Origin: Actinomycetota bacterium
Lineage (GTDB): Bacteria; Actinomycetota; Acidimicrobiia; Spongiisociales; UBA5794
Reading direction: 5' to 3'
Length of the DNA stretch: 64,000 bases
NCBI GenBank assembly: GCA_030123765.1
Contig: JASJXX010000002.1
Coordinates: 459-64,458, forward strand
Of the stretch, positions 1-64,000 are shown one piece after another (positions within the stretch are counted from its first letter, which is position 1; each line of letters opens with the position of its first letter). The translations under genes were made by a program, and so were the position numbers. The notes under the pieces are model-generated. The model worked only from the letters and a program-made list of their open reading frames with translations, was not told the DNA's origin and ran no database searches.

Positions 1-1
1 C

Positions 2-1777
2 CGGGTGACCGACCTCGCCATCTTCGTCGTCGACGCCGTTGAGGGAATCGAGGTGCAGACGGAGTACGCGTGGCGGATCGCCGAGCGCCTCGAGGTGCCC
101 CGGATGATATTCATCAACAAGCTCGACAAGGAACGGGCGTCATTCGAGCGGACACTCCTCCAGTTGCGGGACCGTTTCGGGTCTGGCATCGCTCCGATCG
201 AGCTTCCGATCGGCGAGGAAGCTTCGTTCCATGGCGTTGCAGACCTTTTCCGGAGCAGGGCATACATCTATGACTCGGGCAAGGCCGAGGTCGTCGGCAT
301 GCCGGAAGAGATCGTCGAGCAAGAGAGCGAGGTACACGACAATCTCGTGGAGGGCATCGTCGTCGCCGACGACACCCTGTTGGAGCGGTATCTCGAAGGT
401 GACATCCCTGGCGTCGACGAGCTAGAGCACACCATGGCGGTAGGCGTCGCAGCAGCAACTGTCTTCCCTGTCGTGTGCGGATCGGCGATCGGGCCTATCG
501 CTGTCGACAGGCTCGCTGATTTCATCATCGAACTCGGACCCTCGCCCCTCGACCGACCACCGGCGATCGTCGCGGCAGGCGACCAGGAGGTCGAGATCGA
601 GAAGGATCCGAACGGCGACCCTCTCGCATTCGTCTTCAAGACACTCGCCGACCCTTACGTTGGCCAGATCTCGCTGCTGAAAGTGATGTCGGGCACTCTC
701 AGGCCGGAGACCCATCTCACGAATAGCCGATCCGGCCAGGACGAGCGTCTCGCAAAAATCGCGACCATGTTCGGAAAGGAGACGACCCTCGTCGACGCCG
801 CACCCGCTGGTGACATCGTCGCAGTAGCGAAACTCACCGACACGAAGACGGGAGACACGCTCGCCCCCAAGCACAAGCCCGTCACCGCCGCACCCGTAGA
901 CTGGCCCGAGCCAGTCCTCGCTATCGCGGTCACGGCCCGCACTCAGACCGATGACGACAAACTCTCCGCTGCGCTGTACCGAATCCTCGCAGAGGACGCC
1001 TCCCTCCGGCTCGAGTGGAATAGCGAGACACGCCAGACCCTGTTGTACGGCCTCGGCGAGAGCCACGTGCAGACGGCGATTCAGAAGCTCGAACGGAAGT
1101 TCGGCGTGCAGGTGGACCAGGAGAAGGTGAAGGTCCCCTACCGCGAGACGATCACGCGCCCATCCGAGGCCGAAGGCCGACACAAGAAGCAGTCCGGGGG
1201 CCACGGCCAGTACGGCGTCTGCCACCTGCGGCTCCGTCCCACTGCGCGAGGAGAAGGACTCGCCTTCGTCGACAAGGTCAAAGGTGGCTCGATTCCTCGC
1301 CAGTTCATCCCGGCCATCGAGAAGGGTGTCATCGAGACCATGGAGGCCGGCGGCGCCCATGGTTTCCCCGTCGTGGACGTCGAAGTGACTGTTGACGACG
1401 GCAAGTACCACGCAGTCGACTCTTCCGAGATGGCATTCAAACTCGCGGCGAGGGATGGCTTCAAGACGGCCTTCGCCCTTGCGGCCCCGGTCGTGCTCGA
1501 GCCGATATCGCGGGTCGCCATCACGATCCCGGCGGCCTTTCAGGGTGACGTGATGGGGGACATCGCTGCGCGACGGGGGGCGGTACAGGGCTCCTCCGCC
1601 GGCGAGAACGGCGCACAGATCATCGAAGCCCTCATCCCGACGAGTGAGATCGTCCGATACGCGATTGACCTTCGATCGCTCACCCACGGCTGGGGGCGTT
1701 ACACGGCATCCTTCGAGCATTACCAGGAACTTCCGTCACACCTCGTCGACCGTGCAATGGCTGACGCCGCAGAGTGA
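2..1777 (+). CDS. Elongation factor G family GTPase, N-terminus outside the window (probable EF-G paralog)
   Basis: The frame is open to the window edge. It has the G4 motif NKLDKE and the EF-G domain IV signature KKQSGGHGQYGVCHL, and domains II-V are recognisable. It is not in an rpsL-rpsG-fusA-tuf context. Confidence 0.85.
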   Translation, partial: RVTDLAIFVVDAVEGIEVQTEYAWRIAERLEVPRMIFINKLDKERASFERTLLQLRDRFGSGIAPIELPIGEEASFHGVADLFRSRAYIYDSGKAEVVGMPEEIVEQESEVHDNLVEGIVVADDTLLERYLEGDIPGVDELEHTMAVGVAAATVFPVVCGSAIGPIAVDRLADFIIELGPSPLDRPPAIVAAGDQEVEIEKDPNGDPLAFVFKTLADPYVGQISLLKVMSGTLRPETHLTNSRSGQDERLAKIATMFGKETTLVDAAPAGDIVAVAKLTDTKTGDTLAPKHKPVTAAPVDWPEPVLAIAVTARTQTDDDKLSAALYRILAEDASLRLEWNSETRQTLLYGLGESHVQTAIQKLERKFGVQVDQEKVKVPYRETITRPSEAEGRHKKQSGGHGQYGVCHLRLRPTARGEGLAFVDKVKGGSIPRQFIPAIEKGVIETMEAGGAHGFPVVDVEVTVDDGKYHAVDSSEMAFKLAARDGFKTAFALAAPVVLEPISRVAITIPAAFQGDVMGDIAARRGAVQGSSAGENGAQIIEALIPTSEIVRYAIDLRSLTHGWGRYTASFEHYQELPSHLVDRAMADAAE

Positions 1778-1782
1778 CGCTC

Positions 1783-2691
1783 TCAGCGGGCAAGTAGCGA
1801 AGCTGCGAGGCCGTCGAGAAGGTCGTGTTCGCTCACAACGATCTCCTCCACTCCCGTCCGGGCCAACGCCCGCTCCGCGATCACGGCGCCCGCGAGAATG
1901 ACGGGCGCCCGCTTCGGATCAAGCGAGGGAATCGCCGCAGTCTCGGCGACGTCGAGCAGACTGAGCGCGGTGATCGCCGCCCTGATATCGCCTATCGTGA
2001 GCACGGATTGTTCGACCGCGTCGCGGTCGTAGGCGTCGAGGCCCAGCGCAATCGCCTTGAGGCTGGTGAAGGTGCTCGCAACACCGACCGTCGTGCCCGG
2101 CGTCCCGGGAATCTGAACCCTTGACAGCTCGACATCCGTGTGGGCTGCAGCCTCATCGAGCTGCCGCATGGACGACGGACGGTCAGGGAGTCGGCGCTCG
2201 GTGAGACGCACCGAGCCGATGTCGATGCTCACGGCATAGGAGGGCGCCGCGTCACCGTAGACGAATTCTGTCGAACCACCCCCGATGTCGATGACCAGAA
2301 AGGGGGGATCACCTCGCAGATTCGCCGTCGCGCCTGCAAACGAGAGTCCGGCCTCATCGGTGCCTGAGATGATGGTCGGCTCCGTGCCGATGACTCCGGC
2401 GATCGAACGCATGAGCGCGTCCCCGTTCGAGGCATCACGCGACGCTGACGTCGCGACCGCGCCGACACGAGACACCGAGTGACCGTTCATCACGCCGAAG
2501 TACCGCTGCAGCACATCGAGCGTGTCGGACATCGTGTCCTCTCTGAAGCAGCCGGAGGAGTCGACACCTCGGCCAAGACCCGTGATCGTGGCTTCTCGAT
2601 ACAGCTCGAGCCCACCGCGATCTGTGATGAGCAAGCGGACAGAATTCGACCCGATGTCGATGGCGGCAACGTTCACGCAGGCTCGACCCAC
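1783..2691 (-). CDS. ppx: Ppx/GppA family phosphatase (exopolyphosphatase-like)
   Basis: It has the ASKHA motifs AAIDIGSNSVRLLI and VIDIGGGSTEF. It sits in the conserved position next to DUF501-ftsB-eno. Confidence 0.85.
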   Translation of the reverse strand: MGRACVNVAAIDIGSNSVRLLITDRGGLELYREATITGLGRGVDSSGCFREDTMSDTLDVLQRYFGVMNGHSVSRVGAVATSASRDASNGDALMRSIAGVIGTEPTIISGTDEAGLSFAGATANLRGDPPFLVIDIGGGSTEFVYGDAAPSYAVSIDIGSVRLTERRLPDRPSSMRQLDEAAAHTDVELSRVQIPGTPGTTVGVASTFTSLKAIALGLDAYDRDAVEQSVLTIGDIRAAITALSLLDVAETAAIPSLDPKRAPVILAGAVIAERALARTGVEEIVVSEHDLLDGLAASLLAR

Positions 2692-3189
2692 TGCTCGTTG
2701 CGGATGATCTCACCCCGGGTCTCGACGACACATCGGAGGGTGCAGTCAAGAGGTTCGACCGTGCACGCAACCTTCCGCCCGACCGGGTTCTCGTTGCCTG
2801 CAGCCGTGTCTGCATACTGGGCATGGAGGCACTTCACCCCCCCCTTGGAGCCCGCGATGCCCCCGCTCGGGAGCGGACCATCCCAGCCATCGGGGATCAA
2901 TCCAGAGCGATGTTCCTCGTAACGCCGCATCGCCGCAGCGAACTCCTCCGCGAGTTCGGGGTCCGAGGCGATCGACTCGTCTGCTTCACGGACTCCACCA
3001 TCGGCCTCGAGCCGTGCTATCCGGATCTTGGCGAGCGGACATGTGAGCCAGTGCGTTGTGGGGAACGGTGTTCCATCGTCGAGGATCGGCGGCACATCAA
3101 TGACGACTGGGAGTCCTAAGGCGCATCGCAGAGCAACATGCACCTCCGATCGAGGAGGTCTCCCCATCTGGATCGTCACGACCGAACGA

Positions 3190-3197
<8 letters not shown>
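2673..3197 (-). CDS. DUF501 domain protein
   Basis: It shows conserved actinobacterial DUF501-like sequence (PFPTTHWLTCPL, GGIAGSKGGVKCLHAQYA) between ppx and the ftsB-like gene. The start was chosen at ATG 3197; the track ORF runs to 3311. Confidence 0.7.
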
Positions 3198-6445
<3,248 letters not shown>

Positions 6446-7330
6446 CGACTGGCGGGTACCACGTGCCGATCTGGCTTCGAACTTTGATGTCTGCGCTCTC
6501 GACAGCATCATTGAGCCATCTTCCCCAGGGGCCGTCAAGGAGCGTGTCAGGGATCCACTTCAGTGGATCAGCCGCGAGCTCCTCGAGCGACTCGGGCACG
6601 TCACGTGACTCAACGAAGATCACATGCCACCCGAACTGCGTCTCGATAGGCCCTGTGAACTCTCCAACAGGAACGGTAGAGATGGCCGCGGCGAACGGTC
6701 CCACGAACGAGCTAGGCGATATGGGGCACGGGAGCGCTCCACCCGGTGAAGTAGTGTCGAGGGAGACCGCATCCGCGAGAACCGCAAGGTCTTCTCCTGC
6801 GTTGAGCCGACCGAGCACCTCCTCCGCCTCGACCTGTGTAGCAACAAGGATGTGGCTGACGCAGATCTGAAGGAGGAAGGGCTGGTCGTCCTGCCAGATC
6901 TTCTGGAGAACATCGTCTCGCAACGCGAGAGCCTTGCGCACCTCGGATCTCAGCAGAAGCTGTGTGATGAGGACATCGATAGCACTCTCGGTGAAGGCAG
7001 GGTCAGCCTTCATAGAGTCAATCAAGTTCCGTCCCGAGAGCGGCGCCTGTTCTTCGAACGCCTCCCTCGCTTGCGGCGTGTCAAGACCGGTCAACCCGAA
7101 CTCTGTCTCTGCGGCGGCGAGCATCGCCTCGGTGAAGATGAGCCTCGACAGGTCGGATCTGAATTCCTCGGAGGACACGGAGCTTTTTGTGACGTCACGA
7201 GGCCGGAGACTCAGCACATACGCGTCGGTGATCTCGGAGCCGTTCACGGTGGCTGCAACGTCGGCAGAGCTGCAACCTGAGGCAAGGACGGCCGACGCTG
7301 TTAGAGCGAGCACGATTCGTCGTGTTCTCA

Positions 7331-10300
7331 TCATGGTGTCCCATCGGGTTCGGTTGGTGCTGGCCACATTGTACGGAGGAACTCGGCAATCGCTGTAGCC
7401 GGTGAGCCGACGGGAGGGGGGAGATACAATTCAGATCCCCGCAGAATCGCCCCACGCGCGATCCGGCGCAACCGTACTTCCTGGGACGCCTTCATCGTTA
7501 CCGGAGCGATCTTCACTTCGCGACGGTTCTGCACTACCTCCGTGATTCCGATTCTGAGCGCCTCGACGCGTACCCGCGCAACGTCGATCAGGTCGCCAGC
7601 GCGCTTCGGCAGGTCGCCGAAGCGATCCTCCCACTCGGTAACGACATCGTCCACGGCTTCAGTCGTCGTTGCCGCAGCGAGTCTCCGGTACGCCTCGAGA
7701 CGCGCCTCGATGCCAGGTGCGTAGTCGTCAGGCAGGTGGGCATCGACGTACAGGTCGATCCGAACCGGCTCGGGCTCTGGATCTGAGGGAGCCACCCCCT
7801 TCAGCTCGTTCACCGCGTCTGCAACAAGTTCGGTGTACAGATCGAAGCCCACCGCTGCGATGTGACCGGACTGGGTCTCGGACAGGATGCTGCCAGCACC
7901 GCGTATCTCGAGATCGCGCATCGCAAGCTCGAACCCGCTCCCCAGATCAGCGAACTGGCCGATCGCCTCGAGTCTGCGATAAGCGGTCTCGCTGAGTGTC
8001 TCCTCAGCGGGGTGGAAGAGGTAGGCGTACGCCCGCTGGCTGGAACGTCCGACCCTGCCACGCAGCTGGTAGAGCTGGGCAAGTCCAAGCCTGTCCGCGC
8101 GGTCGACGATGATCGTGTTCACTCGCGGAAGGTCAAGGCCAGACTCGATGATCGTCGTGGCGACGAGGACGTCGAAGTCGCCGTTCCAGAAGTCGAACAT
8201 GACCTGCTCGAGTCGCCCCTCAGACATCTGCCCGTGCGCGACCGCGAACCGCGCATCCGGCACGAGATCTCTCAGTCTGGCCACCGCGTGGTCGATCGTC
8301 TCCACACGGTTGTGCACGACGTACACCTGCCCCTCGCGCAGTATCTCGCGCCGGATCGCGGCTACCACGACACGCTCGTCGTACGGACCGACGTAGGTGA
8401 GAATCGGGTGCCGATCCTGGGGCGCGGTTCGAATGCTGCTGACGTCTCTGATGCCCGTCAGCGCCATCTCAAGAGTTCGTGGGATTGGCGTCGCGGTCAG
8501 CGTCAGCACATCGACGCTCGCTCTGAGCTCTCTCAGGCTATCTTTCGCTGCGACCCCGAAACGTTGCTCTTCGTCGATGACCACCAGGCCGAGCGACTTG
8601 AATTCGATGTCGGGGGACAACAGCCGGTGTGTTCCCACCACAATGTCAACAGACCCATCGCGGATGCCTGCGATGACCTCCCTCTGCTGTCTCGCTGTCA
8701 GGAATCGTGAGAGCATCTCAACCCGTACGGGATACGGGGCGAAGCGCTCTTTGAACGTGGCGAAGTGCTGCTGTGCGAGCAGCGTGGTCGGGACGAGCAC
8801 TACGGCCTGTCTCCCATCCTGAACAGCTTTGAACATCGCACGGATCGCGACCTCGGTCTTCCCGAACCCCACATCTCCAAAGATGAGCCTGTCCATGGGC
8901 AGGTCAGACTCCATGTCCGCCTTCACGTCATAGATCGCCTGAAGCTGATCAGGGGTCTCCTCGTATGGGAAAGCGGCCTCAAATTCGGCCTGCCACGGTG
9001 TATCGGGTGAGAACGCGTTACCACGAGCTGCAGCCCGTCTCCTGTGGAGTGCTACAACCTGGTCTGCGACGACCGCGATCTCCTTGCGAATTCTGCTGCG
9101 GGTCTGGCCCCAGTCGGATCCACCCATCTTCGACAGGCGGGGAGCCTCACCACCCGTGTAGCGCGTCACCGCGGCAAGCTGGTCCGTCGGGACGTAGAGC
9201 CTGTCGCTCCCCGCGTACTCGACAAGGAGATAATCTCGCTCAACCCCCGCGATATCCCTGTGGACGAGACCGGCGAACCTGCCGATCCCGTGGTGGCGAT
9301 GCACGACGTAGTCGCCGGCGTTGAGATCCCGATAGGCATCAACCACAGGTCTTCGAGTGCCCCGTCGAGCCGAACGGTGAGCCCTCCGCCTCCCTGCAAC
9401 CTCCCTCTCCCCTACGACTCCAAATCCGAGAGCGGGGAATACGAACCCGTTGTGGATGCCGACTGCCGTGACAGCCGCTTCCAACGTAACGATGCGATCC
9501 ACGACTGGCAGGTCAGCTCCGTGCTCACCGAGAACTCTCGCGACACGTTCTGCCGCAGCCTGGCCATCCATCGCGACGACGATGTCGACACCTCGCCCGC
9601 TCCATCTGTTGATGGCTTCTGCGATCGACTCGGGATCACCGGGCACCCCGTCAAGCGAGCGGATCTCATAGCCGCGGTCCCCCGGTCCCGAGGGATGAGG
9701 TGGTGCTTCGATCAGGCGATCCGCGATCGCACCCGTATCAAGGGGGAGGAATAGCGCGGGATGTGCGGCGGGGTCGGGGCTCTCGATACCCCAGGTGCCT
9801 GAGAGCGCATTAGCGAGATCAGCTTCTTCGGTGATGAGTTCCTCTGCCCGCGCGGCGCACCGCACCGGGTCGAAGAGGAACACCGGTGCGTCTGTCTCGT
9901 CGAGAACTGTCCGTGGCGGAGCCATCCACGGCAGCCACGACTCCATTCCCTGGAACGGAATTCCGTTGAGGACACGGTCCCACGTCTCCGCTGCCCATGG
10001 CGCGTCAACGAGGAGTTCACGAGCACGAACCGCCAGTTCGGCGTCGATGAGAACCTCGCGTGCGGGGTAGATCGCGACCGATTCGAGCACTTCTTCGGAT
10101 CGCTGGGATACGGCGGAGTATGTGCGGAGCTCGTCGAGGATGTCACCATAGAAGTCGAGCCGGATCGGGAGGTCTGCGTTCGGCGGGAACACGTCGACGA
10201 TCCCGCCCCGGACGGCGAGGTCGCCTCGCGCCTCCGCTCGATCAACACGGTTGTACCCGAGGCCGACCAAGCCAGCGACGACGTCTGACAGGTCGTAGGA

Positions 10301-10699
10301 CTCGCCCCGGGCGAAGACGGTAGGAGCGACCGGAGTGGGAGAGACGCGCTGCACCACTGCCCGCACGGAAGCGACCACGATGAGGGCGCCGGGTTGACCC
10401 ATGCGGTGTCGCGCCTCGACACGGGTCGCCATCGTCACGACGTTTGGTGATACATGTTCGAACGGGAGCGTCTCCCACGCAGGCAGACGGATCACGTCCG
10501 AAGTAAAGATCGCTACGTCGTCTGCCAGATCATCCGCCTCGCGTTCGCCCGGAACCACGGCGAGGACCGACCGATTGAGCCGCTTCGCCATCGCAGCCAC
10601 GATGTAGGCGCGCGCGGAGGGCGCAACGACCACGCGACCGGGGAGGGGAGCGTCTAGGTCGCGACGCCAGCGATCGAGGAGGACGCTGAGCGGAGCCAC
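7331..10699 (-). CDS. mfd: Transcription-repair coupling factor Mfd
   Basis: The product is 1122 aa with a superfamily-2 helicase core (GDVGFGKTEVA, DEEQRFG), a CarD-like segment (YVVHRHHGIGRF) and a TRCF C-terminal domain. Confidence 0.95.
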   Translation of the reverse strand: MAPLSVLLDRWRRDLDAPLPGRVVVAPSARAYIVAAMAKRLNRSVLAVVPGEREADDLADDVAIFTSDVIRLPAWETLPFEHVSPNVVTMATRVEARHRMGQPGALIVVASVRAVVQRVSPTPVAPTVFARGESYDLSDVVAGLVGLGYNRVDRAEARGDLAVRGGIVDVFPPNADLPIRLDFYGDILDELRTYSAVSQRSEEVLESVAIYPAREVLIDAELAVRARELLVDAPWAAETWDRVLNGIPFQGMESWLPWMAPPRTVLDETDAPVFLFDPVRCAARAEELITEEADLANALSGTWGIESPDPAAHPALFLPLDTGAIADRLIEAPPHPSGPGDRGYEIRSLDGVPGDPESIAEAINRWSGRGVDIVVAMDGQAAAERVARVLGEHGADLPVVDRIVTLEAAVTAVGIHNGFVFPALGFGVVGEREVAGRRRAHRSARRGTRRPVVDAYRDLNAGDYVVHRHHGIGRFAGLVHRDIAGVERDYLLVEYAGSDRLYVPTDQLAAVTRYTGGEAPRLSKMGGSDWGQTRSRIRKEIAVVADQVVALHRRRAAARGNAFSPDTPWQAEFEAAFPYEETPDQLQAIYDVKADMESDLPMDRLIFGDVGFGKTEVAIRAMFKAVQDGRQAVVLVPTTLLAQQHFATFKERFAPYPVRVEMLSRFLTARQQREVIAGIRDGSVDIVVGTHRLLSPDIEFKSLGLVVIDEEQRFGVAAKDSLRELRASVDVLTLTATPIPRTLEMALTGIRDVSSIRTAPQDRHPILTYVGPYDERVVVAAIRREILREGQVYVVHNRVETIDHAVARLRDLVPDARFAVAHGQMSEGRLEQVMFDFWNGDFDVLVATTIIESGLDLPRVNTIIVDRADRLGLAQLYQLRGRVGRSSQRAYAYLFHPAEETLSETAYRRLEAIGQFADLGSGFELAMRDLEIRGAGSILSETQSGHIAAVGFDLYTELVADAVNELKGVAPSDPEPEPVRIDLYVDAHLPDDYAPGIEARLEAYRRLAAATTTEAVDDVVTEWEDRFGDLPKRAGDLIDVARVRVEALRIGITEVVQNRREVKIAPVTMKASQEVRLRRIARGAILRGSELYLPPPVGSPATAIAEFLRTMWPAPTEPDGTP

Positions 10700-10826
10700 T
10701 TCCGGCAGGTTACCGGGGACGCCGGCCAGCAGACACTTGTTGCCGCTCGGCAGCGTACTCGACCATGTCCTGCTGCATCAGGCGACCATCGACGCGCTCG
10801 CCTCCGATGGCGGCGATAATCGGCTG

Positions 10827-11966
10827 ATGCAAGTCCCCTCCAGCATTCTCTATGGCGGCCGTCGAGGTACCCCGCCTGCGCTCATCGCCGCAACGGCGGC
10901 CGTGACTCTACTCTTCGTCGCGACCCCCTTCCTGATCACTCCCCTCTCTCAGCGATACGGGATCTCGGAGGGCTTCGCAGGCTCGATCTCCGTGGCACAA
11001 GTCGGGGCCTTCGCCGTTGCAAATTTCCTTTTCCCGCGACTACTCCGCCCATCCGGGAAGCTGCTGCGTCTCGCGGCAGTCGCCCTCGTCGCGCTGAACG
11101 TTCTCAGCGTTCTTGCAGGCGAGTACGCCCTCCTCCTTCTCCTTCGCATGTTGGCAGGAGCGGCCGCTGGAACGATGACGTGGCTGACGTGGTCCAACGC
11201 GATGCGGCGGAGACGCGCAATGTCTTCGATCGCTGCAACCGGTCCGATGACGGCGTTGTTCGCGACCCCTCTCATAGCGGTCGTCGCTGGCTGGGGGGGA
11301 GATCAGGCCGTGTATGCGTTCCTCGCCATCGCTGCCCTCCCTGCGGCTGTGTTGTGGGCGCCTGTCGGGGGTCGCAGACGCACGAGGAGAGTCATCTCCG
11401 GGTCACGGTCAAACCGGATCCTCCTCGCTTCGCTATTTTGCTTGACCTTCTTCGGCTCTGCGATGTTCATCAACCTGACGATCGTCGCGAGGGAGATTCA
11501 TGGACTGTCGCCCTTCGCGGCTTCGATCGCGTTCAGCTTCAATGCCGCAGGAGCCCTCCTCGGTGCTCGCCTCTCGACGCGTCACCGCCGTCCCGGGTGG
11601 TTCCTGGCGTCGATCGGACCCGCCGCGCTGTGCACCGCCATCGGACCGGCATGGCTGTTCTACGTGGGCATGACGTGGTGGGGCTTCGCGTTCTGGATGG
11701 GTATTCCCGGAGTGCTCCAGATGCTCGTCGACCGCTCGCTTGAACCGAGCGAGCGCGCCGGCGACGGACAGGGTGTCCTCGCCCTGGGTCGAGCAGCAGG
11801 CCCAGCCCTCGGCGGAGCCCTCGTCGACGGCGGTGCTCTCATCGCCCTCGCCATCATGTCGGCGATGGGATCAGTAGTGTCGGGCCTGACGGTCGTCGGC
11901 GTCAAAGAGGGCCGCGACCGCCTCCCACCCACCGACCGACGCACAATCGACCAGCAGGACGAGTAG
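10827..11966 (+). CDS. MFS transporter
   Basis: It has about 12 predicted hydrophobic helices with MFS-like loops. The start is uncertain; the track ORF begins at TTG 10737 and ATG 10827 was chosen. Confidence 0.65.
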   Translation: MQVPSSILYGGRRGTPPALIAATAAVTLLFVATPFLITPLSQRYGISEGFAGSISVAQVGAFAVANFLFPRLLRPSGKLLRLAAVALVALNVLSVLAGEYALLLLLRMLAGAAAGTMTWLTWSNAMRRRRAMSSIAATGPMTALFATPLIAVVAGWGGDQAVYAFLAIAALPAAVLWAPVGGRRRTRRVISGSRSNRILLASLFCLTFFGSAMFINLTIVAREIHGLSPFAASIAFSFNAAGALLGARLSTRHRRPGWFLASIGPAALCTAIGPAWLFYVGMTWWGFAFWMGIPGVLQMLVDRSLEPSERAGDGQGVLALGRAAGPALGGALVDGGALIALAIMSAMGSVVSGLTVVGVKEGRDRLPPTDRRTIDQQDE

Positions 11967-13030
11967 TGCATCTGGCTATACCCGACGGTCTGGGATCCAT
12001 CACACCGGAGTGGCTCACAGAGGCGTTAGCTCTCGGAGGAGCCAGCTCAGCAGCGACCGTGACATCGATTCGGATGGAGCGAGTGGGCGAGGAGCAGGGG
12101 TGGACGGGGGAGGTCGCTCGTTGCGAACTCTCCTACTCCCACCTCGTCGAGGGAGCTCCGGCTTCACTCATCGTGAAGTTCTCCCCGCGTGACCCTGACC
12201 CCGTGTTCGGCCTGCGTGAAGTCAGGTTCTACCAGGAGATCGCTGCCGGACGAGACCTCCCCGTTCCCCTCTACTACTACGGCCAGATCGATCCCCGAAA
12301 CGGAGCCAATGTTCTCCTATTGGAGGATCTGAGTCGGTTCCGCACGGTGAATTTCGTGGACGGCTGCACTCCCGCCGAGGCCGCGGTCGCGGTCGCCGGC
12401 CTGGCGAGCATCCATGCTGCCTGGTGGGGCGACGATTCCCTTGAGAGCAAGGATTGGCTGTTCACGATCGCCGACACCGACTTCGCCGACTGGTGGGGTC
12501 AGTACCCTCGAAGTATCAAGACGATCCTCCCGGAGATCGAGGTCTCACGCGGTCTCATGGAGTTCGGTGACCGGTTCGTCGCGGAGATGCCGCTGATGCT
12601 CGACCGGATCGAGGGCGCACCCTTCACCTTCATCCACAGGGATGCCCACATAGACAACATCCTCTTCGGATCCGATCCCGCCGATCGGCCTGCCGTCCTG
12701 GTCGACTGGCAGACGGCGGGACGCGGCAGAGGGGTCAGCGACGTCGCCTACCTGCTGATCAGCTCGCTCAGGCCTCCGGACCGCCGCCGATCAGAGAGAA
12801 GGCTCGTCGCCACGTACCACCGGCATCTCATCGAGTTGGGGGTTGCGGGCTACACCCTCGATGAGTGCTGGACCGACTACCTGATCGGCGCTGCAAGCAA
12901 GCTGCTCATCACGGTCACGGCAACGGTGCTCCTGGACAACACGAGTCCTCACCGCAGGGCATGGCGAAGATCCGACCTGGAGCGGCTCACGGCATTCATC
13001 GAGGATCACGACCCGATCAGTTATCTCTGA
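11966..13030 (+). CDS. Phosphotransferase (APH/choline-kinase-like) family protein
   Basis: It has the kinase catalytic loop IHRDAHIDNILF followed by LVDWQ. Its length and layout fit the APH-like fold. The substrate is unknown. Confidence 0.7.
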   Translation: MHLAIPDGLGSITPEWLTEALALGGASSAATVTSIRMERVGEEQGWTGEVARCELSYSHLVEGAPASLIVKFSPRDPDPVFGLREVRFYQEIAAGRDLPVPLYYYGQIDPRNGANVLLLEDLSRFRTVNFVDGCTPAEAAVAVAGLASIHAAWWGDDSLESKDWLFTIADTDFADWWGQYPRSIKTILPEIEVSRGLMEFGDRFVAEMPLMLDRIEGAPFTFIHRDAHIDNILFGSDPADRPAVLVDWQTAGRGRGVSDVAYLLISSLRPPDRRRSERRLVATYHRHLIELGVAGYTLDECWTDYLIGAASKLLITVTATVLLDNTSPHRRAWRRSDLERLTAFIEDHDPISYL

Positions 13031-14006
13031 TCAGGCCCTCTTCCCTGAACCACCTCACCGTGCGCGCGATCGTGTCGGACACCTCTGTGTAGGTGAGACG
13101 CAGGTCCGCCGCTGCCTTCGACCCGTCGAAACGATGGCCGTGGAGGAGGGTCCGGATCAGCTCGGGGCACACGTCCAGAGATGGCTTCACGACGAAGGCG
13201 ATCCTCGCTGCCGGGATCCCCAAACGCCGGACGAGACTCCTGCTCACCCAACGGGGTGTGATTTGACGCCCGGCTCCGTCTGCGAGCAGCTCGACCGCCT
13301 CGACAACCGAGAACGTCGCGCCCGACAGGATGTAACGCTCCCCGGGCACTCCGAACTCCGCCGCGTTGATGTGTCCGTTGGTGCAGTCCTCGATGTCGAT
13401 GATCGAGAGCGTCGACTCAACGAGGAGCGGACGTCGCGAGTTGAGAACGTGCAGGAGGAGCTGTGCCGAGCCTGTCGCCCTACCAGGGCCCTGCACGGAG
13501 GATGGGTTCACGATGACCAGGTCGACGCCGAGCCGCACAGCTTCAGCCGTGACCCCCAACTCCGCGAGATGCTTGCTGCGCGCATATGGCGACACGTACT
13601 CCCCCGAGTGGACAGTCTGCTCGGTACCGACCACGCCTTGACGCTCGCCGATCACCACGGCGGAGGATGTATACACGACGCGCCCAACACCGGTTCTAGC
13701 CGCGGCCCGAATCACCTCGAGGGATCCGTCCACGTTGACCCGGTCCATCGCTCGTCGGTCGCCCGAACACATCTCGTTCACACCCGCAACGTGGTACACC
13801 ACGTCGGTGCCTCCCATGCCTTCGGCCAACGCATCAGCGTCGAACAAGTCGCCGATGACCGGAATAGCTCCGTGGTGTGAGACCGTACGAGCAGCAACGT
13901 CGTCTCGGGCAAGCGCACGCACCGAAGCCCCTCTGTCTATCAGTGCGGCAAGTAGATGACCGCCCACGAGACCGCTGCCGCCGGTGAGGAATGCGTCACT
14001 CTGCAC
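13017..14006 (-). CDS. NAD-dependent epimerase/dehydratase (extended SDR)
   Basis: It has the Rossmann motif LTGGSGLVGGHL and a YxxxK-type core (YARSKHLAE). Confidence 0.8.
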   Translation of the reverse strand: MQSDAFLTGGSGLVGGHLLAALIDRGASVRALARDDVAARTVSHHGAIPVIGDLFDADALAEGMGGTDVVYHVAGVNEMCSGDRRAMDRVNVDGSLEVIRAAARTGVGRVVYTSSAVVIGERQGVVGTEQTVHSGEYVSPYARSKHLAELGVTAEAVRLGVDLVIVNPSSVQGPGRATGSAQLLLHVLNSRRPLLVESTLSIIDIEDCTNGHINAAEFGVPGERYILSGATFSVVEAVELLADGAGRQITPRWVSRSLVRRLGIPAARIAFVVKPSLDVCPELIRTLLHGHRFDGSKAAADLRLTYTEVSDTIARTVRWFREEGLIRDN

Positions 14007-14550
14007 GATCGCGCGGTGAGAAAACCGCCCGGAAGCGAGAGAAGTAGTCGCCTGCGGACAACACGGTCACCACAACCGCGAGAGCCATCAACCACTGATC
14101 GAGACGCCACCCGGCGAGCACGACGTCGAGTCGTATTATCGCGAACGAGACCGCTGTGAATTGGACTGCGGCCTTCGACTTCCCCCAGATAGATGGGGGC
14201 ACCGTCGACTGGTCGAGAGCCGCGACCGAGCGTAACCCCATGATCGATATCTCGCGCCCGATGATGATGAAGGCGACCCAGCTGCTCATCGTGCCGATCT
14301 CCACCAGGGCCACAAGCGCCCCGGAGACGAGGACCTTGTCGGCAACGGTGTCGAGGAAGGCACCGAGGGTCGTCGTGATCCTCCACCTTCGTGCGAGGTA
14401 GCCGTCTGCGAAATCGGTGAGAGCGGCGATGACGAACACGATTGTCCCCGCGACGGCCAGGTCCTGACGGTCTGGAGACAGCAGGATCAGATACATGGCG
14501 ACGGGCGTGAGGATCAGCCTGAGAATTGCGAGCAGGTTCGGGATCGACAT
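13996..14550 (-). CDS. pgsA: CDP-alcohol phosphatidyltransferase (PgsA-like)
   Basis: It has the signature DFADGYLARRWRITTTLGAFLDTVADK (DxxDGxxAR...GxxxDxxxD). The start at ATG 14550 (MSIPNLL) sits just after the glpK stop. Confidence 0.85.
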   Translation of the reverse strand: MSIPNLLAILRLILTPVAMYLILLSPDRQDLAVAGTIVFVIAALTDFADGYLARRWRITTTLGAFLDTVADKVLVSGALVALVEIGTMSSWVAFIIIGREISIMGLRSVAALDQSTVPPSIWGKSKAAVQFTAVSFAIIRLDVVLAGWRLDQWLMALAVVVTVLSAGDYFSRFRAVFSPRDRAE

Positions 14551-14590
14551 CGACGTGCAGCCTATCGGGGTAGCGAGTGCGAGACCGGCA

Positions 14591-16075
14591 TCACGGCTCG
14601 ATCCAATTGAGCGACCGGTCGATCGCTCTCGACCAACCGGCCAGAAGACGGCTTCTGACCGCATCCTCCATGGCGGGCTGGTATCGGGTTGCTTCGCTCC
14701 AGTGACGCGTGACCTCATCTATGTCGCTCCACAGGCCCCCGGCGAGCCCAGCGCCGAAGGCCGCTCCGAGCGCAGTGGTCTCGGTGACCGACGGCACAAC
14801 TACGTCGATGCCGAGCACATCGGCCTGAAATTGCATGAGCAGCGCATTCGCGACCATACCCCCATCGACCCTGAGCTCGGACAGCGCACGGCCCGTGTCG
14901 GTGACCATTGCATCGAGCACGTCCTTCGTCTGGAACGCCGTTGCTTCTAGCACCGCCCGCGCGATGTGCCCCTTGTTCGAGTAGTGGGTGAGCCCGACGA
15001 GGACGCCTCGCGCGTCGTCTCGCCAGTGTGGGGCGAACAGGCCCGAGAACGCGGGAACGAAGTAAACGTCTCCGTTGTCAGGAACGGTCGAAGCAAGAAC
15101 CTCGATCTCTTCGGCGCTCGAGATGAGCCCGATGTTGTCCCGCAGCCACTGTACTGCGGATCCAGCGACCGCTACCGAGCCCTCCAGCGCGTATCGAGGG
15201 GACTCTCCTGCGATCTGATAGGCGACGGTCGTGAGCAGACCGGATGACGAAGAGACGATCTCCGTACCGGTGTTCGATACCAGGAATGCCCCCGTCCCAT
15301 AGGTGACTTTCGTATCACCGACGCTGAAAGCGGCCTGGCCAACCAGAGCGGCGTGCTGATCACCGAGAATCGTCATGAGCCTTGTGCCTTCCAGGACTCC
15401 CGAACATGCTCCGATATCCCCGATGGAGGGCACTATCTCGGGGAGTAGAGCCATCGGGACGCCGACCGCGTCACAGAGATCCTCGTCCCAGGCGAGGGTT
15501 GCAAGATCCATCAGCATCGTCCTGCTGGCATTCGTGACGTCCGTCACATGCCTACCAGTCAAGTGCCACGCAAGCCACGAATCGATCGTGCCGAACGCGA
15601 GATCACCATTGATCGCGCGCCGGGCCAGATCGGGGCTCTGATCAAGTATCGAGCGGATCTTGGGACCAGCAAAGTACGTCGCAGGGGGCAGACCTGTCTT
15701 CTGTCTGAAGGCTTCAGAGCCGTAACTCGCAGCAAGCGACTTCACAAGGTCCGCGGTGCGGGTGTCCTGCCACACGATCGCGTTCGTTACAGCCTCCCCC
15801 GTCAGACGATCCCAGACGACGGTCGTTTCGCGCTGGTTCGCAATGCCCACGCCGAGAAGGTCCGACGCGCGCAGACCGGCGAGATCAAGCGCGTCCTGGA
15901 TGACCGCACGCGTGTTCGCGAGGATCTCTTCGGGACGATGCTCGACCCGCCCCGGGCCGGGCAGTACCTGAGCATGCTCCATCCGGGAGACAGACACGAA
16001 GGCACCTTCAGCGTCGACGATCACGAAACGCGTGCTCGTAGTCCCCTGGTCGATCGCTCCCACGAATGCATCCAC
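14591..16075 (-). CDS. glpK: Glycerol kinase
   Basis: It has GAIDQGTTSTRF, GDQHAAL and FGGY-family kinase sequence over its full length (494 aa). Confidence 0.95.
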   Translation of the reverse strand: MDAFVGAIDQGTTSTRFVIVDAEGAFVSVSRMEHAQVLPGPGRVEHRPEEILANTRAVIQDALDLAGLRASDLLGVGIANQRETTVVWDRLTGEAVTNAIVWQDTRTADLVKSLAASYGSEAFRQKTGLPPATYFAGPKIRSILDQSPDLARRAINGDLAFGTIDSWLAWHLTGRHVTDVTNASRTMLMDLATLAWDEDLCDAVGVPMALLPEIVPSIGDIGACSGVLEGTRLMTILGDQHAALVGQAAFSVGDTKVTYGTGAFLVSNTGTEIVSSSSGLLTTVAYQIAGESPRYALEGSVAVAGSAVQWLRDNIGLISSAEEIEVLASTVPDNGDVYFVPAFSGLFAPHWRDDARGVLVGLTHYSNKGHIARAVLEATAFQTKDVLDAMVTDTGRALSELRVDGGMVANALLMQFQADVLGIDVVVPSVTETTALGAAFGAGLAGGLWSDIDEVTRHWSEATRYQPAMEDAVRSRLLAGWSRAIDRSLNWIEP

Positions 16076-16088
16076 TGCCAGGCTCCGG

Positions 16089-16646
16089 CTAGTCGTTCAA
16101 TTCCCCGGCGAATTGGCGAGCATCCTCGCCACCGGCGATGATGAATCGTTGAATCACCTCGGCTGCACGGTACACCGATACGTCAGCGTCCGGCCGCTGA
16201 GAGCGGGTGAACTTCCCGAGAACATAGGCGGCAGGATCCATTCTCCCCGGGGGACGCCCGACTCCGATCTTGAGCCGCCAGAAGTCGCGGGACTTCAGAG
16301 ATCCAGCGATAGAACGGACACCGTTGTTCCCACCGTGGCCACCGGACCACTGCACCTTCAGCCTTCCAAAGGGCACATCGATGTCATCGTGCACGATGAG
16401 TACCTCAGACAGTTCGACGCCGTAGTAGCGCACGAGGGGTTGGACCACCTGGCCAGATTCGTTCATGTAAGTCGTCGGCAACGCAAGCACGGCTCGGTGG
16501 CCTTCTGTGTTCACATCCGTGATCTCAGCGCGCATCCCTTGCGGGGCACGCTTGAGCCCCGCTCGCGCGTCCTGCAGATACCGGCTCACGGCCTCGCCAC
16601 CTATGTTGTGGCGAGTCCCTACGTATTCACGTCCCGGATTCCGCAA
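16089..16646 (-). CDS. pth: Peptidyl-tRNA hydrolase
   Basis: It has GNPGREYVGTRHNIG and the conserved position after rplY. Confidence 0.93.
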   Translation of the reverse strand: MRNPGREYVGTRHNIGGEAVSRYLQDARAGLKRAPQGMRAEITDVNTEGHRAVLALPTTYMNESGQVVQPLVRYYGVELSEVLIVHDDIDVPFGRLKVQWSGGHGGNNGVRSIAGSLKSRDFWRLKIGVGRPPGRMDPAAYVLGKFTRSQRPDADVSVYRAAEVIQRFIIAGGEDARQFAGELND

Positions 16647-16678
16647 CCCGACGACAAGGCGATTGCCCGACGGGGTGA

Positions 16679-17338
16679 TCAGCCCTGATCCTCTTCGGTG
16701 CCTTCGGACGAGACCTCTTCTTCTTCTTCGCCCTCCTCGCCCTCCTCGCCCTCAAGAAGTGACGACACCGCTGCAACCTCCGCGGCGGGCAGGCTCACCG
16801 TGATGAGCGGATAGTCGCCATCATGGAGATAGGTGACGCCTTCGATCTCGATGAGGTCGCTGACAGTGAGCGTTGCGTGCAGCGCCATCCCCGAAATGTC
16901 CACCTCGATCGATGAAGGGATCGCGTTCGGGAGGGCGGAGATCGTCACGCTGGGCTCAAGCATCTGGACAATCCCGCCATCTTCGGTCACACCGATCGGG
17001 ATTCCGACGAAATCAAGTTGCACCTCAGCTTCGATCTCAGTGTCCAACGACACCTGGATGAAATCGAGATGATCGATCTCGCCGCGTGCCGGATGACGCT
17101 GAACCTCGCGAGCAACGGTGAGCACGGTGTCTCCGTCAACGTCAAGCTCAATGATCGCGTTGAGGCCGGCTTCAGTGTTCAGAACGGCGCTCAGGTCATG
17201 CTTGGACACGTGGACCGCGACCGCGTCGATGTCTACTCCGTAGACGACGCCAGGCACGCGTCCCTCACGGCGGAGCCGTCGTGAGGGACGACTTCCCGCG
17301 GTCACGCGCTTCGCTGCGCGCAGAATCTCCTGCTGCAT
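16679..17338 (-). CDS. rplY: 50S ribosomal protein L25 / Ctc-type
   Basis: It has the N-terminal RREGRVPGVVYG and a two-domain Ctc form with an acidic tail EGEEGEEGEEEEE. Confidence 0.9.
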   Translation of the reverse strand: MQQEILRAAKRVTAGSRPSRRLRREGRVPGVVYGVDIDAVAVHVSKHDLSAVLNTEAGLNAIIELDVDGDTVLTVAREVQRHPARGEIDHLDFIQVSLDTEIEAEVQLDFVGIPIGVTEDGGIVQMLEPSVTISALPNAIPSSIEVDISGMALHATLTVSDLIEIEGVTYLHDGDYPLITVSLPAAEVAAVSSLLEGEEGEEGEEEEEVSSEGTEEDQG

Positions 17339-17448
17339 GTGTGGTCTCCAGGCAAATCGGGTGGGGGTTCATCTGTGAGTTTACGCGGATCGCGACAGAA
17401 GCGCTATAGAGCTGGCTGCAACAATCCCTCACCCCGCGTTCTCACGTC

Positions 17449-19143
17449 TCACTGTTCCAGGGTCCGGGACCTTCGATATGGGAGAATCTCGATGATCTCG
17501 CCAGCAACGATCCGATCCTGCACACCCTGCCAGAAGTCGATGTCGAACAAGTCAGAGTGGTAAACGTCAAACACTTCTCTCAACTCTCCCGTCAGTCCGA
17601 GGAAGCGGGGCAGTTCCTCGGGGAAGACATCGTTGGGACCAACACCGAAGGGGGGTGTGGCACTGAGTTCGTCGAGAGGATCATCTAATTGCGGAAAGCG
17701 CCTGAACTTGCATTCGGTGATCTCGCACAGTTCGTCATAGTCGTAGAACACGATCCGCCCCCTGGATGTGACACCGAAGTTCTTGAGAAGCATGTCACCC
17801 GGGAAGATATTCGTCGCGGCGAGATTCTTGATCGCCGTTCCGTAGTCGATGATCGCCCGGGCAGCGTCGTCACTACCGGCCTCTCTCAGAAAGATGTCGA
17901 GCGGTATCACTCGCCGCTCGACATACACGACCTTGAAGTTCACATCGCCGTTGTGAATCTCTACTGAGCGTGCAGCCTCGGAGAGAAGCTCGTTGAGTAG
18001 TACCTCGTCAAACCGGTCGCGCGGAAGCCTCAGATCAACGAATCGCTGCGCTTCCACGAGCCTACCCGCACGGTCATGGCGCGCCACGATGCGGTACTTG
18101 CCCGCGACCGCAGCGGGCGTGAAGTTCTTCTGAGGCGGGAAGTGGTCACGGATCACCTTGAAGACGACGTCGTACCCCCCGAGCGTGAACACAATCATGA
18201 CGAGGCCGGGAACGCCGTCGGCATACACCAGCTTGTCGGTTGATGTCTCGAGGTAGCGGGCGAGATCCCTGTACCGCTCCGTTTTGGCCTGCTTGCGAAA
18301 ACCGATCGAGGCATAGAGCTCCGCCGGTTTTCTCTTCGGGAGCAGATCGGAGAGGAACGCTACGAGATGACTCGGAATGTCCACGGAGACGAGGAACGCC
18401 GAGCGGGTATATGAGAACAGGATCGCCACATCCTCCTCTCCGACGAGCACCGCGCTGAGCTGCAGCCCGGATCGCCGATGCCGAATCGCGAGGGCGAAAG
18501 GCGTCTGTGTCGCGCCATGGAACATCCTGCCGATGAGATATGCCCCCTTCCCCCGGTAGAACAGTCGATCGACAACCTCGACCCGGTCCGGACACCCGGG
18601 CATCAGATCGACAGCGGCATCAAGGTTCCTGTGGATGTCTGCCCACGATGCATGGAATCGGCACTCCCTCAGCAGGTCGGCCAGCAGCGAACGGACATCA
18701 GATGGGCGGTCGTACACACGCAGCAGCGGATGGGTGGGCAGGATCGTCGGCTTCGGCGGAACGCCGAGAAACTCGATCTGTGGGTCGATGCCCTCGGTGC
18801 TGAACAGCCTCCTTGCGACCGAGTTGAAGAACGTCTCCGCGATCTCGGTGTACGGATCCGACGCGTGCTGGATGCGAAACAGGGACCTCGCGTCAGACCA
18901 GGCTTCCCTGTCGCCTGTGTCGTAGCCGGCATCGACGAGCGATTCGATCGTCGCAGCGAGATTCGACCCGTACGCGTCGAATCGCTCGAGATCGTCTCTG
19001 CGAATCGAGGGCCAATCCCTGCTCTCGAACCGAGCGGCGGCTCGCCTCGTCGAGGACTGGAACCGACGCCTGTAGGACTGAAACCCGATCGCGATCAGTG
19101 CGGCAATCTGTTCAGGAGCGAGGCTCATACGTGCCCACCACAA
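17449..19143 (-). CDS. aceK: Isocitrate dehydrogenase kinase/phosphatase AceK
   Basis: It is near-colinear with E. coli AceK from memory. Matching blocks include GVPGLVMIVFTLGGYDVVFKVIRDHFPPQKN, HDRAGRLVEAQRF, NIFPGDMLLKNFGVTSRGRIVFYDYDEL and NDVFPEE. Confidence 0.9.
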   Translation of the reverse strand: MWWARMSLAPEQIAALIAIGFQSYRRRFQSSTRRAAARFESRDWPSIRRDDLERFDAYGSNLAATIESLVDAGYDTGDREAWSDARSLFRIQHASDPYTEIAETFFNSVARRLFSTEGIDPQIEFLGVPPKPTILPTHPLLRVYDRPSDVRSLLADLLRECRFHASWADIHRNLDAAVDLMPGCPDRVEVVDRLFYRGKGAYLIGRMFHGATQTPFALAIRHRRSGLQLSAVLVGEEDVAILFSYTRSAFLVSVDIPSHLVAFLSDLLPKRKPAELYASIGFRKQAKTERYRDLARYLETSTDKLVYADGVPGLVMIVFTLGGYDVVFKVIRDHFPPQKNFTPAAVAGKYRIVARHDRAGRLVEAQRFVDLRLPRDRFDEVLLNELLSEAARSVEIHNGDVNFKVVYVERRVIPLDIFLREAGSDDAARAIIDYGTAIKNLAATNIFPGDMLLKNFGVTSRGRIVFYDYDELCEITECKFRRFPQLDDPLDELSATPPFGVGPNDVFPEELPRFLGLTGELREVFDVYHSDLFDIDFWQGVQDRIVAGEIIEILPYRRSRTLEQ

Positions 19144-19150
19144 CCTGCGG

Positions 19151-20125
19151 TCAGATGTTCTCGCCCTTGAACAGCTCGCTCACGGACGAATCGCTGAAGA
19201 TTGCCTCGATTGTGCCTGCAACGATCGGTGCGACCGACAACACAGTCAGGTTTGGCAGCGAGAGGGCCTCAGGAGTGACAGGGAGCGTGTTTGTGATGAT
19301 GATCTCGCTGATCGGAGCGGCCGAGAGCCGCTCGATCGCCGGCGGTGAGAGAATGCCGTGCGTGGCAGCCACGATGACCGAGAGAGCTCCACGTTTGACG
19401 AGCAGTTCAGCGCTCGCTACCACGGTGCCCGCGGTGTCGATCATGTCATCGACGATCACGCAGTGCCTGCCTTCGACGTCGCCGACGACCCACTCGGCAT
19501 CGACATCGTTCCGCAGTTCGCCGCGACGCCTCTTGTACACGAACGCAACCTCAGCGTCGATGTGGCTGGCAAACCTCGTGGCACGTTTCACGCCGCCGGA
19601 ATCGGGAGATACAAAGGTGATCGGGCCATGGAGCCTGTGAGCGAAGTACTCCTCGAACAGGGGCATTGCGGTGAGCGAATCGAACGGCGCATCGATGAAG
19701 CCCTGGATCTGGCCCGTGTGCAGGTCAACAGATGCGATGCGGTTCGCTCCCGCCGCGATAAAGAGATCACCCATCATCTTTGCGGTGATCGGTTCGCGTG
19801 GTCGACCCTTCTTGTCCTGGCGTGCGTAGCCATAGCATGGGACAACGGCAGTAATCCGTTTCGCCGACGCACGTTTGAGCGCGTCGATCATGATCAACTG
19901 CTCCATGATGTGTTCATTGACTGGATCCGAGTGGCTCTGGATCACAAAACAGTCTGCGCCTCGCACGGACTCGGTGTAGCGGATGTATATCTCGCCGTTC
20001 GCGAACGTCGATCGCTCCACGCCACCAAGTTCGGTGTCGAGGAGCTTGGCTACCTCAGCCGCAAGATCCTCGTTTGCCGACCCCGAGAACACCATGAGCC
20101 TCTTGAGCCCCGGACGCATCATCAC
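19151..20125 (-). CDS. prs: Ribose-phosphate pyrophosphokinase
   Basis: It has the PRPP-binding loop VIVDDMIDTAGT and GGVKRA. It is 324 aa and lies downstream of glmU. Confidence 0.95.
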   Translation of the reverse strand: MMMRPGLKRLMVFSGSANEDLAAEVAKLLDTELGGVERSTFANGEIYIRYTESVRGADCFVIQSHSDPVNEHIMEQLIMIDALKRASAKRITAVVPCYGYARQDKKGRPREPITAKMMGDLFIAAGANRIASVDLHTGQIQGFIDAPFDSLTAMPLFEEYFAHRLHGPITFVSPDSGGVKRATRFASHIDAEVAFVYKRRRGELRNDVDAEWVVGDVEGRHCVIVDDMIDTAGTVVASAELLVKRGALSVIVAATHGILSPPAIERLSAAPISEIIITNTLPVTPEALSLPNLTVLSVAPIVAGTIEAIFSDSSVSELFKGENI

Positions 20126-21504
20126 TCCTCCGACTCCTTCTCCGCGCGTAGCCGCCGCCTCTCAGCGTAGCCAGGGATGTTGCGTTGTGAACTTCGCTCA
20201 ATGCCGAGGGAACCTTCGGGTACGTCATCCGTGATGACGGACCCCGCTCCCGTGTAGGCGTCATCCCCGATCATCACAGGGGCCACCAGCATCGTGTCTG
20301 AGCCGATCCGCACACGGTCTCCGATTGTCGTGCGATACTTCTTGTGACCGTCGTAATTGACGGTGACGGTGGCCGCCCCGATATTCGTATCCCTGCCGAT
20401 GGTGGCGTCACCGATGTAGCTGAGGTGGGGGATCTTGGATCCCTCGCCGATCTCAGAATTCTTGACTTCGACGTAGGCCCCAATCTTGGTTCCGCCGGCG
20501 AGAACGGTGCCGGGACGCAGATACGTGTACGGGCCGATCAAGGAGTTCTCGCCCACTACTGCACCGCGGAGTACGGCGTGGACAACTATGGCATCTGCAC
20601 CGATGACCGAGTCGTGTACCTGCACGCTCGGGCCGATGCACGCACCGACCGCGACGGTCGTATCGCCCGTCAGGTAAGTATCGGGGTAGATCTGACTTCG
20701 GGGGGCGACGTCGACTCCTGCGTCGATGTACACGCGTGATGGGTCGAGCATCCAGACACCCGACTCCATGAGCGTGGTGTTGATGCGGGTTCTGAGCACC
20801 GCTGCCACCTCTGCGAGCTGAGCCTGAGTGTTGACTCCGACCCCCTCCTCGGCATCGGTGAGGAACCCTGCCACCCGGTGACCCGCAGCAACAATGACGC
20901 TGACGGCATCGGTGAGGTAATACTCACCCTGGTCGTTCTCATTCGAGATCTGTTCAAGCGCCTCCGCGAGCAGCGCACCGTCAAAGACGTAGACGGAGGT
21001 GTTCACCTCGCTGATAGAACGCTGTTCATGCGACGCGTCGCGCTCCTCGACGATCGCTGCAACATCTCCGTCCAACCGGATGATCCGTCCGTACCCGTGC
21101 GGGTCATCGAGTTTGACCGTGAGGACTGTCGCCGCGGCAGCGCTCTGATTGTGGCGTTCCACGAGCCCACGGAGCGTCTCTGCCTTGATGAGAGGCATAT
21201 CACCGGGAACGACGACCACGATGTCGTGGACCCTGGTGAAACCGCCGAGACCGACCATGGCGGCATGTCCTGTTCCGTTCTGCGGTTCCTGGACCGCGGT
21301 GATGATCCCCTCCGCGAGCCCGGAAGTCACCTCGTCGGCTTGAACTCCAACGACGACGGAGGTCTCGTCTGGGTCAAGCATGCCTACGGCTTCGAGAACC
21401 CAGTCGAGCAGTGTTCGACCTGCTGCGGTGTGGAGCACTTTGGCCAACCCGGTCTCCATCCGGGTACCTCTGCCTGCTGCGAGAATGATCACGCCGACAC
21501 TCAT
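20122..21504 (-). CDS. glmU: Bifunctional GlcNAc-1-P uridyltransferase / GlcN-1-P acetyltransferase
   Basis: It has ILAAGRGTRM at the N-terminus and a left-handed beta-helix hexapeptide C-terminal half (NYDGHKKYRTTIGD). Confidence 0.95.
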   Translation of the reverse strand: MSVGVIILAAGRGTRMETGLAKVLHTAAGRTLLDWVLEAVGMLDPDETSVVVGVQADEVTSGLAEGIITAVQEPQNGTGHAAMVGLGGFTRVHDIVVVVPGDMPLIKAETLRGLVERHNQSAAAATVLTVKLDDPHGYGRIIRLDGDVAAIVEERDASHEQRSISEVNTSVYVFDGALLAEALEQISNENDQGEYYLTDAVSVIVAAGHRVAGFLTDAEEGVGVNTQAQLAEVAAVLRTRINTTLMESGVWMLDPSRVYIDAGVDVAPRSQIYPDTYLTGDTTVAVGACIGPSVQVHDSVIGADAIVVHAVLRGAVVGENSLIGPYTYLRPGTVLAGGTKIGAYVEVKNSEIGEGSKIPHLSYIGDATIGRDTNIGAATVTVNYDGHKKYRTTIGDRVRIGSDTMLVAPVMIGDDAYTGAGSVITDDVPEGSLGIERSSQRNIPGYAERRRLRAEKESEE

Positions 21505-21529
21505 CTGATCACAACCTTTGGTCGTTTCG

Positions 21530-21601
21530 CTGGGGGGACAGGACTCGAACCCGTACTAGGTGGACCAAAACCACCTGTGCTGCCAGTTACACCACCCCCC
21601 A
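21530..21601 (-). tRNA. tRNA-Gln (anticodon UUG)
   Basis: A hand-folded cloverleaf has a 7-bp acceptor stem UGGGGGG/CCCCCCA, a 4-bp D stem, an anticodon stem GGUGG/CCACC with loop UUUUGGU, and a T arm ACGGG-UUCGAGU-CCUGU. There is no encoded CCA. It lies between glmU and ispE as in other actinobacteria. Confidence 0.9.
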
Positions 21602-21657
21602 CTGTGGTGGCGCGCACACCAAGTCTAGAGGAGGGTCGAGCGTGTATCCCTTCGCTG

Positions 21658-22506
21658 TCACCCATCAACCCGCTCCCATCCGCGCCCGACGAGCGCAACG
21701 GCTTCGGCAGCTCTCAGTGGTACATCGATGCTGCGAACAGCGCCCTCTGCTTCTTCGAGGGTACCAAAGAAGCCGAAGAGCGCGGAGCCCGATCCCGTCA
21801 TGGCGACGGCCGTCCCCCACCTCGCCGCGATCTCCGAGCGCCAGTCGCCGATACGGGGGTCAAGCGAGAGTGCGGCAGGCAATAGGTCGTTTCGGATCGG
21901 AAGGCCGCCTCTAAGGATCGGAGGCAGGTACCGGTCCTCGATCACCTCACCCGTCGGCCCGTCAAGGCGATCCCACTCGGCGAACACGGCAGGCGTCGAG
22001 AGAGCAAACGGTGGAACGATGATTCCGAGTGCGAAGCCGGCCAACGGATCGAGTTCGCTGAGTCGCTCACCCCTCCCCTCAACGAGCTGGGTCCCTCCTA
22101 TTAGAGAGAAAGGAACGTCGGCGCCGAGCGACTCCGCTAGCTCTGCCTGCGCCTCGTCGTCAAGTCCAAACCTCTCCGCCATCAGACCGAGGGCAGCAGC
22201 GGCGTCGGCGCTTCCGCCTCCGAGGCCCGCCCCCGCCGGGATCCGCTTGTGCATCTCCAGAGCGACAGGCGCAGTGACACGCGCGGAACGCCTCACCGCC
22301 TGGACCGCCTTCCACGCCAGGTTGGACTCGTCCTCTGGCGCCTCACCGTTCGTGACGATGATCGCGTCGTGCGACGCCGGCATCACCGCGACATCGTCGT
22401 GAAGCGAGACAGATTGAAAGATCCCACGGAGCGGGTGAAACCCGTCTGCCGAACGCGGGTAGATCGCGAGAGCAAGATTGACCTTGGCGTACGCCACCGC
22501 ATTCAT
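21658..22506 (-). CDS. ispE: 4-diphosphocytidyl-2-C-methyl-D-erythritol kinase
   Basis: It has AYAKVNLAL and the GHMP kinase motif KRIPAGAGLGGGSADAAA. Confidence 0.9.
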   Translation of the reverse strand: MNAVAYAKVNLALAIYPRSADGFHPLRGIFQSVSLHDDVAVMPASHDAIIVTNGEAPEDESNLAWKAVQAVRRSARVTAPVALEMHKRIPAGAGLGGGSADAAAALGLMAERFGLDDEAQAELAESLGADVPFSLIGGTQLVEGRGERLSELDPLAGFALGIIVPPFALSTPAVFAEWDRLDGPTGEVIEDRYLPPILRGGLPIRNDLLPAALSLDPRIGDWRSEIAARWGTAVAMTGSGSALFGFFGTLEEAEGAVRSIDVPLRAAEAVALVGRGWERVDG

Positions 22507-23333
22507 GCCCCAAGCTCCTCTGCCTCGGCGATTCGGACGAACTCAGAGGGTGCGAGCTGTTCCGGCCTTGCTGTCGGGTCAATGCGCGCCCTCACGAGGA
22601 TCGACGTTGGATCGACAAGGATGGCGGCCAGGGACCGTCTGAGCATCTTACGGCGCTGGCCAAACGCCACACCTGCGAGCTTCATCGCCCTCGCAGCGGC
22701 AGCGGGCGCTTCCTTACGGTCGAGAACGATCACCGCTGACGCGACTCTCGGCTGCGGCTCGAATACCTGAGGTGGCACCGCAAACGCGAATCTTCCCTCA
22801 GCGTGAAGCCCGACGATGACAGACGGGAGCCCGTACGTCTTGGATCCTTCATCGGCCAGCAGCCTATCGGCAACTTCTCTCTGAACCATGACCACGATGC
22901 GCGTGACCTGTGACACGTGTCGGAGCGTGTCAAGCACGATCCCTGTGCCCACGTTGTACGGCAAGTTCGCGACCATGGTCCACACCCCGGCGCCCAGGGC
23001 CGCGTGGAGATCAATGCGAGCAGCATCCTCGAATCGGAGTTCGACATTTTCGAGGTGCCCTACCGTCTCTTCCAGGATAGGTGCGAGGGACCGATCGATC
23101 TCGTAGGCAACAACGCTTCGAGCTCGGCCCGCCAGAGCCGAAGTGATCGTCCCGGTACCTGCCCCTATCTCAACGACCTGTGAAGAGTTGTCGAGGTCAG
23201 CCTCCGCGACGAGACGTCTCACAATGTTCGGATCAGCGAGGAAGTTCTGACCGTACGAGTAGGTCGGCTGCTGGCCGTGCACTCTCAACAATCGGCGGAT
23301 CTCGCTGCGGGCCTGTGTCCCGTCGTCAACCAC
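22503..23333 (-). CDS. rsmA: 16S rRNA (adenine1518/1519-N6)-dimethyltransferase
   Basis: It has GQNFLADPNIVRRL and the SAM motif VEIGAGTGTIT. The GTG 23333 start was chosen to avoid a long overlap with tatD; the track ORF starts at 23423. Confidence 0.88.
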   Translation of the reverse strand: MVDDGTQARSEIRRLLRVHGQQPTYSYGQNFLADPNIVRRLVAEADLDNSSQVVEIGAGTGTITSALAGRARSVVAYEIDRSLAPILEETVGHLENVELRFEDAARIDLHAALGAGVWTMVANLPYNVGTGIVLDTLRHVSQVTRIVVMVQREVADRLLADEGSKTYGLPSVIVGLHAEGRFAFAVPPQVFEPQPRVASAVIVLDRKEAPAAAARAMKLAGVAFGQRRKMLRRSLAAILVDPTSILVRARIDPTARPEQLAPSEFVRIAEAEELGA

Positions 23334-24111
23334 GAGGGAGACCGAACACTCGTGCCGCCGTCTCTGAGGTGAGCCGAGCAACCTCGTCGATCTCCACACC
23401 CCATACCTGCCCGAGTGCGGCACCGATGAGCGACACGTTCGCCGGCTCGTTGGCTCGCCCTCTCAGCGGCTCCGGGGTCAGGTACGGACTGTCGGTTTCG
23501 AGCATCGTGCGATCTCTGGGTGCGTGGCGTGCAGCAAGACGCAGTGTCTCGCCCGTCGGGTAGGTCAACGGGCCGGCAAAAGAGAACGTCACGTCGAGTT
23601 CCCTGAATCGTTTCGTCCACTTGGGCCCTCCTGTCCAACAGTGCAGCACCGCACGAGCTCCAAGGTCGGCTTCGGCGAGCATCTCGAAGACGTCTCGGAA
23701 CGCGTCCCTGCAGTGGACGATTACCGGCTTGTCGAGATCCGCTGCGAGATCGAGCTGCTCCCTGAAAGCAAGGACCTGGTCTTCGCGCGAGGCAAGATTC
23801 CGGTACCAGTCCAGGCCGCACTCCCCGATCGCGTCCGCGTCAATCGCGAGTTCCGCGATCTCGTCCGCGGCCGCAGGCCAGTCCGCCGCGCTGTGCGGGT
23901 GCAGGCCCGCCGACCAGAGCACGCGATCCGGCAACCGATCGGCGAGCGCCCGTGATCGCCTCGACGATGCGACATCGACGCCGGGACAGAGCAACCAATC
24001 GACACCTGCATCACGAGCGCGGTCAAGCACTCTGTCAGGCTCGTCCTCCATGAGGAAGAGATGAGCGTGCGTGTCGACCCACGCGGGTGAGGCCGCGGCA
24101 GGCACCGTCAT
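23326..24111 (-). CDS. tatD: TatD family metal-dependent hydrolase
   Basis: It has WVDTHAHL, ECGLDWY, VIVHCRDA and LETDSPYL. The ATG 24111 start lies right after the metG stop. Confidence 0.9.
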   Translation of the reverse strand: MTVPAAASPAWVDTHAHLFLMEDEPDRVLDRARDAGVDWLLCPGVDVASSRRSRALADRLPDRVLWSAGLHPHSAADWPAAADEIAELAIDADAIGECGLDWYRNLASREDQVLAFREQLDLAADLDKPVIVHCRDAFRDVFEMLAEADLGARAVLHCWTGGPKWTKRFRELDVTFSFAGPLTYPTGETLRLAARHAPRDRTMLETDSPYLTPEPLRGRANEPANVSLIGAALGQVWGVEIDEVARLTSETAARVFGLPRG

Positions 24112-24112
24112 C

Positions 24113-25768
24113 TCAGTCGGAGACGTCAATGTCGACCTTGGCGAAGAGAGGCCCAAGGTCGCCGAGCGTCATTCCAGGGGCGATCTCCGGGACCTCCCAC
24201 GCGGGCACTCGACCGGTCACCGGCGCACCGAGCGCTGCAAGTACCCGACGCGAGGTCGCCGGCAGATACGGCGAGAGCGCCACCGCCACAGCTCCGATCG
24301 TCTGGAGCGCCACCCACAGCGTCGTGCCGGTTCGCTCCATGTCGGTCTTGGCTGTCTTCCATGGCGCCATCTCGTTGAGATAGACATTGGCTTCCTGGGC
24401 GCCCGACATGGCCCGTTCGAGCCCTGCACGGAGCTTTACCAAGTACAGAAGGTCTCCTACATCACGTAGCGTCGCCGTGCGACCCGCAAGCGCACGCTCA
24501 TCCGTCGCTGCAAGGTCCGCGGGTGCCTGGACGACACCGTCAAAGTACCTGTTCACCATCGAGACAACCCGGTTGACGAGGTTCCCCCACGTCGCCACTA
24601 GCTCGTCATTGATCCTGCGCACGATCTCATCGTCGGAGAGCTCACTGTCGTCTGATTCGGGGAATGACCTCGCAAGGGCGTAGCGGAGCGCGTCTGGCTC
24701 AAAGTGGTCCAGATACCATCTAAGCGATGCTCCCACTCCTCGTGACTTCGATGCTTTCTCTCCGCCGAAGGTGACGAACTGATTCGCGGGAACGTTCGTC
24801 GGCAGATTCAGCCCTCCATGGCCCATGAGGAGTGCCGGCCAGTACACCGCGTGGAACGGGATGTTGTCCTTGCCGACGAAGTAGTAGCTCTCTGCGTCCG
24901 GATCCTCCCACCAGGCCTTCCAAGCATCCGGCGTACCCTGCTGCTCGGCCCACTCCTGGGGCGCCGACAGATACCCCATGACGGCCTCCCACCACACGTA
25001 TATCGACTTTCCCGGACCGAGGTCGTCGACGGGGACCGGGATCCCCCAGTCGAGATCTCGGGTGAAGGCTCGGTCGTGCAGACCGCCCTCGACCATGCCG
25101 ATGGCGAAGTTGACGACGTGGGGCCGCCAGCCATCGCGGGACGTGAGCCACTCGAGCAACGGCTCATTGAAGGCGCTCAGCCTCCAGTAGAAGTGCTCGG
25201 TCTCCTTGAGCACCGGGGATGACCCCGAGAGCTTGGAACGGGGCTCAAGCAACTCCGTCGGGTCGAGCGTCTTTCCACAGTCGTCACACTGGTCGCCCCG
25301 GGCGTCAACATACCCACAGTGGGGACACGTCCCCTCGACATACCGGTCGGGGAGGAACCGCCCAGCTGTCTCGTCGAAGTACTGCTCAGAGGTCTCCGTG
25401 TAGAGGTATCCGTTCTCGAGCAGCTTGAGGAAGAAGGCCTGGACGACCCTCTTGTGCGTCTCGGTCCCTGTCGTAGTGAAGAGGTCGAAGTCGATTTCGA
25501 GATCACGCCAGTAGGAGAGGAACTCGGAGTGGTACTTGTCGACGATCTCTCTCGGTGTCACGCCGAGCTCGTCAGCCTTGACCGTGATCGGCGTCCCATG
25601 GATGTCCGATCCCGAGACCATCAGCACGTCGTCACCGACGGAGCGCCGGAATCTCGCGTAGATGTCCGGTGGCAGGTACGCGCCACCTATATGTCCAAGA
25701 TGGAGCGAGCCCGTGGCGTACGGCCATCCCACCGCTACAAGAACCTTCTTCGGCTGTGTGTCAGTCAT
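24113..25768 (-). CDS. metG: Methionine--tRNA ligase
   Basis: It has the HIGH motif SLHLGHI, the zinc knuckles CPHCGY...CDDCG, and the KMSKS-type GEKASKSRG. The start is ATG 25768 (MTDTQPKKVLV). Confidence 0.95.
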   Translation of the reverse strand: MTDTQPKKVLVAVGWPYATGSLHLGHIGGAYLPPDIYARFRRSVGDDVLMVSGSDIHGTPITVKADELGVTPREIVDKYHSEFLSYWRDLEIDFDLFTTTGTETHKRVVQAFFLKLLENGYLYTETSEQYFDETAGRFLPDRYVEGTCPHCGYVDARGDQCDDCGKTLDPTELLEPRSKLSGSSPVLKETEHFYWRLSAFNEPLLEWLTSRDGWRPHVVNFAIGMVEGGLHDRAFTRDLDWGIPVPVDDLGPGKSIYVWWEAVMGYLSAPQEWAEQQGTPDAWKAWWEDPDAESYYFVGKDNIPFHAVYWPALLMGHGGLNLPTNVPANQFVTFGGEKASKSRGVGASLRWYLDHFEPDALRYALARSFPESDDSELSDDEIVRRINDELVATWGNLVNRVVSMVNRYFDGVVQAPADLAATDERALAGRTATLRDVGDLLYLVKLRAGLERAMSGAQEANVYLNEMAPWKTAKTDMERTGTTLWVALQTIGAVAVALSPYLPATSRRVLAALGAPVTGRVPAWEVPEIAPGMTLGDLGPLFAKVDIDVSD

Positions 25769-25896
25769 GGCGTCGATGCTACCTCTCCGTCGGCGATCGC
25801 CATCCACCGGCGTCCGTTGCCGGTGAAGTGGCGGTAGCATGATGGGGTCGGCGCCAGGCCGACATTGACGACGGAGGTCCGGCTTTGGACACACTC

Positions 25897-26124
25897 ATGG
25901 TCAGAAAGATCGATGATCTTGGGAGGGTCGTCGTTCCGGCGGAGACCCGCCGACTGTTCAACATCCATGAGGGGGATGAGCTCGCCATAACCGTGGAGAA
26001 CGGCGGCATCGTGCTCCGTAGGCTCGACGCTCTCTGCGTGTTCTGCGGAGAAGCTGAAGACATCGCACCTTTCGAGGGTCGGGGCGTCTGTAAGCCATGT
26101 CGAGACAGGATCGCTGCGCTCTAG
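25897..26124 (+). CDS. AbrB/MazE/SpoVT-family DNA-binding protein with C-terminal CxxC...CxxC
   Basis: It has the swapped-hairpin motif MVRKIDDLGRVVVPAETRRLFNIHEGDEL and the C-terminal CVFCGEAEDIAPFEGRGVCKPC. Confidence 0.75.
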   Translation: MVRKIDDLGRVVVPAETRRLFNIHEGDELAITVENGGIVLRRLDALCVFCGEAEDIAPFEGRGVCKPCRDRIAAL

Positions 26125-26951
26125 GACCGGCCTTTGATGACGACGTCGTAGAGTTCCCGCCGGCTCACACCGGTCCTTACGGCGACCCTTCGTACCGCAT
26201 CTGATGCGCTCAGGCCCTCTTCGATCAGGCGCTTCGCCGCTTCTAACGCTCCCGCGACGTCTGGCTCGGGTTGGGGGGAACCTTCGATCACCAGTGTGAT
26301 CTCCCCCCGGATGTTCTCTCTCTCTCCCCAGTGCCGGGCTGCCTCGTGCAGAGTTCCGCGCCATACCTCCTCGTGCAGCTTCGTGAGCTCCCTGGCGACA
26401 ACGACTCTCCGGCCCGGTTCTGACTGCTCGCCGAGCTCGGCAAGGTCCTTCACGACGCGGCTTGGTGCACAGAAGAGCACCGTCGTCCGCTCCTCCCTCG
26501 CGATCGCGCTGAGGACCGCTGATCGGGATCTCCCCCGCCGCGGCATGAAGCCCTCGAATACGAACCGGTCACCGTTGAACCCGGAGAGCGCGACAGCCGT
26601 CACGACGGCAGAGGGGCCAGGGATCGCGGTCACGTCTGCACCTACCTCAAGGGCGGTCTCCACCGCCGACATCCCCGGGTCGGATACGACCGGCATTCCG
26701 GCGTCGCTGACCAACACGACCGAGTCGCCCTTCTCCAGATGCGCCGCAAGCACGTCGAGCCGTGAGCGTTCGTTGTGGGCGAAGAAGCTCTTCATCGGGA
26801 CTGAGGCACCGATGTGGTTCAGTAGTCTCCCCGTTCTCCTCGTGTCCTCAGCAAAGATCACATCGGCTCCCCGGAGGGCAGCCGCCGCGCGATCAGAGAG
26901 GTCCCCGAGGTTCCCGATCGGCGTCGCACAGAGGATCAGTGTTCCCGACAT
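26121..26951 (-). CDS. rsmI: 16S rRNA (cytidine1402-2'-O)-methyltransferase
   Basis: It has GTLILCATPIGNLGDLS and a tetrapyrrole-methylase fold. The start is ATG 26951. Confidence 0.9.
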   Translation of the reverse strand: MSGTLILCATPIGNLGDLSDRAAAALRGADVIFAEDTRRTGRLLNHIGASVPMKSFFAHNERSRLDVLAAHLEKGDSVVLVSDAGMPVVSDPGMSAVETALEVGADVTAIPGPSAVVTAVALSGFNGDRFVFEGFMPRRGRSRSAVLSAIAREERTTVLFCAPSRVVKDLAELGEQSEPGRRVVVARELTKLHEEVWRGTLHEAARHWGERENIRGEITLVIEGSPQPEPDVAGALEAAKRLIEEGLSASDAVRRVAVRTGVSRRELYDVVIKGRS

Positions 26952-27303
26952 CGATCGACATAGTAGATGCCATGATCTGCGTCCCCGGCAGAGGGAGAGA
27001 CCCCGTCGATCGGTACTCGACAACCCAGCGGGTCGTGCGGAAGATCAGGAGCCTCCAAGGGGGCAGCACACGACACGACTGCACAACGCCGGTCTCGCTG
27101 AGCTCAACGACCGCTATGGGGGAGCTGAGGGTGAAGGTGTGGATCGACTTCGTCAACAGCATCACAGGCGATCCATGGGATCCCCTGATGCCCGAGAGCC
27201 TTGCGCGGGGTGTCCTGAGGATCTGCACGTGGGCGAGACACCATCCGCGGCCAGAGAGGCGGATTCGGCGGTACATCAAGGCGCCTGGTACGCTTGGCGC
27301 ACT

Positions 27304-27387
27304 ATGGCAAAGGCAAAACGACGCAAACTCCGCGCTCGCCGCTCGAAGGCGAACCACGGCCGCAAGCCCAACGCTGGCCGCGGCTGA
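27304..27387 (+). CDS. Candidate 50S ribosomal protein bL37 (27 aa)
   Basis: An ATG...TGA ORF encodes MAKAKRRKLRARRSKANHGRKPNAGRG. The basic peptide with the ANHG(K/R)(R/K)PN signature resembles the actinobacterial bL37 mini-protein as I recall it. In the track it is hidden in the tail of a 363-aa antisense ORF. Confidence 0.55.
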   Translation: MAKAKRRKLRARRSKANHGRKPNAGRG

Positions 27388-27473
27388 TCAGCTAACGCGT
27401 CCCTTCCGTTCTCCGTGTTCTGGTTCACACAACCTGTGTACACCGCGCGGGGTTCGATGGGAAGGGGCTTCTC

Positions 27474-28901
27474 TCAGACACCGAGCTGCTCACGGAGCGA
27501 GACGCCCGCCATCGGATCGGTTGACGCCACGAAATAGATCCTCTCGTCGACCCGGTCGATGAATACATAGGTGGACTCCCCGTCGAACAGGAGGCCTCCC
27601 CCGGACTCCTGAGGTGCACCGGCGTTCATTGAACTTCTCACATGCGCGATCAGAGCGGTGGCCAGATCTTCAGCGTCCTGGATCGTCTCTCCTTCATACA
27701 CCCACGCGATGGCTGCGTCATCACCGCTGAGGAATGCCCTGTAGCGGTCGTTCCCCCACCCTGCTGCGGCCTGAGTCGCCTTCCCCGGTCGGGTCGATCC
27801 GATGAGCAGCATTCGGATTCCCCACTCTCCGAACGTGCCTTCGTCGAACAGTTCCCACCCCTCGAGTGTCGCTTTGAGCGGCGCGAGCTCGGTCGGCCGC
27901 TCGAAACGCAGGTACTTGTGCGGATGCAAGATCTGCTCGCTTGAGATCGGAGGACGCAGATAAGCCTCGTCGATGCCTCTGAGGCCGTTCTCGTTGATGA
28001 GGAAACCTGCGAACGCGAGGCCCTGCTCGTAAGGGAACGCGAGTTCCTGCTTGATCCAGGCGGGGGCGCTGTCGTACACGGTCGTGTCGAACGAGAGTGA
28101 TTCGAGAACCGCCTCAGCCGCTTCACCCGGATCCATCGACTCGAGGTACAGGAACTGCTGGTACGTCGCGTCCCCCTCCACCAGTGCGAGAAGGCTCGAC
28201 GCATCGTCCCCGCTGCTGTCTTCGATCCGTGCTTCGTACACGTCGTTGAAGTCGAAGTGCTGGTCGGTGAGGGCGTGGATGAGTTCGTGAACGATGACCA
28301 CTCTCTGCAGCGGTGTGATGCCGTCCCCGGAGACAGATATGACGAGTTCCTCCGAGTCGGGGTCGTAGAATCCGGCTACCTGTTCGGTGAAGAGCTCAAT
28401 GAGAAATTCGTACAGGTCAATGCTTCCGTCAAGCATGCCGAGCAGCTCGAATATCGCTTGATCTCCTGCGAGCTCGACGGGGTCGAGGTCCTCCTCCATG
28501 GAGGTGCGCACCCGTGCAGCAAAGTCTGTCTCGTCGAGAATCGTGACGGTCGGGATCCTGAGGTACGGCAGGCGTCGCGCTTCTTCCACCTCAAGTACGA
28601 GCATGCCGATCTCGTGACGCAGAGCTTGCGCCACCTCCTGAGAGATCGACGGCGAAGTCGCCCCCGGGATCGATCCAGGCGGAATCGAGGTGAGCAGCGT
28701 CGTCGTCGTGACGACGGGGGCCGTCGTCGTGGCGCCGCCGGTGGCGGTCGTTGGTTCGCTGACCCCCGATTCACACGCGGCACCAACGAGGACAAGAACG
28801 AGCGCTACGACGAGCAGACGAAGAGCTCGTGGCGTACGTGAACGGGTCGGCACAACCGCAAGGGTAACCCGCCTCCCGCGAAGCGGAGTCCCCGTCAGCA
28901 T
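27474..28901 (-). CDS. Secreted lipoprotein with HExxH zinc-metallopeptidase motif
   Basis: It has the lipobox LVLVGAACES after a basic n-region, a Thr/Pro-rich linker, then VIVHELIHALTDQH and a downstream EGDATY. The start ATG 28901 was chosen; the track ORF is 136 codons longer. Confidence 0.65.
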   Translation of the reverse strand: MLTGTPLRGRRVTLAVVPTRSRTPRALRLLVVALVLVLVGAACESGVSEPTTATGGATTTAPVVTTTTLLTSIPPGSIPGATSPSISQEVAQALRHEIGMLVLEVEEARRLPYLRIPTVTILDETDFAARVRTSMEEDLDPVELAGDQAIFELLGMLDGSIDLYEFLIELFTEQVAGFYDPDSEELVISVSGDGITPLQRVVIVHELIHALTDQHFDFNDVYEARIEDSSGDDASSLLALVEGDATYQQFLYLESMDPGEAAEAVLESLSFDTTVYDSAPAWIKQELAFPYEQGLAFAGFLINENGLRGIDEAYLRPPISSEQILHPHKYLRFERPTELAPLKATLEGWELFDEGTFGEWGIRMLLIGSTRPGKATQAAAGWGNDRYRAFLSGDDAAIAWVYEGETIQDAEDLATALIAHVRSSMNAGAPQESGGGLLFDGESTYVFIDRVDERIYFVASTDPMAGVSLREQLGV

Positions 28902-28949
28902 CGTCGATCGATCACTGTCTACTATCGGGGCCAAACGAAGGAGTGCAGA

Positions 28950-30692
28950 GTGGCGAAGACGACGGGTGGCGGCCTGGTCGCACAGATGCTCGCCGCAGAA
29001 GGCGTCGACACGGTGTTCGGACTGCCCGATGGGACGTACCAGGGCCTCATCGCGGGGATGGCAGACCGAGGAGTCAATCTCGTCACAACACGCCACGAGT
29101 CCTCTGCACTCCACGCAGCAGGTGCGTATGCCCGACTGACGGGGAGGCTCGGCGTGGCGATCGCCTCGAACGGCCCCGGGGTAGCGAACGCACTCCCGGG
29201 CGTCGCCGTGGAGAGTGCTGAAGGCAACCGGCTGCTGCTGATCACCTCGTCCCGAAGACCAGGGATCGGAAACCCGGATCGCGGGGGAACGTATCAGTAC
29301 TTTGACCACGTCGCCGTGATCTCCCCGATGGCGAAGTGGTCAGCAACTGCCGGATCAGCAGACCGCATACCTGAGCTCATGCGCACAGCACTTCGGATGT
29401 CGTTCACCGGGAGGCCCGGGGTAGTGCATCTCGACATCCCCGAGTCAGTGATGAATGGCAGAACGAAGGAGATCTCCTCAGGGCTCCCGGCCTCCTACCG
29501 GCGAGTCGAACCTATCGAACCGGCATCAGGTGATGTGAGGAGAGCCGCGAGCCTGCTCGCGAGCGCCAGGTTGCCGGTCATCCACGCCGGGGGAGGCGTC
29601 ATCCACGCCGGTGCGTTCGATGCCCTCGCTGCGGTCGCACGAAAGCTCAGCGCCCCTGTGACAACATCCTGGTCGGGGGCAGGCTCACTCCCCCACACGG
29701 ATCCCCTCGTCTGGCCGATCTCGTCGATCGAGGGCACAAGCGAGGTGCGCAGAGCTGCCGACGTACTGCTCCTCCTCGGGAGCCGGATCGGTGAGACCGA
29801 CTGGTGGGGGAGAGTCCCGAACTGGAACACGACCGCAGAGGTGATCCACGTCGACATCGATCCGACGGTTCTCGGGATGAACAAGCCTGTCGACCTCCCG
29901 ATCGTCGGTGACGTCGGCGTCTTCCTCGAAGCGCTCTCCGCCCTGCTCTCCGAAATGGATGATGCCCCCGCTGAACGGGTCGCTGCCGTACGTGCTCTGC
30001 AGCGCTCTCGCGATGAACATGCGACGAAGCTGAGGAAGCATCTGGCCGACGACTCCGATCCGATGGTAACCGCCCACGTCCCTTCCATCGCGAGACAGAT
30101 CTTTGATGACGACGCGATCCTCATCGTGGATGGCGGCAACACAGCCGTGTGGTGTGCGTTCTTCTGGACGATCACCCGCCCGAACACGACACTCGGGACT
30201 CCCCACATGGGCCACCTCGGTGCTGGAGTTGGCCAGGCACTCGGTGCAGCTGAAGCTCACCCGGGTCGACAAGTCGTGTGCATCACGGGTGACGGCGCAT
30301 TCGGGATGCATCCCCAAGAGATCGAGACCGCGGTACGAAACGGCTATCGGATCGTCTTCATCGTGGTCGCGGACAGACAGTGGGGCATGGTGAAGATGAC
30401 GCAGTCCGTTGCAGTACGCCCGGTCAAGATGATGATCAAGAAATCCCTCGACGAGAGCGAGACGTTCAACGCCGACCTCCGCGAGATCGACTACGCGATG
30501 CTCGCCCGGTCAATGGGCGGACACGGCGAGCGTGTGTCCGCTCCAGGCGATCTGGCTGGAGCCATCGAGCGGAGCCTTGCGTCAGAGACGACGGCGGTCA
30601 TCCACGTCGATGTTGACCCCGTGAAGAACATGTGGGCACCTGGGCTGCTCCACTTCAAGAAGATGCACCAAGAGCCAGGAGGAGAAGCCTGA
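28950..30692 (+). CDS. Thiamine-pyrophosphate-dependent enzyme (acetolactate synthase large-subunit family)
   Basis: It has the N-terminal Pyr domain GGLVAQMLAAEGVDTVFGLPDG and the TPP motif ITGDGAFGM...VVADRQWG. It is 580 aa. Confidence 0.85.
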   Translation: MAKTTGGGLVAQMLAAEGVDTVFGLPDGTYQGLIAGMADRGVNLVTTRHESSALHAAGAYARLTGRLGVAIASNGPGVANALPGVAVESAEGNRLLLITSSRRPGIGNPDRGGTYQYFDHVAVISPMAKWSATAGSADRIPELMRTALRMSFTGRPGVVHLDIPESVMNGRTKEISSGLPASYRRVEPIEPASGDVRRAASLLASARLPVIHAGGGVIHAGAFDALAAVARKLSAPVTTSWSGAGSLPHTDPLVWPISSIEGTSEVRRAADVLLLLGSRIGETDWWGRVPNWNTTAEVIHVDIDPTVLGMNKPVDLPIVGDVGVFLEALSALLSEMDDAPAERVAAVRALQRSRDEHATKLRKHLADDSDPMVTAHVPSIARQIFDDDAILIVDGGNTAVWCAFFWTITRPNTTLGTPHMGHLGAGVGQALGAAEAHPGRQVVCITGDGAFGMHPQEIETAVRNGYRIVFIVVADRQWGMVKMTQSVAVRPVKMMIKKSLDESETFNADLREIDYAMLARSMGGHGERVSAPGDLAGAIERSLASETTAVIHVDVDPVKNMWAPGLLHFKKMHQEPGGEA

Positions 30693-31609
30693 TGGGCGTA
30701 GATCATGTGGTACTGAATTTCGATGAGAGTTCGCTCATCGCGCTCAACGTGCTCATCGGCCTGATGATGTTCGGCATGGCCCTAGGAATCGAGACCAAGG
30801 ACTTCCGGGCGCTCACGAAGTCCCCGAAACCTGCAGCGATCGGACTCACGGCGCAATTCATCCTTCTCCCGTTCGCGACCTTCCTGCTCACGCTCGTTCT
30901 CGATCTGACGCCGTCAATCGAGCTCGGCATGATCCTCGTCGCGGCCTGCCCTGGTGGCAACCTCTCGAACGTGATGACCTACCTCGGGCGCGGAAATGCC
31001 CCGCTCTCCGTCGGAATGACGGCAGTCTCCACAGCCGTTGCGGTCGTGATGACCCCCCTCAACTTCTCCGTGTGGGGAAGCCTCAACCCGGCGACGAACG
31101 AACTTCTCACCTCGGTGTCGTTGAACCCGTTCACCCTGTTCGTGACAATTGTCGTCATCCTCGGCCTGCCGCTCGGGGCGGGCATCCTGCTCGCGAAACT
31201 AAAGCCCGCACTCGCGGCAAGGATGGAGAAGCCCTTCAAGATATTCTCGGTGGTGACGTTCGTGCTCTTCGTCCTCCTCGCACTCATCAACAACTGGGGT
31301 ATCTTCGTCGCTCACATCGGGCTGCTCATAGGCATCGTTGCTCTACACAATGCCATCGCACTCGGCCTCGGCAATGCATCTGCGAGGCTCGCAGGGCTCG
31401 CTCCTGAGGATCGACGAGCGGTGACGTTCGAGGTCGGCCTCCAGAACTCCGCGCTGGCGCTCGTGCTCATCTTCACGTTCTTCGCCGGGCTCGGCGGCAT
31501 GGCGCTGATCGCAGCCTGGTGGGGTATCTGGCACATCATCGCTGGCCTCAGTCTCGCCTGGTTCTGGTCCAAGCGACCGATCGATGTGCCTTCCCGCGCG
31601 ACAACATGA
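30692..31609 (+). CDS. Bile acid:sodium symporter (BASS/SBF) family transporter
   Basis: It is a polytopic membrane protein with SBF-like sequence (ACPGGNLSNVMTY). ATG 30692 overlaps the upstream TGA (ATGA) and is preceded by AGGAGGAG. Confidence 0.8.
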   Translation: MGVDHVVLNFDESSLIALNVLIGLMMFGMALGIETKDFRALTKSPKPAAIGLTAQFILLPFATFLLTLVLDLTPSIELGMILVAACPGGNLSNVMTYLGRGNAPLSVGMTAVSTAVAVVMTPLNFSVWGSLNPATNELLTSVSLNPFTLFVTIVVILGLPLGAGILLAKLKPALAARMEKPFKIFSVVTFVLFVLLALINNWGIFVAHIGLLIGIVALHNAIALGLGNASARLAGLAPEDRRAVTFEVGLQNSALALVLIFTFFAGLGGMALIAAWWGIWHIIAGLSLAWFWSKRPIDVPSRATT

Positions 31610-32553
31610 CCACATCCGTTCTCATCACCGGTGGTGGTGGGTACGTCGGGACGCTACTGGGCGCATCTCTGTCCGCGGATGCCGCGAGCCTGACGACGAT
31701 CGTGTCAGCCGACATCAGAGAGCCCGTGGAACGCCTTGCCAGCATCACGTACGTCGTGAGCGACATCCGTCGCCGATCTCTTGTGGACCTTCTCACGGCG
31801 CATGACATCGAGGTAGTGGTGCACCTCGCCGCTGTCGTGTCTCCCGGGAGGAGCCCGGACCGCGACCGCGAGTACTCCATCAACGTTGAGGGAACCCGCA
31901 ACGTACTCGAGTGCTGCCTTGAAGCCGGGGTGAGGAAGATCATCGTGTCCTCATCGGGCGCTGCCTACGGCTACCACGCAGACAATCCCGAATGGATCGA
32001 CGAGGCTGACGCACTGCGAGGAAACTCGGAGTTTGCCTACTCGGACCACAAGCGCCTCGTGGAGGAGATGCTCTTGCAGTGGAGACAGAAGCATCCGCAG
32101 CTCGGCCAGCTCATCTTCCGTCCCGGAACCATTCTCGGCGCGTCGACGCAGAATCAGATCACCGACCTCTTCGATCGCCGCGTGATACTGGGCGTCTCGG
32201 GTTCGCGAACGCCGTTCGTATTCGTCTGGGACCAGGACGTCGTTGGAGCGATCCGTCAGGGAATCCTCACGGAAGCCACCGGCATCTACAACCTTGCCGG
32301 TGACGGCACTCTCACCCTCGTCGAGATCGCGAACCGAATGGGTAAACGGTATATAGCGCTGCCCGGCAGCGTCATCGCTGGTGCACTGTGGCTCCTCCGC
32401 AGCGTCGGCGCCACCCAGTACGGGCCAGAGCAAGTGGACTTTCTTCGCTACCGCCCCGTGCTTGCGAACCGGCGGCTCAAGGAGGAGTTCAACTACACGC
32501 CGGCGAAGACGACCGAGGAGGTGTTCGACCTCTTCTGGAAGGCACGCTCCTAG
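31606..32553 (+). CDS. NAD-dependent epimerase/dehydratase (SDR)
   Basis: It has LITGGGGYVG and SSSGAAYG...YSDHK. There is an ATGA overlap with the transporter gene. Confidence 0.8.
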   Translation: MTTSVLITGGGGYVGTLLGASLSADAASLTTIVSADIREPVERLASITYVVSDIRRRSLVDLLTAHDIEVVVHLAAVVSPGRSPDRDREYSINVEGTRNVLECCLEAGVRKIIVSSSGAAYGYHADNPEWIDEADALRGNSEFAYSDHKRLVEEMLLQWRQKHPQLGQLIFRPGTILGASTQNQITDLFDRRVILGVSGSRTPFVFVWDQDVVGAIRQGILTEATGIYNLAGDGTLTLVEIANRMGKRYIALPGSVIAGALWLLRSVGATQYGPEQVDFLRYRPVLANRRLKEEFNYTPAKTTEEVFDLFWKARS

Positions 32554-33677
32554 GCGATACCGGACAGCATCGATCGCAGAGAGTGCCGGTCGAACCGGCA
32601 GGGGCTGTTGGCGAGGCGGACCCGGCTGACAGCTCCTGCGATCGCATCCTTTGCCTCGCGCGATCCAGCCCCGACCCCTCCAAGCGTCGGTTCGAGCCCG
32701 ACTGCCTCGATGAGGTCGTACAGCTTCGCCCTACCGGCTCCCGGATCACGCACTTTCAGGATGTCGGTGATGTCGGTGACCGTGCTCGCGACGTGCCTGA
32801 CCCCTCGCGGATCGAGAATGTCGCTCTCGTCTACGCCACCGATGTACTCGAGGACACCACCGAGAGTGAGCGCTACAGCGTGTCCGTGCGGTACCCCGTG
32901 GGTAGTCGTGAGATGGAACGACAGGGCATGGGGCGCCGATGTGGGAGCCCGGTTGATAGCAACTCCCGACAGATGGGACGCTTCGAGCATCGCTGCGCGC
33001 GACGGCGGATCCGGTCGGTTCACGACAGCTTCGATGTTGTCTACCGCGAGTTGAAGGGCGCGAGAGGCGGTTCCGATCGACTCCGCGTCAGACCGCACCG
33101 ACCACATCGACTCCATCGCCTGAGCGAGGGCGTCGAGACCCGTAACAGCACTCACATGAGGAGGCAGGGAGTAGCTGAGTTGCGGATCGAGGATGACGTG
33201 AGCAGGGAGGAGAGCATCGTGCCCCACGGGCACCTTCTCACCGTCAACCGTGATGACGGCGTACCTCGTCGCTTCGGACCCCGTACCCGATGTCGTCGGA
33301 ATCGCAACGAGGGGCGCACCCGCGCCGTCGAAGGGCCGCTCGCCAAGAATGTACGCGCGAGCGTCCTGCGAGCGCGGGGCGACCGCGTTGACAACCTTCG
33401 CGAGGTCGATGGTCGACCCACCGCCGACGGCGACGACAAGTTCGGGCTCCGCCGAGCGGTAGCGCGCAATGGCCTCGTTCACGGCATCCAGATCAGGGTT
33501 CGGCGCGATGTTCCGGATGTAGGTGGCCGATCGTGATGTGAGCGCCCTGTCAACCACCGACGCTGCACCGCTCGTCGCATACGACGCGCCACCTGTGAAG
33601 ACGATGACGGAGGCCGGATCGAAGGATTCAATGATGGCGGAGAGGGTGTTGATGCTCCCCGGATCGATGGAATTCAT
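32550..33677 (-). CDS. Iron-containing alcohol dehydrogenase family protein
   Basis: It has the Fe-ADH motif VAVGGGSTIDLAK and His-rich metal-site regions. It is 375 aa. Confidence 0.85.
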   Translation of the reverse strand: MNSIDPGSINTLSAIIESFDPASVIVFTGGASYATSGAASVVDRALTSRSATYIRNIAPNPDLDAVNEAIARYRSAEPELVVAVGGGSTIDLAKVVNAVAPRSQDARAYILGERPFDGAGAPLVAIPTTSGTGSEATRYAVITVDGEKVPVGHDALLPAHVILDPQLSYSLPPHVSAVTGLDALAQAMESMWSVRSDAESIGTASRALQLAVDNIEAVVNRPDPPSRAAMLEASHLSGVAINRAPTSAPHALSFHLTTTHGVPHGHAVALTLGGVLEYIGGVDESDILDPRGVRHVASTVTDITDILKVRDPGAGRAKLYDLIEAVGLEPTLGGVGAGSREAKDAIAGAVSRVRLANSPCRFDRHSLRSMLSGIA

Positions 33678-33813
33678 TGGTCGACCTCATATAGATACCC
33701 GGATTGTGCCACATGGCGGTGAACTCACCCCTTAGGATGGCACAGTGACAGACGAAGCACCTGTTCGGAACGACAAGCGAACTATCTTTGGATGGGCGAC
33801 GTAGGCTTCAGTG

Positions 33814-35628
33814 TCAGGCAGCCGTGATGAGTTGCAACTCCTCGAAACGCAGTGCTGGTAGGACCTCCGTCGCCTTCCACCACCAGGTGTCCTTGTACGC
33901 ATCACCCACAACCGACTCCAATGTGGCGATGGGTATGAGGTCGATGTGAACATTGAGACTCTCAATGAGGTGGCGCCTGTCCTCACCGTCCGTGATCTCC
34001 CGTAGCCGAGCCACATCAGACGACCCATCCAGCCACTTCGCTACGTCCTCCTCTGACGGACCAGCAGCAGTGAGCCGAGCCTGCACCGCTCCGACTTGGT
34101 CGATCACCATGTCAGCCTGAGCGTTCAGGTCACGTACGGCGTCTCGGAGTGATGCAGCCGCGCGTTCATCGGTGGTGGTGTACGAGTCTGACCTTGCCCG
34201 AACAAACGCATCCTCCAACGTGACAAGCCGAGTCCGCATCGTGGCGAGGTCCAGTCTGTCCTGAAGGACGTCGTCGCTGTTGCCTGTCTGTGCCTCGGCA
34301 ATGGTCGCTGCCAGATCAATCGATGGCGTGTCATCGAGGTAGTCACCAGCATCTTCCAAACGGTGTCCTCCGAGGCTTGAGCGTCCACGTACTTGCGTTC
34401 AAAGTCGCAGCCCTTGTACCCGGCGTTGGAACACCCATACCGTCGTGCATCTCGACGCCGGCCAGCGCATCTCCGATGACCACCGCAGGTCTTCCCTCCG
34501 CAGTGATCCGCGTTGACAGTGGATAGACGGACAGCGTCTCCGGCACGCCTCGTGTTCGTGCACGCAACGTGCCCATCACGTCTGCATGCACGGAAGGTTT
34601 GATGATGACCGGATGCTTGATCAGGTATTCGCCGTGGTGGGTGTGACCGGAGGACAGACGATTCTGGAGATACAAGTGACGGACCTTGTTGTGCGACCAT
34701 TTCGTCTTGCGTGAGGTCACCAGTCCGAGCGAACCGCCCCCTAAGGGGTGTGTTGTCTTGTCCTTGTCTTTCCTGCCCGATGTGGGTGATCCTGGCACAG
34801 TCTTGGTGACGGAGGTAGGTAATTCGACCAAGGTAGAACCCCCTACTCAGAGTGAAGGAGAATCACGTGACAATCGTCGAAGTAGTGGCAGAGGAAACGC
34901 AGAAGTTCAGGACAGGACAGACAACGCAATCGGAGTTCGTGGAACGGGTGACGGCAGCGGACCAGTACAGGCAGGATCAGCTGGCAGCCCTCGGCGGGGA
35001 AGGCGTGTTCAGCGTCGTTCGCCACGTCATGAGCCCCGAGCGTCTCGCTCAGTTCCAGTAACCGTGGAACAGCCAACCATCTGGGTACGCAAGGCGCCGC
35101 CGTCAAAGATCACGACGTGGCCGTTCACAAGGAGGGGCATCCCAGACCTCACTGACAGGCCGAAGGTCTGTGAGCACTGTGGAACGTGAGGTAGCCGTCG
35201 GAACGGATACCCCCTCCGCTGCGCCAAGGCTGAGAGCGTTGGGTACGAATCGGCATGACGCCGCCCGTTGTGTGACGCAGAAGACAGGCCTTGAGTGGGG
35301 GAGGAGATGCAACATGATTGACGGGAGTACGCCGGTGTCGAGAGAGGTCAACAACCTCGTGATCTGTTGGCGAGGTCTCGACCTGAACAGAGCGATGGGT
35401 TATCCCCTCGTTGAGGTGGAGAGTGGTGGCACGTCGAAGGACAGACGGGTGCAAAGGAAGACGGTGTTCAATGGACCGGGTGCGAACGGGATGACCTTCG
35501 GCATCGGCTCGACCAGATGCTGGAGGGTCTTGGAATCCTGCCCCTTTCGTCGGAACGTATACCCCCCGTCGGGGCAGGATCAGATGGGATAGGGGACAGC
35601 TCCCGATGAGGCGGCATGGAACAGCCAT
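33814..35628 (-). pseudogene. Large serine recombinase, multiply frameshifted remnant
   Basis: Three different minus-strand frames carry successive domains. The recombinase domain is KWSHNKVRHLYLQNR...KHPVIIKPSVHADVMGTLRAR (34343-34831 frame). The zinc ribbon is YGCSNAGYKGCDFERKYVDAQASEDTVWKML (34125-34700 frame). The C-terminal coiled coil lies in the 33814-34359 frame. Weak resolvase-like traces (EVVDLSRHRR) lie upstream of 35100. Local GC is about 52 %. Confidence 0.55.
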
Positions 35629-36186
35629 GGTCGTCGCGCACAGGCAAGGTACTGAGTCATACCTGGTGATGCTTGAGGGTGACCGGATGGCTGTCTAGGA
35701 GGCACCGAGTGAGGGAGAGCAGGACAGGGTGACCGGCAGTCGGTTCAGTGACGATTGTTCAGGCAACTCCGAGTCGCTCCTAGACCCCGCAACTGCATCA
35801 CGTCCGCTACCAGTGAGAAGCAGTTTTGAGCCACCTCAGCAGGCTCTCTCAGCGATCGATTCAGGGATGAACGACCAGACCCATACACACGAGGGAAACA
35901 CGAGGCAGGTACTGAGGTGGCTCTCACGGCCGCATCGAACTCGTCCGAAATCGAGACCGAGTGCACCCCGGCAATCTGGTCCGGGGATCGATTTGATCGG
36001 TGCCTCTGTCGTCAAGGTTGCACCGGGTGGCGGAGGAGTGATCGCCGTTGTCGACTCTGGCAGGGTTGTTGTACCAGTCGAGCCGTCACATGCCGCGACG
36101 ACCTCGACGAGGACGCGCCCGCTGCGCACAGGGGGTTTCATAACGGTCGGATCCTAGAGCGGTGTCAGGAAAACCCATGGAGGCCA

Positions 36187-37407
36187 TCACAGCGTACGAA
36201 GTGCCTCGGTTGGGGACACCCGTGCGGCGCGCATGGCCGGGTACAGCCCGGCAACAGCACCGATGACAAGCGCCGCTGCGATCCCACCAACGATCGCAAC
36301 AGCCGGGACAAGCACTTCCCAGCCCCGGTACGTCGCATACGCCGCCGTCACGGCAGCGCCCATCAGCACACCGCCGATACCTCCGATGGTCGAGAGCAGC
36401 AGCGACTCGCCAAGGAACTGGACAGAGATGTGGCGTCTCGTCGCTCCAAGCGCCCTTCTCAGACCGATCTCCCCTCGTCGCTCGAGAACCGATATCACCA
36501 TCACGTTTGCGATGCCGACACCCCCGACCAGCAACGCAACAGCTCCAAGCCCGAGGAAGAGGTTCGTCAAAGCGGATTCAGCAGCCTCCCTCGCTTCCAG
36601 CGCGTCGGAAGGCCTCGTGACCTCGACCTGATCCGGATTCTCGGGGTTGACGGTGGCTGCCATCACGTTGCGGACATCGTCAATAGAAGACGGGTCCATC
36701 CGCACGTAAATCGTCGACGGGACGAGGTCGGACTCGAGGTAGGTCTCAGCCGCTCCGACGGTGACCAGCGCTGCACGGTCGAGGTCGGGAGACAGATCAA
36801 GGCTCTCCAGGATCCCGACCACTGCGAACCATTCGTCACCGAGCCACACCGATATCGCAGTGTCAAGCGATCGGATCCCAAGCCGGTCTGCAGCCACGGA
36901 GCCCAGCACGACAACCGGGTATTCGGGACTCGCCTGATCGAGAAACACGCCGTCGGCCATCGAACCCTGCAACGTGCTGAGAAGATTCGTGTCCACCGCT
37001 CGCACGTTCAGGCCGCTCGTCTGGCCCGAAGGTACATAGTCAGATCGATAGACGCGTGCGCTCCCGACATCGGCAACCGCTGCGACGGCCTCCACTGGCG
37101 CGATCCGCGTGATCATCGCTGGGGCATCGCCCGGCAGCTCCCCGGGGCCAAGGCCGATCCCCGTGCTCGCCCGGACCTGGAGCATGTTCGTCCCGAGCTG
37201 ATCGAGCTGCGCCAGAAGATCAGATTTGGAGCTCTCGGACAAGCCGAGCACAGCGACCATCGCGCCGACACCGATCATGATGCCGAGCGCGGACAGCACG
37301 GACCGCAAACGTCGCGTCCGAAGGCCGATTCCCGCGGCCCTGATCATGTCTGCGGGTGCCAGACGTGAGGGGGCGATCGTGTCGCCGGCTGGGGCTTCGA
37401 CCGTCAT
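36187..37407 (-). CDS. ABC transporter permease, MacB/FtsX type
   Basis: It is 406 aa with an N-terminal TM helix, a large extracytoplasmic domain, and three C-terminal TM helices of FtsX type. It overlaps the ATPase gene. Confidence 0.88.
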   Translation of the reverse strand: MTVEAPAGDTIAPSRLAPADMIRAAGIGLRTRRLRSVLSALGIMIGVGAMVAVLGLSESSKSDLLAQLDQLGTNMLQVRASTGIGLGPGELPGDAPAMITRIAPVEAVAAVADVGSARVYRSDYVPSGQTSGLNVRAVDTNLLSTLQGSMADGVFLDQASPEYPVVVLGSVAADRLGIRSLDTAISVWLGDEWFAVVGILESLDLSPDLDRAALVTVGAAETYLESDLVPSTIYVRMDPSSIDDVRNVMAATVNPENPDQVEVTRPSDALEAREAAESALTNLFLGLGAVALLVGGVGIANVMVISVLERRGEIGLRRALGATRRHISVQFLGESLLLSTIGGIGGVLMGAAVTAAYATYRGWEVLVPAVAIVGGIAAALVIGAVAGLYPAMRAARVSPTEALRTL

Positions 37408-38114
37408 CCCGAGTCCGCCACATCGCTCTCGATACGACCGTCGAGAATCGAGACCTGGCGAGGGAACCTCTGCGCCAGCTCACGGTCGTGTGTGATCACA
37501 ACGATCGTGGTTCCGTCAGCGTTCAACGAGAGGAGCAGGTCGACGATCGCCGCACCGGTCTTGCTGTCAAGGTTCCCTGTCGGTTCGTCTGCCAGAACGA
37601 TGCTGGGACTTCCGATGAGCGCCCGCGCGATTGCGACACGCTGTCGCTCCCCACCAGAGAGCTTCGTCGCCATGTGCGAGGATCTGTGTGCGAGCCCGAC
37701 GCGATCGAGAGACGCGCGTGCGTGCTCTCTCCGGTGCGACAGCGGCATGCCCGTGTACAGAAGCCCATCAGCCACATTGTCGAGGGCGGTCTCGCCTGCC
37801 AGCAGGAAGAACTGCTGGAAGACGAACCCTATGTGCCTCGATCTGATTGCAGCGAGATTCTTATCTGGCTGGGTTGCGACGTCGACGCCCGCTACGGTGA
37901 CCGTGCCAGATGTTGCTCTGTCGAGCGTTCCCATAATGTGCAGCAACGTCGACTTACCGCTCCCTGAGGGGCCGACAATGGTCACCAATTCACCGTCGGC
38001 TATCGAGAGGTCCACGTCAACGAGCGCCCGCACCGGGGGGGTCCCATCGTACGTCTTCGTTACCCCTGACAGCCCAAGCGCCAGACGCTGAGGTGCGATG
38101 ATGCTGGCAGTCAC
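37404..38114 (-). CDS. ABC transporter ATP-binding protein (MacB/LolD-like)
   Basis: It has Walker A GPSGSGKST, the signature LSGGERQRVAIARAL and Walker B IVLADEPT. Confidence 0.93.
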   Translation of the reverse strand: MTASIIAPQRLALGLSGVTKTYDGTPPVRALVDVDLSIADGELVTIVGPSGSGKSTLLHIMGTLDRATSGTVTVAGVDVATQPDKNLAAIRSRHIGFVFQQFFLLAGETALDNVADGLLYTGMPLSHRREHARASLDRVGLAHRSSHMATKLSGGERQRVAIARALIGSPSIVLADEPTGNLDSKTGAAIVDLLLSLNADGTTIVVITHDRELAQRFPRQVSILDGRIESDVADSG

Positions 38115-39667
38115 GGAAGGACTACTTCCATTCCCTCGGCCAGTACATCGGAGGTGACCTCGACGAGCCCGTCCGCGAACAGACCCGGGTCGACGGCCAC
38201 GAGAACGACCGAACCTTCCTCCGTCACGACCTCAACGGCGTAGCCGCCCTCGGAGAGCGCGAGAAGCGCGGTGACAGGCACCGCAAGCACGTCGTCGGCG
38301 CGGTCACTCACAATCTCGACGTCGACCGGTGCCTCATCGAGGCCAGGAGCGGCGTCCGGGTCCACCAGGGTCACCAACATCTCGAAGAACGTGGCCCCCT
38401 GCTGGTTCGCCTGGACGACAGTGCCTATCTCGGAAACGACACCTGGCTCTCTCGACGCGTCTGGGAGGATCACGACGACGGAGAGGCCAACCTCCACAAG
38501 GTCCTGATCGTCCGTCGAAAGGTCGACCGAAACATTCGTGGCATTGGACGATGCCGAAAGGATCTGCATGCCGTCTCGCAACTCGTCACCCACGGAGACC
38601 AGCGTTTCTCCGACGCGGATGGGTTCGGGGAGGAACACGACGTCTCCGAGGTTCACGATCCCGTCGGGTCGTGCGCCAACCGACACCTGCCACAGAACGA
38701 CGGCCGCTGCGGTCGCAACGTTGAACGTGCCGTCAGATGCCAGGCCGGATCCGAACCCGAGTTCTTCGAGGGCAACCTGGAGTTGGAGGACGTCTGCCCC
38801 CTCGACGCCGACCTCCATGAGGCGGTAGGCCGGTACGTCACCGAGGAGCAACACGACGGGCTCGCCATCGATCGCCAACAACACGTCGCCCTGATCGAGA
38901 GTCTCACCTTCGGCAACGAGGTGCGTGACAGTCCCGGTGAGTGCGCGAGACGTCGTCACAATGCCACTCCCGGCACCTATCTGATCCCCGACTCGCACGA
39001 GCACCTCAGAGACGTAGGTCGCATCCGAGCCGAACAGGACCGCTCCAAGTTCGAGTCTTCCGGTCTCGTCGGCGCCTATGGACTCCTGAAGCAGCTCGAT
39101 GGCGTCCCTCGTTGCGCTCGTGAAATCCTCGTCGATCGTCATGTCGCCATCGGGATCGAACCCGAGATCGGCAAGCGCCTGTTCGAGCTGTTCAATGTCG
39201 GTCCCGTCGCTCATGCGAGAGTGGAACGACCGGTATTGGGGCGTATCGCCTGCAAGGACGACAACGGGGACCGTGTTCACGTCGTACAGCACATCGCCCG
39301 GCGTCACCACGGCGCCCTCGTCGACGATGTCAGTCACGACTCCGGCTGCCAGCCCCGTCACAACGGTCACACCGACGGGCGACGTCCGAAAGATGACGGT
39401 GTCCGTGGAGCCGAAGCCGAGCGTGCCCGAGAGCGTCACCGTCTCGACGATATCGGTCCGTTGGACGGTGGCAGTGGTCAGCGACCCGGCATCAGCCACA
39501 TCGTCCGCGGCTCCGTCGGAGAGCACGGCGACCGCGATTCCTGCGACCGCGACAAGCCCGATCGACACGGCGACGATCCATAGCCATCGCCTCCGCCTCG
39601 ACCCTGACGACTCAACCATCGCTTCTGAAGGCGGGGACGCTTCGGTTTCAATGCCATCCACGGTCAT
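38111..39667 (-). CDS. Membrane-anchored HlyD-like adaptor with two peptidoglycan-binding (PG_binding_1-like) repeats
   Basis: It has the N-terminal TM WLWIVAVSIGLVAVAGIAVAVL. Two repeats, DIEQLEQALADLGFDPDGDMTIDEDFTSATRDAIELLQ and DVLQLQVALEELGFGSGLASDGTFNVATAAAVVLWQ, are embedded in a beta-rich adaptor. Confidence 0.75.
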   Translation of the reverse strand: MTVDGIETEASPPSEAMVESSGSRRRRWLWIVAVSIGLVAVAGIAVAVLSDGAADDVADAGSLTTATVQRTDIVETVTLSGTLGFGSTDTVIFRTSPVGVTVVTGLAAGVVTDIVDEGAVVTPGDVLYDVNTVPVVVLAGDTPQYRSFHSRMSDGTDIEQLEQALADLGFDPDGDMTIDEDFTSATRDAIELLQESIGADETGRLELGAVLFGSDATYVSEVLVRVGDQIGAGSGIVTTSRALTGTVTHLVAEGETLDQGDVLLAIDGEPVVLLLGDVPAYRLMEVGVEGADVLQLQVALEELGFGSGLASDGTFNVATAAAVVLWQVSVGARPDGIVNLGDVVFLPEPIRVGETLVSVGDELRDGMQILSASSNATNVSVDLSTDDQDLVEVGLSVVVILPDASREPGVVSEIGTVVQANQQGATFFEMLVTLVDPDAAPGLDEAPVDVEIVSDRADDVLAVPVTALLALSEGGYAVEVVTEEGSVVLVAVDPGLFADGLVEVTSDVLAEGMEVVLP

Positions 39668-40266
39668 CAGCCGCCACCGTCACGGCTACCGCCGCCACCG
39701 AATCGGAAGCCACCACCGAACACGTCCCGGCACTCCTCGAACGCCGACTGAAACTCCGGGTCCTGCGGATCGAAGTCCTCGCCGAAGGGGCCTCCGCCAC
39801 CACCACCCTGGCCTCCAAGGAAGTTCGAGAAGTCTGGATCCGGCATGTCGTAGCCGTTGTCGCGTATGCACACGGCGAATTCGTACAGCGTATCTTCGAT
39901 CTCTGACCGGTCGATGCTCCCCGGGCCGAATGCGAGGCCTACGAGATGCTCCTGACAGGCCTCGAACGCCGCCCTGATCTCGGCCCTGTCGGCTTCGCTG
40001 TTGCGCTGCGCACCGCCGAAACGGAAACCGACGGAGCCATCTGCCCCGATGTCAGGATCTTCGAAGTCCTCGATGCCGTTGTCCCTCATGCACTGTGCGA
40101 AGGCAAGAACAGCATCCTCGTCGATGCCATCGAGCGGAACATCTTCGGTCTCGATCCCGAGATCGGCGTTGAGCTCTTCAAGTGATGCGACAGCCGTCCC
40201 AACGTCGCCGCTACATGCGGCGAGGATGAGCGCACAAGCGCTCAGGGCGATGAGTATTCGTTCCAT
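39667..40266 (-). CDS. Lipoprotein with repeated Cys-containing acidic modules
   Basis: It has the signal plus lipobox LSACALILAACSGD. Internal repeats are FAQCMRDNGIEDFEDPD and FAVCIRDNGYDMPDPD, plus FEACQEHL and FEECRDVF. It has a Gly-rich tail and is the first gene of the ABC operon. Confidence 0.7.
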   Translation of the reverse strand: MERILIALSACALILAACSGDVGTAVASLEELNADLGIETEDVPLDGIDEDAVLAFAQCMRDNGIEDFEDPDIGADGSVGFRFGGAQRNSEADRAEIRAAFEACQEHLVGLAFGPGSIDRSEIEDTLYEFAVCIRDNGYDMPDPDFSNFLGGQGGGGGGPFGEDFDPQDPEFQSAFEECRDVFGGGFRFGGGGSRDGGG

Positions 40267-40569
40267 GGATGCTCCTGATAGATGGCTGCCCCTTGTAGTT
40301 AACAGGTCGCGCCTAAATGCAGGCTAATAGATGCCTAAGGAGAGTCTGAGAATCCGATACACCAGTTCGAGCATGCGCAACCGCATCGAGCTACCGTCGC
40401 CCCAACCATCGGCCTGTCGTCGTGTCCGTAATCGTACACGACGATGCCTCGAGTGAACTCCACGCCTTTCGCCGTCAGCTCTCTCACTCGTCGCGACAGA
40501 CCGCGAAAGGGCGCAGCACAGCTCCGCTGTCGTCGCCAGCTGGTCATCTCCGTATGCTCCAGACCGTGA

Positions 40570-40875
40570 GCGAAGGGAGCGTGCGGATCTCTGACCGGTT
40601 CTCGTCCAACCAACGCCGATAAGGGTGCGAGTGGTTGCTCGTGGGTTGCGGTGGCGTCAGCCGATCAGCCGATGTGTCCGCAGGTCGAGGTCGCCTTCCA
40701 CCAATTAGGGCATAGCAGCCATGGCTGCCGCAAGGCGCGGAGTATTCATGTGGGCGTCGAGCGCATCACCGTCCTGATACTCCTCGACCACGCCGCCTGC
40801 TCCCTCAACACTCGGCCTCGACAAACCCTCAACGACATGACACCATCAGAGAAACTCCTCCAAGTGTTGCAATGA
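40570..40875 (+). mobile_element. IS30-family transposase C-terminal remnant
   Basis: The open frame ends in SLNTRPRQTLNDMTPSEKLLQVLQ, matching the LNxRPRKxLGxxTPxE tail typical of IS30 transposases. No catalytic DDE region is present, and local GC is low. Confidence 0.35.
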
Positions 40876-40972
40876 CCCGCTGAACTCGCATCACATATGG
40901 GCGACTACTGAAAACGCCTCAAGAGCGACACGGCGGACCTTCGCGACGTCAACGGTCCCTGAAACAAGCAGA

Positions 40973-41001
40973 GGGACGGACCCCTTTGCGGAATCCGTCC
41001 C
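40973..41001 (-). terminator. Stem-loop downstream of the 41015-41368 gene
   Basis: There is a perfect 8-bp inverted repeat GGGACGGA (40973-40980) / TCCGTCCC (40994-41001) with a 13-nt loop, 14 nt after the stop codon. On the minus strand it is followed by a moderately T-rich stretch (TCTGCTTGTTT). Confidence 0.4.
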
Positions 41002-41014
41002 TTCCACTCAGTGA

Positions 41015-41368
41015 TCAGACGATAACTGAGAGTGCGTCGAACAGGTCGGCCTTCTTCATCGAGCTGTAGCCCTTGACTCCCTCCGCTTCCGCGATGGTCT
41101 TCAGGTTGGCTGCGCGAGCGACTGGAACATGCTCCTCGAAGGAAGCGAGTTCATCGTCTGTTGCGAGCCTGAAGGTGACTTGGTCGATCTTCACCAGGTG
41201 GCCGTTGAACTTGGCGATGTGCCGAGCCTTCGCTCTCGCTTCGCCCTCGTTCATACCGACCTTCTCGGCGAACTCAACCGTGGTGAGTTCTGCCTTCTTC
41301 GTCTCGGTGAGGACGTTGTAAACGGAACCGATACGGCTGTTCTTCCGGTAAGAAGCGTTGACTGACAT
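41015..41368 (-). CDS. Small protein with C-terminal Rho_N/SAP-like helix-extended-helix
   Basis: The C-terminus reads NLKTIAEAEGVKGYSSMKKADLFDALS. ATG 41368 is preceded by AAAGGA at 8 nt. GC is low relative to the genome. Confidence 0.6.
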   Translation of the reverse strand: MSVNASYRKNSRIGSVYNVLTETKKAELTTVEFAEKVGMNEGEARAKARHIAKFNGHLVKIDQVTFRLATDDELASFEEHVPVARAANLKTIAEAEGVKGYSSMKKADLFDALSVIV

Positions 41369-41652
41369 TGTGTGTCCTTTCGGATTGTCCCTTGGCGCTG
41401 GTCGGCCTTCCATTCACCGGCTGAGGTCAATGAATGCAGGGGGAACCAGCGCAAGACTTTTGACTTGCTGTCTGGTCACTTCCTCCATCCCGCTGTTTCC
41501 GTATCCGGCATTCTGGGCTGTCCCGCCCGGGCGATGAATGCTTTGGGGGAGGCGTCCCTCCGTATGCGGCCCTAAGGGGGAAGTAAGGGCAAAGTAACCC
41601 CCGCGTGTAATGTTGTACAGTCGATAATCAATGAATTGTGAGCAGTGGTGTT

Positions 41653-42969
41653 ATGCAGGTGAATCCCAGTGACGACAAGGGCTATCGCAATAACTCTAAA
41701 GTGATATTCGGATGGGCGATGTACGACTGGGCTAACTCGGCCTATATCACCATCTTCGGCGCGATCGTTGCTGCCTTCTTCGCCAGCGAGATCATGACGA
41801 ACGACACACACTGGGGTTTATCAGCGGAAGCCCTATGGTCGATCTTCATCGGGCTCGGGTCCATCGTCCTGCTGCTCGCCATGCCGATCCTCGGCGCCAT
41901 CGCCGACTACACGAATGGGAAGAGACGCTTCCTCAGGAACTTCGCCATCGTCGGCGCTCTGTTCACGATGCTCATCTCGCTCGTGCCCGGGGGGCAGGTG
42001 TCGCTCTTCCTCTTCGTCCTTGTCGTGAGCCAGTTCGGATTCGTGGCCGCGAACGTCTTCTATGACGGCTACCTGCCAGAGATCGCTTCAGACGACACGA
42101 TCGACCAGGTATCATCCAAAGGGTTCGCCCTCGGCTACCTCGGTGGCGGCATATATCTCGCCTTCGCCCTCGTCCTCATCTTGACCTCAAGCGATCAGGC
42201 CAGCGCCATTCGGATCGCGATCTTCGGCTCCGGGGTCTGGTGGTTGCTCTTCTCGGTCGTCTCGCTCGTCAGGCTTCCTTCCGACAGTGCCATCCTCAAG
42301 AAGAAGAGCCTGCGCGAGTACACCTCGATCGGATTTTCGAGGACGATGGCCACGACGCGCAAGCTCAGAGAATTCCCGCAGCTCCTGCGCTTCATCGTCG
42401 CATTCGTCATCTACAACTCCGGTACCGGAACGGTCATCGCCGTGTCGGGTGTGTACGCGATAGAGACTCTTGAGCTCGACGTAACGATGGTCGCGATGGC
42501 TTTCTTGATCGTGCAGTTCGTCGCATTCTTCGGCGCGTTCTTGCTCGGCGCGCTCGCGAGACGGATCGGACCGAAGACAGCGGTCATGATGACCCTGGTC
42601 GTGTGGGTCGGCGTCGCCGTCGGGGCGTACTTCCTCCCGGTGGGAGCGTCCTTAGGGTTCCTGGGACTCGCGGGTGTCATCGGATTCGTCCTCGGCGGAG
42701 TACAGGCACTCTCTCGCAGCCTCTATGGAACGATGATCCCGGAGGAGGCGTCCGCGGAGTTCTTCGGTTTCTACTCGGTGTTTTCGAAGATGTCGGGCTT
42801 CGGGCCGCTGATCTTCGGTATCGTGGCCGCGGTGAGCGGGTCCGGCCGGGCCGCCATCCTGTCTGTCGCGTTGTTCTTCATCGTCGGTCTCATTCTGCTC
42901 GCCCGTGTAGACATCGACGAAGCTCGTGCGTCACGTGACCGCTGGGATTTCGCAACGACCGATGGCTGA
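41653..42969 (+). CDS. MFS transporter, UMF1/Atg22-like family
   Basis: The N-terminus VIFGWAMYDWANSAYITIF is typical of the UMF1 family. It has about 12 TM helices. The start is ATG 41653 or GTG 41638. Confidence 0.8.
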   Translation: MQVNPSDDKGYRNNSKVIFGWAMYDWANSAYITIFGAIVAAFFASEIMTNDTHWGLSAEALWSIFIGLGSIVLLLAMPILGAIADYTNGKRRFLRNFAIVGALFTMLISLVPGGQVSLFLFVLVVSQFGFVAANVFYDGYLPEIASDDTIDQVSSKGFALGYLGGGIYLAFALVLILTSSDQASAIRIAIFGSGVWWLLFSVVSLVRLPSDSAILKKKSLREYTSIGFSRTMATTRKLREFPQLLRFIVAFVIYNSGTGTVIAVSGVYAIETLELDVTMVAMAFLIVQFVAFFGAFLLGALARRIGPKTAVMMTLVVWVGVAVGAYFLPVGASLGFLGLAGVIGFVLGGVQALSRSLYGTMIPEEASAEFFGFYSVFSKMSGFGPLIFGIVAAVSGSGRAAILSVALFFIVGLILLARVDIDEARASRDRWDFATTDG

Positions 42970-43010
42970 CGAGCGACGGCACACGCCATCGATGTGTGCA
43001 ATACTGCCGC

Positions 43011-43535
43011 ATGAACCTCAGTGATATCACCATCTCGGAGCCTTCCGGGGCATCCGTCCAGCTTGCGGACGTCATTGCAAGCCCAACCGTCATAGTGCTT
43101 ACGAGGTACTTCGGCTGAGCGCCATGCCTTAAAATGCTGGCGCAGTTCGCGGCAGTTCACGACTCGATCAAGACACAGGGCGGGGCAGTCATCGGCATTG
43201 CTCCGGCGGCTCCTCATCAGGCGGAACGTCTGATGGGAACTTCCATCTCGTTCGCTCTCTACCTGGACCCCGGCCAGCTCGTGGGGGAGCGAATGGGCAT
43301 CGGAAGACAGTCCCTTGGCCGGTTCCTCTTCAACGTACCTGCGTGGGGTCGGTACACCAGCGCGCTCGTGACGAGCCGGCGCCAGGGGCGCATCACCGGG
43401 CACTACTCGAACCTGCCGGGGATCGCTGTCACCGATGCGGCCGGTGACGTCACGTACCTCTACAGAGGAACGGGGCTCGGCGACTACCCGCCGCTCGCGA
43501 CCGTCCGCTCTGAACTCGATGCTCTCACCGGCTGA
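43011..43535 (+). CDS. Peroxiredoxin-like (AhpC/TSA_2, PRXL2/SelU-type) thioredoxin-fold protein with in-frame TGA at the first redox Cys (candidate selenoprotein; alternatively a nonsense pseudogene)
   Basis: ATG 43011 opens 35 codons, then TGA at 43116-43118, and the same frame continues into the track ORF 43134-43535. The motif reads VIVLTRYFG-TGA-APC where family members have FGCxxC. Confidence 0.55.
43119..43155 (+). promoter_or_regulatory. Candidate bacterial SECIS region (two mutually exclusive hairpins)
   Basis: Hairpin A pairs GCGCCA 43119-43124 with UGGCGC 43138-43143. Hairpin B pairs CUG(G)CGC 43137-43143 with GCG(G)CAG 43149-43155, with a 5-nt loop AGUUC starting 28 nt after the U of UGA. 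Confidence 0.35.
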
Positions 43536-43881
43536 TACTCCCGCCTCCGCCCGGCCGGACCATGTACGGGGGAGACGTCGCATCGACCACCTGAAGGAAG
43601 GACCGCACACGCCCTCTCGGGCCGGTGATCGATATCATGTCGTCCGCTATGGCAGATGACATGGCGAGCCTCCGCATGCACACCTGGTAGAGCGTCGCGG
43701 TGTCGGCCGTGACGACGAGGTCAACTTCGAGGCACGGGTCGTCCAGACAGAGAGACACTTCCCCGGCATCGGCGACGATCCAGGAGCGACCGGGACGGGG
43801 TCCGCTGAGACGGAATTCCACGACAAGGCGGTCCGTTCCTGGGAGAATCATGTCCGGCATCCAGTTCTTTGAGGCCCGCAT
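43525..43881 (-). CDS. Hypothetical protein, SCP2 / MDMPI-C-like fold suspected
   Basis: It is 118 aa. The pattern LVVEFRLSGP..SWIVADAGEVSL....VDLVVTADTATLYQV..RRL....AIADDMISITGP resembles sterol-carrier-like small proteins of actinobacteria. This is similarity by eye only. Confidence 0.4.
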   Translation of the reverse strand: MRASKNWMPDMILPGTDRLVVEFRLSGPRPGRSWIVADAGEVSLCLDDPCLEVDLVVTADTATLYQVCMRRLAMSSAIADDMISITGPRGRVRSFLQVVDATSPPYMVRPGGGGSISR

Positions 43882-44042
43882 CGGAGATCAGCTCCTCCCG
43901 GTCTCCTTCTATCTGGATCTGCTGAGCCGCCACGGTTTCCGAGACATCGGCCACTTCGACATCACCCCGATCCACGCGGTGACCTACGGTCGGGCATGAC
44001 CGACAGATAACCTCGTGGACATTTCTTCCCGACTGCACCACA

Positions 44043-44528
44043 ATGGCCGTCATGGCAAGTGAGCAACAGAGCGGCAGAGTCCTCATGGTGGTTGGAACCG
44101 TGGTTGCGCTGCTGATCGGTGTAGCGGTCGTGGTCGCCATCCAACCTCCACCGGTGTTCGACCCTTCCACCCCCCAGGGCACAGCACAAGGATATTTCAA
44201 CGCCGTGCTCGACGACGACGACGATCTCGCGTTCACCTACTTCAGCGAGAACCTCGAAGAGAGATGCGACGACGACTTCCGTCGATACGACCGAACCGGT
44301 GCCGGTCGGGTCGTGATCACCCGTACCGTAACCGACGGTGACCGTGCCGAACTCGATGTAGTGATCACGGTGAGGCACAGCAGCGGTCCCTTCAGCGACG
44401 GCTCGTACGACGTCGAGGTGACGCTGGTCATGGAGCGCCACGGTGACCGGTGGCTGATCACCGAGCTTCCGTGGCCGTGGGATCTCTACCCCTGTAAATG
44501 GGAACCGGAAACTGAATCGAAAGGTTGA
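44043..44528 (+). CDS. Membrane-anchored hypothetical protein
   Basis: It has a single N-terminal TM (VLMVVGTVVALLIGVAVVVAI) followed by a soluble alpha+beta-looking domain. Its stop overlaps the TTG start of the next gene. Confidence 0.55.
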   Translation: MAVMASEQQSGRVLMVVGTVVALLIGVAVVVAIQPPPVFDPSTPQGTAQGYFNAVLDDDDDLAFTYFSENLEERCDDDFRRYDRTGAGRVVITRTVTDGDRAELDVVITVRHSSGPFSDGSYDVEVTLVMERHGDRWLITELPWPWDLYPCKWEPETESKG

Positions 44529-46279
44529 CCTTGAACATTCTGCTCGGCCTCTTCGGCCTCGCCATTCAATTCGCGATCATCGGTGGCATCGTCTTTCTCA
44601 TCGTGCGACTCGTGGCAAATCGCGACAGCGCTAGCAGCGAAGGCACAGGCATCGCGATCCGTCGCTTCTTCCAGTACACGGTCATGCTTGCGATGCTCCT
44701 GCTCACGGGTATCGGGCTCGCAGGGCTGATCAATGCTGCAGTAGCATCGACAGCGACGATTGCCCGGGGCAGCGCGTCGACCGCGCTCTGGATCTCTTTC
44801 GTCTTCGTAGGACTCCCCGTCTTCGTGGGCATGTCGATGTACACGCTGCGACGCCTCAAGGATGGCCCGCGAGAGCAGAACTCGCTTGGCTGGGCGTTCT
44901 ATCTCACGATCGCGCTCGTAGGCTCGCTCGTGACCGTGATGTCGCTGGTCGTCGCGTTCCTCGCCGAGCTGCTCGACGACCGGCGCGTCGATCGCACGAT
45001 CCTCGTCCACGCGGTGGTCTGGACCGCTGTCTGGGTGGGCCATTGGTGGGTAGCCCACCGGTGGGTCCCGAGGCACGGCGCGCGTCTCCATCTCCTCCTC
45101 GGCTCGGCTGCAGGCCTCATCGCGACGCTCACCGGTGTGATCTCGGGCCTCATCGCCGTCCTCCAACAGATTTACGACAGGATCTTCCTCGTATCGGTTC
45201 TCGGCTCCGGCCTTGAGGATCTCGTACGGCCGCTGATCATCCTCGTTGTCGGTGTTCCCGTGTGGTGGTGGTACTGGTTCCGCCACACCCGGGACGGCAC
45301 GCGAACCACACTCTGGCTCGCGTACGTGATCCTCCTTGGCATCCTCGGAGGGGCTGTCACTGCCATCTCCGGCGCCGGGATCATGCTCTTCGGTCTCCTT
45401 CAATGGATCGTGGGGGATCCGTCTTCAGCTACCGCAGCGGGCCATTTCGCTCTCCTCCCCGGAGCCTTGGGCACCATCGCCGGCGGTAGTGCCGGCTGGG
45501 CGTACCACTCACTCGTCCTGGGCAGACGCCCGCAGCAAGAGCGCTCCGAAGTCGACCGGGTCCACGACTACGTATTAGCTGGTGCGGGCCTCGCCGTCGC
45601 CGCGACCGGGATCACGACTCTCCTCAGTGTCACGCTCCGGGCACTGGGAGCACGACCGATCACCGAGTCCGGCCCGGGGGACAGCGTCGCCGTCGCTCTC
45701 ACGCTGCTGGTGATCGGTGTTCCGCTCTGGTGGCGCTACTGGTCGGCGATCCGCCGAAGCCGGGAGATGGATCTCACGGGAGAGCTCCACTCGATCACGC
45801 GACGCATCTACATCTTCCTGATCTTCGGTGTGGCGGGAATCGTGACCGTGATCAACCTCATCGTCGTCGTCTTCATCACGTTCGAGGACATTCTTGACGG
45901 GGCATTCGGGGGCGCGACTCTGAGGAGCGCAGCGGTGCCGATTCCTCTGCTCCTGACGGCGAGCGCACTCGCGTGGTACCACTTCACGGTGTTCCGCGAG
46001 GACCGCGCCGCTTTGGAGTCCGAGGATGCCGAGTCGGCGGAGGCGGAAGCGCTGGCTCCGCGCAGCGTCATCGTCGTATCTCGAGACGGTGAGGAACTCA
46101 TAGAAGCGATCAGGACTCGAACGAACGCCTCGGTGAGCTCCCTGCATGTCGTCGGCGACCGAACCGCAGCGCGCTCCCTTGAGGACGTGCTCGAAGTTCT
46201 GGCAACCGGCCAACACCAGCGGGTGATAGTCGTTCTCCGCCGGGACGACGGATACGACGTCATACCTATCGCAGAGTGA
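44525..46279 (+). CDS. Polytopic membrane protein with internal repeats and a C-terminal soluble domain
   Basis: It is 584 aa with about 12 or more TM helices. A recurring module ends in GLPVFVGMSMYTLRRLKDG, VGVPVWWWYWFRHTRDG and IGVPLWWRYWSAIRRSRE. It has a cytoplasmic tail of about 100 aa. Confidence 0.6.
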   Translation: MTLNILLGLFGLAIQFAIIGGIVFLIVRLVANRDSASSEGTGIAIRRFFQYTVMLAMLLLTGIGLAGLINAAVASTATIARGSASTALWISFVFVGLPVFVGMSMYTLRRLKDGPREQNSLGWAFYLTIALVGSLVTVMSLVVAFLAELLDDRRVDRTILVHAVVWTAVWVGHWWVAHRWVPRHGARLHLLLGSAAGLIATLTGVISGLIAVLQQIYDRIFLVSVLGSGLEDLVRPLIILVVGVPVWWWYWFRHTRDGTRTTLWLAYVILLGILGGAVTAISGAGIMLFGLLQWIVGDPSSATAAGHFALLPGALGTIAGGSAGWAYHSLVLGRRPQQERSEVDRVHDYVLAGAGLAVAATGITTLLSVTLRALGARPITESGPGDSVAVALTLLVIGVPLWWRYWSAIRRSREMDLTGELHSITRRIYIFLIFGVAGIVTVINLIVVVFITFEDILDGAFGGATLRSAAVPIPLLLTASALAWYHFTVFREDRAALESEDAESAEAEALAPRSVIVVSRDGEELIEAIRTRTNASVSSLHVVGDRTAARSLEDVLEVLATGQHQRVIVVLRRDDGYDVIPIAE

Positions 46280-46291
46280 TCCGCGAGTTGG

Positions 46292-47752
46292 CTACGCCTC
46301 GTCGACTGATGCGTTAAAGGATTCGATCATCTCGTCGATCGGATCTACCAACGCCTGAATACCCGTCCAGTAGTCCGAGTCGTACCACTGGGACTGGATC
46401 TCCTCATACGTCTTACCCTGCTGTTCGACCCACGTGTAATACTTCAGGTTGTGGACTCGCTTACGCTCGTAGTAGTCGAGCTCCTGCACATGTTGGAGGC
46501 TCTGGCCCATGAGATGCTGGTGGTAGGCGGCCGCAGCATCATGCGCCGTGAACTCGCCCCGCTCGTCGTTGAGTTCCGCCAGACGCGACCCGTACATCTC
46601 CATCGAGTCCGTCCCGACCGTCATCACGACGTCGTTCCCTGTGAGCTCGTACCACTTCGCGAACTTGATGGCCATCAACATGTTCGCGACCCCGGAGATA
46701 CCAAGGAGCGGAAGCTTCTCGATGAACGCCGCAGATGCTCCCTGGGCAGCCAGGTAGGCAAGGCCTGCAGGCTCGTTAAAGAGACGGATCAGGCTGATCG
46801 ATGACTCGTCATCGATCCCCATCACCATGTCTGTGTTGCGCACGTTGTGGATCCACGGGATGTGCTTGTCCCCGATCCCTTCTATCCGGTGCTCACCAAA
46901 GCCGTTGTAAAGCATTGTCGGGCACTCGGTCGCTTCACCCGCAACGATCTTCGAGTTCGGATACTGCTGTTTGAGGTAGTCTCCCGACGCGATCGTTCCG
47001 GCCGAGCCCGTTGTCAGGGTCACGCCGGCGAACCGGTCGAGCGGGCCCATGACCTCCCTGAGGACCTCGAACATGGCCGGGCCTGTGACCGAGTAGTGCC
47101 AGAGATAATTTCCGAACTCGTCGAACTGGTTGAAGATCACGAGATCCTCGCCCGAGACCCGCAACTCGTTGCACTTGTCGAAAATCTCTTTGACGTTCGA
47201 CTCGGTTCCCGGCGTCCTGATGATCTCGCCTGCCACGCTCTCGAGCCAATGGAACCGTTCGGCACTCATCCCTTCAGGGAGGATCGCGATCGACTCGCAC
47301 CCGAGGAGATTCGAGTCGTAGGCGCCGCCCCGACAGTAGTTGCCGGTCGAGGGCCATACAGCCTTCTGCGTTGCGGGGTCGAACTGGCCGCTGACGAGCC
47401 TCGGGACGAGGCAGCCGAACGCCGCGCCGACCTTGTGGGCGCCGGTCGGAAACCACTTTCCCTCGAGCATGATGATGCGAGCGTCAACACCGCTGACCTC
47501 GGGGGGAACTTCGAAGTAGTTCACCCCACCAAACCCTCCGCCCGAGGGTGTCGGGTCGTTGTGCCAGGTGATGCGGTACAGGTTGACGGGGTCGAGATCC
47601 CACAGCCCGACGCTGCCGAGGCGCTGCTTCACCTCTTCAGGGACCAGGCTCGGGTCCCGCATCTGCTTGAACGTCGGGATCTTGAAATTCCGCGCCTTTG
47701 CCTGGATGACGGCGGAGCGGAGAACAGACTCGTTGACGGTGAGGTCGATCAT
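46292..47752 (-). CDS. Fold-type II PLP-dependent enzyme (cysteine synthase/CBS-like core with long N- and C-terminal extensions)
   Basis: The candidate PLP-lysine segment is FPTGAHKVGAAFG, followed by WPSTGNYCRGGAYDS...AILPEGMSAERF, which parallels the PxGSxKDR...SGNxG...MPExMSxER pattern. It is 486 aa and the last gene of the carbamate-kinase operon. Confidence 0.7.
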   Translation of the reverse strand: MIDLTVNESVLRSAVIQAKARNFKIPTFKQMRDPSLVPEEVKQRLGSVGLWDLDPVNLYRITWHNDPTPSGGGFGGVNYFEVPPEVSGVDARIIMLEGKWFPTGAHKVGAAFGCLVPRLVSGQFDPATQKAVWPSTGNYCRGGAYDSNLLGCESIAILPEGMSAERFHWLESVAGEIIRTPGTESNVKEIFDKCNELRVSGEDLVIFNQFDEFGNYLWHYSVTGPAMFEVLREVMGPLDRFAGVTLTTGSAGTIASGDYLKQQYPNSKIVAGEATECPTMLYNGFGEHRIEGIGDKHIPWIHNVRNTDMVMGIDDESSISLIRLFNEPAGLAYLAAQGASAAFIEKLPLLGISGVANMLMAIKFAKWYELTGNDVVMTVGTDSMEMYGSRLAELNDERGEFTAHDAAAAYHQHLMGQSLQHVQELDYYERKRVHNLKYYTWVEQQGKTYEEIQSQWYDSDYWTGIQALVDPIDEMIESFNASVDEA

Positions 47753-47777
47753 GACGGACGGTCCTTTCCGTTGCCTC

Positions 47778-49031
47778 TCAATTGCTCAGGGCTGCTTTGA
47801 GCGCCTCGAGGTTCGGGTCGATGTACATGGGCTCGGTCCCGACCGCGGCTACAGCGCTCATGACCGAGGCAACGTCCTTGAGGCCGCTCCCGGTCGCGAG
47901 CATCACGACTCGGTCTCCGGCTCCGATGAGACCACGGTCAAGAGCCGCGACGATACCGGCGTACGGCGCAGCTCCCGCCGGTTCAGCGAAGACGCCCGAT
48001 CCGCGCGCCAACGTCGGTATTGCGGCAAGAATTTCGTCGTCTGCGACACGGAGATACGCTCCCCCCGTCTCGGTGACGGCTGCCATCGCCTTGATACGGT
48101 CACGGGGCAGATCGGCACTGATCGAGTCGGCAACAGTCTCCGCAGAGATAGGGGGCTTGGTCAGCACGTCCTCACCGCTCTCGAAGGCTTGAACGAGATA
48201 GTCACTCCCTGCGGCCTGAATGCCGAAGATACGCGGCACGCGGTCGATCCATCCGAGGGCGAAGGCATCCTTCACGGCCTTGTGGACCCCGCCGATGATC
48301 GACCCGTCGCCGACGCTCACGAAGATGGCGTCGGGGGCCTCCCATCCGAGGTCTTCGAGGATCTCGAGACCGGCGGTTTTCTTCCCCTCCGTCATGAACG
48401 GGTTGTACCCGGTATTGCGGTTGTACCAGCCGTACTCGGCGACGGCCTCCATGCAGAGTTCGAATGCGTCGGTGTACGTGCCATTGACGAGAGCGACCGT
48501 AGACCCGTACGCGAGCAACTGGGCGATCTTCGCTTCCGGCGCGGAGGAGGGGACGAATATCACGCTGCGCAGCCCGACGCTCGCCGCGATTCCGGCGAGG
48601 GCTGCTGCGGCATTCCCCGTCGACGCGGTGGTGACGACCTCCGCCGCACGCGCCTGCGCCTTGACGACGGCCATCGCCGAGGCACGGTCCTTGAGCGACG
48701 CCGTCGGCTGACGCCCCTCGTCCTTTACCCAGAGGTTCGCTATCCCGAGCCTGGCCGCGAGTGGCTTCACGTCATAGAGCGGCGTCCCTCCGATGCTGAG
48801 CGGCGGGACCACCGTGTCGCTGGCGAGCGGCATGAGCGGGAGATATCGCCACATCGTGCGATCTCGATTCTCGGCGAGTACCTCGCGCGTGAAGGTTGCT
48901 CCGATGCGCTCATAGTCGTAACGGACATCGAGTATCCCCTCGTTGCCGTGATCCGTGCAGACGTAACCTGCAAAGTCTTCCGGGTACATCGTGCCACAGA
49001 TCACGCACGCGAGTCCGATGACGTTACTCAT
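47778..49031 (-). CDS. Threonine synthase-like PLP enzyme with N-terminal zinc-ribbon
   Basis: It has the N-terminal CVICGTMY...YVC, then GGTPLY, KDEGRQPTASLKDRAS (PLP Lys) and TASTGNAAAALA. It is 417 aa and has an ATGA overlap with carbamate kinase. Confidence 0.8.
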   Translation of the reverse strand: MSNVIGLACVICGTMYPEDFAGYVCTDHGNEGILDVRYDYERIGATFTREVLAENRDRTMWRYLPLMPLASDTVVPPLSIGGTPLYDVKPLAARLGIANLWVKDEGRQPTASLKDRASAMAVVKAQARAAEVVTTASTGNAAAALAGIAASVGLRSVIFVPSSAPEAKIAQLLAYGSTVALVNGTYTDAFELCMEAVAEYGWYNRNTGYNPFMTEGKKTAGLEILEDLGWEAPDAIFVSVGDGSIIGGVHKAVKDAFALGWIDRVPRIFGIQAAGSDYLVQAFESGEDVLTKPPISAETVADSISADLPRDRIKAMAAVTETGGAYLRVADDEILAAIPTLARGSGVFAEPAGAAPYAGIVAALDRGLIGAGDRVVMLATGSGLKDVASVMSAVAAVGTEPMYIDPNLEALKAALSN

Positions 49032-49969
49032 CGAACGATCCTGGTGCCGGTCTCGCCGGCCATGGCCCGCTCGAGGTTCTCAGGATTTGTGATCAGTGCT
49101 TCGCTGCCTCCAGCCTCGAGGAACTGGACGACGGCACGCATCTTGGGGGCCATCGAACCCTCGGCGAAGTGTCCGCCCTCCTCAAGGTACGCCTTCACCT
49201 CGTCGAGCGTGAACTCATCCATCCACCGCTGATCCGGTGTACCGAAGTTGAGCGCGACCTGCTCGACTGCGGTGCAGATGAGCAGGAGATCGGCTCCGAT
49301 CTCGCTCGCCAGGAGCGCCGACGCGAGATCCTTGTCGATCACCGCCGCGATCCCTTCCAAATCTCCCTCTTCGTTCACAACGACCGGGATACCGCCGCCG
49401 CCGACGGCGATGGTGACGATTCCGGCGTCAACGAGGACCCGGATCACATCAAGTTCGACGATCCGCATCGGATGGGGGGAGGCCACGACACGACGCCAGC
49501 CGCGCCCGGCATCCTCAACGACATCCCAACCCTCCTCGTCGCGCCGGCGCACTGCCTCGTCCTCGTCCATGAAGGATCCGATTGGCTTCGTCGGCTTGTC
49601 GAACGCCGGATCGGCACGATCGACCTCGACCTGTGTGACAACCGTGACGACGCTCTTGTCGATGCCGCGCTGGCGAAAGTCGTTGACCAGGTTCTGCTGG
49701 AGCATGTACCCGATCGCGCCCTGTGTGTCAGCCCCGCAGTAATCGAGCGGGACCTCGTGAAGCTCGTTACTCGCAAGCTCGGACCGTCGCAGGATGAAAC
49801 CGATCTGGGGTCCATTGCCGTGAGAGATCACGACGTCCCACCCCTGCTCAACGAACGTTGCGATACGGTCGTCGGTCTCGGCCGCGGCTGCGTACTGGTC
49901 CTGGACCGACTGGTGCCTGGCGTCCGGGATCAGCGAATTACCGCCAATGGCGATAACGAGTCTGGGCAT
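49028..49969 (-). CDS. arcC: Carbamate kinase
   Basis: It has MPRLVIAIGGNSL and VISHGNGPQIG and is 313 aa, matching the amino-acid-kinase fold of ArcC/YqeA type. Its start overlaps the upstream stop (TAATG). Confidence 0.9.
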   Translation of the reverse strand: MPRLVIAIGGNSLIPDARHQSVQDQYAAAAETDDRIATFVEQGWDVVISHGNGPQIGFILRRSELASNELHEVPLDYCGADTQGAIGYMLQQNLVNDFRQRGIDKSVVTVVTQVEVDRADPAFDKPTKPIGSFMDEDEAVRRRDEEGWDVVEDAGRGWRRVVASPHPMRIVELDVIRVLVDAGIVTIAVGGGGIPVVVNEEGDLEGIAAVIDKDLASALLASEIGADLLLICTAVEQVALNFGTPDQRWMDEFTLDEVKAYLEEGGHFAEGSMAPKMRAVVQFLEAGGSEALITNPENLERAMAGETGTRIVR

Positions 49970-50928
49970 TACTCCCAGGCTCCGAGCACGGACGACAGCA
50001 GAGCCATGCGCATCACGACACCGTTGTAGGCCTCCTGCCAGTACCGGGCATGCTTGAGCTGGTCAACCTCCGGGAGCAGCTCGTCCATTCGCGGGAGCGA
50101 GTGGAGGATGATCGAGTCGCCCTTGGCCCGCTTCATGACCTCAGGAGTGATCTTGTAGTTGGCCGGGGTGAGGCCGTAGTCGTCGGGCCTCTCCTGAACG
50201 GAGAGGGTGTAATCGGGCTGGATGACCGGCTCCATGTAGATCACGTCGGCTTCGGCGATGACATCGTCGATGTGATCGACGACACGGTAATTCGTGCCCT
50301 TCTCGTCGAGCTCGGCAAGGAACTCCGGGAGAGGGGACATCTCCTCGGGAGCGAGGATGACCATCTCGACGTCGAATTGTGACAGGGCGTATCCGAGGGA
50401 GTGCATCGTCCGCATCCGGTGGTCACCGATGGCGACGAACGTGAGCCCGTCGATGGTGCCCTTCTCCTTCAACACGGTGTAGAGATCCGTGAGGATCTGG
50501 GTCGGATGCTCACCCCAACCGTCACCGGCGTTGATGACCGGGATTGAGCACCACTTGGCGGCCTCGTGGGGAGCACCCTGCTCAAAGTGGCGCATGACCA
50601 GGACATCGCCGTAGTACTCCAACATGTGGACCGTGTCTTTGATCGACTCCTGGTAGAAGTCGCCGGCACGCGTCATCTTGGCGTCCGAGAAGCCCGTCAC
50701 GTGACCGCCGAGGCGGTGCATCGCGGCCTCGTGGGCGAGCCGCGTCCGTGTGGAGGGCTGATAGAACGCGGTCACAAGCGTCTTGTGGGCAAGGAGATCC
50801 GTGTTTCGGCGTTCCCGGGCGATCGGCTCAAGGCGGTCGGCAATCTCGAAGAGGTGGAAGAACTCGCTCCGCTCGAAGTCCTTGAGGGAGAGAATGTCGC
50901 GTCCGGTGAAGCTACGCATGCCTGGCAT
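49969..50928 (-). CDS. ATCase-fold carbamoyltransferase with non-canonical acceptor site (not a plain PyrB)
   Basis: The carbamoyl-phosphate motifs STRTRLAHE, VMRH, GEHPTQ and the ATCase-type LHSLPRMDEL are present. The E. coli PyrB segment YMTRVQKER (Arg229, Gln231) reads YMEPVIQPD here. Confidence 0.8.
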   Translation of the reverse strand: MPGMRSFTGRDILSLKDFERSEFFHLFEIADRLEPIARERRNTDLLAHKTLVTAFYQPSTRTRLAHEAAMHRLGGHVTGFSDAKMTRAGDFYQESIKDTVHMLEYYGDVLVMRHFEQGAPHEAAKWCSIPVINAGDGWGEHPTQILTDLYTVLKEKGTIDGLTFVAIGDHRMRTMHSLGYALSQFDVEMVILAPEEMSPLPEFLAELDEKGTNYRVVDHIDDVIAEADVIYMEPVIQPDYTLSVQERPDDYGLTPANYKITPEVMKRAKGDSIILHSLPRMDELLPEVDQLKHARYWQEAYNGVVMRMALLSSVLGAWE

Positions 50929-50956
50929 CCTTTGAGTCGGCTTGGTACATTGGCCA

Positions 50957-50966
50957 TACTATAGTA
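50957..50966. promoter_or_regulatory. Perfect 10-bp palindrome TACTATAGTA in an AT-rich divergent promoter region (candidate GntR/HutC operator)
   Basis: It lies between the divergent starts at 50928 (-) and 50982 (+). It is flanked by GTACA repeats (50946-50950 and 50964-50968) and overlaps -10-like hexamers TATAGT, TACAAT and TATTAT. Confidence 0.45.
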
Positions 50967-50981
50967 CAATATTATGACCCT

Positions 50982-51734
50982 ATGCCATGCGGAGTGCTCC
51001 CGATGATTACCCGCAACCCGTCACTCACCGACCAGGTGAAAGCGCACATCAAAGAGCTCATCCTCACCGACGGTTTCGAGGATGCCCGAATCCCCCCCGA
51101 GACGGAGCTCGCCGCCGACCTCGGAGTCAGCCGCACCACCGTCCGCGACGCGCTGAGTCGCCTCCAGAGCGAGGGAGCGATCTATCGCCGTCAGGGCGCA
51201 GGCACCTTTGTCAACCAGCAGGGCCTCCAGATCAAGTCCCGCCTCGAAGACATCTGGTCCTACGAGAAGCTCCTCGAAGACCACGGATTCGAACCGTCGG
51301 TGCGAGTGCTCGCCGCATCCAAGGCTCCCGCCGACTCCCCCACCGCCGAGGCCCTGGGCCTCAACGACGGCGACATGGTGCTGATCATCGAGAAACTCTT
51401 CCTCGAAGACGAGAAGCCGGTCATGCTGACGATCAATCGCATCCCGACCCACTTCCTGAGCGGAACCGACTACGCCGACGATGAGGCGGCCCCGATCTAC
51501 GAGTTTCTCCAGGACCACTGCGACCGCTCACTGAGCTACTACCTCTCAGAGATCATCCCGGTCGCCCTCGACGCCGACACGGCGTCCAAGCTCGGGGTTG
51601 ATCCGGGCACACCGGCGATCTCATTCGACGAGATCGGATTCGACCAATCCAACGAGCCGCTCGTGCGGGCGACGTCACACTTCCGCGATGACCTCCTTCG
51701 GTTCCGGCTCATCCGCAAGAGAAGCGGGGCATGA
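50982..51734 (+). CDS. GntR family transcriptional regulator, HutC subfamily (UTRA effector domain)
   Basis: It has the winged HTH ETELAADLGVSRTTVRDALSRLQSEGAIYRRQGAGTFV followed by a UTRA-like C-terminal domain. The alternative start is ATG 51003. Confidence 0.88.
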   Translation: MPCGVLPMITRNPSLTDQVKAHIKELILTDGFEDARIPPETELAADLGVSRTTVRDALSRLQSEGAIYRRQGAGTFVNQQGLQIKSRLEDIWSYEKLLEDHGFEPSVRVLAASKAPADSPTAEALGLNDGDMVLIIEKLFLEDEKPVMLTINRIPTHFLSGTDYADDEAAPIYEFLQDHCDRSLSYYLSEIIPVALDADTASKLGVDPGTPAISFDEIGFDQSNEPLVRATSHFRDDLLRFRLIRKRSGA

Positions 51735-51775
51735 ACCATCCTCAGCCAGAGTCACGAGCCACAAAGGAGTAGTTG

Positions 51776-52750
51776 ATGCAGACCTATCTGCGGGGCCGCG
51801 ACATGATCACGACCCAGGAGTGGACCAAGGACGAGCTCGACACGGTGATCGATATCGCCCTCGACCTGAAACGCCGACGGGCTCTCGGTGAGCCGCACGC
51901 TCTGCTACGCGACAAGGTCCTCGCGATGTTGTTCTTCTTCTCAAGCACTCGAACCAGAGCAAGCTTTGAGGCCGGCATGGCCCAGCTCGGCGGCCACGCC
52001 ATGTTCCTCGACTCGACGAGCACCCAGATCGGCCACGGCGACACCTGGAAGGAGATCGGAGACATTCTGGGCCGCTACAACGATGGGATCGCCATCCGCC
52101 AGGTCGACTGGGGCATCGGCAACGACTACATCCGCGCCGTTGCGGAGGCCAGCCGCACCCCGGTGCTCAACATGCAGTGCGACTGGTATCACCCCTTCCA
52201 GGCACTTGCGGACCTGCTGACGATCATCGAGCAGAAGGGCGACCCCCGCAAGCTCACCATCAACATGAGCTACGCGTACGCAGCCAGCTATCAGAAGCCC
52301 ATCAGCGTGCCGCAGAGCCTCATCCTGCTCATGACCCGGTACGGCGCGAACGTGCGCCTCACCCATCCGCCGGAGTTCAAGCTCATGCCCGAGATCATCG
52401 CTCAGGCTGAGGAGAATGCCAAGAAATCCCACGGGTCCTTCGAGATCGTCGAAGACTTCGAGGAGGGGATGCGCGGCGCAGACGTCGTCTACGCCAAGGC
52501 GTGGGGTTCGATGCTCACCACCTCTGACCATGAAGAGTCAGCAAAGATCTCGGCGCATTACCAGGACTGGATCGTCGACCCGAGGCGGATGGAGATGGCC
52601 CACGAGGATGCCATCTACATGCATCCGCTCCCGGCCGACCGAAACGTAGAAGTGGCGGACGCCGTCATCGACGGGCCATCAAGCCGCGTGTTCGACCAGG
52701 CCGAGAATCGGCTCCACGTGCAGAAGGCGGTGATGGCGCTCACGATGTGA
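51776..52750 (+). CDS. YgeW-like (knotted) carbamoyltransferase
   Basis: It has SSTRTRASFE. NMQCDWYHPFQALADL matches E. coli YgeW NLQCDIDHPTQSMADL. SYQKPISVPQSLILLMTRYGANVRLTHP matches SYGKPLSVPQGIIGLMTRFGMDVTLAHP. It also has YMHPLPADR. The RBS AAGGAG lies 6 nt before ATG 51776. Confidence 0.8.
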   Translation: MQTYLRGRDMITTQEWTKDELDTVIDIALDLKRRRALGEPHALLRDKVLAMLFFFSSTRTRASFEAGMAQLGGHAMFLDSTSTQIGHGDTWKEIGDILGRYNDGIAIRQVDWGIGNDYIRAVAEASRTPVLNMQCDWYHPFQALADLLTIIEQKGDPRKLTINMSYAYAASYQKPISVPQSLILLMTRYGANVRLTHPPEFKLMPEIIAQAEENAKKSHGSFEIVEDFEEGMRGADVVYAKAWGSMLTTSDHEESAKISAHYQDWIVDPRRMEMAHEDAIYMHPLPADRNVEVADAVIDGPSSRVFDQAENRLHVQKAVMALTM

Positions 52751-52801
52751 GCGCTGTCGTGGATCCGGATCGTTGCGTCTCACCACGAGAGGACGCACGA
52801 G

Positions 52802-53380
<579 letters not shown>

Positions 53381-53433
53381 GGAGATGTGACCATGAGAAG
53401 AGTCGTCGGATATGTCGACGGTACCGACTCGGC

Positions 53434-53673
53434 GTGCGCATCGGTCACGTTCACAAGGTTTACGCCCCCCACGACAGCGTGCCGCCGGGAGGTGTCACCT
53501 ACCAGGACATCTTCCACGTCTGCCGCACCTTCGACACCCCTCTCCTCATTGAAGTCCACAACGGGCTCCGCGACAAGGCGGAGACGCTCGTCGCCGACAT
53601 CCCGGATGTCGTAGAATTCGTGGATCCAGCGGCGATGCTCTCCAAGGTGCGGGACAATCTCGAGAACAAGTAA
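53434..53673 (+). CDS. Hypothetical small protein (79 aa)
   Basis: It has a GTG start, high third-position GC and a protein-like sequence (VTYQDIFHVCRTFDTPLLIEVHNGLRDKAETLVADIPDVVEFVDPAAM). I recognise no family. The overlapping minus-strand ORF looks like a mirror artefact. Confidence 0.4.
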   Translation: MRIGHVHKVYAPHDSVPPGGVTYQDIFHVCRTFDTPLLIEVHNGLRDKAETLVADIPDVVEFVDPAAMLSKVRDNLENK

Positions 53674-53714
53674 CAGACGCTTCGGCGTCCTCAGCGATCC
53701 AGAAAGGGGCGTCG

Positions 53715-54860
53715 ATGCCTCCTCACGCATGGACTGTGCACAACCCGACCGGCAGTCGCCGCGTCATTGTCACGAAGGAGCTCCCCGGGAGCCGGTGGCT
53801 CCACATCCTGACTGCCGCCGACTGTCGTGTGGAGGTCTGCACATCGGATACCGCCCTCACCGTCGATGAGATCGCCGGACAGATCGGTGACTCCTGCGAC
53901 GGAGTGATCGGCCAACTGACCGAAGACTGGAGCGCCGAGCTCTTCGCCATCCTTGCCGCAGCGGGAGCGAAGGCCTACTCGAACTACGCGGTCGGGTACA
54001 ACAACGTCGACGTCAACGGAGCGACGGCTGTAGGCATCCCGGTCGGGAACACGCCGGGCGTTCTCACGGAGACGACGGCGGAGATGGCTGTTGCGCTGAC
54101 CTTCTCGGCCGGTCGCCGTATCTGCGAGGCTGACAGGTTCATGCGCGACGGGAAGTATCACGGCTGGCTCCCGAGCCTGTTCATGGGGAAGCGTTTCCAC
54201 GGTGAAACCGTCGGCATCGTCGGTGCGGGACGGATCGGCGCTGCCTACGGGAGGATGATGGTCGAGGGTCACAAGATGAACCTCGTCTACTTCGATCTGT
54301 ACCCCAACGAGGCGCTCGAGCAGTACGTCAGTGCGTACTCGGCCTTCATCCAGGCCCGGGGAGAGGAACCGGTGACCTGCCGCCGGATCGCGACGATCGA
54401 AGAGCTACTCGCACTCTCAGACATCGTCAGCCTCCACACGGTTCTCGATGACAGCACGCATCATCTCATCAACGCCGAGCGACTGGCAGCGATGAAACCG
54501 GATGCGATCCTCATCAACTCGAGCCGGGGTCCCATCATCGACGAGGCAGCGCTCGTTGCACACTGCCGGACACATCCACAGTTCACCGCAGGCCTTGACG
54601 TGTTCGAAGACGAGCCCGCCATGAAGCCGGGCCTCGCCGATCTCGAGAACGTCGTCATCGTGCCGCACATCGCGTCCGCGTCGAAGTGGACCCGCGAAGG
54701 CATGGCGACCCTCGCGGCAGCGAACGTCGCAGCCATCCTCCAGGGGTACCCCTTGTGGAGCGGTGACGACGTTCTGCCATTCCTCTCGGGTGACGTGCCC
54801 CAAGCGGCGCCGAGTATCGTCAATGCCGTTGAACTCGAACTGCACGAGAAGGGAACCTAG
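53715..54860 (+). CDS. hprA: Hydroxypyruvate/glyoxylate reductase (glycerate dehydrogenase), plant HPR1-like
   Basis: It looks colinear with plant peroxisomal HPR1 from memory. Matching blocks include CDGVIGQLTEDW, YNNVDV, GNTPGVLTETTAE, GWLP, VGIVGAGRIGAAYGRMMVEG, LDVFEDEPAMKPGLADLENVVIVPHIASASKWTREGMATLAA and APSIVN. Confidence 0.85.
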   Translation: MPPHAWTVHNPTGSRRVIVTKELPGSRWLHILTAADCRVEVCTSDTALTVDEIAGQIGDSCDGVIGQLTEDWSAELFAILAAAGAKAYSNYAVGYNNVDVNGATAVGIPVGNTPGVLTETTAEMAVALTFSAGRRICEADRFMRDGKYHGWLPSLFMGKRFHGETVGIVGAGRIGAAYGRMMVEGHKMNLVYFDLYPNEALEQYVSAYSAFIQARGEEPVTCRRIATIEELLALSDIVSLHTVLDDSTHHLINAERLAAMKPDAILINSSRGPIIDEAALVAHCRTHPQFTAGLDVFEDEPAMKPGLADLENVVIVPHIASASKWTREGMATLAAANVAAILQGYPLWSGDDVLPFLSGDVPQAAPSIVNAVELELHEKGT

Positions 54861-54864
54861 AAAA

Positions 54865-56058
54865 ATGCGTATCGCCGATCGTATCGCCGACCTCGGGACC
54901 GAGACCGCATTCGCGGTGTCGGGCGAGGCTGCAACCTTTGCCGCACAAGGGAACCGGGTATATCCCTTCCATCTCGGAGACATCAACCTTCCTACCCCGT
55001 CGACCGTCGTCGAAGGGGCTGAGAAGGCGATCGCGGATGGCAAGACCGGGTACTGCCCGAACGCCGGGATCCCACAGCTCCGCGAAGCCATCGCCTCTAA
55101 CGTCGCTGCCTCCCACAAAACCGATTACACGGCCGAGAACGTCGTGATCCAGCCGGGTGGCAAGCCGACGATCGGTAAGTTCATCCTCACGCTGATGAAC
55201 CCGGGAGACGAGGTGCTCTACCCGAACCCGGGGTACCCCATCTACGAGTCCCAGATCGAGTTCCACGGTGGAGTCGCCGTCCCGTACGGGTATGTCGAGG
55301 GTGTCAAGAACTTCGAGTTGGACTTCGATTCGATCGAGCGTGGCATCACGGAGAAGACCCGCCTCCTGATCCTCAATGACCTGCAGAACCCGATGGGCGC
55401 CGAGTGCTCCATCGAGGAGCACGAACGGCTCGCCGAAATCGTCCGCGCACACGACCTGTACGTCCTCGCCGACGAGGCCTACTTCGACATGCGCTACTCG
55501 GGGGAGAGCACATCCTTCGTTGAGCAGCCCGGCATTGCGGAACGAACTGTCGTGTTGTACACCTTCTCAAAGAAGTTTGCAATGACCGGGTGGCGCCTCG
55601 GTGCGAGCATCGGCCCGAAGGAGATCATGGAGGTAATCGCCAAGATCAATGTCAACGACGAATCCTGCTCGAACCACTTCGTCCAGTACGGCGCTCTCGC
55701 AGGGCTACGCGGGGACCAGAGCGAGGTGCAAGCGATCCTCGACACGCTCGAAGCACGAAGGGACGCGACCGTCAACGGGTTAAACGCGATCGACGGGATC
55801 ACCACGTTCACGCCCGACGCCACCTTCTACCTGTTTCCCAACGTCACCGAGCTGATGGAGCGGAAGAACATCAAGAGCTACGAGGTGTTCCGCCGCGCGG
55901 CCCTCCACGCCACGGGGGTGTCGTTCACCTCCCGGATCCACTTCGGCCGACAGGTCGATGACGAGTCGAACCGATACATCCGCTTCGCCTACTCAGGCAT
56001 CGACGTCGCCGACATCGAAGAGGGCCTCGGCCTCTTCAAGGAGTGGGCAGAGCGGTAG
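54865..56058 (+). CDS. Class I/II PLP-dependent aminotransferase
   Basis: It has the PLP-lysine region YTFSKKFAMTGWRLG, NPGYPIY, and LILNDLQNPMG. It is 397 aa and starts 5 nt after the hprA stop. Confidence 0.85.
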   Translation: MRIADRIADLGTETAFAVSGEAATFAAQGNRVYPFHLGDINLPTPSTVVEGAEKAIADGKTGYCPNAGIPQLREAIASNVAASHKTDYTAENVVIQPGGKPTIGKFILTLMNPGDEVLYPNPGYPIYESQIEFHGGVAVPYGYVEGVKNFELDFDSIERGITEKTRLLILNDLQNPMGAECSIEEHERLAEIVRAHDLYVLADEAYFDMRYSGESTSFVEQPGIAERTVVLYTFSKKFAMTGWRLGASIGPKEIMEVIAKINVNDESCSNHFVQYGALAGLRGDQSEVQAILDTLEARRDATVNGLNAIDGITTFTPDATFYLFPNVTELMERKNIKSYEVFRRAALHATGVSFTSRIHFGRQVDDESNRYIRFAYSGIDVADIEEGLGLFKEWAER

Positions 56059-56068
56059 CCCGAGGGGG

Positions 56069-56656
56069 CTACTCGCTCTGCAGTTCCTCGTAGTCTCGGG
56101 GGGTGTTGATGTCGCGAGGTGCACTCTGCGCCACCGCAACTTTTACCACGCGGTCGTCCTGCGCGTCGACAAGGAGGCGCCACAGCACCTTCTCCCCCAC
56201 CATCGACGCAGCACACTCCACCGCGTCGCGTGACAGAAGGAAAGGGTGGGCGACCCGGTCGCGGTACGCGGCCACCGCTGCCCAGGGTCTCTCCTCCGTC
56301 CAGACCCCGACCATCGTATTGATGACGGTGGTCCGAACCTGGGGCAGATCGCCCGCCACGAGCAGGAATGCGGCGGCGTCAGGATCCGCGGTAGTCGCCG
56401 TGAGGAGTGACGACATGTTCCCACGGCGGTAGTCCGGATTCGTCACGACCGTCACGGAGACGGCCTTGATCGACGCTTCGACCATCTCTGCATCGCACCC
56501 GGTGACGACGATCACCCTGTCAAGCATGCTCGCCTGGACCGCATCAATCGTCGCGTTGAGTACCGTCGTCCCCTGGTACTCCAGCGTGAGCTTCGATGCT
56601 GCCATCCGCGTCGAGGCGCCTGCGGCGAGAACGACCCCGACGATTGGACGCGGCAT
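56069..56656 (-). CDS. mocA: Molybdenum cofactor cytidylyltransferase (MocA-like nucleotidyltransferase)
   Basis: It has VVLAAGASTRM, matching the MobA/MocA NTP_transf_3 fold. It is the last gene of the Mo-hydroxylase operon. Confidence 0.8.
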   Translation of the reverse strand: MPRPIVGVVLAAGASTRMAASKLTLEYQGTTVLNATIDAVQASMLDRVIVVTGCDAEMVEASIKAVSVTVVTNPDYRRGNMSSLLTATTADPDAAAFLLVAGDLPQVRTTVINTMVGVWTEERPWAAVAAYRDRVAHPFLLSRDAVECAASMVGEKVLWRLLVDAQDDRVVKVAVAQSAPRDINTPRDYEELQSE

Positions 56657-58876
56657 TCAGACCCCGACAATGTCGGTAGGGAGCACCGGAACCCTCGTCA
56701 GTGATCTACCCGTCGCCGCTCGAATAGCCGCGACGATCGCCGGTGTCGAACTGATCGTGGGTGACTCCGCTATCCCCTTCGCCCCGAAGGGACCCCAGTG
56801 GTCCCCCTCTTCGATGATCCGGACTTCGACGTCGGGGGCATCGAGGAACGTCGGAATCAGGTAGTCGGTGAACGTCGGATTCCGGATGACACCCCCGTCA
56901 ATGACAAGCTCCTCCATCACCGCGAAGCCCATGCCTTGCATGATGCCACCCTCGAGCTGCCCCACTATCGCCTGAGGATTGAGTGCCCTGCCGACATCCT
57001 GAGCCGTATCGACACGGACCACGCGCACGAGGCCGAGCTCCGGGTCGACGTCCACCACGGCACGGTGGGCAGCGACGACGAACCCGGCGTGGATCTCCCC
57101 CTGGCCGTCGGCGTCAGGCGGGTAGGTCTTCGGATGCCTGAAGCGAACATGACATTCGACGGGGCCATCGCTGCAGATCTCGTTGACCGTCGCGACAAGC
57201 TCGCCCTGTTTGTACACACCATCATCGCGGAGCTCGTCTCCGCCGTGGAGCGAGAGAATCTGATCACGGAGCCCGACGGCAGCATCATGCACGGCGCCCC
57301 CGGTCATCTGGGTCTGACGGGACGCCGAAGTGGACCCGGCCGAACCGATCTGTGAGGTGTCCTTCCATACGACAGCTACTCGATCAACTCCCAGAACGGT
57401 CCGGGCGATCTGCTGGCAGACGGTGACAAGACCCTGTCCCACCTCTATCGCCGCCGTGTGGATCTCGATGCCTGCGGGGGTCATCACCACCCGGGCCTCG
57501 GCGAAATCGTCGAAGCCTTCGGAGAAAGCGAGGTTCTTCAACCCGACGGCGTACCCGACGCCGCGAACGACCGCTGACCGAGGCGTCGTCAACCCCGTCC
57601 CGCCGGGAGCGAGCCGCGGGTCGTCCGAGGGGATCGGATCCGGAATCGGTATCGATTCGAGCGCATCGATCACCGCGACCGTCGGGAGCGAGCCCTGTAT
57701 GACCTGGCCGGACGTGGCAAAGGGGTCGCCGGGAGCGAGCGCGTTGCGCCGCCGGAGTTCGAGGGGAGCGAGGCCGATCGCCTCAGCGAGGCTGTCCATC
57801 TGGCTCTCGGACGCGAAGCAGGCTTGCACCACGCCGAATCCGCGCATCGCACCCGCCGGAGGATTATTCGTTCGGACGACCACCGCATCGATGACGACGT
57901 TGTCGCAACGATACGGGCCAACGCTGAAGAACGCTGCGTTGGCTATGACCGCCGGGCTCGTGTGGGCGTAGGCCCCACCGTCGAGAATCAGCCGTGCCGT
58001 GACCTTCACCAGATTCCCGTCCTCGTCCGCCTCGTGGCGGTACCACATGCGTGACGGGTGCCGCTTCACATGACCGACGAACGACTCAGATCGGTCGTAC
58101 ACCATCTTCACGCTGCGGCCGGTCGCGAGGGCGAGCATGGCGACGTGGATGTGCAGCGAGATGTCCTCCCGCGAGCCGAACGCGCCGCCGATCCCTGCAG
58201 GGTGGCAACGGACCTGATCGGGTTCCAGATCGAGGCATGCGATGATCTGGCGGTGGTCCACGTGGACCCACTGGCTCGTGATGTACAGGTCGAGACCTCC
58301 CTCCCCGTCCGGGATCGCGAATCCCGCCTCAGGTCCGAGCGGCGCCTGATCCTGCGTCGCTGTCTCGTAGAACCCCTCGACGACAACACTCCCCTCTGCC
58401 GTCTCGTCCCCGCGGCGGATCCTCATCTCGCGGAATGTCGAGCCGATCTCCGCAGCTCTCTCAGGATCATCAAGCGGGTCAAGCGGCTCCCACACCGCCA
58501 CGATCGCCGCAGCGGCACGCCTCGCGGTCTCCTCGTCGTCGGCTGCCACTACGGCAACCGGTTCACCCCAATATCTGGCTGTTCCGTCGCAGAGCACAGG
58601 CTGATCCTGCTCCACCTGACCGAACATGGGGCTACCGACCACGTCGTCCTGCGTCAGGACAGCGTGCACGCCGACCATCGCGAGGGCGGGGCCGATGTCA
58701 AGTTCCGTCAGCGTGGCGTGAGCGTGCGGGCTCCGCAGCGTCGCGCCCCACAGCATCCCCGGCGAGGACAGATCGGACGCGAAGGCGAAGTTCCCTGTGA
58801 CCTTCGGCTCTCCGTCCGGCCTCCCGACGCTGGTACCGATGCCCCCCCGTACCCTGGGCAGCGTTCGAGTCGTCAT
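56657..58876 (-). CDS. Xanthine dehydrogenase family, molybdopterin-binding large subunit
   Basis: It is 739 aa with the N-terminal a/b-hammerhead (GRPDGEPKVTGNFAFASD) and the Moco domains GIGGAFGSRED and GPFGAKGIAESP. Confidence 0.9.
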   Translation of the reverse strand: MTTRTLPRVRGGIGTSVGRPDGEPKVTGNFAFASDLSSPGMLWGATLRSPHAHATLTELDIGPALAMVGVHAVLTQDDVVGSPMFGQVEQDQPVLCDGTARYWGEPVAVVAADDEETARRAAAAIVAVWEPLDPLDDPERAAEIGSTFREMRIRRGDETAEGSVVVEGFYETATQDQAPLGPEAGFAIPDGEGGLDLYITSQWVHVDHRQIIACLDLEPDQVRCHPAGIGGAFGSREDISLHIHVAMLALATGRSVKMVYDRSESFVGHVKRHPSRMWYRHEADEDGNLVKVTARLILDGGAYAHTSPAVIANAAFFSVGPYRCDNVVIDAVVVRTNNPPAGAMRGFGVVQACFASESQMDSLAEAIGLAPLELRRRNALAPGDPFATSGQVIQGSLPTVAVIDALESIPIPDPIPSDDPRLAPGGTGLTTPRSAVVRGVGYAVGLKNLAFSEGFDDFAEARVVMTPAGIEIHTAAIEVGQGLVTVCQQIARTVLGVDRVAVVWKDTSQIGSAGSTSASRQTQMTGGAVHDAAVGLRDQILSLHGGDELRDDGVYKQGELVATVNEICSDGPVECHVRFRHPKTYPPDADGQGEIHAGFVVAAHRAVVDVDPELGLVRVVRVDTAQDVGRALNPQAIVGQLEGGIMQGMGFAVMEELVIDGGVIRNPTFTDYLIPTFLDAPDVEVRIIEEGDHWGPFGAKGIAESPTISSTPAIVAAIRAATGRSLTRVPVLPTDIVGV

Positions 58877-59340
58877 GCTCCCTCACTTGTCAGTGCGGTG
58901 AAGGCGCGCAGGATCGCCCCGTATCCAGTGCACCGGCAGATATTGCCAGATAACGCCTCACGAATCTCAGGCTCGGTCGGGTGCGAGTTCGTCTCGAGCA
59001 GATGCACGCCAGTAACGATGAACCCGGGAGTGCAGAAACCACACTGGACGGCACCCTCTGCGAGCATCACCTCCTGGAGTGGGTGCAACTGCGCGCCCTC
59101 CCCGATTCCCTCGACGGTCGTCACTGTCGCGCCGTCGGCGTCCGCCGCCATGACAAGACACGAGCAGACGGCTGCACCGTCGAAGATGACGGTGCATGAT
59201 CCACACTCCCCCTGCTCACACGCGTCCTTCGTACCCGGCAGACCAAGATCGTTACGAAGTGTGTGCAGCAGGCTCTCGGAACCCGCAACATCCACGGAAC
59301 GTCGCTCTCCGTTAACGGTGATCACGATGGGCACGGTCAC
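58873..59340 (-). CDS. [2Fe-2S]-binding small subunit (CoxS/XdhC-iron-sulfur type)
   Basis: All eight Cys ligands are present: CEQGECGSCTV...CSC and CGFCTPG...CRCTGY. The GTG 59340 start overlaps the upstream TGA. Confidence 0.9.
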   Translation of the reverse strand: MTVPIVITVNGERRSVDVAGSESLLHTLRNDLGLPGTKDACEQGECGSCTVIFDGAAVCSCLVMAADADGATVTTVEGIGEGAQLHPLQEVMLAEGAVQCGFCTPGFIVTGVHLLETNSHPTEPEIREALSGNICRCTGYGAILRAFTALTSEGA

Positions 59341-60137
59341 GCGAGACACCGTTCGGCGAGCCTGCGCGCAAGCACCCCCGCAGCGTGACGTCGATACCCC
59401 TCCGTCGATCGGTGATCGGTGATCGGGCGAACCTCCTCCGACACGATCCGGGAGAACTCCTTGAGCGCCTCTTCGGTGATCCTCGCCTCGGCATTGAGCA
59501 TCTCCTCTGCCCTCGTCACCCGTATAGGCGTCGGCGCCACCGATCCGAGAGCAACACGGAAACCGTCGTCGCCGCGCATGACCACGCAACTCACAATGGA
59601 GATGACCATCGCGTTGCGAGTCCCGACCTTGGCGAACTCCTGAGCCGTAGGGACGTCATCGGGAATAGCGACACCGGTGACCACCTCGTCAGGTTCGAGC
59701 GAGGTGTGTTTGACACCGGTGAAGAACTCGTTCCAGGGAATGACTCGCTCGCCACGCTCCTTCGATCGGACAACGATTCGGGCATTCGCGGCAGCGATCC
59801 AGGGAAGGCCGTCACCAGCCGGGCTCGCGGTCGCGACGTTGCCTCCAATCGTTGCAACGGCACGGATCTGCGGCGAGCCGATGGTCCGGGCAGCCTGAGC
59901 GAGAGCGCCGTGATCCGAGCCCTCGAGTCGGGCCCAGGTAACGCCGGCTCCGATACGGTTCGATGTCATCTCCCTGAGCTCTTCTACGCGTCGCAGGGAG
60001 ATGACCCGCGACGGCCGGCGGTGGGCGATGTTCACCTCCACCATGAGGTCGGTCCCGCCGGCGAGGAGCTGCGCGTCGGGTCGTTGAGCCTTCGCTGCGA
60101 GCGTTTCGTCGAGATTCCGGGCAGCGAGAAAGTCCAT
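59337..60137 (-). CDS. FAD-binding subunit of molybdopterin dehydrogenase (CoxM-like)
   Basis: It has LLAGGTDLMVEVN and ATIGGNVATASPAGD (FAD_binding_5). The start is ATG 60137 (MDFLAARNLDE). Confidence 0.88.
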   Translation of the reverse strand: MDFLAARNLDETLAAKAQRPDAQLLAGGTDLMVEVNIAHRRPSRVISLRRVEELREMTSNRIGAGVTWARLEGSDHGALAQAARTIGSPQIRAVATIGGNVATASPAGDGLPWIAAANARIVVRSKERGERVIPWNEFFTGVKHTSLEPDEVVTGVAIPDDVPTAQEFAKVGTRNAMVISIVSCVVMRGDDGFRVALGSVAPTPIRVTRAEEMLNAEARITEEALKEFSRIVSEEVRPITDHRSTEGYRRHAAGVLARRLAERCLA

Positions 60138-60217
60138 GACCGTACCGTAGCCCGCGGCCCGCTGCCACTTGTCCGTCGCCCGTGGCCGGCGAAGGGCTCC
60201 CGCTGCTCCTCTCCCCG

Positions 60218-61582
60218 TCACCCCACCAGACGCTTCGCGGCCCGATTGTGCTCCTCAATCAGCTTCGGTAGCTCGACGCCCACCAGTTCGCCGTCGCGGA
60301 CGACAGGTTTGCCGTGTACGAAGGAGTGGTCCACGCGCACAGCAGCGGCGAACAGGACTGCCGCGACGGGATCGTGCAACGCCCCGGCGTACTCGATGCG
60401 GTCGAGCGAGATAGCGATGAAGTCCGCGCCTCTGCCAGGCTCAAGCGAACCGATGTCGTCCCTCCCGAGAACCGCTGCCGATCCGCGGGTCGCGATGCGC
60501 AGAACCTCCCTAGCAGTGAGCAGCCTCCCGCCCTCGATCGAGGGCGCCGCCGCGAGGCGGGAGAGCAACATGGCCTGCCGGGCCTCTCCGAGCAGGTGGC
60601 TGCCGTCGTTGCTCGCCGATCCATCGACGCCGATGCCGAGCCGGACGCCGGCCGCCAGGTAGCGGCGAACCGGAGCGATACCCGAACCGAGGCGCATGTT
60701 CGACGATGGGCAGTGGGCGATCCCGGTGCCAGATTCAGCGAGACGGTCGATCTCACCATCGTTGATGTAGACACCGTGGGCGTACCACACGTCATCCCCG
60801 ACCCACCCGAGATCCTCCATGAGCTCGACGGGACGCCGCCCGAACCTCTCGATGCAGAACTGCTCCTCGTCGTACGTCTCAGCAACGTGGGTGTGGAGGT
60901 GGACGCCGTGACGGCGCGCAAGGTTCGCCGATTCGCGCATCAGCTCCTCCGTCACCGAGAAGGGGGAACACGGGGCGACCACGATTCGGGTCATGGCGCC
61001 CGGAGCCGGGTCGTGGAACGCTTCGATGACCCTCTCGGTGTCGAGCAGGATCGCCTCTTGGTCCTCGACGACGGAGTCGGGAGGCAGCCCGCCGTCGCTC
61101 TCGCCGAGGCTCATCGACCCACGCGCTGCGTGGAAGCGCAGACCGACCCCGGCGGCACCCTCGATCTGGTCGTCGAGCCTCGATCCGTTAGGGAAGACGT
61201 ACTGGTGGTCTGACGAGGTCGTGCACCCGGAGAGGGCGAGCTCCGCGAGGGCGAGCCGGGTCGCGATCCGCACGTCGTCGGGTGTGATCCGTGCCCAGAT
61301 TGGGTAGAGCGTGCGGAGCCAGTCAAAGAGGCCGACGTCCTGAGCGCCGGGGACCGCCCGCGTGAGGGTCTGGTAGAAGTGATGATGCGTATTGATGAGC
61401 CCGGGGAGCACGACGTGCCCGGAGAGATCGAGAACTTCGTCTGCGCTGTCGGGGAGCTCGGAGGTCGTGCCTACGTGTTTGATGATCCCGTCCACGGCGT
61501 AGAGACCGCCGTCCGCGATCTCGGTTCCGTCGTCGTCCATGGTGGCCAGAACCTGCGCGTGCCGGACAAGAAGTGTGCTCAT
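60218..61582 (-). CDS. 8-oxoguanine deaminase-like amidohydrolase (guanine deaminase/SsnA superfamily)
   Basis: It has the metal ligands NTHHHFYQTLTR, HTHVAET and VDGSASND. The subgroup blocks SSDHQYVFPNGSRLDD and RFHAARGSMSLGESDGGLPPDSVVE match what I remember for 8-oxoguanine deaminases. Confidence 0.75.
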   Translation of the reverse strand: MSTLLVRHAQVLATMDDDGTEIADGGLYAVDGIIKHVGTTSELPDSADEVLDLSGHVVLPGLINTHHHFYQTLTRAVPGAQDVGLFDWLRTLYPIWARITPDDVRIATRLALAELALSGCTTSSDHQYVFPNGSRLDDQIEGAAGVGLRFHAARGSMSLGESDGGLPPDSVVEDQEAILLDTERVIEAFHDPAPGAMTRIVVAPCSPFSVTEELMRESANLARRHGVHLHTHVAETYDEEQFCIERFGRRPVELMEDLGWVGDDVWYAHGVYINDGEIDRLAESGTGIAHCPSSNMRLGSGIAPVRRYLAAGVRLGIGVDGSASNDGSHLLGEARQAMLLSRLAAAPSIEGGRLLTAREVLRIATRGSAAVLGRDDIGSLEPGRGADFIAISLDRIEYAGALHDPVAAVLFAAAVRVDHSFVHGKPVVRDGELVGVELPKLIEEHNRAAKRLVG

Positions 61583-61682
61583 AGAAGTGAATGTACCAAC
61601 CTACTCAACTCCTACGTCGCTCTCCGAGCTCCGTTCTCTCGGTAAAGTGGAGGCACGGGATAGAAGAGGAGCCGAGACGAAC

Positions 61683-62423
61683 ATGACCATGCAGTACTCC
61701 CGACCCCTCACCCTCGATGAGGCCACCACCCTTGCAGCCCGGCCCGACACCGTGATCATGGCGGGGGGAACGTCCGTTAACGCCGGAGGCGGTAGCTCCG
61801 GTGTCACCGCCGTGGATCTGCAAGCGCTCAACCTCGCCGGAATCGAATCTCTTGGTGCGTTCATCCGCATCGGGGCGATGACGCGCCTTCAGGCACTCGT
61901 GGAATCAGACCTCGTCCCGTTCACTCTCCGCGATCTCGCCCGACGCGAAGCCCCCAGCACGATCCGTAACGCGGCGACGGTCGGTGGTACCGTCGGTGCC
62001 GCGGATCCCGAGAGTGAACTCCTCGCCGGCCTGCTCGCGTTCGGTGCCGTCGTCACTCTCGCGAGGGTGGGTTCAACGACCGACCATGCCCTCGACGACA
62101 TCCTCCACGATCCAGGGCTGATCAGCCAGGCGATCATGACGAGTGTCACGATCCCGACCACCGGAGTCGCTGCCGCCGAACGTACCGGTCGCACGCCGAT
62201 GGACCGACCGATCGTGATGGTCGTTGCCCACAGAGGCGCGGCAGAAGCCGTCCGTATGGCCGTGACCGGAGTCGCACACGTTCCGGTGGTCGTGGATCCA
62301 GAGCGGATCAAAGACCTCGATCCGCCGTCAGACTTCCGCGGGTCACCCGACTATCGAAGGCACCTCGCCACCGTGCTCGCAGACCGGGTCCTTACCGCAG
62401 TCACGGAGAGTGATCCGGAATGA
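61683..62423 (+). CDS. YgfM-like short FAD-binding subunit
   Basis: It is 246 aa with IMAGGTSVN and ATVGGTVGAADPESE (FAD_binding_5). The RBS GAGGAG lies upstream, and there is an ATGA overlap with the next gene. Confidence 0.8.
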   Translation: MTMQYSRPLTLDEATTLAARPDTVIMAGGTSVNAGGGSSGVTAVDLQALNLAGIESLGAFIRIGAMTRLQALVESDLVPFTLRDLARREAPSTIRNAATVGGTVGAADPESELLAGLLAFGAVVTLARVGSTTDHALDDILHDPGLISQAIMTSVTIPTTGVAAAERTGRTPMDRPIVMVVAHRGAAEAVRMAVTGVAHVPVVVDPERIKDLDPPSDFRGSPDYRRHLATVLADRVLTAVTESDPE

Positions 62424-64000
62424 CGATCACCCTCACCATCAACGGGGTCGAGCAGATCCTCTCCTGCGAGCCCCACGAATCGCTACGTTCGGTGCTGCGA
62501 AGAGCCGGATACTTCAGCGTCCGTTACGGGTCGAGCACGGGGGAGACAGGTGCAGCCGCCGTCCTCGTCGACGGCAGCCTCATCTCCGCCGACGTCATGC
62601 TCGGTGCGCAAGCCGACGGCCACGATGTCGAGACGATCGAAGGTCTCAGCACACTCGGCCAACTCCATCCGATCCAGAAGGCATTCATCGACTCGGGCGC
62701 GATCCAGTCCGGGTACTCGACTCCGGCGACGATCCTCGCCGCGAAAGCCCTCATCGACCGGAACCCGAGACCCACCGAGGACGATGTCAGGGATGCCCTC
62801 TCAGGAATACTCGACCGCGAGACGGGTTATCTGCGGCCCGTCCACGCCGTGTTGCGCGCCGCTGCGGTGATGCGGGGAGAGGAACCTGATGACATCGCCA
62901 TCACGCACCTCGATCCTCTCCTTGATGGTGGCAGCGACGCAGCGAGCGCCGATCGCGCCCGGGTCTCCGAGATCGCCCCTCGCGTCGTGCCGTGCAGTGA
63001 CGTCCCGCGGACCCGCGTCGTCGGGCACGCAGAGCCGAAGGTCGACGCTATCAAACTCGTCAAGGGGAACCCTGCGTTCACCGACGATGTCGACCTGACC
63101 GGGACCCTCATCGCGAAGGTCCTCTACAGCCCGCATGCCCACGCGAGAATAACCTCGATCGACGATTCGGCAGCGCGATCTCTCCCCGGCGTCCACGCGG
63201 TCCTGCATCACGGCAACGTGACCCAGGTACGGTACGCGTCTGGTGGTCAGAGTTACCCGAACCCGCTCCCCTACGACCAGGTGAGCTTCGGCGACAAGGT
63301 CCGTTATGTCGGGGACCGTGTCGCCGCCGTTGCCGCCGACACCGAGGAGATCGCGCTCTCTGCGCTCGACCTGATCGATGTCACCTACGAGGTGCTCCCC
63401 GCGGTCTTCGACGAGAACGAGGCAATCCTCGAGGGTGCACCGGTGATCCATGACGAACCTGGGATGGAGGGCGCGCACGATCCGTCCCGCAACATCGTCC
63501 ATCATCTCAAGGCCGACACCGGCGACATCGAGGAAGGCTTCGCTGCTGCCGACCGGATCTTCGAACAGACCTATCGCGTGCACCAGGTACAGCCGGCTCC
63601 GATCGAACCACACGTTGCGATCGCCGCGTGGGACTCCGACGAACGACTTGTCATCACCTCCTCCACCCAGGTGCCTTTCCATATCCGGCGCATGGTCGCG
63701 CCGCTCCTCGGTCTTCCTGTGAAGCGGATCCGCATTATCAAGCCCCGGATCGGTGGTGGGTTCGGAGTCAAACAGGAGCTGCTGATCGAGGATATCGTCG
63801 GTCACCTTACGATGGCTACAGGTCGTCCTGTCCGCCTCGAACTCACCCGCGCAGAGGAGTTCGTCTCGAGCCGCACACGGCACCCTCAGACGATCACTTT
63901 CAAGACCGGTGTCGACGCTGACGGGAGACTCACCGCCCAGGAGATGCGCATCATCGCCAACACCGGTGCATATGGCACTCACGGCCTGACGGTCCAGCTC
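62420..64000 (+). CDS. XdhD-like molybdenum hydroxylase: Cys-less [2Fe-2S]-like domain fused to the molybdopterin subunit (3' end outside the window)
   Basis: This frame is not in the ORF track because it has no stop inside the window. ATG 62420 gives MTITLTINGVEQ...IQSGYSTPATILAAKAL...ALSGILDRETGY then ...HAEPKVDAIKLVKGNPAFTDD...DRVAAVAADTEEIALSALDLIDVTYEVL...IIKPRIGGGFGVKQE, which looks colinear with E. coli XdhD as I recall it. Confidence 0.8.
   Translation, partial: MTITLTINGVEQILSCEPHESLRSVLRRAGYFSVRYGSSTGETGAAAVLVDGSLISADVMLGAQADGHDVETIEGLSTLGQLHPIQKAFIDSGAIQSGYSTPATILAAKALIDRNPRPTEDDVRDALSGILDRETGYLRPVHAVLRAAAVMRGEEPDDIAITHLDPLLDGGSDAASADRARVSEIAPRVVPCSDVPRTRVVGHAEPKVDAIKLVKGNPAFTDDVDLTGTLIAKVLYSPHAHARITSIDDSAARSLPGVHAVLHHGNVTQVRYASGGQSYPNPLPYDQVSFGDKVRYVGDRVAAVAADTEEIALSALDLIDVTYEVLPAVFDENEAILEGAPVIHDEPGMEGAHDPSRNIVHHLKADTGDIEEGFAAADRIFEQTYRVHQVQPAPIEPHVAIAAWDSDERLVITSSTQVPFHIRRMVAPLLGLPVKRIRIIKPRIGGGFGVKQELLIEDIVGHLTMATGRPVRLELTRAEEFVSSRTRHPQTITFKTGVDADGRLTAQEMRIIANTGAYGTHGLTVQL

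Follow-up and report, generated by a model that had tools for sequence, protein, structure and literature searches.

The pairing of the kinase/phosphatase AceK with isocitrate dehydrogenase (ICDH) is the founding example of protein phosphorylation in bacteria. The reference member of the family is that of E. coli (PDB 3EPS, 3LC6 and 3LCB), whose gene belongs to the aceBAK operon.

A second point of comparison is the actinobacterial glmU-prs-(x)-rplY-pth cluster, a housekeeping backbone in which the gene between prs and rplY, the 'guest', varies. In M. tuberculosis the full order of this cluster is taken here to be glmU-prsA-lpqT-rplY-pth (Rv1018c-Rv1014c). The guest, the lipoprotein gene lpqT (Rv1016c), adjoins prsA (Rv1017c) and is co-transcribed with it according to RT-PCR (bioRxiv 10.1101/2023.07.16.549196), in agreement with an earlier remark that a lipoprotein gene fills this slot in Mycobacterium. 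Mycobacteria are without AceK and control their ICD allosterically via glyoxylate, and published work still confines AceK to Gram-negative bacteria and describes Actinobacteria as devoid of the system (PMC4999502).

The window, i.e. the whole 64-kb stretch of DNA analysed here, comes from the class Acidimicrobiia of the Actinomycetota and thus, unlike E. coli, from a Gram-positive phylum. It contains co-oriented glmU, prs, rplY and pth, and the variable gene is aceK, followed in most relatives by yjbQ. The reading that is favoured, with moderate confidence, is that this gene encodes an AceK orthologue acting on ICDH, was acquired once and vertically inherited, and is distal in a glmU-prs-aceK unit. 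It adds a member to a known family, with its gene in unusual surroundings, and is not a new kind of system.

The aceK gene and its product

The genes of the cluster and the parts of aceK are the following:

21529-21601, minus strand: tRNA-Gln (anticodon TTG), between ispE and glmU (ARAGORN; Rfam tRNA, 55 bits)
20122-21504, minus strand: glmU, bifunctional UDP-GlcNAc pyrophosphorylase/acetyltransferase (Pfam NTP_transf_3, NTP_transferase, Hexapep)
19151-20125, minus strand: prs, ribose-phosphate pyrophosphokinase, directly upstream of aceK (Pfam Pribosyltran_N, 1.2e-48; Pribosyl_synth)
17449-19128 (open reading frame to the TTG at 19143), minus strand: aceK, isocitrate dehydrogenase kinase/phosphatase homologue (Pfam, PDB alignment, identical database protein)
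18241-19104, minus strand: AceK regulatory domain PF20423, full length (Pfam; residues 14-301 of the 564-aa frame)
17473-18237, minus strand: AceK kinase/phosphatase domain PF06315, full length (Pfam, residue mapping by PDB alignment, conservation in 81 AceKs)
17635-17715, minus strand: segment aligned to the E. coli substrate-recognition loop (E. coli residues 484-510; alignment)
16679-17338, minus strand: rplY, ribosomal protein L25/TL5/Ctc form (Pfam Ribosomal_L25p, Ribosomal_TL5_C)
16089-16646, minus strand: pth, peptidyl-tRNA hydrolase (Pfam Pept_tRNA_hydro, 3.9e-50)

The minus-strand open reading frame at 17449-19143 was confirmed. It is full length and uninterrupted, with 564 aa when read from the TTG at 19143 and 559 aa from the ATG at 19128. 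The ATG is the probable start; a Shine-Dalgarno-like GGTGG lies just upstream of it, and the identical database protein P0001 starts there.

The product is a member of the AceK family with intact catalytic residues. Both Pfam domains are matched over practically their whole profiles and far above the gathering scores: AceK_kinase (PF06315) with E = 1.5e-98 over positions 1-255 of 256, and AceK_regulatory (PF20423) with E = 5.1e-74 over positions 1-301 of 302. Among the solved structures, 3LC6, 3EPS and 4P69 match with E values of about 1e-107 to 1e-108, and the E. coli AceK structures 3LC6/3EPS (E = 4e-108) align at residues 9-567 with residues 8-555 of the 559 encoded here. These matches to E. 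coli AceK are far beyond chance and, as they cover the full length, they settle the fold. The first-pass annotation, which had called the product AceK on the strength of blocks identical with the E. coli protein, was right; one such block reads NIFPGDML.KNFGVT..GR.VFYDYDE.

The residues K324, D445, K449, N450, D463 and D465 correspond to K336, D457, K461, N462, D475 and D477 of E. coli, and all six are identical. Among 81 AceK sequences, K336, K461, N462 and D475 (numbered as in E. coli) never vary, whereas D457 and D477 are Asp in 79, the window included; a mutated catalytic Asp, named beforehand as a possible objection, was thus not found in the window protein. The regulatory domain keeps the motif EIAE[ST]FFNSV, and its residue aligned to E. 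coli N104 is the same in 81/81 sequences. The two-domain architecture is shared with E. coli AceK at a full-length identity of 36-37%, which is unevenly distributed: 48% in the kinase core and only 29% in the regulatory domain, the most diverged part. The substrate-recognition loop has the E. coli length and no indels within the clade of related AceKs; its identity is 62% within this clade (58% for the whole protein) and 41% to E. coli.

Junctions and expression

Three elements of the junctions are needed here:

19129-19150, minus strand: prs-aceK spacer of 22 nt, holding the Shine-Dalgarno-like GGTGG (sequence, scan)
17339-17448, minus strand: aceK-rplY spacer of 110 nt (sequence, scan, folding)
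17378-17383, minus strand: TAAACT, a -10-like hexamer about 39 nt before the rplY ATG (alignment with relatives)

The tRNA-Gln gene is the upstream boundary of the glmU-prs-aceK unit and the only non-coding RNA found by an Rfam scan of 15800-23800. The glmU stop and the prs start overlap by 4 nt. The earlier placement of aceK between prs and rplY on the same strand, 110 nt from rplY, holds; the distance of 7 nt to prs given with it applies from the TTG and becomes 22 nt from the ATG. This gap is 0-35 nt throughout the clade.

Scans of the minus strand for promoters and terminators detected none at either aceK junction. A metatranscriptome contig (X9) covering 18631-19597 spans the prs-aceK junction, which is weak transcript evidence since its libraries, labelled 'WGA' and with flat depth across genes, may contain DNA. 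The 110-nt spacer to rplY has no terminator-like hairpin, and its folding z of 0.35 indicates that no structured element is present. In most relatives yjbQ, which the window lacks, is placed between aceK and the conserved stretch upstream of rplY. In this stretch the hexamer TA[A/C]ACT is invariant in 7 aligned relatives and fits the actinobacterial TAnnnT pattern; TAAACT at 17378-17383 is therefore, on the alignment, the probable promoter of rplY-pth.

Co-transcription of aceK with its neighbours, as originally proposed, can thus be divided. It is plausible for glmU-prs, in line with the co-transcription of the M. tuberculosis guest lpqT with prsA, and a glmU-prs-aceK transcript probably ends with aceK. 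With rplY-pth it is doubtful because rplY carries its own conserved -10-like element, from which the two downstream genes would be driven. As the distal gene of such a unit, aceK is probably expressed along with genes for growth-related precursors, and not, as E. coli aceK is, by joint induction with aceBA.

Substrate and metabolic setting

The function is most likely that of a canonical isocitrate dehydrogenase kinase/phosphatase, with ICDH as the presumed substrate. AceK would then phosphorylate the active-site serine of a homodimeric NADP-isocitrate dehydrogenase, turning the enzyme off, and would turn it on again by dephosphorylation. [quoted passage not shown]

The partners of this scheme are not encoded nearby. 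With E. coli Icd as query, tblastn gave no match in the 64 kb of the window or in any of 85 loci, and E. coli AceA and AceB gave none in the window or in the prs-linked relatives (6-10 kb around aceK). The window therefore differs from E. coli aceBAK, as aceK does not stand next to aceB and aceA in a shared orientation. With the AceA and AceB probes, an aceB-aceA pair next to aceK was detected in about 20 loci from other phyla. Full-length AceKs that are 41-47% identical occur in Verrucomicrobiota, Chloroflexota, Gemmatimonadota, Dormibacterota, Planctomycetota and one Actinomycetota metagenome-assembled genome (MAG; L021), and these keep the aceB-aceA-aceK linkage, whereas the window clade lacks it and forms its own fully supported branch. 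Isocitrate lyase and malate synthase are present in some Acidimicrobiales, so that the shunt does exist in the class (PMC4337565). On the other hand, the characterised actinobacterial ICDHs, from Mycobacterium and Corynebacterium, belong to the monomeric type or to type II, and the segment that AceK recognises is missing from them (PMC4999502); if the Acidimicrobiia had only such enzymes, the canonical mechanism would fail. A literature search returned no paper joining AceK with Acidimicrobiia, Microthrix, Ilumatobacter or Actinomycetota, and a paper on the roTCA cycle in Acidimicrobiia mentions neither aceK nor the glyoxylate shunt.

A tentative alternative, clearly less probable than the canonical one, is that the AceK switch was uncoupled from the shunt genes and became part of the growth-linked glmU-prs operon. 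Phosphorylation of ICDH, or of a new target, would in that case match the supply of 2-oxoglutarate and NADPH, or the direction in which the TCA cycle runs, to the synthesis of nucleotides and cell-wall precursors. The host organisms might lack isocitrate lyase and rely on pyruvate:ferredoxin oxidoreductase, pyruvate-phosphate dikinase and PEP carboxylase. The last is a neighbour of aceK in L006, the dikinase in L012 (and near aceK in L034), and the oxidoreductase adjoins aceK in L016. These neighbours of the PEP/pyruvate node lack conservation, being confined to three or four relatives; they point to central carbon and not to nucleotide metabolism, which also suits the canonical reading. The uncoupled switch, if true, would bring AceK-type phospho-regulation to a Gram-positive phylum for the first time, and its physiological logic would differ from that of E. 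coli.

It is rather unlikely, more so than the uncoupled switch, that AceK was retargeted in this clade to a protein other than ICDH, such as a partner linked to Prs/PRPP or to nucleotide metabolism, or that it serves mainly as an AMP-sensing ATPase/phosphatase. Retargeting would account for why aceK is tightly coupled to prs and not to aceBA; the prs-aceK junction holds at 0-35 nt while AceK itself diverges by more than 50%. The lack of aceBA or icd linkage across the clade (tblastn, loci around aceK), the stronger divergence of the regulatory domain and the missing AceK-interacting elements in characterised actinobacterial ICDs (PMC4999502) speak in the same sense. Against it, the substrate-recognition loop has not changed in length and shows about the same degree of conservation as the whole protein, and the PEP/pyruvate-node neighbours do not suit nucleotide metabolism. 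The substrate specificity of E. coli AceK is extreme, and unlinked aceK genes with ICDH still as the target exist, e.g., in Pseudomonas aeruginosa. The recognition between AceK and ICD has also been described as intimate (PMC4999502). Canonical action on ICDH remains the preferred reading, and the locus offers a natural test of whether AceK can control ICDH outside the aceBAK setting.

Conservation and ancestry

The genomes of about 20 Acidimicrobiia species keep the order ksgA-ispE-glmU-prs-aceK-(yjbQ)-rplY-pth; identities are 47-76% for AceK and 67-87% for prs. The extended order ksgA-ispE-glmU-prs-aceK-rplY-pth-glpK is found in loci L001-L004, L006-L008, L010-L016 and L018-L020, and the gene order also in L083-L085, where gene calls were independent; the genomes of the prs-linked clade include, e.g., GCA_041393965.1 (JAWKJB01), GCA_003359175.1 (PVMK01), BTQL01, OY970200.1 and OY970227.1. 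Consequently, the first-pass view of AceK as an essentially proteobacterial enzyme, not to be expected in this lineage, which had been made to depend on homologues not being common in the class, fails on its own terms. Distant AceKs are moreover spread over Chloroflexota, Verrucomicrobiota, Gemmatimonadota, Planctomycetota, Acidobacteriota and Dormibacterota, often as aceB-aceA-aceK. The presence of aceK in Acidimicrobiia also contradicts the published claim of a Gram-negative-only distribution (PMC4999502) and corrects the taxonomic picture.

The divergence of AceK follows that of its neighbours. Compared with L001, the identities are 87% for prs, 74% for aceK, 74% for rplY, 72% for pth and 69% for glmU; compared with L018, they fall to 67%, 47%, 54%, 52% and 53%, respectively. 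The composition of aceK (GC 0.599, GC3 0.74) is that of prs (0.597 and 0.74) in a window of GC 0.628, and its codon usage correlates with that of the pooled neighbours at 0.89; in composition and codon usage aceK is indistinguishable from prs. Divergence in step with the neighbours and host-like composition together indicate that the insertion is old and vertically inherited. A single acquisition by an ancestor within Acidimicrobiia, with insertion just downstream of prs and vertical inheritance thereafter, would explain this pattern. The gene is a long-standing, vertically inherited trait of a whole Acidimicrobiia branch, which has kept it intact and in one and the same place within a housekeeping operon, apart from the shunt genes.

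The absence of the classical partners aceBA nearby might suggest a decaying or non-functional relic that rides in the operon. This is very improbable and the relic reading is disfavoured: the frame is intact, every catalytic residue is retained and the kinase core is 68% identical across the clade, where the housekeeping neighbours show only 50-87%, all of which indicates purifying selection. Least probable of all is that aceK arrived recently by horizontal transfer from Proteobacteria, or that it is a chimeric product of assembly or binning; composition, gene order and phylogeny effectively refute this. Its sole support is the literature expectation of Gram-negative-only AceK (PMC4999502). 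The first-pass annotation had already judged, from a GC content like the host average, that the transfer is not obviously recent. The same insertion shares a contig with the actinobacterial housekeeping cluster in about 20 assemblies that come independently from different studies, base composition and codon usage match prs, AceK diverges in step with its neighbours, the prs-linked Acidimicrobiia AceKs form one clade (200/200 bootstraps) apart from the gammaproteobacterial branch, and the locus was recovered in at least 7 metagenome runs with 95-100% word share.

A second group of Acidimicrobiia AceKs (L034, L064, L067, L072 and L080; 43-46% identity) is encoded at another chromosomal location without prs linkage and branches near the aceBAK-type L021; there are therefore at least two AceK lineages in Acidimicrobiia, a class common in marine sediments. 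In public MAGs, automated pipelines already label the proteins of the clade AceK.

Gene, protein and probable link to isocitrate dehydrogenase

The gene under study belongs to a same-strand series of ksgA, ispE, tRNA-Gln, glmU, prs, aceK, rplY, pth, a glpK-like kinase, a CDP-alcohol phosphatidyltransferase and an epimerase.

17449..19143, minus: aceK ORF, 564 aa counted from the first in-frame TTG
21529-21601, minus: tRNA-Gln (anticodon TTG), between ispE and glmU; sole tRNA in the 64-kb window

The ORF reported by the first-pass annotation is confirmed on the minus strand, with its probable start corrected to an ATG at 19128, which lies five codons inside the TTG and is preceded by a GGTGG motif. 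The resulting 559-aa product matches database protein P0001 exactly, and the alignments of its relatives begin at residue 1. The prs stop is separated from aceK by 7 nt (TTG) or 22 nt (ATG) and aceK from rplY by 110 nt; the order and spacing first described (7 and 110 nt) are right by coordinates.

The identification as AceK also holds. Both domains are matched end to end in Pfam (AceK_regulatory, 5.1e-74; AceK_kinase, 1.5e-98) and residues 8-555 can be aligned to crystal structures of E. coli AceK (PDB 3LC6, 3EPS and 4P69; E about 1e-108), the identity to the E. coli protein being 37% (tblastn). With offsets taken from the PDB alignment, E. coli K336, D457, K461, N462, D475 and D477 correspond to K324, D445, K449, N450, D463 and D465, identical in six of six, and the catalytic set is intact. 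Across 81 AceKs aligned with MAFFT (79 loci plus the window and E. coli), K336, K461, N462 and D475 (E. coli numbering) never vary, and positions 457 and 477 hold Asp in 79 of the 81, the window among them. The aligned counterpart of the substrate-recognition loop of E. coli (484-510) keeps one length throughout the clade of AceKs encoded next to prs. Within this clade the kinase core is conserved at 68%, the loop at 62% and the regulatory domain at 51%; the figure for the whole protein is 58%. Nothing in the sequence suggests decay of aceK, and all the features that canonical AceK activity would need are shown to be kept under purifying selection.

Annotated gene by gene, the 64-kb window contains no isocitrate dehydrogenase gene (icd), aceA or aceB, and probes with E. 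coli Icd, AceA and AceB gave no match in the window or in the locus of any prs-linked relative. Elsewhere, the same probes place aceB-aceA next to aceK in about 20 loci, which belong to Verrucomicrobiota, Chloroflexota, Gemmatimonadota, Dormibacterota, Planctomycetota and one Actinomycetota MAG (L021). Since aceA and aceB are missing beside the prs-linked aceK, the classical operon linkage was either lost in this clade or never present there. Some planktonic Acidimicrobiales carry isocitrate lyase and malate synthase (PMC4337565); the recognition classes of isocitrate dehydrogenase (ICDH) are described in PMC3521221.

The gene probably encodes a canonical AceK that acts on ICDH and is expressed as the distal gene of glmU-prs-aceK, with chemistry and regulation that would be carried over from the E. 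coli enzyme. That this control is detached from the glyoxylate shunt and instead follows growth-linked precursor synthesis, perhaps in organisms that lack isocitrate lyase, is a tentative and rather doubtful proposal. Retargeting of the enzyme to something other than ICDH is unlikely: in its favor would be the tight linkage to prs, the lack of any linkage to aceBA or icd and the divergence of the regulatory domain; against it stand the conservation of the substrate loop and the specificity for which AceK is known. A non-functional relic is very improbable, being effectively excluded by the intact catalytic residues and the purifying selection on the sequence features.

Conserved gene order and age of the insertion

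Ten proteins neighboring aceK in the window were compared by tblastn with the loci of relatives that carry AceK (L-numbers). The order ksgA-ispE-glmU-prs-aceK-rplY-pth-glpK and onward is found in L001-L004, L006-L008, L010-L016 and L018-L020, as far as the contigs extend, and is corroborated by independent database gene calls with Pfam labels in L083 (447-kb contig), L084 and L085. Across the syntenic set the AceK identity goes from 76% down to 47% and the divergence of the neighbors keeps step.

Identity to the window at two syntenic loci
L001: prs 87%, aceK 74%, rplY 74%, pth 72%, glmU 69%
L018: prs 67%, aceK 47%, rplY 54%, pth 52%, glmU 53%

In a neighbor-joining tree the prs-linked AceKs form a single clade (200/200 bootstraps), apart from the gammaproteobacterial branch with E. 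coli (194/200) and also from another Acidimicrobiia group that is not linked to prs (L034, L064, L067, L072, L080). The GC and GC3 values are 0.599 and 0.74 for aceK and 0.597 and 0.74 for prs, and the codon usage of aceK correlates at 0.89 with the pooled neighbors (their own range, 0.62-0.91). Synteny, parallel divergence, a single clade and host-like composition indicate that aceK was inserted once downstream of prs, long ago, and then inherited vertically; the earlier judgment that it is not an obviously recent transfer stands. The same evidence effectively excludes a recent transfer or an assembly chimera, the least probable of the explanations.

In most relatives (L001-L004, L006-L008, L010, L013, L014, L016, L084, L085) a YjbQ/UPF0047 gene (~135 aa) directly follows aceK on the same strand, often within 0-10 nt, so the usual unit is prs-aceK-yjbQ. 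This gene is absent from the whole window; other occupants of the slot are CutA1 (L083) and a GNAT acetyltransferase (L015, L020). Large central-carbon enzymes are sporadic neighbors of aceK.

L006 8095-10818, minus: PEP carboxylase, adjoining (E = 4.6e-210)
L012 7796-10543, plus: pyruvate-phosphate dikinase, adjoining
L016 9772-13335, plus: pyruvate:ferredoxin oxidoreductase, adjoining
L034 10921-11817, minus: pyruvate-phosphate dikinase, nearby, second Acidimicrobiia lineage; match split into three tblastn pieces, possibly frameshifted or a local-alignment artefact

All of them belong to the PEP/pyruvate/acetyl-CoA node, which fits a role in central carbon flux.

Transcription

The glmU and prs genes overlap by 4 nt, the prs-aceK junction measures 0-35 nt across the clade, and a scan of the 22-nt gap in the window found neither a terminator-like nor a promoter-like site on the coding strand. 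Several marine-sediment metagenomes contain the window DNA, as do four metatranscriptomic-labelled runs. Contigs from all four of these runs cover aceK ('WGA' libraries of flat depth, with possible DNA carry-over), and a 967-nt contig of run X9 (18631-19597; 'WGA' library, possible DNA carry-over) spans the prs/aceK junction. In M. tuberculosis, lpqT occupies the equivalent slot and is co-transcribed with prsA by RT-PCR (bioRxiv 10.1101/2023.07.16.549196).

The ~70 nt preceding rplY can be aligned across seven relatives and include a conserved GGAG and an invariant TA[A/C]ACT ~39 nt before the rplY ATG (window 17383-17378, minus). This hexamer resembles an actinobacterial −10 element, and rplY-pth is therefore probably under its own predicted promoter. 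Neither a significant RNA structure (z = 0.35) nor an Rfam match was obtained for the aceK-rplY spacer, so read-through from aceK could still occur. The co-transcription first proposed thus divides in two: a single glmU-prs-aceK transcript, with cell-wall and nucleotide precursor genes, is plausible given the tight junctions and the lack of a terminator, and co-transcription with the translation genes is doubtful given the −10-like element.

Taxonomic range of AceK and other genes of the window

Of the 7639 significant homologues from a word-index protein search, the best 120 have 53-100% identity, and those of them named by a source are nearly all labelled 'bifunctional isocitrate dehydrogenase kinase/phosphatase' and come from Acidimicrobiia or Actinomycetia MAGs. 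Scanning one genome per GTDB species gave 470 relatives; 25 of the best 80 are Acidimicrobiia or otherwise Actinomycetota-labelled, and the remainder are Chloroflexota, Verrucomicrobiota, Gemmatimonadota, Planctomycetota, Acidobacteriota, Dormibacterota, Armatimonadota, Gammaproteobacteria and others. When 1.84 billion cluster representatives were searched exhaustively with HMMER, 409 clusters (50% identity) had E ≤ 1e-30. An essentially proteobacterial AceK is thus unsupported by current sequence data. The claim that AceK is unexpected in this lineage fails on its own terms, since one entire clade within this class has kept the protein and it is widespread in other phyla. The proteobacterial view is still published (Murima et al.), and AceK in this clade corrects it; in the literature collection searched, no paper brings AceK together with Acidimicrobiia or related terms. 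The locus adds to a known family, in a genomic setting that is unusual but conserved, and does not amount to a new kind of system.

The exhaustive search also retrieved very large proteins that contain a complete AceK-like stretch of about 550 aa (29-34% identity): P0244 (3862 aa), P0257 (6037 aa), P0265 (4574 aa), P0251 (2461 aa), P0253 (2864 aa) and P0151 (1228 aa). They may represent fusions, mis-assemblies or gene models from eukaryotes.

Other genes of the window are as follows.

4916-6538, minus: tetrapyrrole-methylase-like domain fused to MazG nucleotide pyrophosphohydrolase; adjoins eno and mfd, conserved in L083
46292-64000: gene cluster
52958-53380, plus: 140-aa ORF
53715-54860, plus: 381-aa ORF, missed by the GC3-based gene caller

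The cluster comprises two PLP-dependent (PALP) enzymes, an amino-acid (carbamate)-kinase-like gene, an amidohydrolase, MobA, two aspartate/ornithine carbamoyltransferase paralogues on either side of a GntR/UTRA regulator, and two sets of xanthine-dehydrogenase/CO-dehydrogenase-type molybdoenzyme subunits; its make-up is presumably similar to that of the xdh-ygeW-ygeX-hyuA-yqeA region of E. coli for purine/oxamate catabolism. The match of the 140-aa ORF is confined to the N-terminal dimerisation domain of Glu/Leu/Phe/Val dehydrogenases (E = 6e-35), the end of the ORF resembles the extreme C-terminus of GdhA, and the whole looks like a glutamate dehydrogenase remnant with a large internal deletion. 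The 381-aa ORF contains a GxGxxG motif typical of D-isomer-specific 2-hydroxyacid dehydrogenases (glyoxylate/hydroxypyruvate reductase type).

Follow-up and report, generated by a model that had tools for sequence, protein, structure and literature searches.

The nearest described relatives of the protein considered here are redox proteins of the thioredoxin fold. The SelU proteins of fish and birds are the Sec-containing members of the PRXL2 family, with Sec likewise as the first residue of the active-site motif. Prx-like thiol:disulfide oxidoreductases and the Prx-like 1, 2, and 3 proteins are selenoproteins of marine metagenomes (Sargasso Sea, GOS), in which UxxC replaces the TxxU of Sec-peroxiredoxins; Prx-like selenoproteins are abundant in marine samples. 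SelL is a eukaryotic and marine-bacterial selenoprotein with the motif UxxU (cited in PMC2398784).

The locus analyzed here occupies positions 43011–43535 on the forward strand of the window, that is, of the whole 64,000-nucleotide stretch of Acidimicrobiia DNA under analysis. Judged from comparison with its relatives, it is very probably (about 0.9) a selenoprotein gene in which UGA is read as Sec, encoding a thioredoxin-fold oxidoreductase of the PRXL2/SelU/SelL type. The complete gene has 174 codons and a stop; its extent is given by the sequence and its translation, by 70 loci of the same build, and by the fold and family of the product, MNLSDITISEPSGASVQLADVIASPTVIVLTRYFG-U-APCLKML...DALTG. 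The start codon is ATG 43011–43013, where homologs begin with Met or Val before the conserved [NH][LI][SG]D[IV]; an in-frame GTG at 42996, considered as an alternative start, has no support from the homologs. The true stop is TGA 43533–43535. The frame between them is interrupted once, by TGA 43116–43118, which follows 35 open codons and sits inside TRYFG-U-APC, and the translation joined across it reads ...VIVLTRYFG-*-APCLKMLAQF.... This UGA would encode Sec (U36), the proposed attacking residue of U-A-P-C, and TGC 43125–43127 encodes Cys39, the proposed resolving Cys of UxxC, which is kept in all Sec-form and nearly all Cys-form sequences. Gene callers mistake ATG 43134–43136 (Met42) for the start of a 133-residue product; this codon is internal to the frame and is not conserved, many homologs having Gln or Phe at this position.

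An earlier note on this DNA had described both ATG codons, the open codons with the TGA between them, and a joined product with a CxxC-type site and a retained resolving Cys; all of these are present in the sequence. The third-position GC content upstream of the TGA, given there as about 70%, was computed to be 0.71, with 0.76 downstream; the corresponding second-position values are 0.46 and 0.53. Assembly error does not account for the TGA, which is present in seven independent assemblies: the 525 nt are identical in six contigs from independent sequencing runs, and a seventh contig shows four differences and keeps the TGA. The protein has neither a signal peptide nor a membrane anchor. A 279-residue antisense ORF at 42771–43610 is spurious, a mere reflection of sense-frame composition.

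The alignment column of the UGA codon holds TGA in 70 and TGC or TGT in 35 of the fetched loci, with TAA or TAG in none; at the protein level these are 56 distinct Sec-form (from the 70 TGA loci) and 31 distinct Cys-form sequences. Cys occupies the column in Rhodococcus, Nocardia, Kribbella, Mycobacterium, and other homologs, and the motif at the UGA position is RYYG-C-MPC in Rhodococcus, Nocardia, and the full-length Cys homolog P0034. Cys-form genomes include those of Rhodococcus marinonascens, Nocardia halotolerans, and Kribbella; TGA forms are found, among others, in the MAGs JASJYA01, BTQL01, CAZWMX01, JBFGCM01, DATHZQ01, CAWGLV01, and CAWJSC01. Taken on the alignment, the recurrence of an in-frame TGA at one column in 70 loci is far beyond chance. 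The Sec forms occupy the deepest splits of the family tree, on which two state changes suffice. Each of them has 34 or more open codons before the TGA and about 135–145 after it, and the reading frame is unbroken on both sides down to about 35% identity. Pairwise differences in the upstream part amount to 0.41, 0.33, and 0.59 at the first, second, and third codon positions, respectively, and the downstream part shows the same pattern. At the protein level the 35 codons before the TGA are conserved, and purifying selection acts on them as it does on the downstream part. Truly decayed copies exist in the Cys clade (L050, L053–L055, L106, L110, L112, and L116), and these have lost their N-termini and contain scattered stops.

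The best 150 representatives at 50% identity include 87 that are short at the N-terminus and 29 full-length CxxC proteins. Three far more distant short-called representatives also show LRYYG-U-xPC, an N-terminal extension, and a hairpin with an AGUU loop. The gene neighborhood of the window (MFS / 161-residue protein / DUF5671) is restricted to its own lineage, and the neighborhood analysis found no partner gene common to all clades. DUF547, which carries an invariant CxxxxC, occurs as a fusion with the gene in one genome and next to it in seven others.

Downstream of the UGA, within the coding sequence, prediction and conservation point to a bacterial SECIS-type hairpin at 43136–43156 of the forward strand (GCUG-G-CGC / AGUUC / GCG-G-CAGU). 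It sets in 18 nt past the UGA, and its apical loop, AGUUC (43144–43148, with the loop G at 43145), begins 25 nt past it. [quoted passage not shown] The window hairpin agrees with all four bSECIS criteria, having 7 bp with one G.G mismatch, a spacing of 25 nt, and −10.1 kcal/mol. The same agreement is seen in 44 of the 56 Sec forms, always with a spacing of 25–26 nt, versus only 3 of the 33 Cys forms, in which the positions are scattered. Overall, the hairpin is predicted in 55 of the 56 Sec forms, and the mean MFE is −11.8 kcal/mol in Sec forms versus −5.6 kcal/mol in Cys forms.

The codons forming the stem show the corresponding constraint: third-position entropy is 0 bits at codons +7, +8, +9, and +11, compared to 1.1–1.8 bits elsewhere. 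Stem cells of the alignment are paired in 90–93% of cases, versus 25–70% after sliding the partner. Up to three stem pairs show double-sided (compensatory) changes, with a covariation score exceeding that of 497 of 500 shuffles; within the marine clade, 5 of the 8 stem pairs are invariant and covariation does not exceed the shuffle control. Folding of the 81 nt at 43110–43190 gave no stability beyond that of shuffled sequences (z = 0.67), and a search of the hairpin region against Rfam, in which bacterial SECIS elements are not modeled, gave no match, whether with gathering scores or with E up to 10. The predicted signal is a short hairpin, revealed by comparative analysis only: a compact 21-nt SECIS-type element with an invariant GC-AGUU-GC core.

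It might still be that UGA simply terminates, and that a 35-residue peptide and a protein of about 133 residues arise as separate products, possibly through coupled re-initiation, and work jointly or each by itself. Gene callers do find a start soon past the TGA, the 35-residue ORF is itself called in two contigs, and in the soil clade an ATG directly follows the TGA, giving U-M-P-C. However, the Met of U-M-P-C is also found in Cys forms (C-M-P-C), and the downstream Met is not conserved: many marine members have Gln or Phe instead, with no ATG nearby. If termination alone were needed, TAA or TAG would be expected at the column, while neither occurs among the 56 distinct sequences. Separate products would also lose the catalytic residue and have the thioredoxin fold cut between beta-1 and alpha-1, and they would give no reason for the TGA-specific hairpin. 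We consider two separate products very unlikely.

Reading of the UGA as Sec requires a decoding system, for which the evidence comes from related DNA and from the literature. Contig L022 carries a Sec-form gene and, approximately 3.7 kb apart, a gene of DUF3179, a listed known selenoprotein family. The DUF3179 gene has an in-frame TGA aligned with the Cys of CPLC in ten homologs, and a strong hairpin with an AGUUUC loop 21 nt 3' of this TGA. In addition, within the class Acidimicrobiia, a preprint reported selA, selB, selC, and selD for all Actinomarinales. The organisms with Sec-form genes hence appear, from their sequences, to decode Sec. The decoding genes themselves were not seen in the DNA at hand: ARAGORN found no tRNA-Sec in the 64-kb window or in 1.03 Mb of related loci, which are small parts of genomes; tblastn with approximate E. 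coli queries gave no match to SelA, SelB, or SelD in related loci totaling about 1 Mb, a weak negative; and of about 40 window genes screened with Pfam and NCBIfam, none was a sel gene.

Further in-frame-UGA genes were sought in the window by GC3/motif and gene-boundary scans, which yielded nothing but adjacent genes or noise in the wrong frame. A reassignment of UGA throughout the genome can be excluded, as the other window genes end normally and the search for further in-frame UGA candidates found none. The purine-catabolism cluster at 46–64 kb was considered as a source of a Se-dependent molybdenum hydroxylase, a marker of SelD, and was rejected: its large subunit scores 732 bits with PucD versus 395 bits with the Se-dependent XDH model (830 bits required), and neither YqeB nor YqeC is present.

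The UGA could also be recoded to a residue other than Sec, for instance to Cys, if a Sec-like tRNA works together with a SelB-type factor, or to Trp or Gly, if the hairpin stimulates read-through of the near-cognate kind. Natural recoding of UGA to Cys via Sec-like tRNAs has been described in some bacteria, and the inserted residue is not identifiable from sequence data. Yet the site is the nucleophilic Cys of CxxC, a classic position of Sec; the hairpin fits the SelB-type SECIS consensus; and both the DUF3179 gene with the same loop motif on a related contig and the Sec machinery reported in the class speak for Sec itself. We consider recoding to another residue very unlikely. The last alternative, a nonsense pseudogene, in which a TGC-to-TGA change knocked out a CxxC oxidoreductase whose locus is now in decay, can be given next to no credence: one C-to-A change does make TGA of TGC, and the window contains no detected Sec machinery, but one and the same TGA is retained in 70 loci whose proteins share only about 35% identity, a divergence that excludes a single-clone origin, with purifying selection on both of its sides, no additional stops or frameshifts, and a conserved hairpin with frozen synonymous sites after it, while real decayed copies in this family look quite different.

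The suggestion of the earlier note that a selenoprotein had been missed by ORF calling is thereby supported. It had proposed to look in relatives for the 35 upstream codons and for random stops or frameshifts, and to search around the UGA for a SECIS element; orthologs conserve these codons together with the TGA itself, the TGA forms are free of such lesions, and the SECIS-type hairpin was found. The pseudogene alternative that it had raised is effectively refuted by the comparative data.

If the gene is a selenoprotein gene, as we favor, the hairpin would recruit SelB with Sec-tRNASec during translation, and UGA 43116–43118 would be decoded as Sec rather than as a stop, yielding a protein of 174 residues. 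This would place U36-A-P-C39 at the N-terminus of helix alpha-1. Sec36 could then attack an oxidized substrate, which might be a disulfide or a sulfenic acid or have a peroxide-type bond; Cys39 would resolve the intermediate, giving a selenenylsulfide, and the latter might be reduced by a cellular thiol reductant.

In NCBI, JGI, ENA, and Logan, the protein and its close relatives are always stored as a fragment of about 130 residues without the active site, named "peroxiredoxin" or "hypothetical protein". Gene callers truncate it likewise in dozens of related Acidimicrobiia genomes, and, among the best 150 representatives, the truncated form accounts for roughly three quarters of those 50%-identity clusters that can be classified. 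The annotated 133-residue protein is almost certainly a fragment of a 174-residue redox enzyme with catalytic Sec. A family model permitting U at the UGA column would correct hundreds of gene calls.

Acidimicrobiia are abundant and poorly studied in marine sediments and soils, and their use of selenium is barely described; the present analysis adds a well-supported selenoprotein family to this class. The matched Sec and Cys orthologs form a clean set with which the reasons for keeping Sec could be studied, and the compact 21-nt SECIS-type element could serve studies of target recognition by actinobacterial SelB. Knowledge of how selenoproteins work is unaltered. Thioredoxin-fold UxxC proteins are the commonest kind of selenoprotein in marine metagenomes.

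A broader reading is possible, although we hold it to be rather doubtful as a whole. The family might be an unrecognized, largely Sec-containing bacterial branch of SelU/SelL (PRX-like2), with Sec as both the ancestral and the majority state, widespread in sediment and soil Acidimicrobiia and invisible in public annotation. It might form a redox module with DUF547 and maybe with the extracytoplasmic CPLC protein DUF3179, and the A-G-U-U loop might be the SelB signature of the lineage.

The predicted product is a cytoplasmic thiol/selenol oxidoreductase of the PRX-like2 (PRXL2/SelU/SelL) superfamily. In a phmmer comparison, P0034 matched human PRXL2B with E = 3.2e-8, its Cys residues C39 and C42 aligning with C44 and C47 of PRXL2B; the same two residues correspond to U36 and C39 of the window protein. 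An AF2 model of P0034 (pLDDT 83) places the Cys between a strand (residues 29–34) and a helix (residues 40–51), and a Foldseek search gave human PRXL2B as the top match (TM 0.68–0.81). PRXL2B is also the best sequence match in the PDB (9us9/9usa).

With profile models, the window protein reaches 21.4 bits for PF13911 (AhpC-TSA_2), versus a gathering threshold of 27 bits, while most close homologs have precomputed PF13911 matches; for PF00578 (AhpC/TSA) it scores 33.7 bits over residues 5–107 versus a cutoff of 26. The best curated match for each branch tested is NF040769, "SelL-related redox protein" (E from 1e-15 to 1e-30), aligned end to end (positions 4–172 of 173). The window protein scores 67 bits with this model and ten other Sec or Cys members 56–105 bits. 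Since all 11 members tested are below the cutoff of 120 bits, the window family is, on these scores, a sister group of NF040769 and not a member. The assignment to SelU/PRXL2 and AhpC-TSA_2 made in the earlier note holds at the superfamily level, through the PRXL2B matches; the closest curated bacterial model is NF040769.

Compared to the described systems, the window family shares with PRXL2/SelU (PF13911) the thioredoxin fold and the motif R-x-[FY]-G-[C/U]-x-x-C where helix alpha-1 begins, and with PRXL2B the C-terminal QG.[IL][ST]G and GDY motifs, although the identity to PRXL2B is only 22–24%. The likeness to PRXL2B, a prostamide/prostaglandin F synthase, is one of sequence and predicted fold. 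In eukaryotes, SECIS is located in the 3'-UTR, while here it is of the bacterial type and falls within the coding sequence, a short way past the UGA. NF040769 and SelL are of the same Prx-like thioredoxin-fold redox type; however, SelL has UxxU, and the window family UxxC.

AhpC/BCP/PrxQ and ResA/TlpA have the same fold and are the next-best structural matches behind PRXL2B. Canonical Prx proteins carry a PxxxT/SxxC(U) signature, which is absent here (PTVIVLTRYFG-U, with Tyr at −3 and Val at −7), the UxxC motif being like that of thioredoxin-type enzymes, and ResA/TlpA, unlike the window protein, have a signal peptide or membrane anchor. The marine Prx-like selenoproteins resemble the window family in being distant Prx homologs with UxxC, with Cys homologs, and with a bSECIS right after the UGA; compared by description, their known representatives come mainly from Deltaproteobacteria and surface-ocean reads, while the family reported here has its center in Acidimicrobiia of marine sediments and soils.

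The complete gene occupies 43011-43535 on the forward strand, with ATG at 43011, 35 sense codons, TGA at 43116-43118, and the same frame then open as far as the stop codon, 43533-43535. Of this gene, the ORF list contains only two pieces, 42996-43118 (40 aa, from an upstream GTG start) and 43134-43535 (133 aa). A split gene is considered improbable. The product joined across the TGA is MNLSDITISEPSGASVQLADVIASPTVIVLTRYFG-*-APCLKMLAQF.... This layout was described in the earlier note, which proposed a selenoprotein missed by ORF calling, and the third-position GC of ~70% that it gave upstream of the TGA is reproduced here as 0.71. By codon position, GC is 0.51/0.46/0.71 upstream vs 0.67/0.53/0.76 downstream of the TGA, that is, a coding pattern on both sides. 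The gene is identical at 525/525 nt in six contigs from independent sequencing runs, and a seventh contig, from marine sediment, shows four differences and retains the TGA; hence, a sequencing artefact is rejected. The antisense 279-aa ORF 42771-43610 (-), spanning the whole gene, is spurious, its codon-position GC (0.67/0.56/0.66) only mirroring the sense frame; such ORFs are typical of high-GC DNA. A 118-aa ORF, 43525-43881 (-), called as a gene in public contigs, runs towards the gene and shares 11 nt with its end; its only Pfam matches, SCP2 and MDMPI_C, are weak and below threshold.

Searched as a protein with C in place of U, the joined product gave 38 relatives. Of these, 36 are called at 112-142 aa and match no more than its C-terminal ~75%; the two that are full-length (173 and 178 aa, 38% identity) have RYYG-C-MPC at the aligned site. 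In the DNA surrounding six homologs, this column holds an in-frame stop in 6/6 cases, always TGA, and the upstream codons are conserved as protein (...PT-VVL-RY[FY]G-*-xPCL...). Scans of genome and metagenome collections contributed 110 further loci; over all fetched loci, the column is occupied by TGA (70), TGC/TGT (35), and never by TAA/TAG, the distinct proteins being 56 Sec-type and 31 Cys-type. In every Sec-type gene, the frame stays open for 34 codons or more before the TGA and for about 135-145 after it. Upstream pairwise differences by codon position are 0.41/0.33/0.59, a pattern equal to that seen downstream and in Cys forms; therefore, the 35 codons are translated and under purifying selection. 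The earlier note suggested alignment with homologs that have Cys or TGA at the site, and made its proposal depend on conservation of the upstream codons in orthologs; homologs of both types exist, and the upstream frame is intact in Sec forms.

On the neighbour-joining tree, the Sec state spans the deepest splits, those of a marine-sediment and a soil clade, and two Sec-to-Cys switches are enough for the observed distribution. The marine-sediment clade has the motif U-[AP]-[PAG]-C, and the soil clade U-[MILV]-P-C, with ~35% identity between clades. Named Sec-form genomes are nearly all Acidimicrobiia/Actinomycetota MAGs, Microthrixaceae among them; Cys forms occur in Rhodococcus, Nocardia, Mycobacterium, Kribbella, Lolliginicoccus, Haloechinothrix, Nitriliruptorales, and some Acidimicrobiia. 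Three Sec-form contigs are binned in Gammaproteobacteria (L017), Acidobacteria (L029), and Burkholderiales (L048) MAGs, their sequences nesting among Acidimicrobiia forms; this mismatch could be due to mis-binning or horizontal transfer. The full-length relative P0055 (195 aa) has the active site C-M-P-E, with the resolving Cys lost, and is a possible one-Cys variant.

The exhaustive HMMER search of 1.84 billion cluster representatives yields 810 relatives at E <= 1e-3, including 109 at E <= 1e-10. The best 150 of these 810 comprise 87 N-terminally short proteins lacking the active-site motif, 29 full-length CxxC proteins, and 34 fragments or unclear cases; of three distant short representatives checked as DNA, 3/3 have the TGA together with the N-terminal extension and the hairpin described below. 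Source names of family proteins, where any, are "peroxiredoxin" or "hypothetical protein", never selenoprotein.

Aligned DNA past the TGA shows a near-invariant block 19-38 nt downstream, CUG-NCG-CAG-UUG-GCG-NCR-G in the marine clade and CUC-UCG-CAG-UUG-CGG-GAG in the soil clade, both folding into a 7-8 bp hairpin with the loop AGUU(G). In the window, this SECIS-type hairpin is at 43136-43156 (+), GCUG-G-CGC / AGUUC / GCG-G-CAGU. The structure is predicted in 55/56 Sec forms, and the 30-nt segment averages an MFE of -11.8 kcal/mol in Sec forms vs -5.6 in Cys forms. Third-codon-position entropy is exactly 0 at stem codons +7, +8, +9, and +11, and 1.1-1.8 bits elsewhere, showing an RNA-level constraint added to the protein code. 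The published bSECIS consensus (PMC13188914) sets four criteria: a loop of 3-9 nt closed by a stem of 4 bp or more, G among the first two loop nucleotides, a UGA-to-loop distance of 16-37 nt, and MFE <= -7.5 kcal/mol. The earlier note suggested looking for a SECIS element here, and the window hairpin agrees with all four bSECIS criteria (loop AGUUC, 7 bp, spacing 25, -10.1 kcal/mol), as do 44/56 Sec forms, with spacing always 25-26, and only 3/33 Cys forms, at scattered positions.

The stem is so conserved that it leaves little classical covariation: among the 8 pairs of the marine clade, 5 are invariant, and one switches among G.G, A-U, U-A, G-U, and U-G. With the soil clade and three distant members added, 93% of cells are paired, vs 41-67% with the partner slid; three pairs show double-sided changes, and the covariation score is higher than in 497 out of 500 shuffles. 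The most divergent member, GUCAUGC-AGUU-GCAUGAC, has three compensatory changes relative to the consensus CUCUCGC-AGUU-GCGGGAG. The predicted structure in Sec forms, the zero third-position entropy, and the agreement with the bSECIS consensus are evidence of a real hairpin tied to the UGA. The 81-nt fold of the region shows no excess stability, and Rfam gives no match there, both being uninformative for a 21-nt bacterial SECIS.

When all fetched DNA was searched for Cys/TGA pairs, a single further candidate was convincing, L022:14153-15283 (+), with TGA at 14561, on an Acidimicrobiia contig 3.7 kb from its Sec-form gene. This candidate encodes a lipoprotein-like DUF3179 protein (PF11376, E = 3.5e-54). 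Its in-frame TGA, in VTY-U-VVC, is matched in ten homologs by the first Cys of VTYCPLC and is followed by a strong hairpin, GCGGGAUC-AGUUUC-GAUCCCGU, the loop starting 21 nt past the UGA. Although the genes are unrelated, this hairpin and that of the window family have in common the A-G-U-U loop start, as expected if one SelB serves both. DUF3179 is listed among known prokaryotic selenoprotein families, with the motif UxxC/T, and a 2026 preprint reports selA, selB, selC, and selD in all 84 complete genomes of Actinomarinales, an order of Acidimicrobiia; indirectly, the L022 candidate and this report favour Sec decoding in these organisms. No tRNA-Sec, selA, selB, or selD was found in the 64-kb window or in ~1 Mb of related DNA, which are small genome fractions. 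The only tRNA of the window is tRNA-Gln(UUG), 21529-21601 (-). The EF-G-type factor at 5-1777 (+), truncated by the window start, was considered as SelB and rejected, since EF-G domain IV is present. Recoding of the UGA to a residue other than Sec is about as improbable as the split gene.

Least probable, and practically dismissed, is the nonsense pseudogene that the earlier note gave as its alternative: true decayed copies of the family (L050, L053, L054, L055, L106, L110, L112, L116; found in Hoyosella rhizosphaerae, Kribbella catacumbae, and several metagenome contigs) consist of C-terminal parts only and, unlike the TGA forms, have scattered stops and no N-terminus. Together, these three explanations retain a small share of the probability. 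The selenoprotein interpretation, supported by TGA/Cys pairing, the intact frame, and the hairpin, is preferred; on these sequence data, the window gene would encode a selenoprotein with a coding-region SECIS with a probability of about 0.9.

In the window gene's own subclade, it belongs to a conserved four-gene block with an ATG22-like MFS transporter (41638-42969) before it, and a 161-aa protein (44043-44528) and a DUF5671 protein (44525-46279) after it; the block is lineage-specific and says little on function. In deeper marine subclades, a DUF547 gene (PF04784) directly follows the Sec-form gene on the same strand in seven loci (L006:8722-9501, L015:10590-11378, L022:10523-11305, L073:1148-1939, L075:1391-2179, L076:1472-1960, L077:2770-3552), and L023:10001-11353 is an in-frame fusion of the family gene with DUF547. 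In these DUF547 proteins, the LVCGSxSCP motif is invariant and a C-terminal Cys is present; they may thus be redox partners or substrates of the family protein; the 64-kb window holds no convincing DUF547 copy. Ten or more loci, from Sec and Cys clades alike, have a Cys-form DUF3179 gene (CPLC motif) near the family gene, the two being adjacent in L037, L097, L101, and L102, and within 1-7 kb in L036, L042, L049, L050, L052, and L055. The links of DUF547 and DUF3179 to the family are observations, and any interaction is putative.

The region 46292-64000 of the window is a purine/ureide catabolism cluster: two PLP enzymes, carbamate kinase, two carbamoyltransferases, a GntR regulator, PucD-like xanthine dehydrogenase (XDH) with its FAD subunit, MocA-like cytidylyltransferase, 8-oxoguanine deaminase, and a second XDH-family gene running off the window. 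A selenium-dependent XDH was rejected here, as ordinary XDH fits and YqeB/YqeC are absent. The 140-aa ORF 52958-53380 (+) matches only residues 54-156 of a 445-residue NADP-specific glutamate dehydrogenase (229 bits) and is probably a gene remnant.

The Sargasso Sea and GOS surveys already described UxxC "Prx-like" thioredoxin-fold selenoproteins, which rank among the most frequent selenoproteins of marine samples. No paper or curated model dealing with the window family was found, and none of the curated NCBIfam models accepts it; the family may be new or an extension of the published "Prx-like thiol:disulfide oxidoreductase" or cd02970 UxxS families. The mechanism is ordinary and the evidence strong; what the finding mainly offers is corrected annotation, together with clean Sec/Cys and SECIS data for Acidimicrobiia.

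The window protein, with no evident signal peptide, matches Pfam AhpC-TSA (PF00578) at 33.7 bits, above the 26-bit threshold, and AhpC-TSA_2 (PF13911) at 21.4 bits, below the 27-bit threshold. Its only NCBIfam match, end to end, is NF040769 "SelL-related redox protein", at 67 bits vs the cutoff of 120; ten further Sec and Cys members score 56-105 bits, and therefore the family is a sister group rather than a member. P0034, a full-length Cys homolog, is a thioredoxin fold in its AlphaFold model (pLDDT 83, pTM 0.78), where the Sec-equivalent Cys comes after strand 29-34 and before the N-terminus of helix 40-51. In the PDB, the model is best matched by human prostamide/prostaglandin F synthase PRXL2B (E = 1e-10, TM 0.68-0.81), followed by BCP/PrxQ peroxiredoxins and ResA; by sequence, P0034 matches PRXL2B at E = 3.2e-8. 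VRYYG-C39-MP-C42-R of P0034 aligns with LRRFG-C44-VV-C47-R of PRXL2B, and the motifs QG.[IL][ST]G and GDY are common to both; therefore, U36 and C39 of the window protein correspond to the catalytic CxxC of the PRXL2/SelU family. The SelU/PRXL2 assignment of the earlier note thus holds for the active site and at superfamily level; precomputed PF13911 hits are present in most close homologs, the window protein itself scoring below the threshold. The peroxiredoxin signature PxxxT/SxxC is absent, and hence the window protein is read as a thioredoxin-type selenol/thiol oxidoreductase, not a classical peroxidase; SelU and SelL are eukaryotic Sec-containing relatives from the same superfamily.

Follow-up and report, generated by a model that had tools for sequence, protein, structure and literature searches.

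A putative reductive uric acid degradation cluster with two carbamoyltransferases in an Actinomycetota genome

Introduction

The window, by which we mean the whole 64,000-nucleotide stretch of Actinomycetota DNA that was analyzed, carries from position 46,292 onward two carbamoyltransferases, a single carbamate kinase, two PLP enzymes and two molybdenum hydroxylases, which raises the question of which pathway these enzymes serve. As detailed below, the stretch very probably represents the first two-thirds of a cluster for oxygen-independent, reductive (2,8-dioxopurine) uric acid degradation. This pathway was first described in 2025 in gut bacteria (Liu et al., bioRxiv 2025.04.24.650524; Li et al., PMC12507026), where the steps were assigned to XdhD/YgfM, YgfK, SsnA, HyuA, YgeW with YqeA, YgeY and YgeX, and where ATP formation by YgeW and YqeA was shown. 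An earlier sequence-only reading had taken the gene set for an undescribed pathway; the core pathway is already described, and it is the two-carbamoyltransferase variant with its unstudied enzymes that differs from E. coli. Three textbook enzymes may be replaced or joined by unstudied ones, and, if the reading is true, both urea-like groups of the purine would yield ATP in an environmental genome.

Gene content of the cluster

Gene identities were assigned from the open reading frame listing and from Pfam and NCBIfam profile searches (Table 1). All 16 genes of the sequence-only reading were recovered in the same order and on the same strands; their positions were upheld, while several start codons had been over-extended in long ORFs (those of the 2Fe-2S, FAD, YgfM-like and aminotransferase genes). 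The tight coupling of the minus-strand operon was also confirmed, as the carbamate kinase start overlaps the stop of the pseudo-ATCase (pATC) gene by 1 nt (49969) and its stop overlaps the start of the ThrC-like gene by 4 nt (49028-49031), with a 25-nt gap between the latter and the gene for the 486-residue PLP enzyme (PLP486). In agreement with the absences listed earlier, tblastn with E. coli proteins detected no hydantoinase or YgeY-type M20 peptidase, and likewise no SsnA or YgfK, in the window, and a Pfam scan detected no uricase or allantoinase among the cluster genes and about 23 larger upstream ORFs.

Table 1. Features of the cluster, with positions in the window and the main basis of assignment
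Feature	Position	Strand	Basis
PLP486, 486-aa CysK/CBS-fold PLP enzyme	46292-47752	-	Pfam PALP, only 56 bits
ThrC-like PLP enzyme, N-terminal Cys-rich ribbon	47778-49031	-	TIGR00260, 170.7 vs 167.1
Carbamate kinase (YqeA/ArcC type)	49028-49969	-	TIGR00746, 379.6 > 358.25
pATC, ATCase-fold carbamoyltransferase	49969-50919/50928	-	Pfam OTCace_N and OTCace
Divergent promoter/putative operator, pATC-GntR interval	50942-50970	.	Promoter scan
GntR/HutC-family regulator, UTRA effector domain	51003-51734	+	Pfam GntR and UTRA
Short YgeW-like carbamoyltransferase (CT2)	51776-52750	+	36% identity to E. coli YgeW
gdhA remnant	52814-53380	+	tblastn, full-length GdhA of locus L028
D-isomer 2-hydroxyacid dehydrogenase, glyoxylate/hydroxypyruvate-reductase-like	53715-54860	+	Pfam 2-Hacid_dh, 2-Hacid_dh_C
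Class I/II aminotransferase	54865-56058	+	Pfam Aminotran_1_2, 175 bits
MocA-type molybdenum cofactor cytidylyltransferase	56069-56656	-	TIGR03310 (MocA/YgfJ), 131.8 < 186.45
PucD-like xanthine dehydrogenase molybdopterin subunit	56657-58876	-	TIGR03196 (pucD), 731.6 vs 783.65
Xanthine dehydrogenase 2Fe-2S subunit	58873-59334	-	Pfam Fer2, Fer2_2
Xanthine dehydrogenase FAD subunit	59337-60137	-	Pfam FAD_binding_5, CO_deh_flav_C
8-Oxoguanine deaminase family amidohydrolase	60218-61582	-	NF006055, 679.8 > 532
YgfM-like FAD subunit of XdhD-type enzyme	61683-62423	+	TIGR03312 (YgfM family), 72.9, below cut-off
XdhD-like fused 2Fe-2S and molybdopterin subunit	62420 to beyond 64000	+	TIGR03313, 424 bits over about half of the protein (526 codons within the window)

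The E. coli ygeW-xdhD region is matched here by the YgfM-like, XdhD-like, MocA, carbamate kinase and YgeW-like genes, and the purine/urate reading that had been built on a ygeW/yqeA/ygfM/xdhD core agreed with every comparison made. Locus comparison showed these genes associated with one another in other phyla as well, so their grouping is not due to chance. An identical contig in the public databases bears the label Chloroflexota, although close homologues were nearly all labelled Acidimicrobiia or Actinomycetota, and the genome probably belongs to Acidimicrobiia.

Molybdenum hydroxylases and the genes beyond XdhD

The PucD-like subunit contained the Pfam domains Ald_Xan_dh_C, MoCoBD_1 and MoCoBD_2; the 2Fe-2S subunit, called as a 153-aa protein in relatives, scored 159-167 bits with the XdhC and PucE models, below their cut-offs, and the FAD subunit was 32% identical to E. 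coli XdhB. MocA showed 30% identity to its E. coli counterpart, with TIGR03310 as its best NCBIfam model. The 8-oxoguanine deaminase-family gene, which reached only 128-130 bits with SsnA models, adjoins YgfM/XdhD in more than 20 relatives and sits where other clusters carry GuaD. The YgfM-like protein was 27% identical to E. coli YgfM, with TIGR03312 as its best NCBIfam model, and the end of its gene overlaps the XdhD-like start by 4 nt. The XdhD-like protein shared 40% identity with E. coli XdhD in an alignment of 556 columns, and its full-length relatives (964 aa) keep the glutamate that aligns with E606 of E. coli XdhD; we propose that it would reduce urate to 2,8-dioxopurine. A listed ORF at 62410-62889 was spurious, as the reading frame of the XdhD-like protein in fact begins at 62420.

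In relatives with a 73-83% identical XdhD, the following genes come next: XdhC, YqeB (291.5, NCBIfam cut-off 220), YqeC (162, cut-off 73), D-hydantoinase (HyuA; 522.7, cut-off 393), YgfK (915, cut-off 835) and a cut ORF with SsnA as its best model (255 bits). The earlier suggestion to look for ygfK, hyuA and yqeB/yqeC past the end of the window thus gave a positive result in close relatives, and from this synteny YgfK, SsnA and HyuA of the present genome are placed past position 64000. In two relatives (L003 and L028), one contig holds both the XdhD block and the operon with the carbamoyltransferase genes, and in another locus (L093) pATC, CT2, carbamate kinase, ThrC-like enzyme, PLP486, SsnA and YgfK form one co-directional row in which SsnA scored above its cut-off.

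Two carbamoyltransferases and one carbamate kinase

CT2, which was also 32% identical to E. coli ArgI, carries the YgeW-specific motifs QCD..HP.Q, AY..SY.KP.SVPQ and (Y)xK.W but is without both YgeW insertions and the YgeW C-terminal tail. The enzyme, labelled YgeW-like in the earlier reading, scored below all NCBIfam cut-offs (YgeW, 185 vs 453; OTC, 272 vs 306). In other phyla, YgeW orthologues (65-72%) occupy the same cluster position. CT2 is proposed to phosphorolyze the 3-ureido group of 2,3-diureidopropionate; because the two published studies are at odds over the ureido group that YgeW takes off, the division of labor between CT2 and pATC could be reversed. The carbamate kinase was 48% identical to E. 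coli YqeA.

Upon comparison with genuine E. coli PyrB, pATC was found to keep S52, T53, R54, T55, R105, H134, Q137 and R167, whereas K83, K84, R229 and Q231 were replaced by D, Y, P and V, respectively, and HPLP by HSLP. All carbamoyl-phosphate residues are retained and the aspartate side-chain binders are lost, and none of these substitutions varied among 10 homologues, which came from two phyla. Directly upstream of the CT2/YgeW-like gene, pATC was present in 16 loci and a YgeY-family hydrolase in 6 others (466.6 in L149, cut-off 321.5); the two occurred in one locus in only 2 of the 80 PLP486 loci compared, and two further loci (L095 and L155) contained two tandem CT2 paralogues with a carbamate kinase instead. 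This alternation with the hydrolase that other lineages carry, a difference from E. coli, agrees with the earlier idea that a second carbamoyltransferase feeds the same kinase. Together with the residue changes, it tips the balance slightly toward a role of pATC in phosphorolytic removal of the 2-ureido (N-alpha-carbamoyl) group, in YgeY's stead. The substrate of ATCase is L-aspartate. The intermediates of the published pathway were proposed to have the R (D) configuration, and this difference counts against the proposed role of pATC.

Alternatively, pATC and the carbamate kinase could belong to an allantoin-type oxidative ureide route of the kind proposed for Rubrobacter xylanophilus, with pATC as a ureidoglycine carbamoyltransferase that phosphorolyzes allantoate and the molybdenum hydroxylases serving general purine catabolism. 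The pseudo-ATCase Rxyl_2847 of that species, which adjoins a carbamate kinase, was shown to cleave allantoate both by arsenolysis and by phosphorolysis (Barba et al. 2013, PMC4016543); the sequence-only reading had correctly pointed to a proposed ureidoglycine carbamoyltransferase of Rubrobacter, although the enzyme acts on allantoate. Allantoate (diureidoacetate) is closely analogous to 2,3-diureidopropionate, and the PucD-type xanthine dehydrogenase in the window would make urate. However, the scanned ORFs, both those of the window and those in the flanks of relatives, included no uricase, HIU hydrolase, OHCU decarboxylase or allantoinase; in the relatives, the cyclic amidohydrolase is the D-hydantoinase mentioned above and stayed below the allantoinase cut-off (281 < 358). 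Moreover, pATC accompanies SsnA, YgfK, HyuA and YgeW-type genes across phyla, and its C-terminal motif is HSLP rather than the HPLA of the Rubrobacter subgroup. We consider the oxidative route improbable.

The two PLP enzymes

The best PDB match of the ThrC-like enzyme was M. tuberculosis threonine synthase (174 bits), and its NF006050 score (294) fell below the cut-off of 303. It carries the motifs STGNA[AG]AA and NP[FY][MT]xEGKKT, compared with STGNTSAS and NPxRxEGQKT in threonine synthase, and the phosphate-site Arg and Thr of threonine synthase are absent. The enzyme was found in 52 of the 80 PLP486 loci and YgeX in 2, never both in one locus; in contrast to E. coli, it is present where the diaminopropionate lyase YgeX is absent. 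We lean, if only a little, toward the ThrC-like enzyme as a substitute for diaminopropionate ammonia-lyase, that is, a YgeX analogue.

PLP486 scored far below the cut-offs of all CysK/CBS NCBIfam models and is the founding member of an undescribed family. Its AlphaFold model (pLDDT 94.3) revealed helical extensions at the N- and C-terminus, and the best PDB folds were beta-cyanoalanine synthase and CysK, with a TM-score of about 0.85 (on the target) and 22-25% identity; the PLP lysine, the Asn loop and the phosphate loop are conserved. The family occurs at no fewer than 596 places (at least) in species-representative genomes, in many phyla and usually inside such purine clusters, while 24 of the 80 loci had none of the searched pathway genes within reach, at least 7 of these with full 10-kb flanks. 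In two Bacillota loci PLP486 occurs together with a genuine YgeX, and it is therefore an extra component relative to E. coli and not a YgeX substitute. The earlier view that both PLP enzymes stand in for diaminopropionate ammonia-lyase was thus retained for the ThrC-like enzyme and abandoned for PLP486. Its step might be a beta-elimination, beta-replacement or epimerization on 2,3-diaminopropionate or albizziin, but any specific reaction is unlikely to be the correct one.

It is quite improbable that the minus-strand operon is an ordinary biosynthetic one, be it a pyrB/thrC/cysK-like set whose carbamoyl phosphate would come from the carbamate kinase, or a short route for the synthesis of albizziin or another carbamoylated diamino acid. 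pATC passes the TIGR00670 ATCase model (253.6 > 236.95) and the ThrC-like enzyme passes TIGR00260, public annotation gives aspartate carbamoyltransferase and cysteine synthase, beta-replacement synthases are typical of the CysK fold, and the putative GntR operator is limited to the divergent operon pair. The residue losses in pATC and the ThrC-like enzyme and the low model scores of PLP486 nevertheless argue against biosynthesis, as do the interchange of pATC with the catabolic hydrolase YgeY at one position and the recurrence of the four genes with HyuA, SsnA, YgfK, YgeY and molybdenum hydroxylases in Chloroflexota, Desulfobacterota, Bacillota, SAR324 and others.

Proposed pathway

Homology, synteny and residue comparisons make the following reductive scheme, as a complete explanation, the probable one. 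The PucD-type xanthine dehydrogenase would feed in urate and the 8-oxoguanine deaminase-family enzyme urate or xanthine, and the XdhD-like/YgfM-like enzyme would reduce urate to 2,8-dioxopurine. YgfK, SsnA and the D-hydantoinase would then dearomatize this compound and open both rings to yield 2,3-diureidopropionate, from which CT2 and pATC would phosphorolyze off the 3-ureido and 2-ureido groups, the latter being the job of the hydrolase YgeY in E. coli. Both carbamoyl phosphates would give ATP through the single carbamate kinase, and the ThrC-like enzyme in YgeX's place would release pyruvate and ammonia, with PLP486 as a further conserved component.

Reductive pyrimidine or general hydantoin degradation, in which a YgfK/PydA-like reductase and a dihydropyrimidinase would be followed by a carbamoyltransferase replacing beta-ureidopropionase and the molybdenum hydroxylases would be unrelated, is very improbable: the relatives' hydantoinase does match the dihydropyrimidinase model, YgfK is related to dihydropyrimidine dehydrogenase, PydA-like DHO_dh genes are present in L093 and Li et al. 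(PMC12507026) stressed the analogy with the Pyd pathway, but the loci consistently contain XdhD with Glu606, YgfM, SsnA, YqeB, YqeC and purine deaminases, and a set of two ureido-cleaving enzymes and a lyase for a C3 amino acid suits 2,3-diureidopropionate and not N-carbamoyl-beta-alanine, which has a single ureido group.

Regulator and passenger genes

The GntR/HutC regulator, called as a 243-aa form in relatives, has a conserved position beside pATC or the YgeW-like gene, both in Acidimicrobiia and in several Chloroflexota loci, and likely acts locally to repress the pair of divergent operons. A promoter scan found a sigma-70-like promoter (TTGGTA-17-TACAAT) between pATC and GntR, overlapped by the near-palindrome TGTACTATAGTATG at 50955-50968; through this palindrome, which lies at its own promoter, the regulator would control both carbamoyltransferase operons. 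The palindrome is kept in L003, L028, L085 and L119 while its flanks vary; no further copies were found elsewhere in the window, and thus there is no sequence evidence for co-regulation of the molybdenum hydroxylase genes.

The gdhA remnant corresponds to residues 5-155 and 405-448 of full-length GdhA in one frame, with about 250 central residues lost in frame; Pfam matched the N-terminal domain but, of the catalytic domain, no more than its end, and the remnant is outside the pathway. The dehydrogenase scored 234 with NF009714 (cut-off 455) and is present in L085 and L119; the aminotransferase, for which no NCBIfam model reached its cut-off, is present in these loci and in L015, L021 and L031. 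Both, like the gdhA remnant, are absent from L003 and L025. The sequence-only reading had included these three genes in the set; they are not conserved, and we regard them as lineage-specific passengers.

Organization of the gene cluster

The open reading frame (ORF) list, together with Pfam and NCBIfam scans, bore out the gene inventory of an earlier sequence-only reading, which had proposed a purine/ureide super-cluster with two carbamoyltransferases at the right-hand end of the window. In particular, the genes of an ATCase-fold pseudo-ATCase (pATC), a carbamate kinase (CK), a threonine-synthase-like PLP enzyme (ThrC-like) and a 486-aa PLP enzyme of the CysK/CBS fold (PLP486) formed one tightly packed minus-strand operon, and the 1-nt and 4-nt overlaps reported for this operon were correct. 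Several ORF boundaries set at the first start were overlong, and the ORF at 62410-62889 was found to be a spurious frame. The first 46 kb contained only housekeeping and unrelated genes, including those of Mfd, MazG, PRPP synthetase, MetG, RsmI, AceK, glycerol kinase and a MacB-type ABC transporter, with no further purine genes in this stretch; the start of the cluster was therefore placed at 46292.

Features of the cluster in the window (model scores are bits against the model cut-off)
Feature	Position	Strand	Basis or remark
PLP486	46292-47752	-	ORF list, Pfam/NCBIfam
ThrC-like PLP enzyme	47778-49031	-	ORF list, Pfam/NCBIfam
Carbamate kinase	49028-49969	-	TIGR00746, 379.6 > 358.25
pATC, ATCase-fold carbamoyltransferase	49969-50919	-	ORF list, Pfam
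GntR/HutC regulator	51003-51734	+	divergent from pATC operon
CT2, short YgeW-like second carbamoyltransferase	51776-52750	+	same plus-strand group as GntR/HutC
gdhA remnant	52814-53380	+	match to full-length GdhA of a relative
D-2-hydroxyacid dehydrogenase	53715-54860	+	ORF list, domain scans
Class I aminotransferase	54865-56058	+	ORF list, domain scans
MocA	56656-56069	-	last gene of minus-strand operon headed by 8-oxoguanine deaminase
Xanthine dehydrogenase FAD, 2Fe-2S and PucD-like Mo subunits (transcription order)	60137 down to 56657	-	
8-oxoguanine deaminase	60218-61582	-	NF006055, 679.8 > 532
YgfM-like	61683-62423	+	4-nt overlap with XdhD-like gene
XdhD-like, fused 2Fe-2S/Mo	start 62420, leaves window after 526 codons	+	

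The gdhA remnant corresponded in a single frame to residues 5-155 and 405-448 of a relative's full-length GdhA; judging from this match, it is an in-frame deletion of ~250 residues in which the catalytic/NAD(P) domain is gone. Intact gdhA was present near the XdhD block in L028, L040, L043 and L048 (such handles denote contigs or loci of relatives or of other genomes bearing PLP486 or XdhD). At 44525-46279 on the plus strand, convergent with PLP486, we observed the gene of a 584-aa membrane protein with three DUF5671 repeats; its counterpart in L001 and L084 has 617 aa and a Phage_int_SAM_4 match.

Comparison with the E. coli ygeW-xdhD region

In the reductive urate route, XdhD-YgfM reduces urate to 2,8-dioxopurine in the first step, YgfK dearomatises this product, and ring opening by SsnA and HyuA yields 2,3-diureidopropionate; YgeW removes one ureido group by phosphorolysis, YqeA converts the carbamoyl phosphate to ATP, YgeY hydrolyses the other ureido group, and YgeX converts 2,3-diaminopropionate to pyruvate (bioRxiv 2025.04.24.650524; PMC12507026). 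In the 2025 studies, this pathway appears as one typical of anaerobes from the gut and elsewhere. The target of YgeW is the 3-ureido group according to Liu et al. (bioRxiv 2025.04.24.650524) and the 2-ureido group according to Li et al. (PMC12507026), and Percudani (PMC12990295) lists as open in which order and with which regiochemistry the ureido groups are cleaved, as well as how the intermediates are configured. Li et al. (PMC12507026) noted SsnA in Actinomycetota and Chloroflexota and scored the downstream enzymes by Pfam family only (PF00185, PF00291), so that variants of the pATC, CT2, ThrC-like or PLP486 type were not distinguishable in their survey. The earlier statement that the gene set was not a described pathway needs to be divided: the pathway as such has been known since 2025, but the present variant, in which one enzyme family is re-purposed and two others are unassigned, is new.

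Upon comparison of the window with the proteins of the E. coli K-12 ygeW-xdhD region, identities were 48% between the carbamate kinase and YqeA, 40% over 556 columns between the XdhD-like protein and XdhD, 36% between CT2 and YgeW, 30% between the two MocA proteins and 27% between the YgfM-like protein and YgfM. The XdhD-type and YgfM pair gave TIGR03313 and TIGR03312 as best NCBIfam models, with the XdhD-like gene cut at the window end, and the best model for the MocA-like gene was TIGR03310 (131.8 against a cut-off of 186.45). No gene resembling E. coli YgeY, HyuA or YgfK was found in the 64 kb of the window. The only SsnA-related match was the deaminase (24% identity) and the only YgeX-related match was the ThrC-like gene (21% identity; NF006058 54 against a cut-off of 276); neither YgeY nor YgeX was seen in the flanks of close relatives. 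The deaminase passed the 8-oxoguanine deaminase equivalog model, with the SsnA and guanine deaminase models far lower. Its role as the SsnA of the cluster was ruled out because it passed this model while the SsnA models stayed far below cut-off, and because relatives have a separate SsnA beside YgfK. The PucD-like subunit scored 731.6 on TIGR03196 (cut-off 783.65), and the FAD and 2Fe-2S subunit genes adjoined it.

The window resembles the E. coli region and the uric acid cluster of C. sporogenes in having XdhD-like and YgfM-like genes, MocA, a carbamate kinase and a YgeW-related carbamoyltransferase, the feeder enzymes being a xanthine dehydrogenase and a purine deaminase. In contrast to the known cluster, a pseudo-ATCase is found instead of YgeY and a ThrC-like enzyme instead of YgeX, PLP486 is added, and the YgeW homologue is a short form in which both insertions of the E. 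coli protein are missing. The regulator is of the GntR/HutC type, whereas the known cluster has the sigma-54 activator YgeV, and the genes belong to an environmental organism, probably an actinobacterium, rather than to a gut anaerobe.

Residues of the pseudo-ATCase

The pATC was aligned with the genuine PyrB of E. coli. It kept the carbamoyl-phosphate residues S52, T53, R54, T55, R105, H134 and Q137 as well as R167, the alpha-carboxylate binder; the changes were K83 to D, K84 to Y, R229 to P, HPLP to HSLP and Q231 to V, the last with an 8-residue insertion. Structures of E. coli ATCase have established what these residues do, including the part of K84, R229, Q231 and HPLP in aspartate binding, and the aspartate-binding set was not retained in the pATC. 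All of the changes were invariant in ten homologues from Acidimicrobiia and Chloroflexota. The PyrB models were divided, as TIGR00670 was passed (253.6 > 236.95) but NF002032 was not (232.7 < 263), and the genomic context consisted of a carbamate kinase and PLP enzymes.

Pseudo-ATCases were defined by Barba et al. in 2013, who found that the Rubrobacter enzyme phosphorolyses allantoate (PMC4016543). The pATC has STRT and HPTQ kept, HSLP instead of HP[LG]P, and RxQ lost, and it fits the published definition (PMC4016543). From these residues, the pATC should bind an N-alpha-carbamoyl amino acid with a non-carboxylate side chain. The subgroup 2 pseudo-ATCase of Nocardioides sp. JS614 adjoins a ygeW homologue, xdhABC and hyuA, and no function was proposed for this subgroup (PMC4016543). 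By the published motifs, the pATC is like subgroup 2, with STRT and HPTQ kept, HPLP changed to H[ST]LP and RxQ lost, and it similarly has Mo-hydroxylase genes and a YgeW-type carbamoyltransferase as neighbours, joined in relatives by a hydantoinase. A general list of pATC homologues was filled by relatives at least 84% identical. Unlike the GX[SC] or VXP published for the Barba subgroups, the RxQ position of the pATC reads P-V...V with the 8-residue insertion in our alignment.

A pseudo-ATCase followed by a carbamate kinase in a purine catabolic cluster is also found in Rubrobacter xylanophilus (Rxyl_2847 and Rxyl_2848), and phosphorolysis of an alpha-ureido acid is common to Rxyl_2847 and, as proposed, the pATC. 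In contrast, the route encoded in Rubrobacter is an oxidative one through uricase, HIU hydrolase, OHCU decarboxylase and allantoinase, the substrate of Rxyl_2847 is allantoate, and the motif is HPLA in Rxyl_2847 and HSLP in the pATC.

The second carbamoyltransferase and the two PLP enzymes

CT2 scored below all NCBIfam cut-offs (OTC 272/306, AOTC 250/288, YgeW 185/453; range of the YgeW models 174-185 against 453-500). Multiple alignment revealed that it has the YgeW-specific motifs QCD..HP.Q, AY..SY.KP.SVPQ and xK.W, which are absent from OTC, and that it lacks both YgeW insertions and the C-terminal tail. In other phyla, genuine YgeW orthologues occupied the place of CT2 in the cluster, with 65-72% identity to the E. 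coli protein.

The closest solved relatives of the ThrC-like enzyme were threonine synthases, and it scored 170.7 on the threonine synthase model TIGR00260 (cut-off 167.1) and 294.3 on NF006050 (cut-off 303). In the threonine synthase structures from T. thermophilus and M. tuberculosis, the Thr of the STGNT loop and the Arg of NPxRxEGQKT hold the substrate phosphate. At the places where threonine synthases have STGNTSAS and NPxRxEGQKT, all 39 members of the ThrC-like family examined had STGNA[AG]AA and NP[FY][MT]xEGKKT, and the window enzyme reads STGNAAAA and NPFMTEGKKT. Since the phosphate-binding Thr and Arg are both missing, O-phosphohomoserine is unlikely to be the substrate.

PLP486 was far from the CysK and CBS models (TIGR01139 89.7 against 350.95, TIGR01137 59 against 510) and is larger than their catalytic core of ~300 aa, with helical extensions of ~100 aa at each end. 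It nevertheless retains the fold and the PLP-binding elements. The core of the predicted structure (pLDDT 94.3) superposed in Foldseek on beta-cyanoalanine synthase, CysK and CBS with a TM of ~0.85 on the target and 22-25% identity, and three PLP-binding elements were conserved, namely the Schiff-base K107, the phosphate loop GSAGT and the Asn loop PSTGN, which binds the carboxylate. The nearly invariant Asp382 aligned, possibly off by one residue, with the serine by which CysK contacts the pyridine nitrogen, which suggests a chemistry unlike that of CysK.

Genes beyond XdhD in relatives

The content past position 64000 was read from relatives, for which metagenome contigs were scanned with the XdhD fragment and their genes mapped. 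The block of 8-oxoguanine deaminase, xanthine dehydrogenase, MocA, YgfM and XdhD was kept in ~20 relatives (XdhD 73-83% identical). XdhD was followed by an XdhC-family protein, YqeB (291.5 > 220) and YqeC (162.4 > 73), and on the opposite strand by the D-hydantoinase HyuA (522.7 > 393; allantoinase model 281 < 358); YgfK (915 > 835 in L032) and an SsnA-like gene were also found. YqeB and YqeC were thus seen in relatives only, and the MocA-like gene in the window. The full-length XdhD proteins of relatives keep a Glu aligned with E606 of E. coli XdhD, which is absent from XdhA and from the PucD-like subunit of the window; this residue was singled out for urate orientation by Li et al. (PMC12507026).

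The carbamoyltransferase operon and the XdhD block share one contig in L003 (2.7 Mb) and L028. In L003 and L025, CT2 adjoins MocA with no dehydrogenase or aminotransferase between them, and we therefore regard the dehydrogenase, the aminotransferase and the gdhA relic as lineage-specific insertions. A transketolase-like protein of ~780 aa with weak TKT model matches lies between the aminotransferase and MocA in L015 (1182-3539), L007, L021 and L031; no such gene is present in the window.

Neighbourhoods of PLP486 across phyla

An exhaustive search revealed 340 representative clusters of the PLP486 family at E <= 1e-30, down to ~30% identity. At least 596 loci were found in species-representative genomes, using a 5-sequence alignment (A2), as the sequences of a diverse 14-member alignment (A1) were too far apart for such a scan. 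The hosts included Chloroflexota, Desulfobacterota, Bacillota (among them the isolate Vallitalea maricola), SAR324, Bipolaricaulota and Terriglobia.

Neighbours within 10 kb of PLP486 were counted in 80 fetched loci, a sample centred on PLP486 and XdhD. ThrC-like genes were present in 52 of the 80, CT2 or YgeW in 37, a carbamate kinase in at least 33, HyuA in 31, the pATC in 20 and YgeY in 13, and SsnA, YgfK and Mo-hydroxylases were found in many. In L093, all genes run in the same direction in the order GntR-pATC-CT2-CK-ThrC-like-(VanZ)-PLP486-(hydrolase)-SsnA-(PydA-like)-YgfK. None of the pathway genes searched for was within reach in 24 of the 80 loci, at least seven of which had full flanks.

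Two gene pairs were mutually exclusive or nearly so. The gene directly upstream of CT2 was the pATC in 16 loci and a YgeY-family hydrolase in six (466.6 > 321.5 in L149), and the pATC and YgeY occurred together in only two. Within the 80 loci, the ThrC-like gene was never seen with YgeX; two loci with a genuine YgeX (NF006058 488 > 276) lack the ThrC-like gene and keep PLP486, in the row HyuA-PLP486-YgeX. PLP486 as a replacement of YgeY or YgeX was ruled out, as 13 loci contain it together with YgeY, and L158 and L163 contain it together with YgeX. Of the two PLP enzymes that the sequence-only reading placed in the position of diaminopropionate ammonia-lyase, the ThrC-like enzyme remains the proposed substitute and PLP486 does not. 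In L095 (3531-5643) and L155 (9547-11600), two tandem CT2 paralogues (~40-47% identical to each other) stand with a CK, and neither the pATC nor YgeY is present in these two loci; with such paralogues, a pair of ureido-cleaving enzymes would be provided in yet a third manner.

In some clusters of Chloroflexota, YgfK is accompanied by additional DHO_dh genes of the PydA/UacX type (L093, 12220-13131 and 16440-17726; L101, 18730-20558). A SelB gene lies near such clusters in eight loci, which hints at selenoproteins or selenium dependence there. In Anaerolineae (L101, L102, L104, L108, L109 and others), a GT2 glycosyltransferase precedes PLP486 in 20 loci and a conserved ~190-aa protein without a Pfam match (c3) follows it in 19-29 loci; the window contains no counterpart of either.

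Proposed pathway

Gene content, residue changes, conserved synteny and mutually exclusive gene pairs were read directly from the data, and together they support the interpretation of the region as a purine/ureide cluster. The cluster would encode the reductive urate pathway, with CT2 isofunctional with YgeW, the pATC replacing YgeY by phosphorolysis of the N-alpha-carbamoyl (2-ureido) group, and the ThrC-like enzyme replacing YgeX. If the pATC acts by phosphorolysis, one carbamate kinase can harvest two carbamoyl phosphates. PLP486 may catalyse beta-elimination, beta-replacement or epimerisation on diaminopropionate or albizziin. We tentatively propose, as a real possibility rather than a probability, that in environmental bacteria from several phyla the reductive urate pathway is phosphorolytic throughout, in which case members of two unrelated carbamoyltransferase subfamilies, a CT2-type enzyme (3-ureido group) and the pATC (2-ureido group), feed one CK for two ATP per urate, and the C3 end is handled by a ThrC-like lyase devoid of the phosphate site and by the PLP486 family with Asp at the pyridine nitrogen.

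The scheme is similar to the arginine deiminase pathway (catabolic ornithine carbamoyltransferase and CK), to which Liu et al. (bioRxiv 2025.04.24.650524) likened the known route, in that a ureido group and phosphate give carbamoyl phosphate and then ATP by substrate-level phosphorylation. It differs in its substrates and in that, as proposed, a single C3 skeleton is attacked successively by carbamoyltransferases of two subfamilies. ATCase carbamoylates an alpha-amino group and the OTC/AOTC ancestors of YgeW-type enzymes a side-chain amino group, and by this analogy the ancestries would favour the regiochemistry of Liu et al., with YgeW acting on the 3-ureido group. A weak point is the tension between the intermediates, proposed to be D-configured, and the L-specific ATCase ancestry of the pATC.

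The cluster bears on the questions of Percudani (PMC12990295) about cleavage order, regiochemistry and stereochemistry, and it amounts to a natural experiment in which an N-alpha-carbamoyl-specific fold (ATCase) stands in the gene position of YgeY, with a doubled ATP yield predicted. If the proposal is true, it would provide a function for the subgroup 2 pseudo-ATCases and two new enzyme activities, and settle by analogy which ureido group YgeW and YgeY each attack. By our reading, the pathway, or one close to it, is widespread among environmental members of Acidimicrobiia, Chloroflexota, Desulfobacterota and other groups. Thousands of metagenome-assembled genomes have such genes under the names aspartate carbamoyltransferase, threonine synthase and cysteine synthase, and these annotations are probably wrong. 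PLP486 and the other variant enzymes can be tested directly and might serve as components of probiotics engineered to degrade urate.

Regulatory sites and host assignment

In the pATC/GntR intergenic region, we found a sigma-70-like promoter overlapped by the near-palindrome TGTACTATAGTATG (50955-50968), which is a single site in the whole window and is kept in four relatives (L003, L028, L085 and L119). It is a candidate HutC-family operator; as it is conserved, unique and overlaps the promoter, local control of the two carbamoyltransferase operons appears to be supported, and the sequence is neutral on co-regulation with the Mo-hydroxylase genes. The 10-mer TTGGTACATT occurs in the 64 kb only at 50942-50951 (plus strand) and 61590-61599 (minus strand), both of which are divergent promoter regions. 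The copy between pATC and GntR can be read as a -35 box and is not kept in relatives, and the copy at the deaminase gene, 7 nt ahead of the ATG, is conserved in more than 20 relatives and looks like the extended -10 of a leaderless transcript. For these reasons, TTGGTACATT was rejected as a shared operator of the three gene groups. No Rfam match to riboswitches or other known RNAs was obtained between 46 and 64 kb at E <= 1.

AceK (isocitrate dehydrogenase kinase/phosphatase), best known from Proteobacteria, is encoded at full length at 17449-19143 on the minus strand in this seemingly actinobacterial genome. Homologues at 85-97% identity were almost all labelled Acidimicrobiia or Actinomycetota. 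The public contig L084 (JADFQV010000008.1), whose sequence matches the corresponding part of the window identically, bears the name 'Chloroflexota bacterium B80T3L11', and this label may reflect a binning or labelling conflict.

Follow-up and report, generated by a model that had tools for sequence, protein, structure and literature searches.

Two genes for PLP enzymes stand at the end of a carbamate-kinase operon, and the question that this locus raises is whether they are housekeeping genes of amino acid synthesis or belong to a catabolic route. Within the window, by which we mean the whole stretch of 64,000 nucleotides that was analysed, four genes on the minus strand encode, in this order, a pseudo-ATCase, a carbamate kinase, a ThrC-like enzyme of 417 aa and a CysK-like enzyme of 486 aa. 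The first (49969..50928) is an ATCase-fold 'pseudo-ATCase' carbamoyltransferase with an HSLP motif and is an extra paralogue; it overlaps by 1 nt, at 49969, the carbamate kinase gene (49028..49969), whose product scores 397 bits against a profile cut-off of 266 bits. The kinase gene in turn shares 4 nt (49028-49031) with the ThrC-like gene (47778..49031), and 25 nt, among them a GGAAAGGA ribosome-binding motif, separate the latter from the 486-aa gene (46292..47752). Both PLP reading frames are open and intact, and a convergent gene ends 12 nt past the last stop codon of the operon. An earlier note had placed the two genes last in the carbamate-kinase operon, and the ORF coordinates, with co-directional and overlapping genes, bear this out.

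A divergent control region (50929..50981) separates the operon from a regulator gene; it holds one sigma-70-like match on the plus strand (50942-50970), the number of such matches being no higher than the shuffled expectation. On the plus strand follow the GntR/HutC-type regulator (50982..51734; GntR and UTRA domains), which is syntenic in 11 of the 80 loci described below, and a second carbamoyltransferase, OTC/YgeW-like, that scores under every curated cut-off (51773..52750). Next are a D-2-hydroxyacid dehydrogenase resembling glyoxylate/hydroxypyruvate reductases (53715..54860), shared with no loci other than the closely related L018 and L052, and a class I/II aminotransferase (54763..56058), whose start codon is uncertain because its ORF overlaps the dehydrogenase gene. 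Genes for MocA, a PucD/E/C-type xanthine dehydrogenase and 8-oxoguanine deaminase lie on the minus strand (56069..61582), and those for a YgfM-like FAD subunit and an XdhD-like Mo/Fe-S subunit on the plus strand (61539..64000), the XdhD-like gene exceeding the window end and continuing in L013.

These surrounding genes represent a variant form of the reductive uric-acid (2,8-dioxopurine) pathway, which proceeds without oxygen. The same contig encodes two XDH-type enzymes, 8-oxoguanine deaminase, MocA, YqeB, YqeC and XdhC, together with a Bmp-type ABC transporter, YgfK-like and SsnA-like proteins and DpaL. Co-location of SsnA, YgfK, XdhD/YgfM, a carbamoyltransferase and carbamate kinase was found on this contig and in loci of many phyla. 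The true DpaL (L013:9056-10366; 342 bits, cut-off 276) lies ~25 kb from the PLP pair. The genome has two extra carbamoyltransferases, its sole hydantoinase is unlinked to the locus, and no YgeY was detected in it. The reductive urate pathway was worked out in 2025 in E. coli and gut clostridia (PMC12507026). Its late intermediates are 2,3-diureidopropionate, then ureidoalanine (albizziin) or 3-amino-2-ureidopropionate, and 2,3-diaminopropionate, DAP (PMC12507026; bioRxiv 10.1101/2025.04.24.650524). In the 2025 survey of other bacteria, any PF00291 neighbour was scored as 'YgeX' (PMC12507026).

Both proteins of the pair match the Pfam PALP profile, at 248 bits for the ThrC-like protein and 56.5 bits (residues 102-342) for the 486-aa protein. 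The sequence features that the earlier note had listed are all present in the translations. In the ThrC-like protein these are the N-terminal CxxC...C ribbon, a zinc ribbon of three Cys plus His/Asp, and the SLKDR motif of the PLP lysine (K114). Against threonine synthase profiles it reaches 170.7 bits for TIGR00260 (cut-off 167.1) and 294.3 for NF006050 (cut-off 303). Ser/Thr dehydratases are its second-best profiles, behind ThrC, and the DpaL profile gives 54 bits against a cut-off of 276. Four positions distinguish this family: in T. thermophilus ThrC numbering, 39 of 39 members carry T88->A, S155->G/A, R160->M/T/L and N188->D (A141, G208, M213 and D242 in the protein here), so that the Asn-to-Asp change is invariant. 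We take T88, S155, R160 and N188 to be the phosphate-binding residues for O-phosphohomoserine; the role of the ThrC residues that bind this phosphate was reportedly described by Omi and colleagues in 2003. T, S, R and N stand there in all four solved threonine synthases (1UIM, 2D1F, 2ZSJ and 6CGQ); in the ThrC of the genome itself T, R and N are kept, the S155 column being an alignment gap. Judged from the alignment, the phosphate pocket of the ThrC-like family is altered relative to that of true threonine synthase.

The 486-aa protein contains the FPTGAHKVG, STGNYCRGGA and ILPEGMSAERF motifs, with K107 as the PLP lysine. Its nearest folds in Foldseek are CysK, beta-cyanoalanine synthase and CBS. 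Cysteine synthase profiles score far below their cut-offs (cysK 89.7 vs 350.95, cysKM 84.7 vs 344, cysM 32.9 vs 394), as do SbnA (38.6 vs 350) and CBS (59 vs 510), and the DpaL/YgeX profiles (TIGR01747 and NF006058) give no match. CysK profiles and Foldseek cover only ~320-350 of the 486 residues, leaving ~70-90 N-terminal and ~100-130 C-terminal residues outside the core. The extensions of about 90 and 130 residues claimed earlier thus hold up in the core alignment, in the pLDDT and in the invariant residues: both are predicted as helices with pLDDT >90, N57, L58 and W63 are family-invariant, and W441 and W462 nearly so. K107, S135-T136-G137-N138, Q209 and G249-S-A-G-T253 are conserved in the family. 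Since these catalytic features (the lysine, the S-T-G-N carboxylate loop, the glutamine and the glycine loop) are common with CysK/CysM/CBS, aminoacrylate chemistry is expected of the protein. Public records name the family 'cysteine synthase', and feature-based and shape-based searches of the ESM Atlas yielded only the family to which the protein itself belongs, under generic names. No relative bears the name OrtB (2-amino-4-ketopentanoate thiolase beta subunit), and hits to an OrtB model did not turn up.

Both PLP genes are extra paralogues. A ThrC encoded on contig C3 scores 291 bits, compared with 171 bits for the ThrC-like protein of the operon, and two CysK/CysM-type genes elsewhere in the genome score 322 and 254 bits; PyrB, ArgF and CarB are also encoded elsewhere. 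The earlier note had named a sole threonine synthase beside a bona fide cysteine synthase as the outcome that would make both genes housekeeping. What the genome holds is a better ThrC and two CysK/CysM copies, and the 486-aa protein reaches 90 of the 351 bits set for CysK. Because these better copies exist elsewhere, the pair is non-housekeeping.

We then asked where else the 486-aa family occurs. It is found in at least 596 species genomes, with 63-73% identity across phyla, and it nearly always comes with genes for carbamoyltransferases, carbamate kinase, HyuA, SsnA, YgfK, XDH and the ThrC-like enzyme; YgeY/YgeW-type genes are likewise among the syntenic neighbours across phyla. The locus search used a narrower alignment of the family, the first, very diverse one being too variable. 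Synteny of both PLP genes with the carbamoyltransferase and carbamate-kinase module is conserved in 80 loci from many phyla, among which HyuA-like genes occur in 31/80 and YgeY in 12/80. For 41 loci the flanks extend 8 kb or more in either direction; of these, 31 have a ThrC-like gene, 27 a carbamoyltransferase, 23 carbamate kinase, 34 some pathway marker and only 2 DpaL. In the other seven, pathway markers are absent from the surrounding 10 kb, and the neighbours are uninformative. GT2 and VanZ genes that stand between the two PLP genes in other phyla were set aside as variable passengers. Homologues of at most 47% identity look like separate subfamilies; their contexts are unrelated, namely F420 biosynthesis genes beside CoA-transferases, two PALP genes in tandem near a radical-SAM gene, or genes for sulfation. 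Distant homologues on short metagenome contigs gave little information.

DpaL is under its cut-off in seven of ten cluster-carrying whole genomes. One of the seven is a complete chromosome of Anaerolineaceae, and another is that of the isolate Vallitalea maricola, where YgfK, SsnA, YgeY, YgeW, HyuA and XDH accompany both PLP genes; Vallitalea maricola and Aminobacterium are culturable carriers. A ThrC-like gene or DpaL is present in all 14 genomes examined, and four of the 14, the source genome among them, have DpaL alongside the pair. With a true DpaL on the contig and this co-occurrence, the pair is not simply a replacement for YgeX. Where the ThrC-like gene is missing, in two of the genomes, DpaL stands beside the 486-aa gene together with an embedded Fe-S L-serine dehydratase, SdaAB. 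The two Bacillota loci possess every enzyme of the E. coli-type set as well as the 486-aa gene, whose role there is additional because that set is already complete.

Taken together, these data suggest that both PLP enzymes probably act on purine-derived C3 amino acids. This agrees with the earlier proposal of a 3-substituted alanine substrate such as diaminopropionate or ureidoalanine, which the pathway intermediates, the synteny in 80 loci and the genome's paralogues support. We consider it reasonably likely that the reductive uric-acid pathway has here a 'two-transferase' variant, with the pair as its PLP module. In such a variant, the OTC/YgeW-like transferase and the pseudo-ATCase would phosphorolyse both ureido groups of 2,3-diureidopropionate, yielding DAP, and carbamate kinase would convert each carbamoyl phosphate to ATP, for a total of two ATP. 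The 486-aa enzyme would form PLP-aminoacrylate from a beta-substituted alanine (DAP or mono-ureido albizziin) and hand the C3 unit on, preferably by beta-replacement with water to L-serine. The ThrC-like enzyme, its phosphate pocket lost and an invariant Asp gained, would be a deaminating lyase that converts serine, or DAP directly, to pyruvate and ammonia. The specific relay through serine can be put forward only tentatively. Only two lineages bear on a serine intermediate: two related Bacillota genomes through SdaAB, and the source lineage through its aminotransferase and hydroxyacid dehydrogenase. With similar reserve, the 486-aa family may catalyse a reaction that is new for PLP enzymes in purine catabolism, either hydrolytic conversion of DAP or ureidoalanine to serine or racemisation of a D-configured intermediate. 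It might form with the ThrC-like lyase an obligatory two-enzyme ending that serves as the main route instead of YgeX in environmental Chloroflexota, Actinomycetota, Desulfobacterota and others.

The two enzymes could also work in parallel, with the ThrC-like protein as a non-orthologous diaminopropionate ammonia-lyase in the place of YgeX and the 486-aa enzyme on a side intermediate, for example removing urea from albizziin by beta-elimination or beta-replacement, or salvaging cysteine/serine from aminoacrylate. The 14/14 occurrence of a ThrC-like gene or DpaL fits this arrangement, as does DpaL adjoining the 486-aa gene in the two genomes that lack a ThrC-like gene; the invariant Asp in place of the phosphate-binding Asn could hold the beta-ammonium group, and the dehydratases ranking next after ThrC point the same way. 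However, four genomes, the source genome included, retain DpaL along with the ThrC-like gene, the clusters already have two ureido-removing enzymes, which would make an albizziin lyase redundant, and SdaAB inside the Bacillota cluster is left unexplained. We regard parallel roles as unlikely.

A stereochemical division of labour is less probable still, and we would give it little weight. In this reading, the hydantoinase branch would lead to D products, and one of the PLP enzymes would either racemise DAP or albizziin or act as an eliminase on their D forms, before an L-specific lyase (ThrC-like or DpaL) takes over. Among fold-type II PLP enzymes there are racemases as well as eliminases specific for D substrates. 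E. coli HyuA is D-stereospecific, and YgeX of the same species is active on both DAP isomers; UacY, the C. difficile substitute for YgeW, is homologous to D-aminoacylases (PMC12507026). The 486-aa gene adjoins HyuA-like genes in ~30 loci and is a constant member of such clusters, whose lyase partner differs from one to another. However, we know of no CysK-type racemase, and the reading is pure inference. Finally, that both enzymes are housekeeping (ThrC and cysteine synthase) or otherwise biosynthetic, producing some non-proteinogenic amino acid, and merely adjoin catabolic genes is highly improbable and largely refuted by the better ThrC and the two CysK/CysM genes elsewhere in the genome: the narrow pass over the TIGR00260 cut-off and the 'cysteine synthase' label in public records speak for it, but phosphate-pocket residues gone in every ThrC-like family member, CysK, CysM, SbnA and CBS scores 4- to 10-fold under their cut-offs, and translational coupling and cross-phylum synteny with catabolic genes all speak against it.

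Processing of the purine-derived three-carbon diamino acid has so far been known only for YgeX, a different enzyme. By their sequences, the PLP genes of these clusters fall, in several hundred environmental species at the least, into two distinct families that are uncharacterised and that public records wrongly label threonine synthase and cysteine synthase. Once their reactions are assigned, the pathway would be complete for most carriers outside the gut, thousands of annotations could be corrected and the yield of two ATP per purine in the two-transferase version would be put to the test.

How does this ending compare with known systems? In the Nocardioides sp. JS614 context of pseudo-ATCase group 2 and YgeW, an H[ST]LP pseudo-ATCase lies by a YgeW-type transferase and XDH genes, as here, whereas no PLP enzyme is mentioned there, unlike at the present locus (Barba et al. 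2013, PMC4016543). The core fold of the 486-aa protein is that of CysK/CysM, beta-cyanoalanine synthase and CBS, with Foldseek TM scores of 0.8-0.85 on the target; it differs from CysK/CysM/CBS in sequence (22-26% identity), in its lysine motif, TGAHKVG rather than SVKDR, and in its conserved terminal extensions. ThrC, in the four solved structures, is the best sequence match of the ThrC-like protein (E ~1e-50), with the PLP lysine and the S-T-G-N loop in common; the ThrC-like protein differs in its added N-terminal zinc ribbon, in having A, G/A, M/T/L and D at the four conserved positions and in being a second copy in its genome. YgeX/DpaL of E. coli and Clostridium, like the pair, are fold-type II PLP enzymes at the same pathway end, beside a carbamoyltransferase, carbamate kinase, HyuA and SsnA. 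They belong to a different subfamily and are one enzyme there rather than the two here, where a true DpaL is also present on the contig, and the two systems likely draw on a common substrate pool, DAP.

Both PLP genes are part of a variant urate pathway, in its lower half, and neither falls with CysK, CysM, SbnA, CBS or DpaL (the diaminopropionate ammonia-lyase, YgeX) or, by function, with ThrC. They are indeed the terminal genes of a carbamate-kinase operon, as the earlier note proposed: an ATCase-fold carbamoyltransferase (pseudo-ATCase, 49969-50928), a carbamate kinase (49028-49969, 397 bits), a 417-aa ThrC-like protein (47778-49031) and a 486-aa CysK-like protein (46292-47752) form a single unit of four minus-strand genes. 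The first two genes overlap by 1 nt and the second and third by 4 nt, a 25-nt spacer containing a GGAAAGGA motif precedes the fourth, and no terminator-like sites were found within the unit. Every sequence motif previously cited for the two proteins was located in the translations. The host genome (window at C84:459-64458) is 2.2 Mb and 98.6% complete, and its close protein relatives are annotated as Acidimicrobiia or Actinomycetota. The operon recurs with 100% protein identity in a public MAG named 'Chloroflexota bacterium' (L017, JADFQV010000008.1); the nearest relatives carry Acidimicrobiia or Actinomycetota labels, and the MAG is probably the same organism under a doubtful label. A 133-aa ORF at 43134-43535 has a weak AhpC-TSA_2 match.

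The genome holds nine PALP genes. A ThrC encoded elsewhere scores 291 bits vs. 171 for the ThrC-like gene, and the whole-genome scan that gave 83 bits for the 486-aa gene region gave 322 and 254 for two CysK/CysM-type genes; with these separate, higher-scoring copies present, the view of the pair as other than housekeeping genes holds. One of the four carbamoyltransferases in the genome adjoins CarB on another contig, and both window copies are therefore extra.

In the published pathway, reduction of urate and opening of its two rings lead to 2,3-diureidopropionate; YgeW and YgeY take off the ureido groups, the carbamoyl phosphate made by YgeW allows YqeA to form ATP, and in the last step YgeX turns diaminopropionate into pyruvate (PMC12507026; bioRxiv 10.1101/2025.04.24.650524). 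The two papers conflict on which ureido group YgeW removes, and neither mentions the 486-aa or ThrC-like families; the survey of cluster variants published in 2025 accepted any PF00291 neighbour as YgeX (PMC12507026).

The gene set around the operon matches this reductive uric-acid (2,8-dioxopurine) pathway. Transcribed away from the operon are a GntR/UTRA regulator, a second carbamoyltransferase (OTC/YgeW-like and under all curated cut-offs), a decayed glutamate dehydrogenase (GDH) fragment, a hydroxyacid dehydrogenase and an aminotransferase. Farther along the window lie MocA, a PucD/E/C xanthine dehydrogenase, an 8-oxoguanine deaminase and a YgfM/XdhD-like pair. On L013, the continuation of the contig, the XdhD-like gene is followed by XdhC, YqeB (311 bits, over its cut-off) and YqeC (L013:1776-4080), maturation factors of selenium-dependent molybdenum hydroxylases. 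Also past the window are a Bmp-type ABC transporter, two CN-hydrolases, a true DpaL (342 bits vs. a 276-bit cut-off), an SsnA-like amidohydrolase and a 629-aa Fe-S protein whose match to YgfK is confined to the N-terminal 400 residues of the latter and which has an added ferredoxin domain. The last three are grouped at L013:9056-13056, ~25 kb beyond the PLP genes, so the contig separates the upper half of the pathway from the lower. No YgeY was found in the host genome, and its sole hydantoinase is unlinked to the cluster. The GDH fragment, a 140-aa ORF at 52958-53380 (within 52802-53380), covers only positions 54-156 of an NADP-glutamate dehydrogenase profile 445 residues long; its flanking genes stand 965 nt apart, which leaves no room for a whole GDH. 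It is a decayed remnant within the cluster. An intact GDH lies at L013:15671-17179.

The gene order most often seen in the 80 loci fetched is [GntR] - pseudo-ATCase - OTC-like transferase - carbamate kinase - (Bmp ABC transporter) - ThrC-like - (variable passenger gene) - 486-aa gene - 190-aa gene - HyuA-like gene, with SsnA, YgfK, XDH or YgeY genes close by. In the 41 loci whose flanks reach 8 kb or more on each side, the 486-aa gene neighbours a ThrC-like gene in 31, a carbamoyltransferase in 27, a carbamate kinase in 23, any pathway marker in 34 and DpaL in two. The ~190-aa family (30/80 loci, mostly Anaerolineae; e.g. L045:11558-12169) has no Pfam match and is absent from the window.

DpaL, at its cut-off, is missing from seven of ten whole genomes with the cluster, one complete chromosome and the isolate Vallitalea maricola among them; the V. 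maricola locus carries YgfK, SsnA, YgeY, YgeW, XDH and HyuA together with both PLP genes. The ThrC-like gene occurs in 12 of 14 genomes examined, and DpaL accompanies the PLP pair in four of the 14, the host among them. In the two genomes that lack the ThrC-like gene, both from related Bacillota, DpaL follows the 486-aa gene, an SdaB/SdaA serine dehydratase lies inside the cluster, and YgeY is just upstream. The 486-aa enzyme is thus the constant partner, and the adjoining lyase varies. The urate cluster of these two MAGs is otherwise E. coli-like; at L091:13258-14914 the Fe-S L-serine dehydratase SdaB + SdaA sits beside the 486-aa gene and DpaL.

The two transferases together would gain two ATP in freeing diaminopropionate, which the pair of PLP enzymes would convert to pyruvate and ammonia. 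Our preferred model, for which the evidence for serine is thin, is a relay: beta-replacement by the CysK-type 486-aa enzyme would yield serine for the ThrC-like enzyme (SdaAB in the two Bacillota) to deaminate. Such a relay would explain the constant presence of the 486-aa enzyme, the occurrence of SdaAB exactly at loci without the ThrC-like gene, and the aminotransferase and hydroxypyruvate-reductase-like pair in this lineage's cluster. Parallel roles for the two PLP enzymes are a less likely alternative, and a stereochemical division of labour between them is an unlikely one.

The 486-aa family has at least 596 carriers in a scan of one genome per species, under generic names only ('pyridoxal-phosphate dependent enzyme' or 'cysteine synthase'), with 63-73% identity among proteins of Actinomycetota, Chloroflexota, Desulfobacterota, SAR324, Bacillota, Bipolaricaulota and others. 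Its spread is patchy in the window's own class, where 61 sampled genomes gave two further carriers, at 66-69% identity. A second subfamily (~46-48% identity) occurs in ten of the 61 (G022, G028, G037, G038, G042, G048, G051, G056, G064 and G068), among them 7/7 genomes of one Acidimicrobiia family; on a metagenome contig (L107:8788-10296) its gene adjoins F420 biosynthesis genes, two CoA-transferase subunits and a luciferase-like oxidoreductase.

How do the two proteins compare with characterized enzymes? The 486-aa protein has a CysK-like core (Pfam PALP, residues 102-342), falls far under every curated cut-off in profile searches, and best matches solved CysK, beta-cyanoalanine synthase and CBS at 22-26% identity. 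In a very confident AlphaFold model (pLDDT 95.4), the extra N- and C-terminal residues that the earlier note had pointed out are helical; both extensions contain invariant or nearly invariant family residues, and neither has a counterpart in any solved CysK. We aligned 39 ThrC-like proteins with four solved ThrCs and the host's own ThrC. Zinc-ribbon residues C9, C12 and C25 are kept in 38/39 members. Threonine synthase was rejected as the family's identity, as four conserved ThrC positions, which we take to bind the substrate phosphate, are replaced in all 39: T88 by A, N188 by D, R160 by M/T/L and S155 by G/A. In contrast, the host's own ThrC, with a gap at the S155 column, retains T, R and N, and all four solved ThrCs retain T, S, R and N at T88, S155, R160 and N188.
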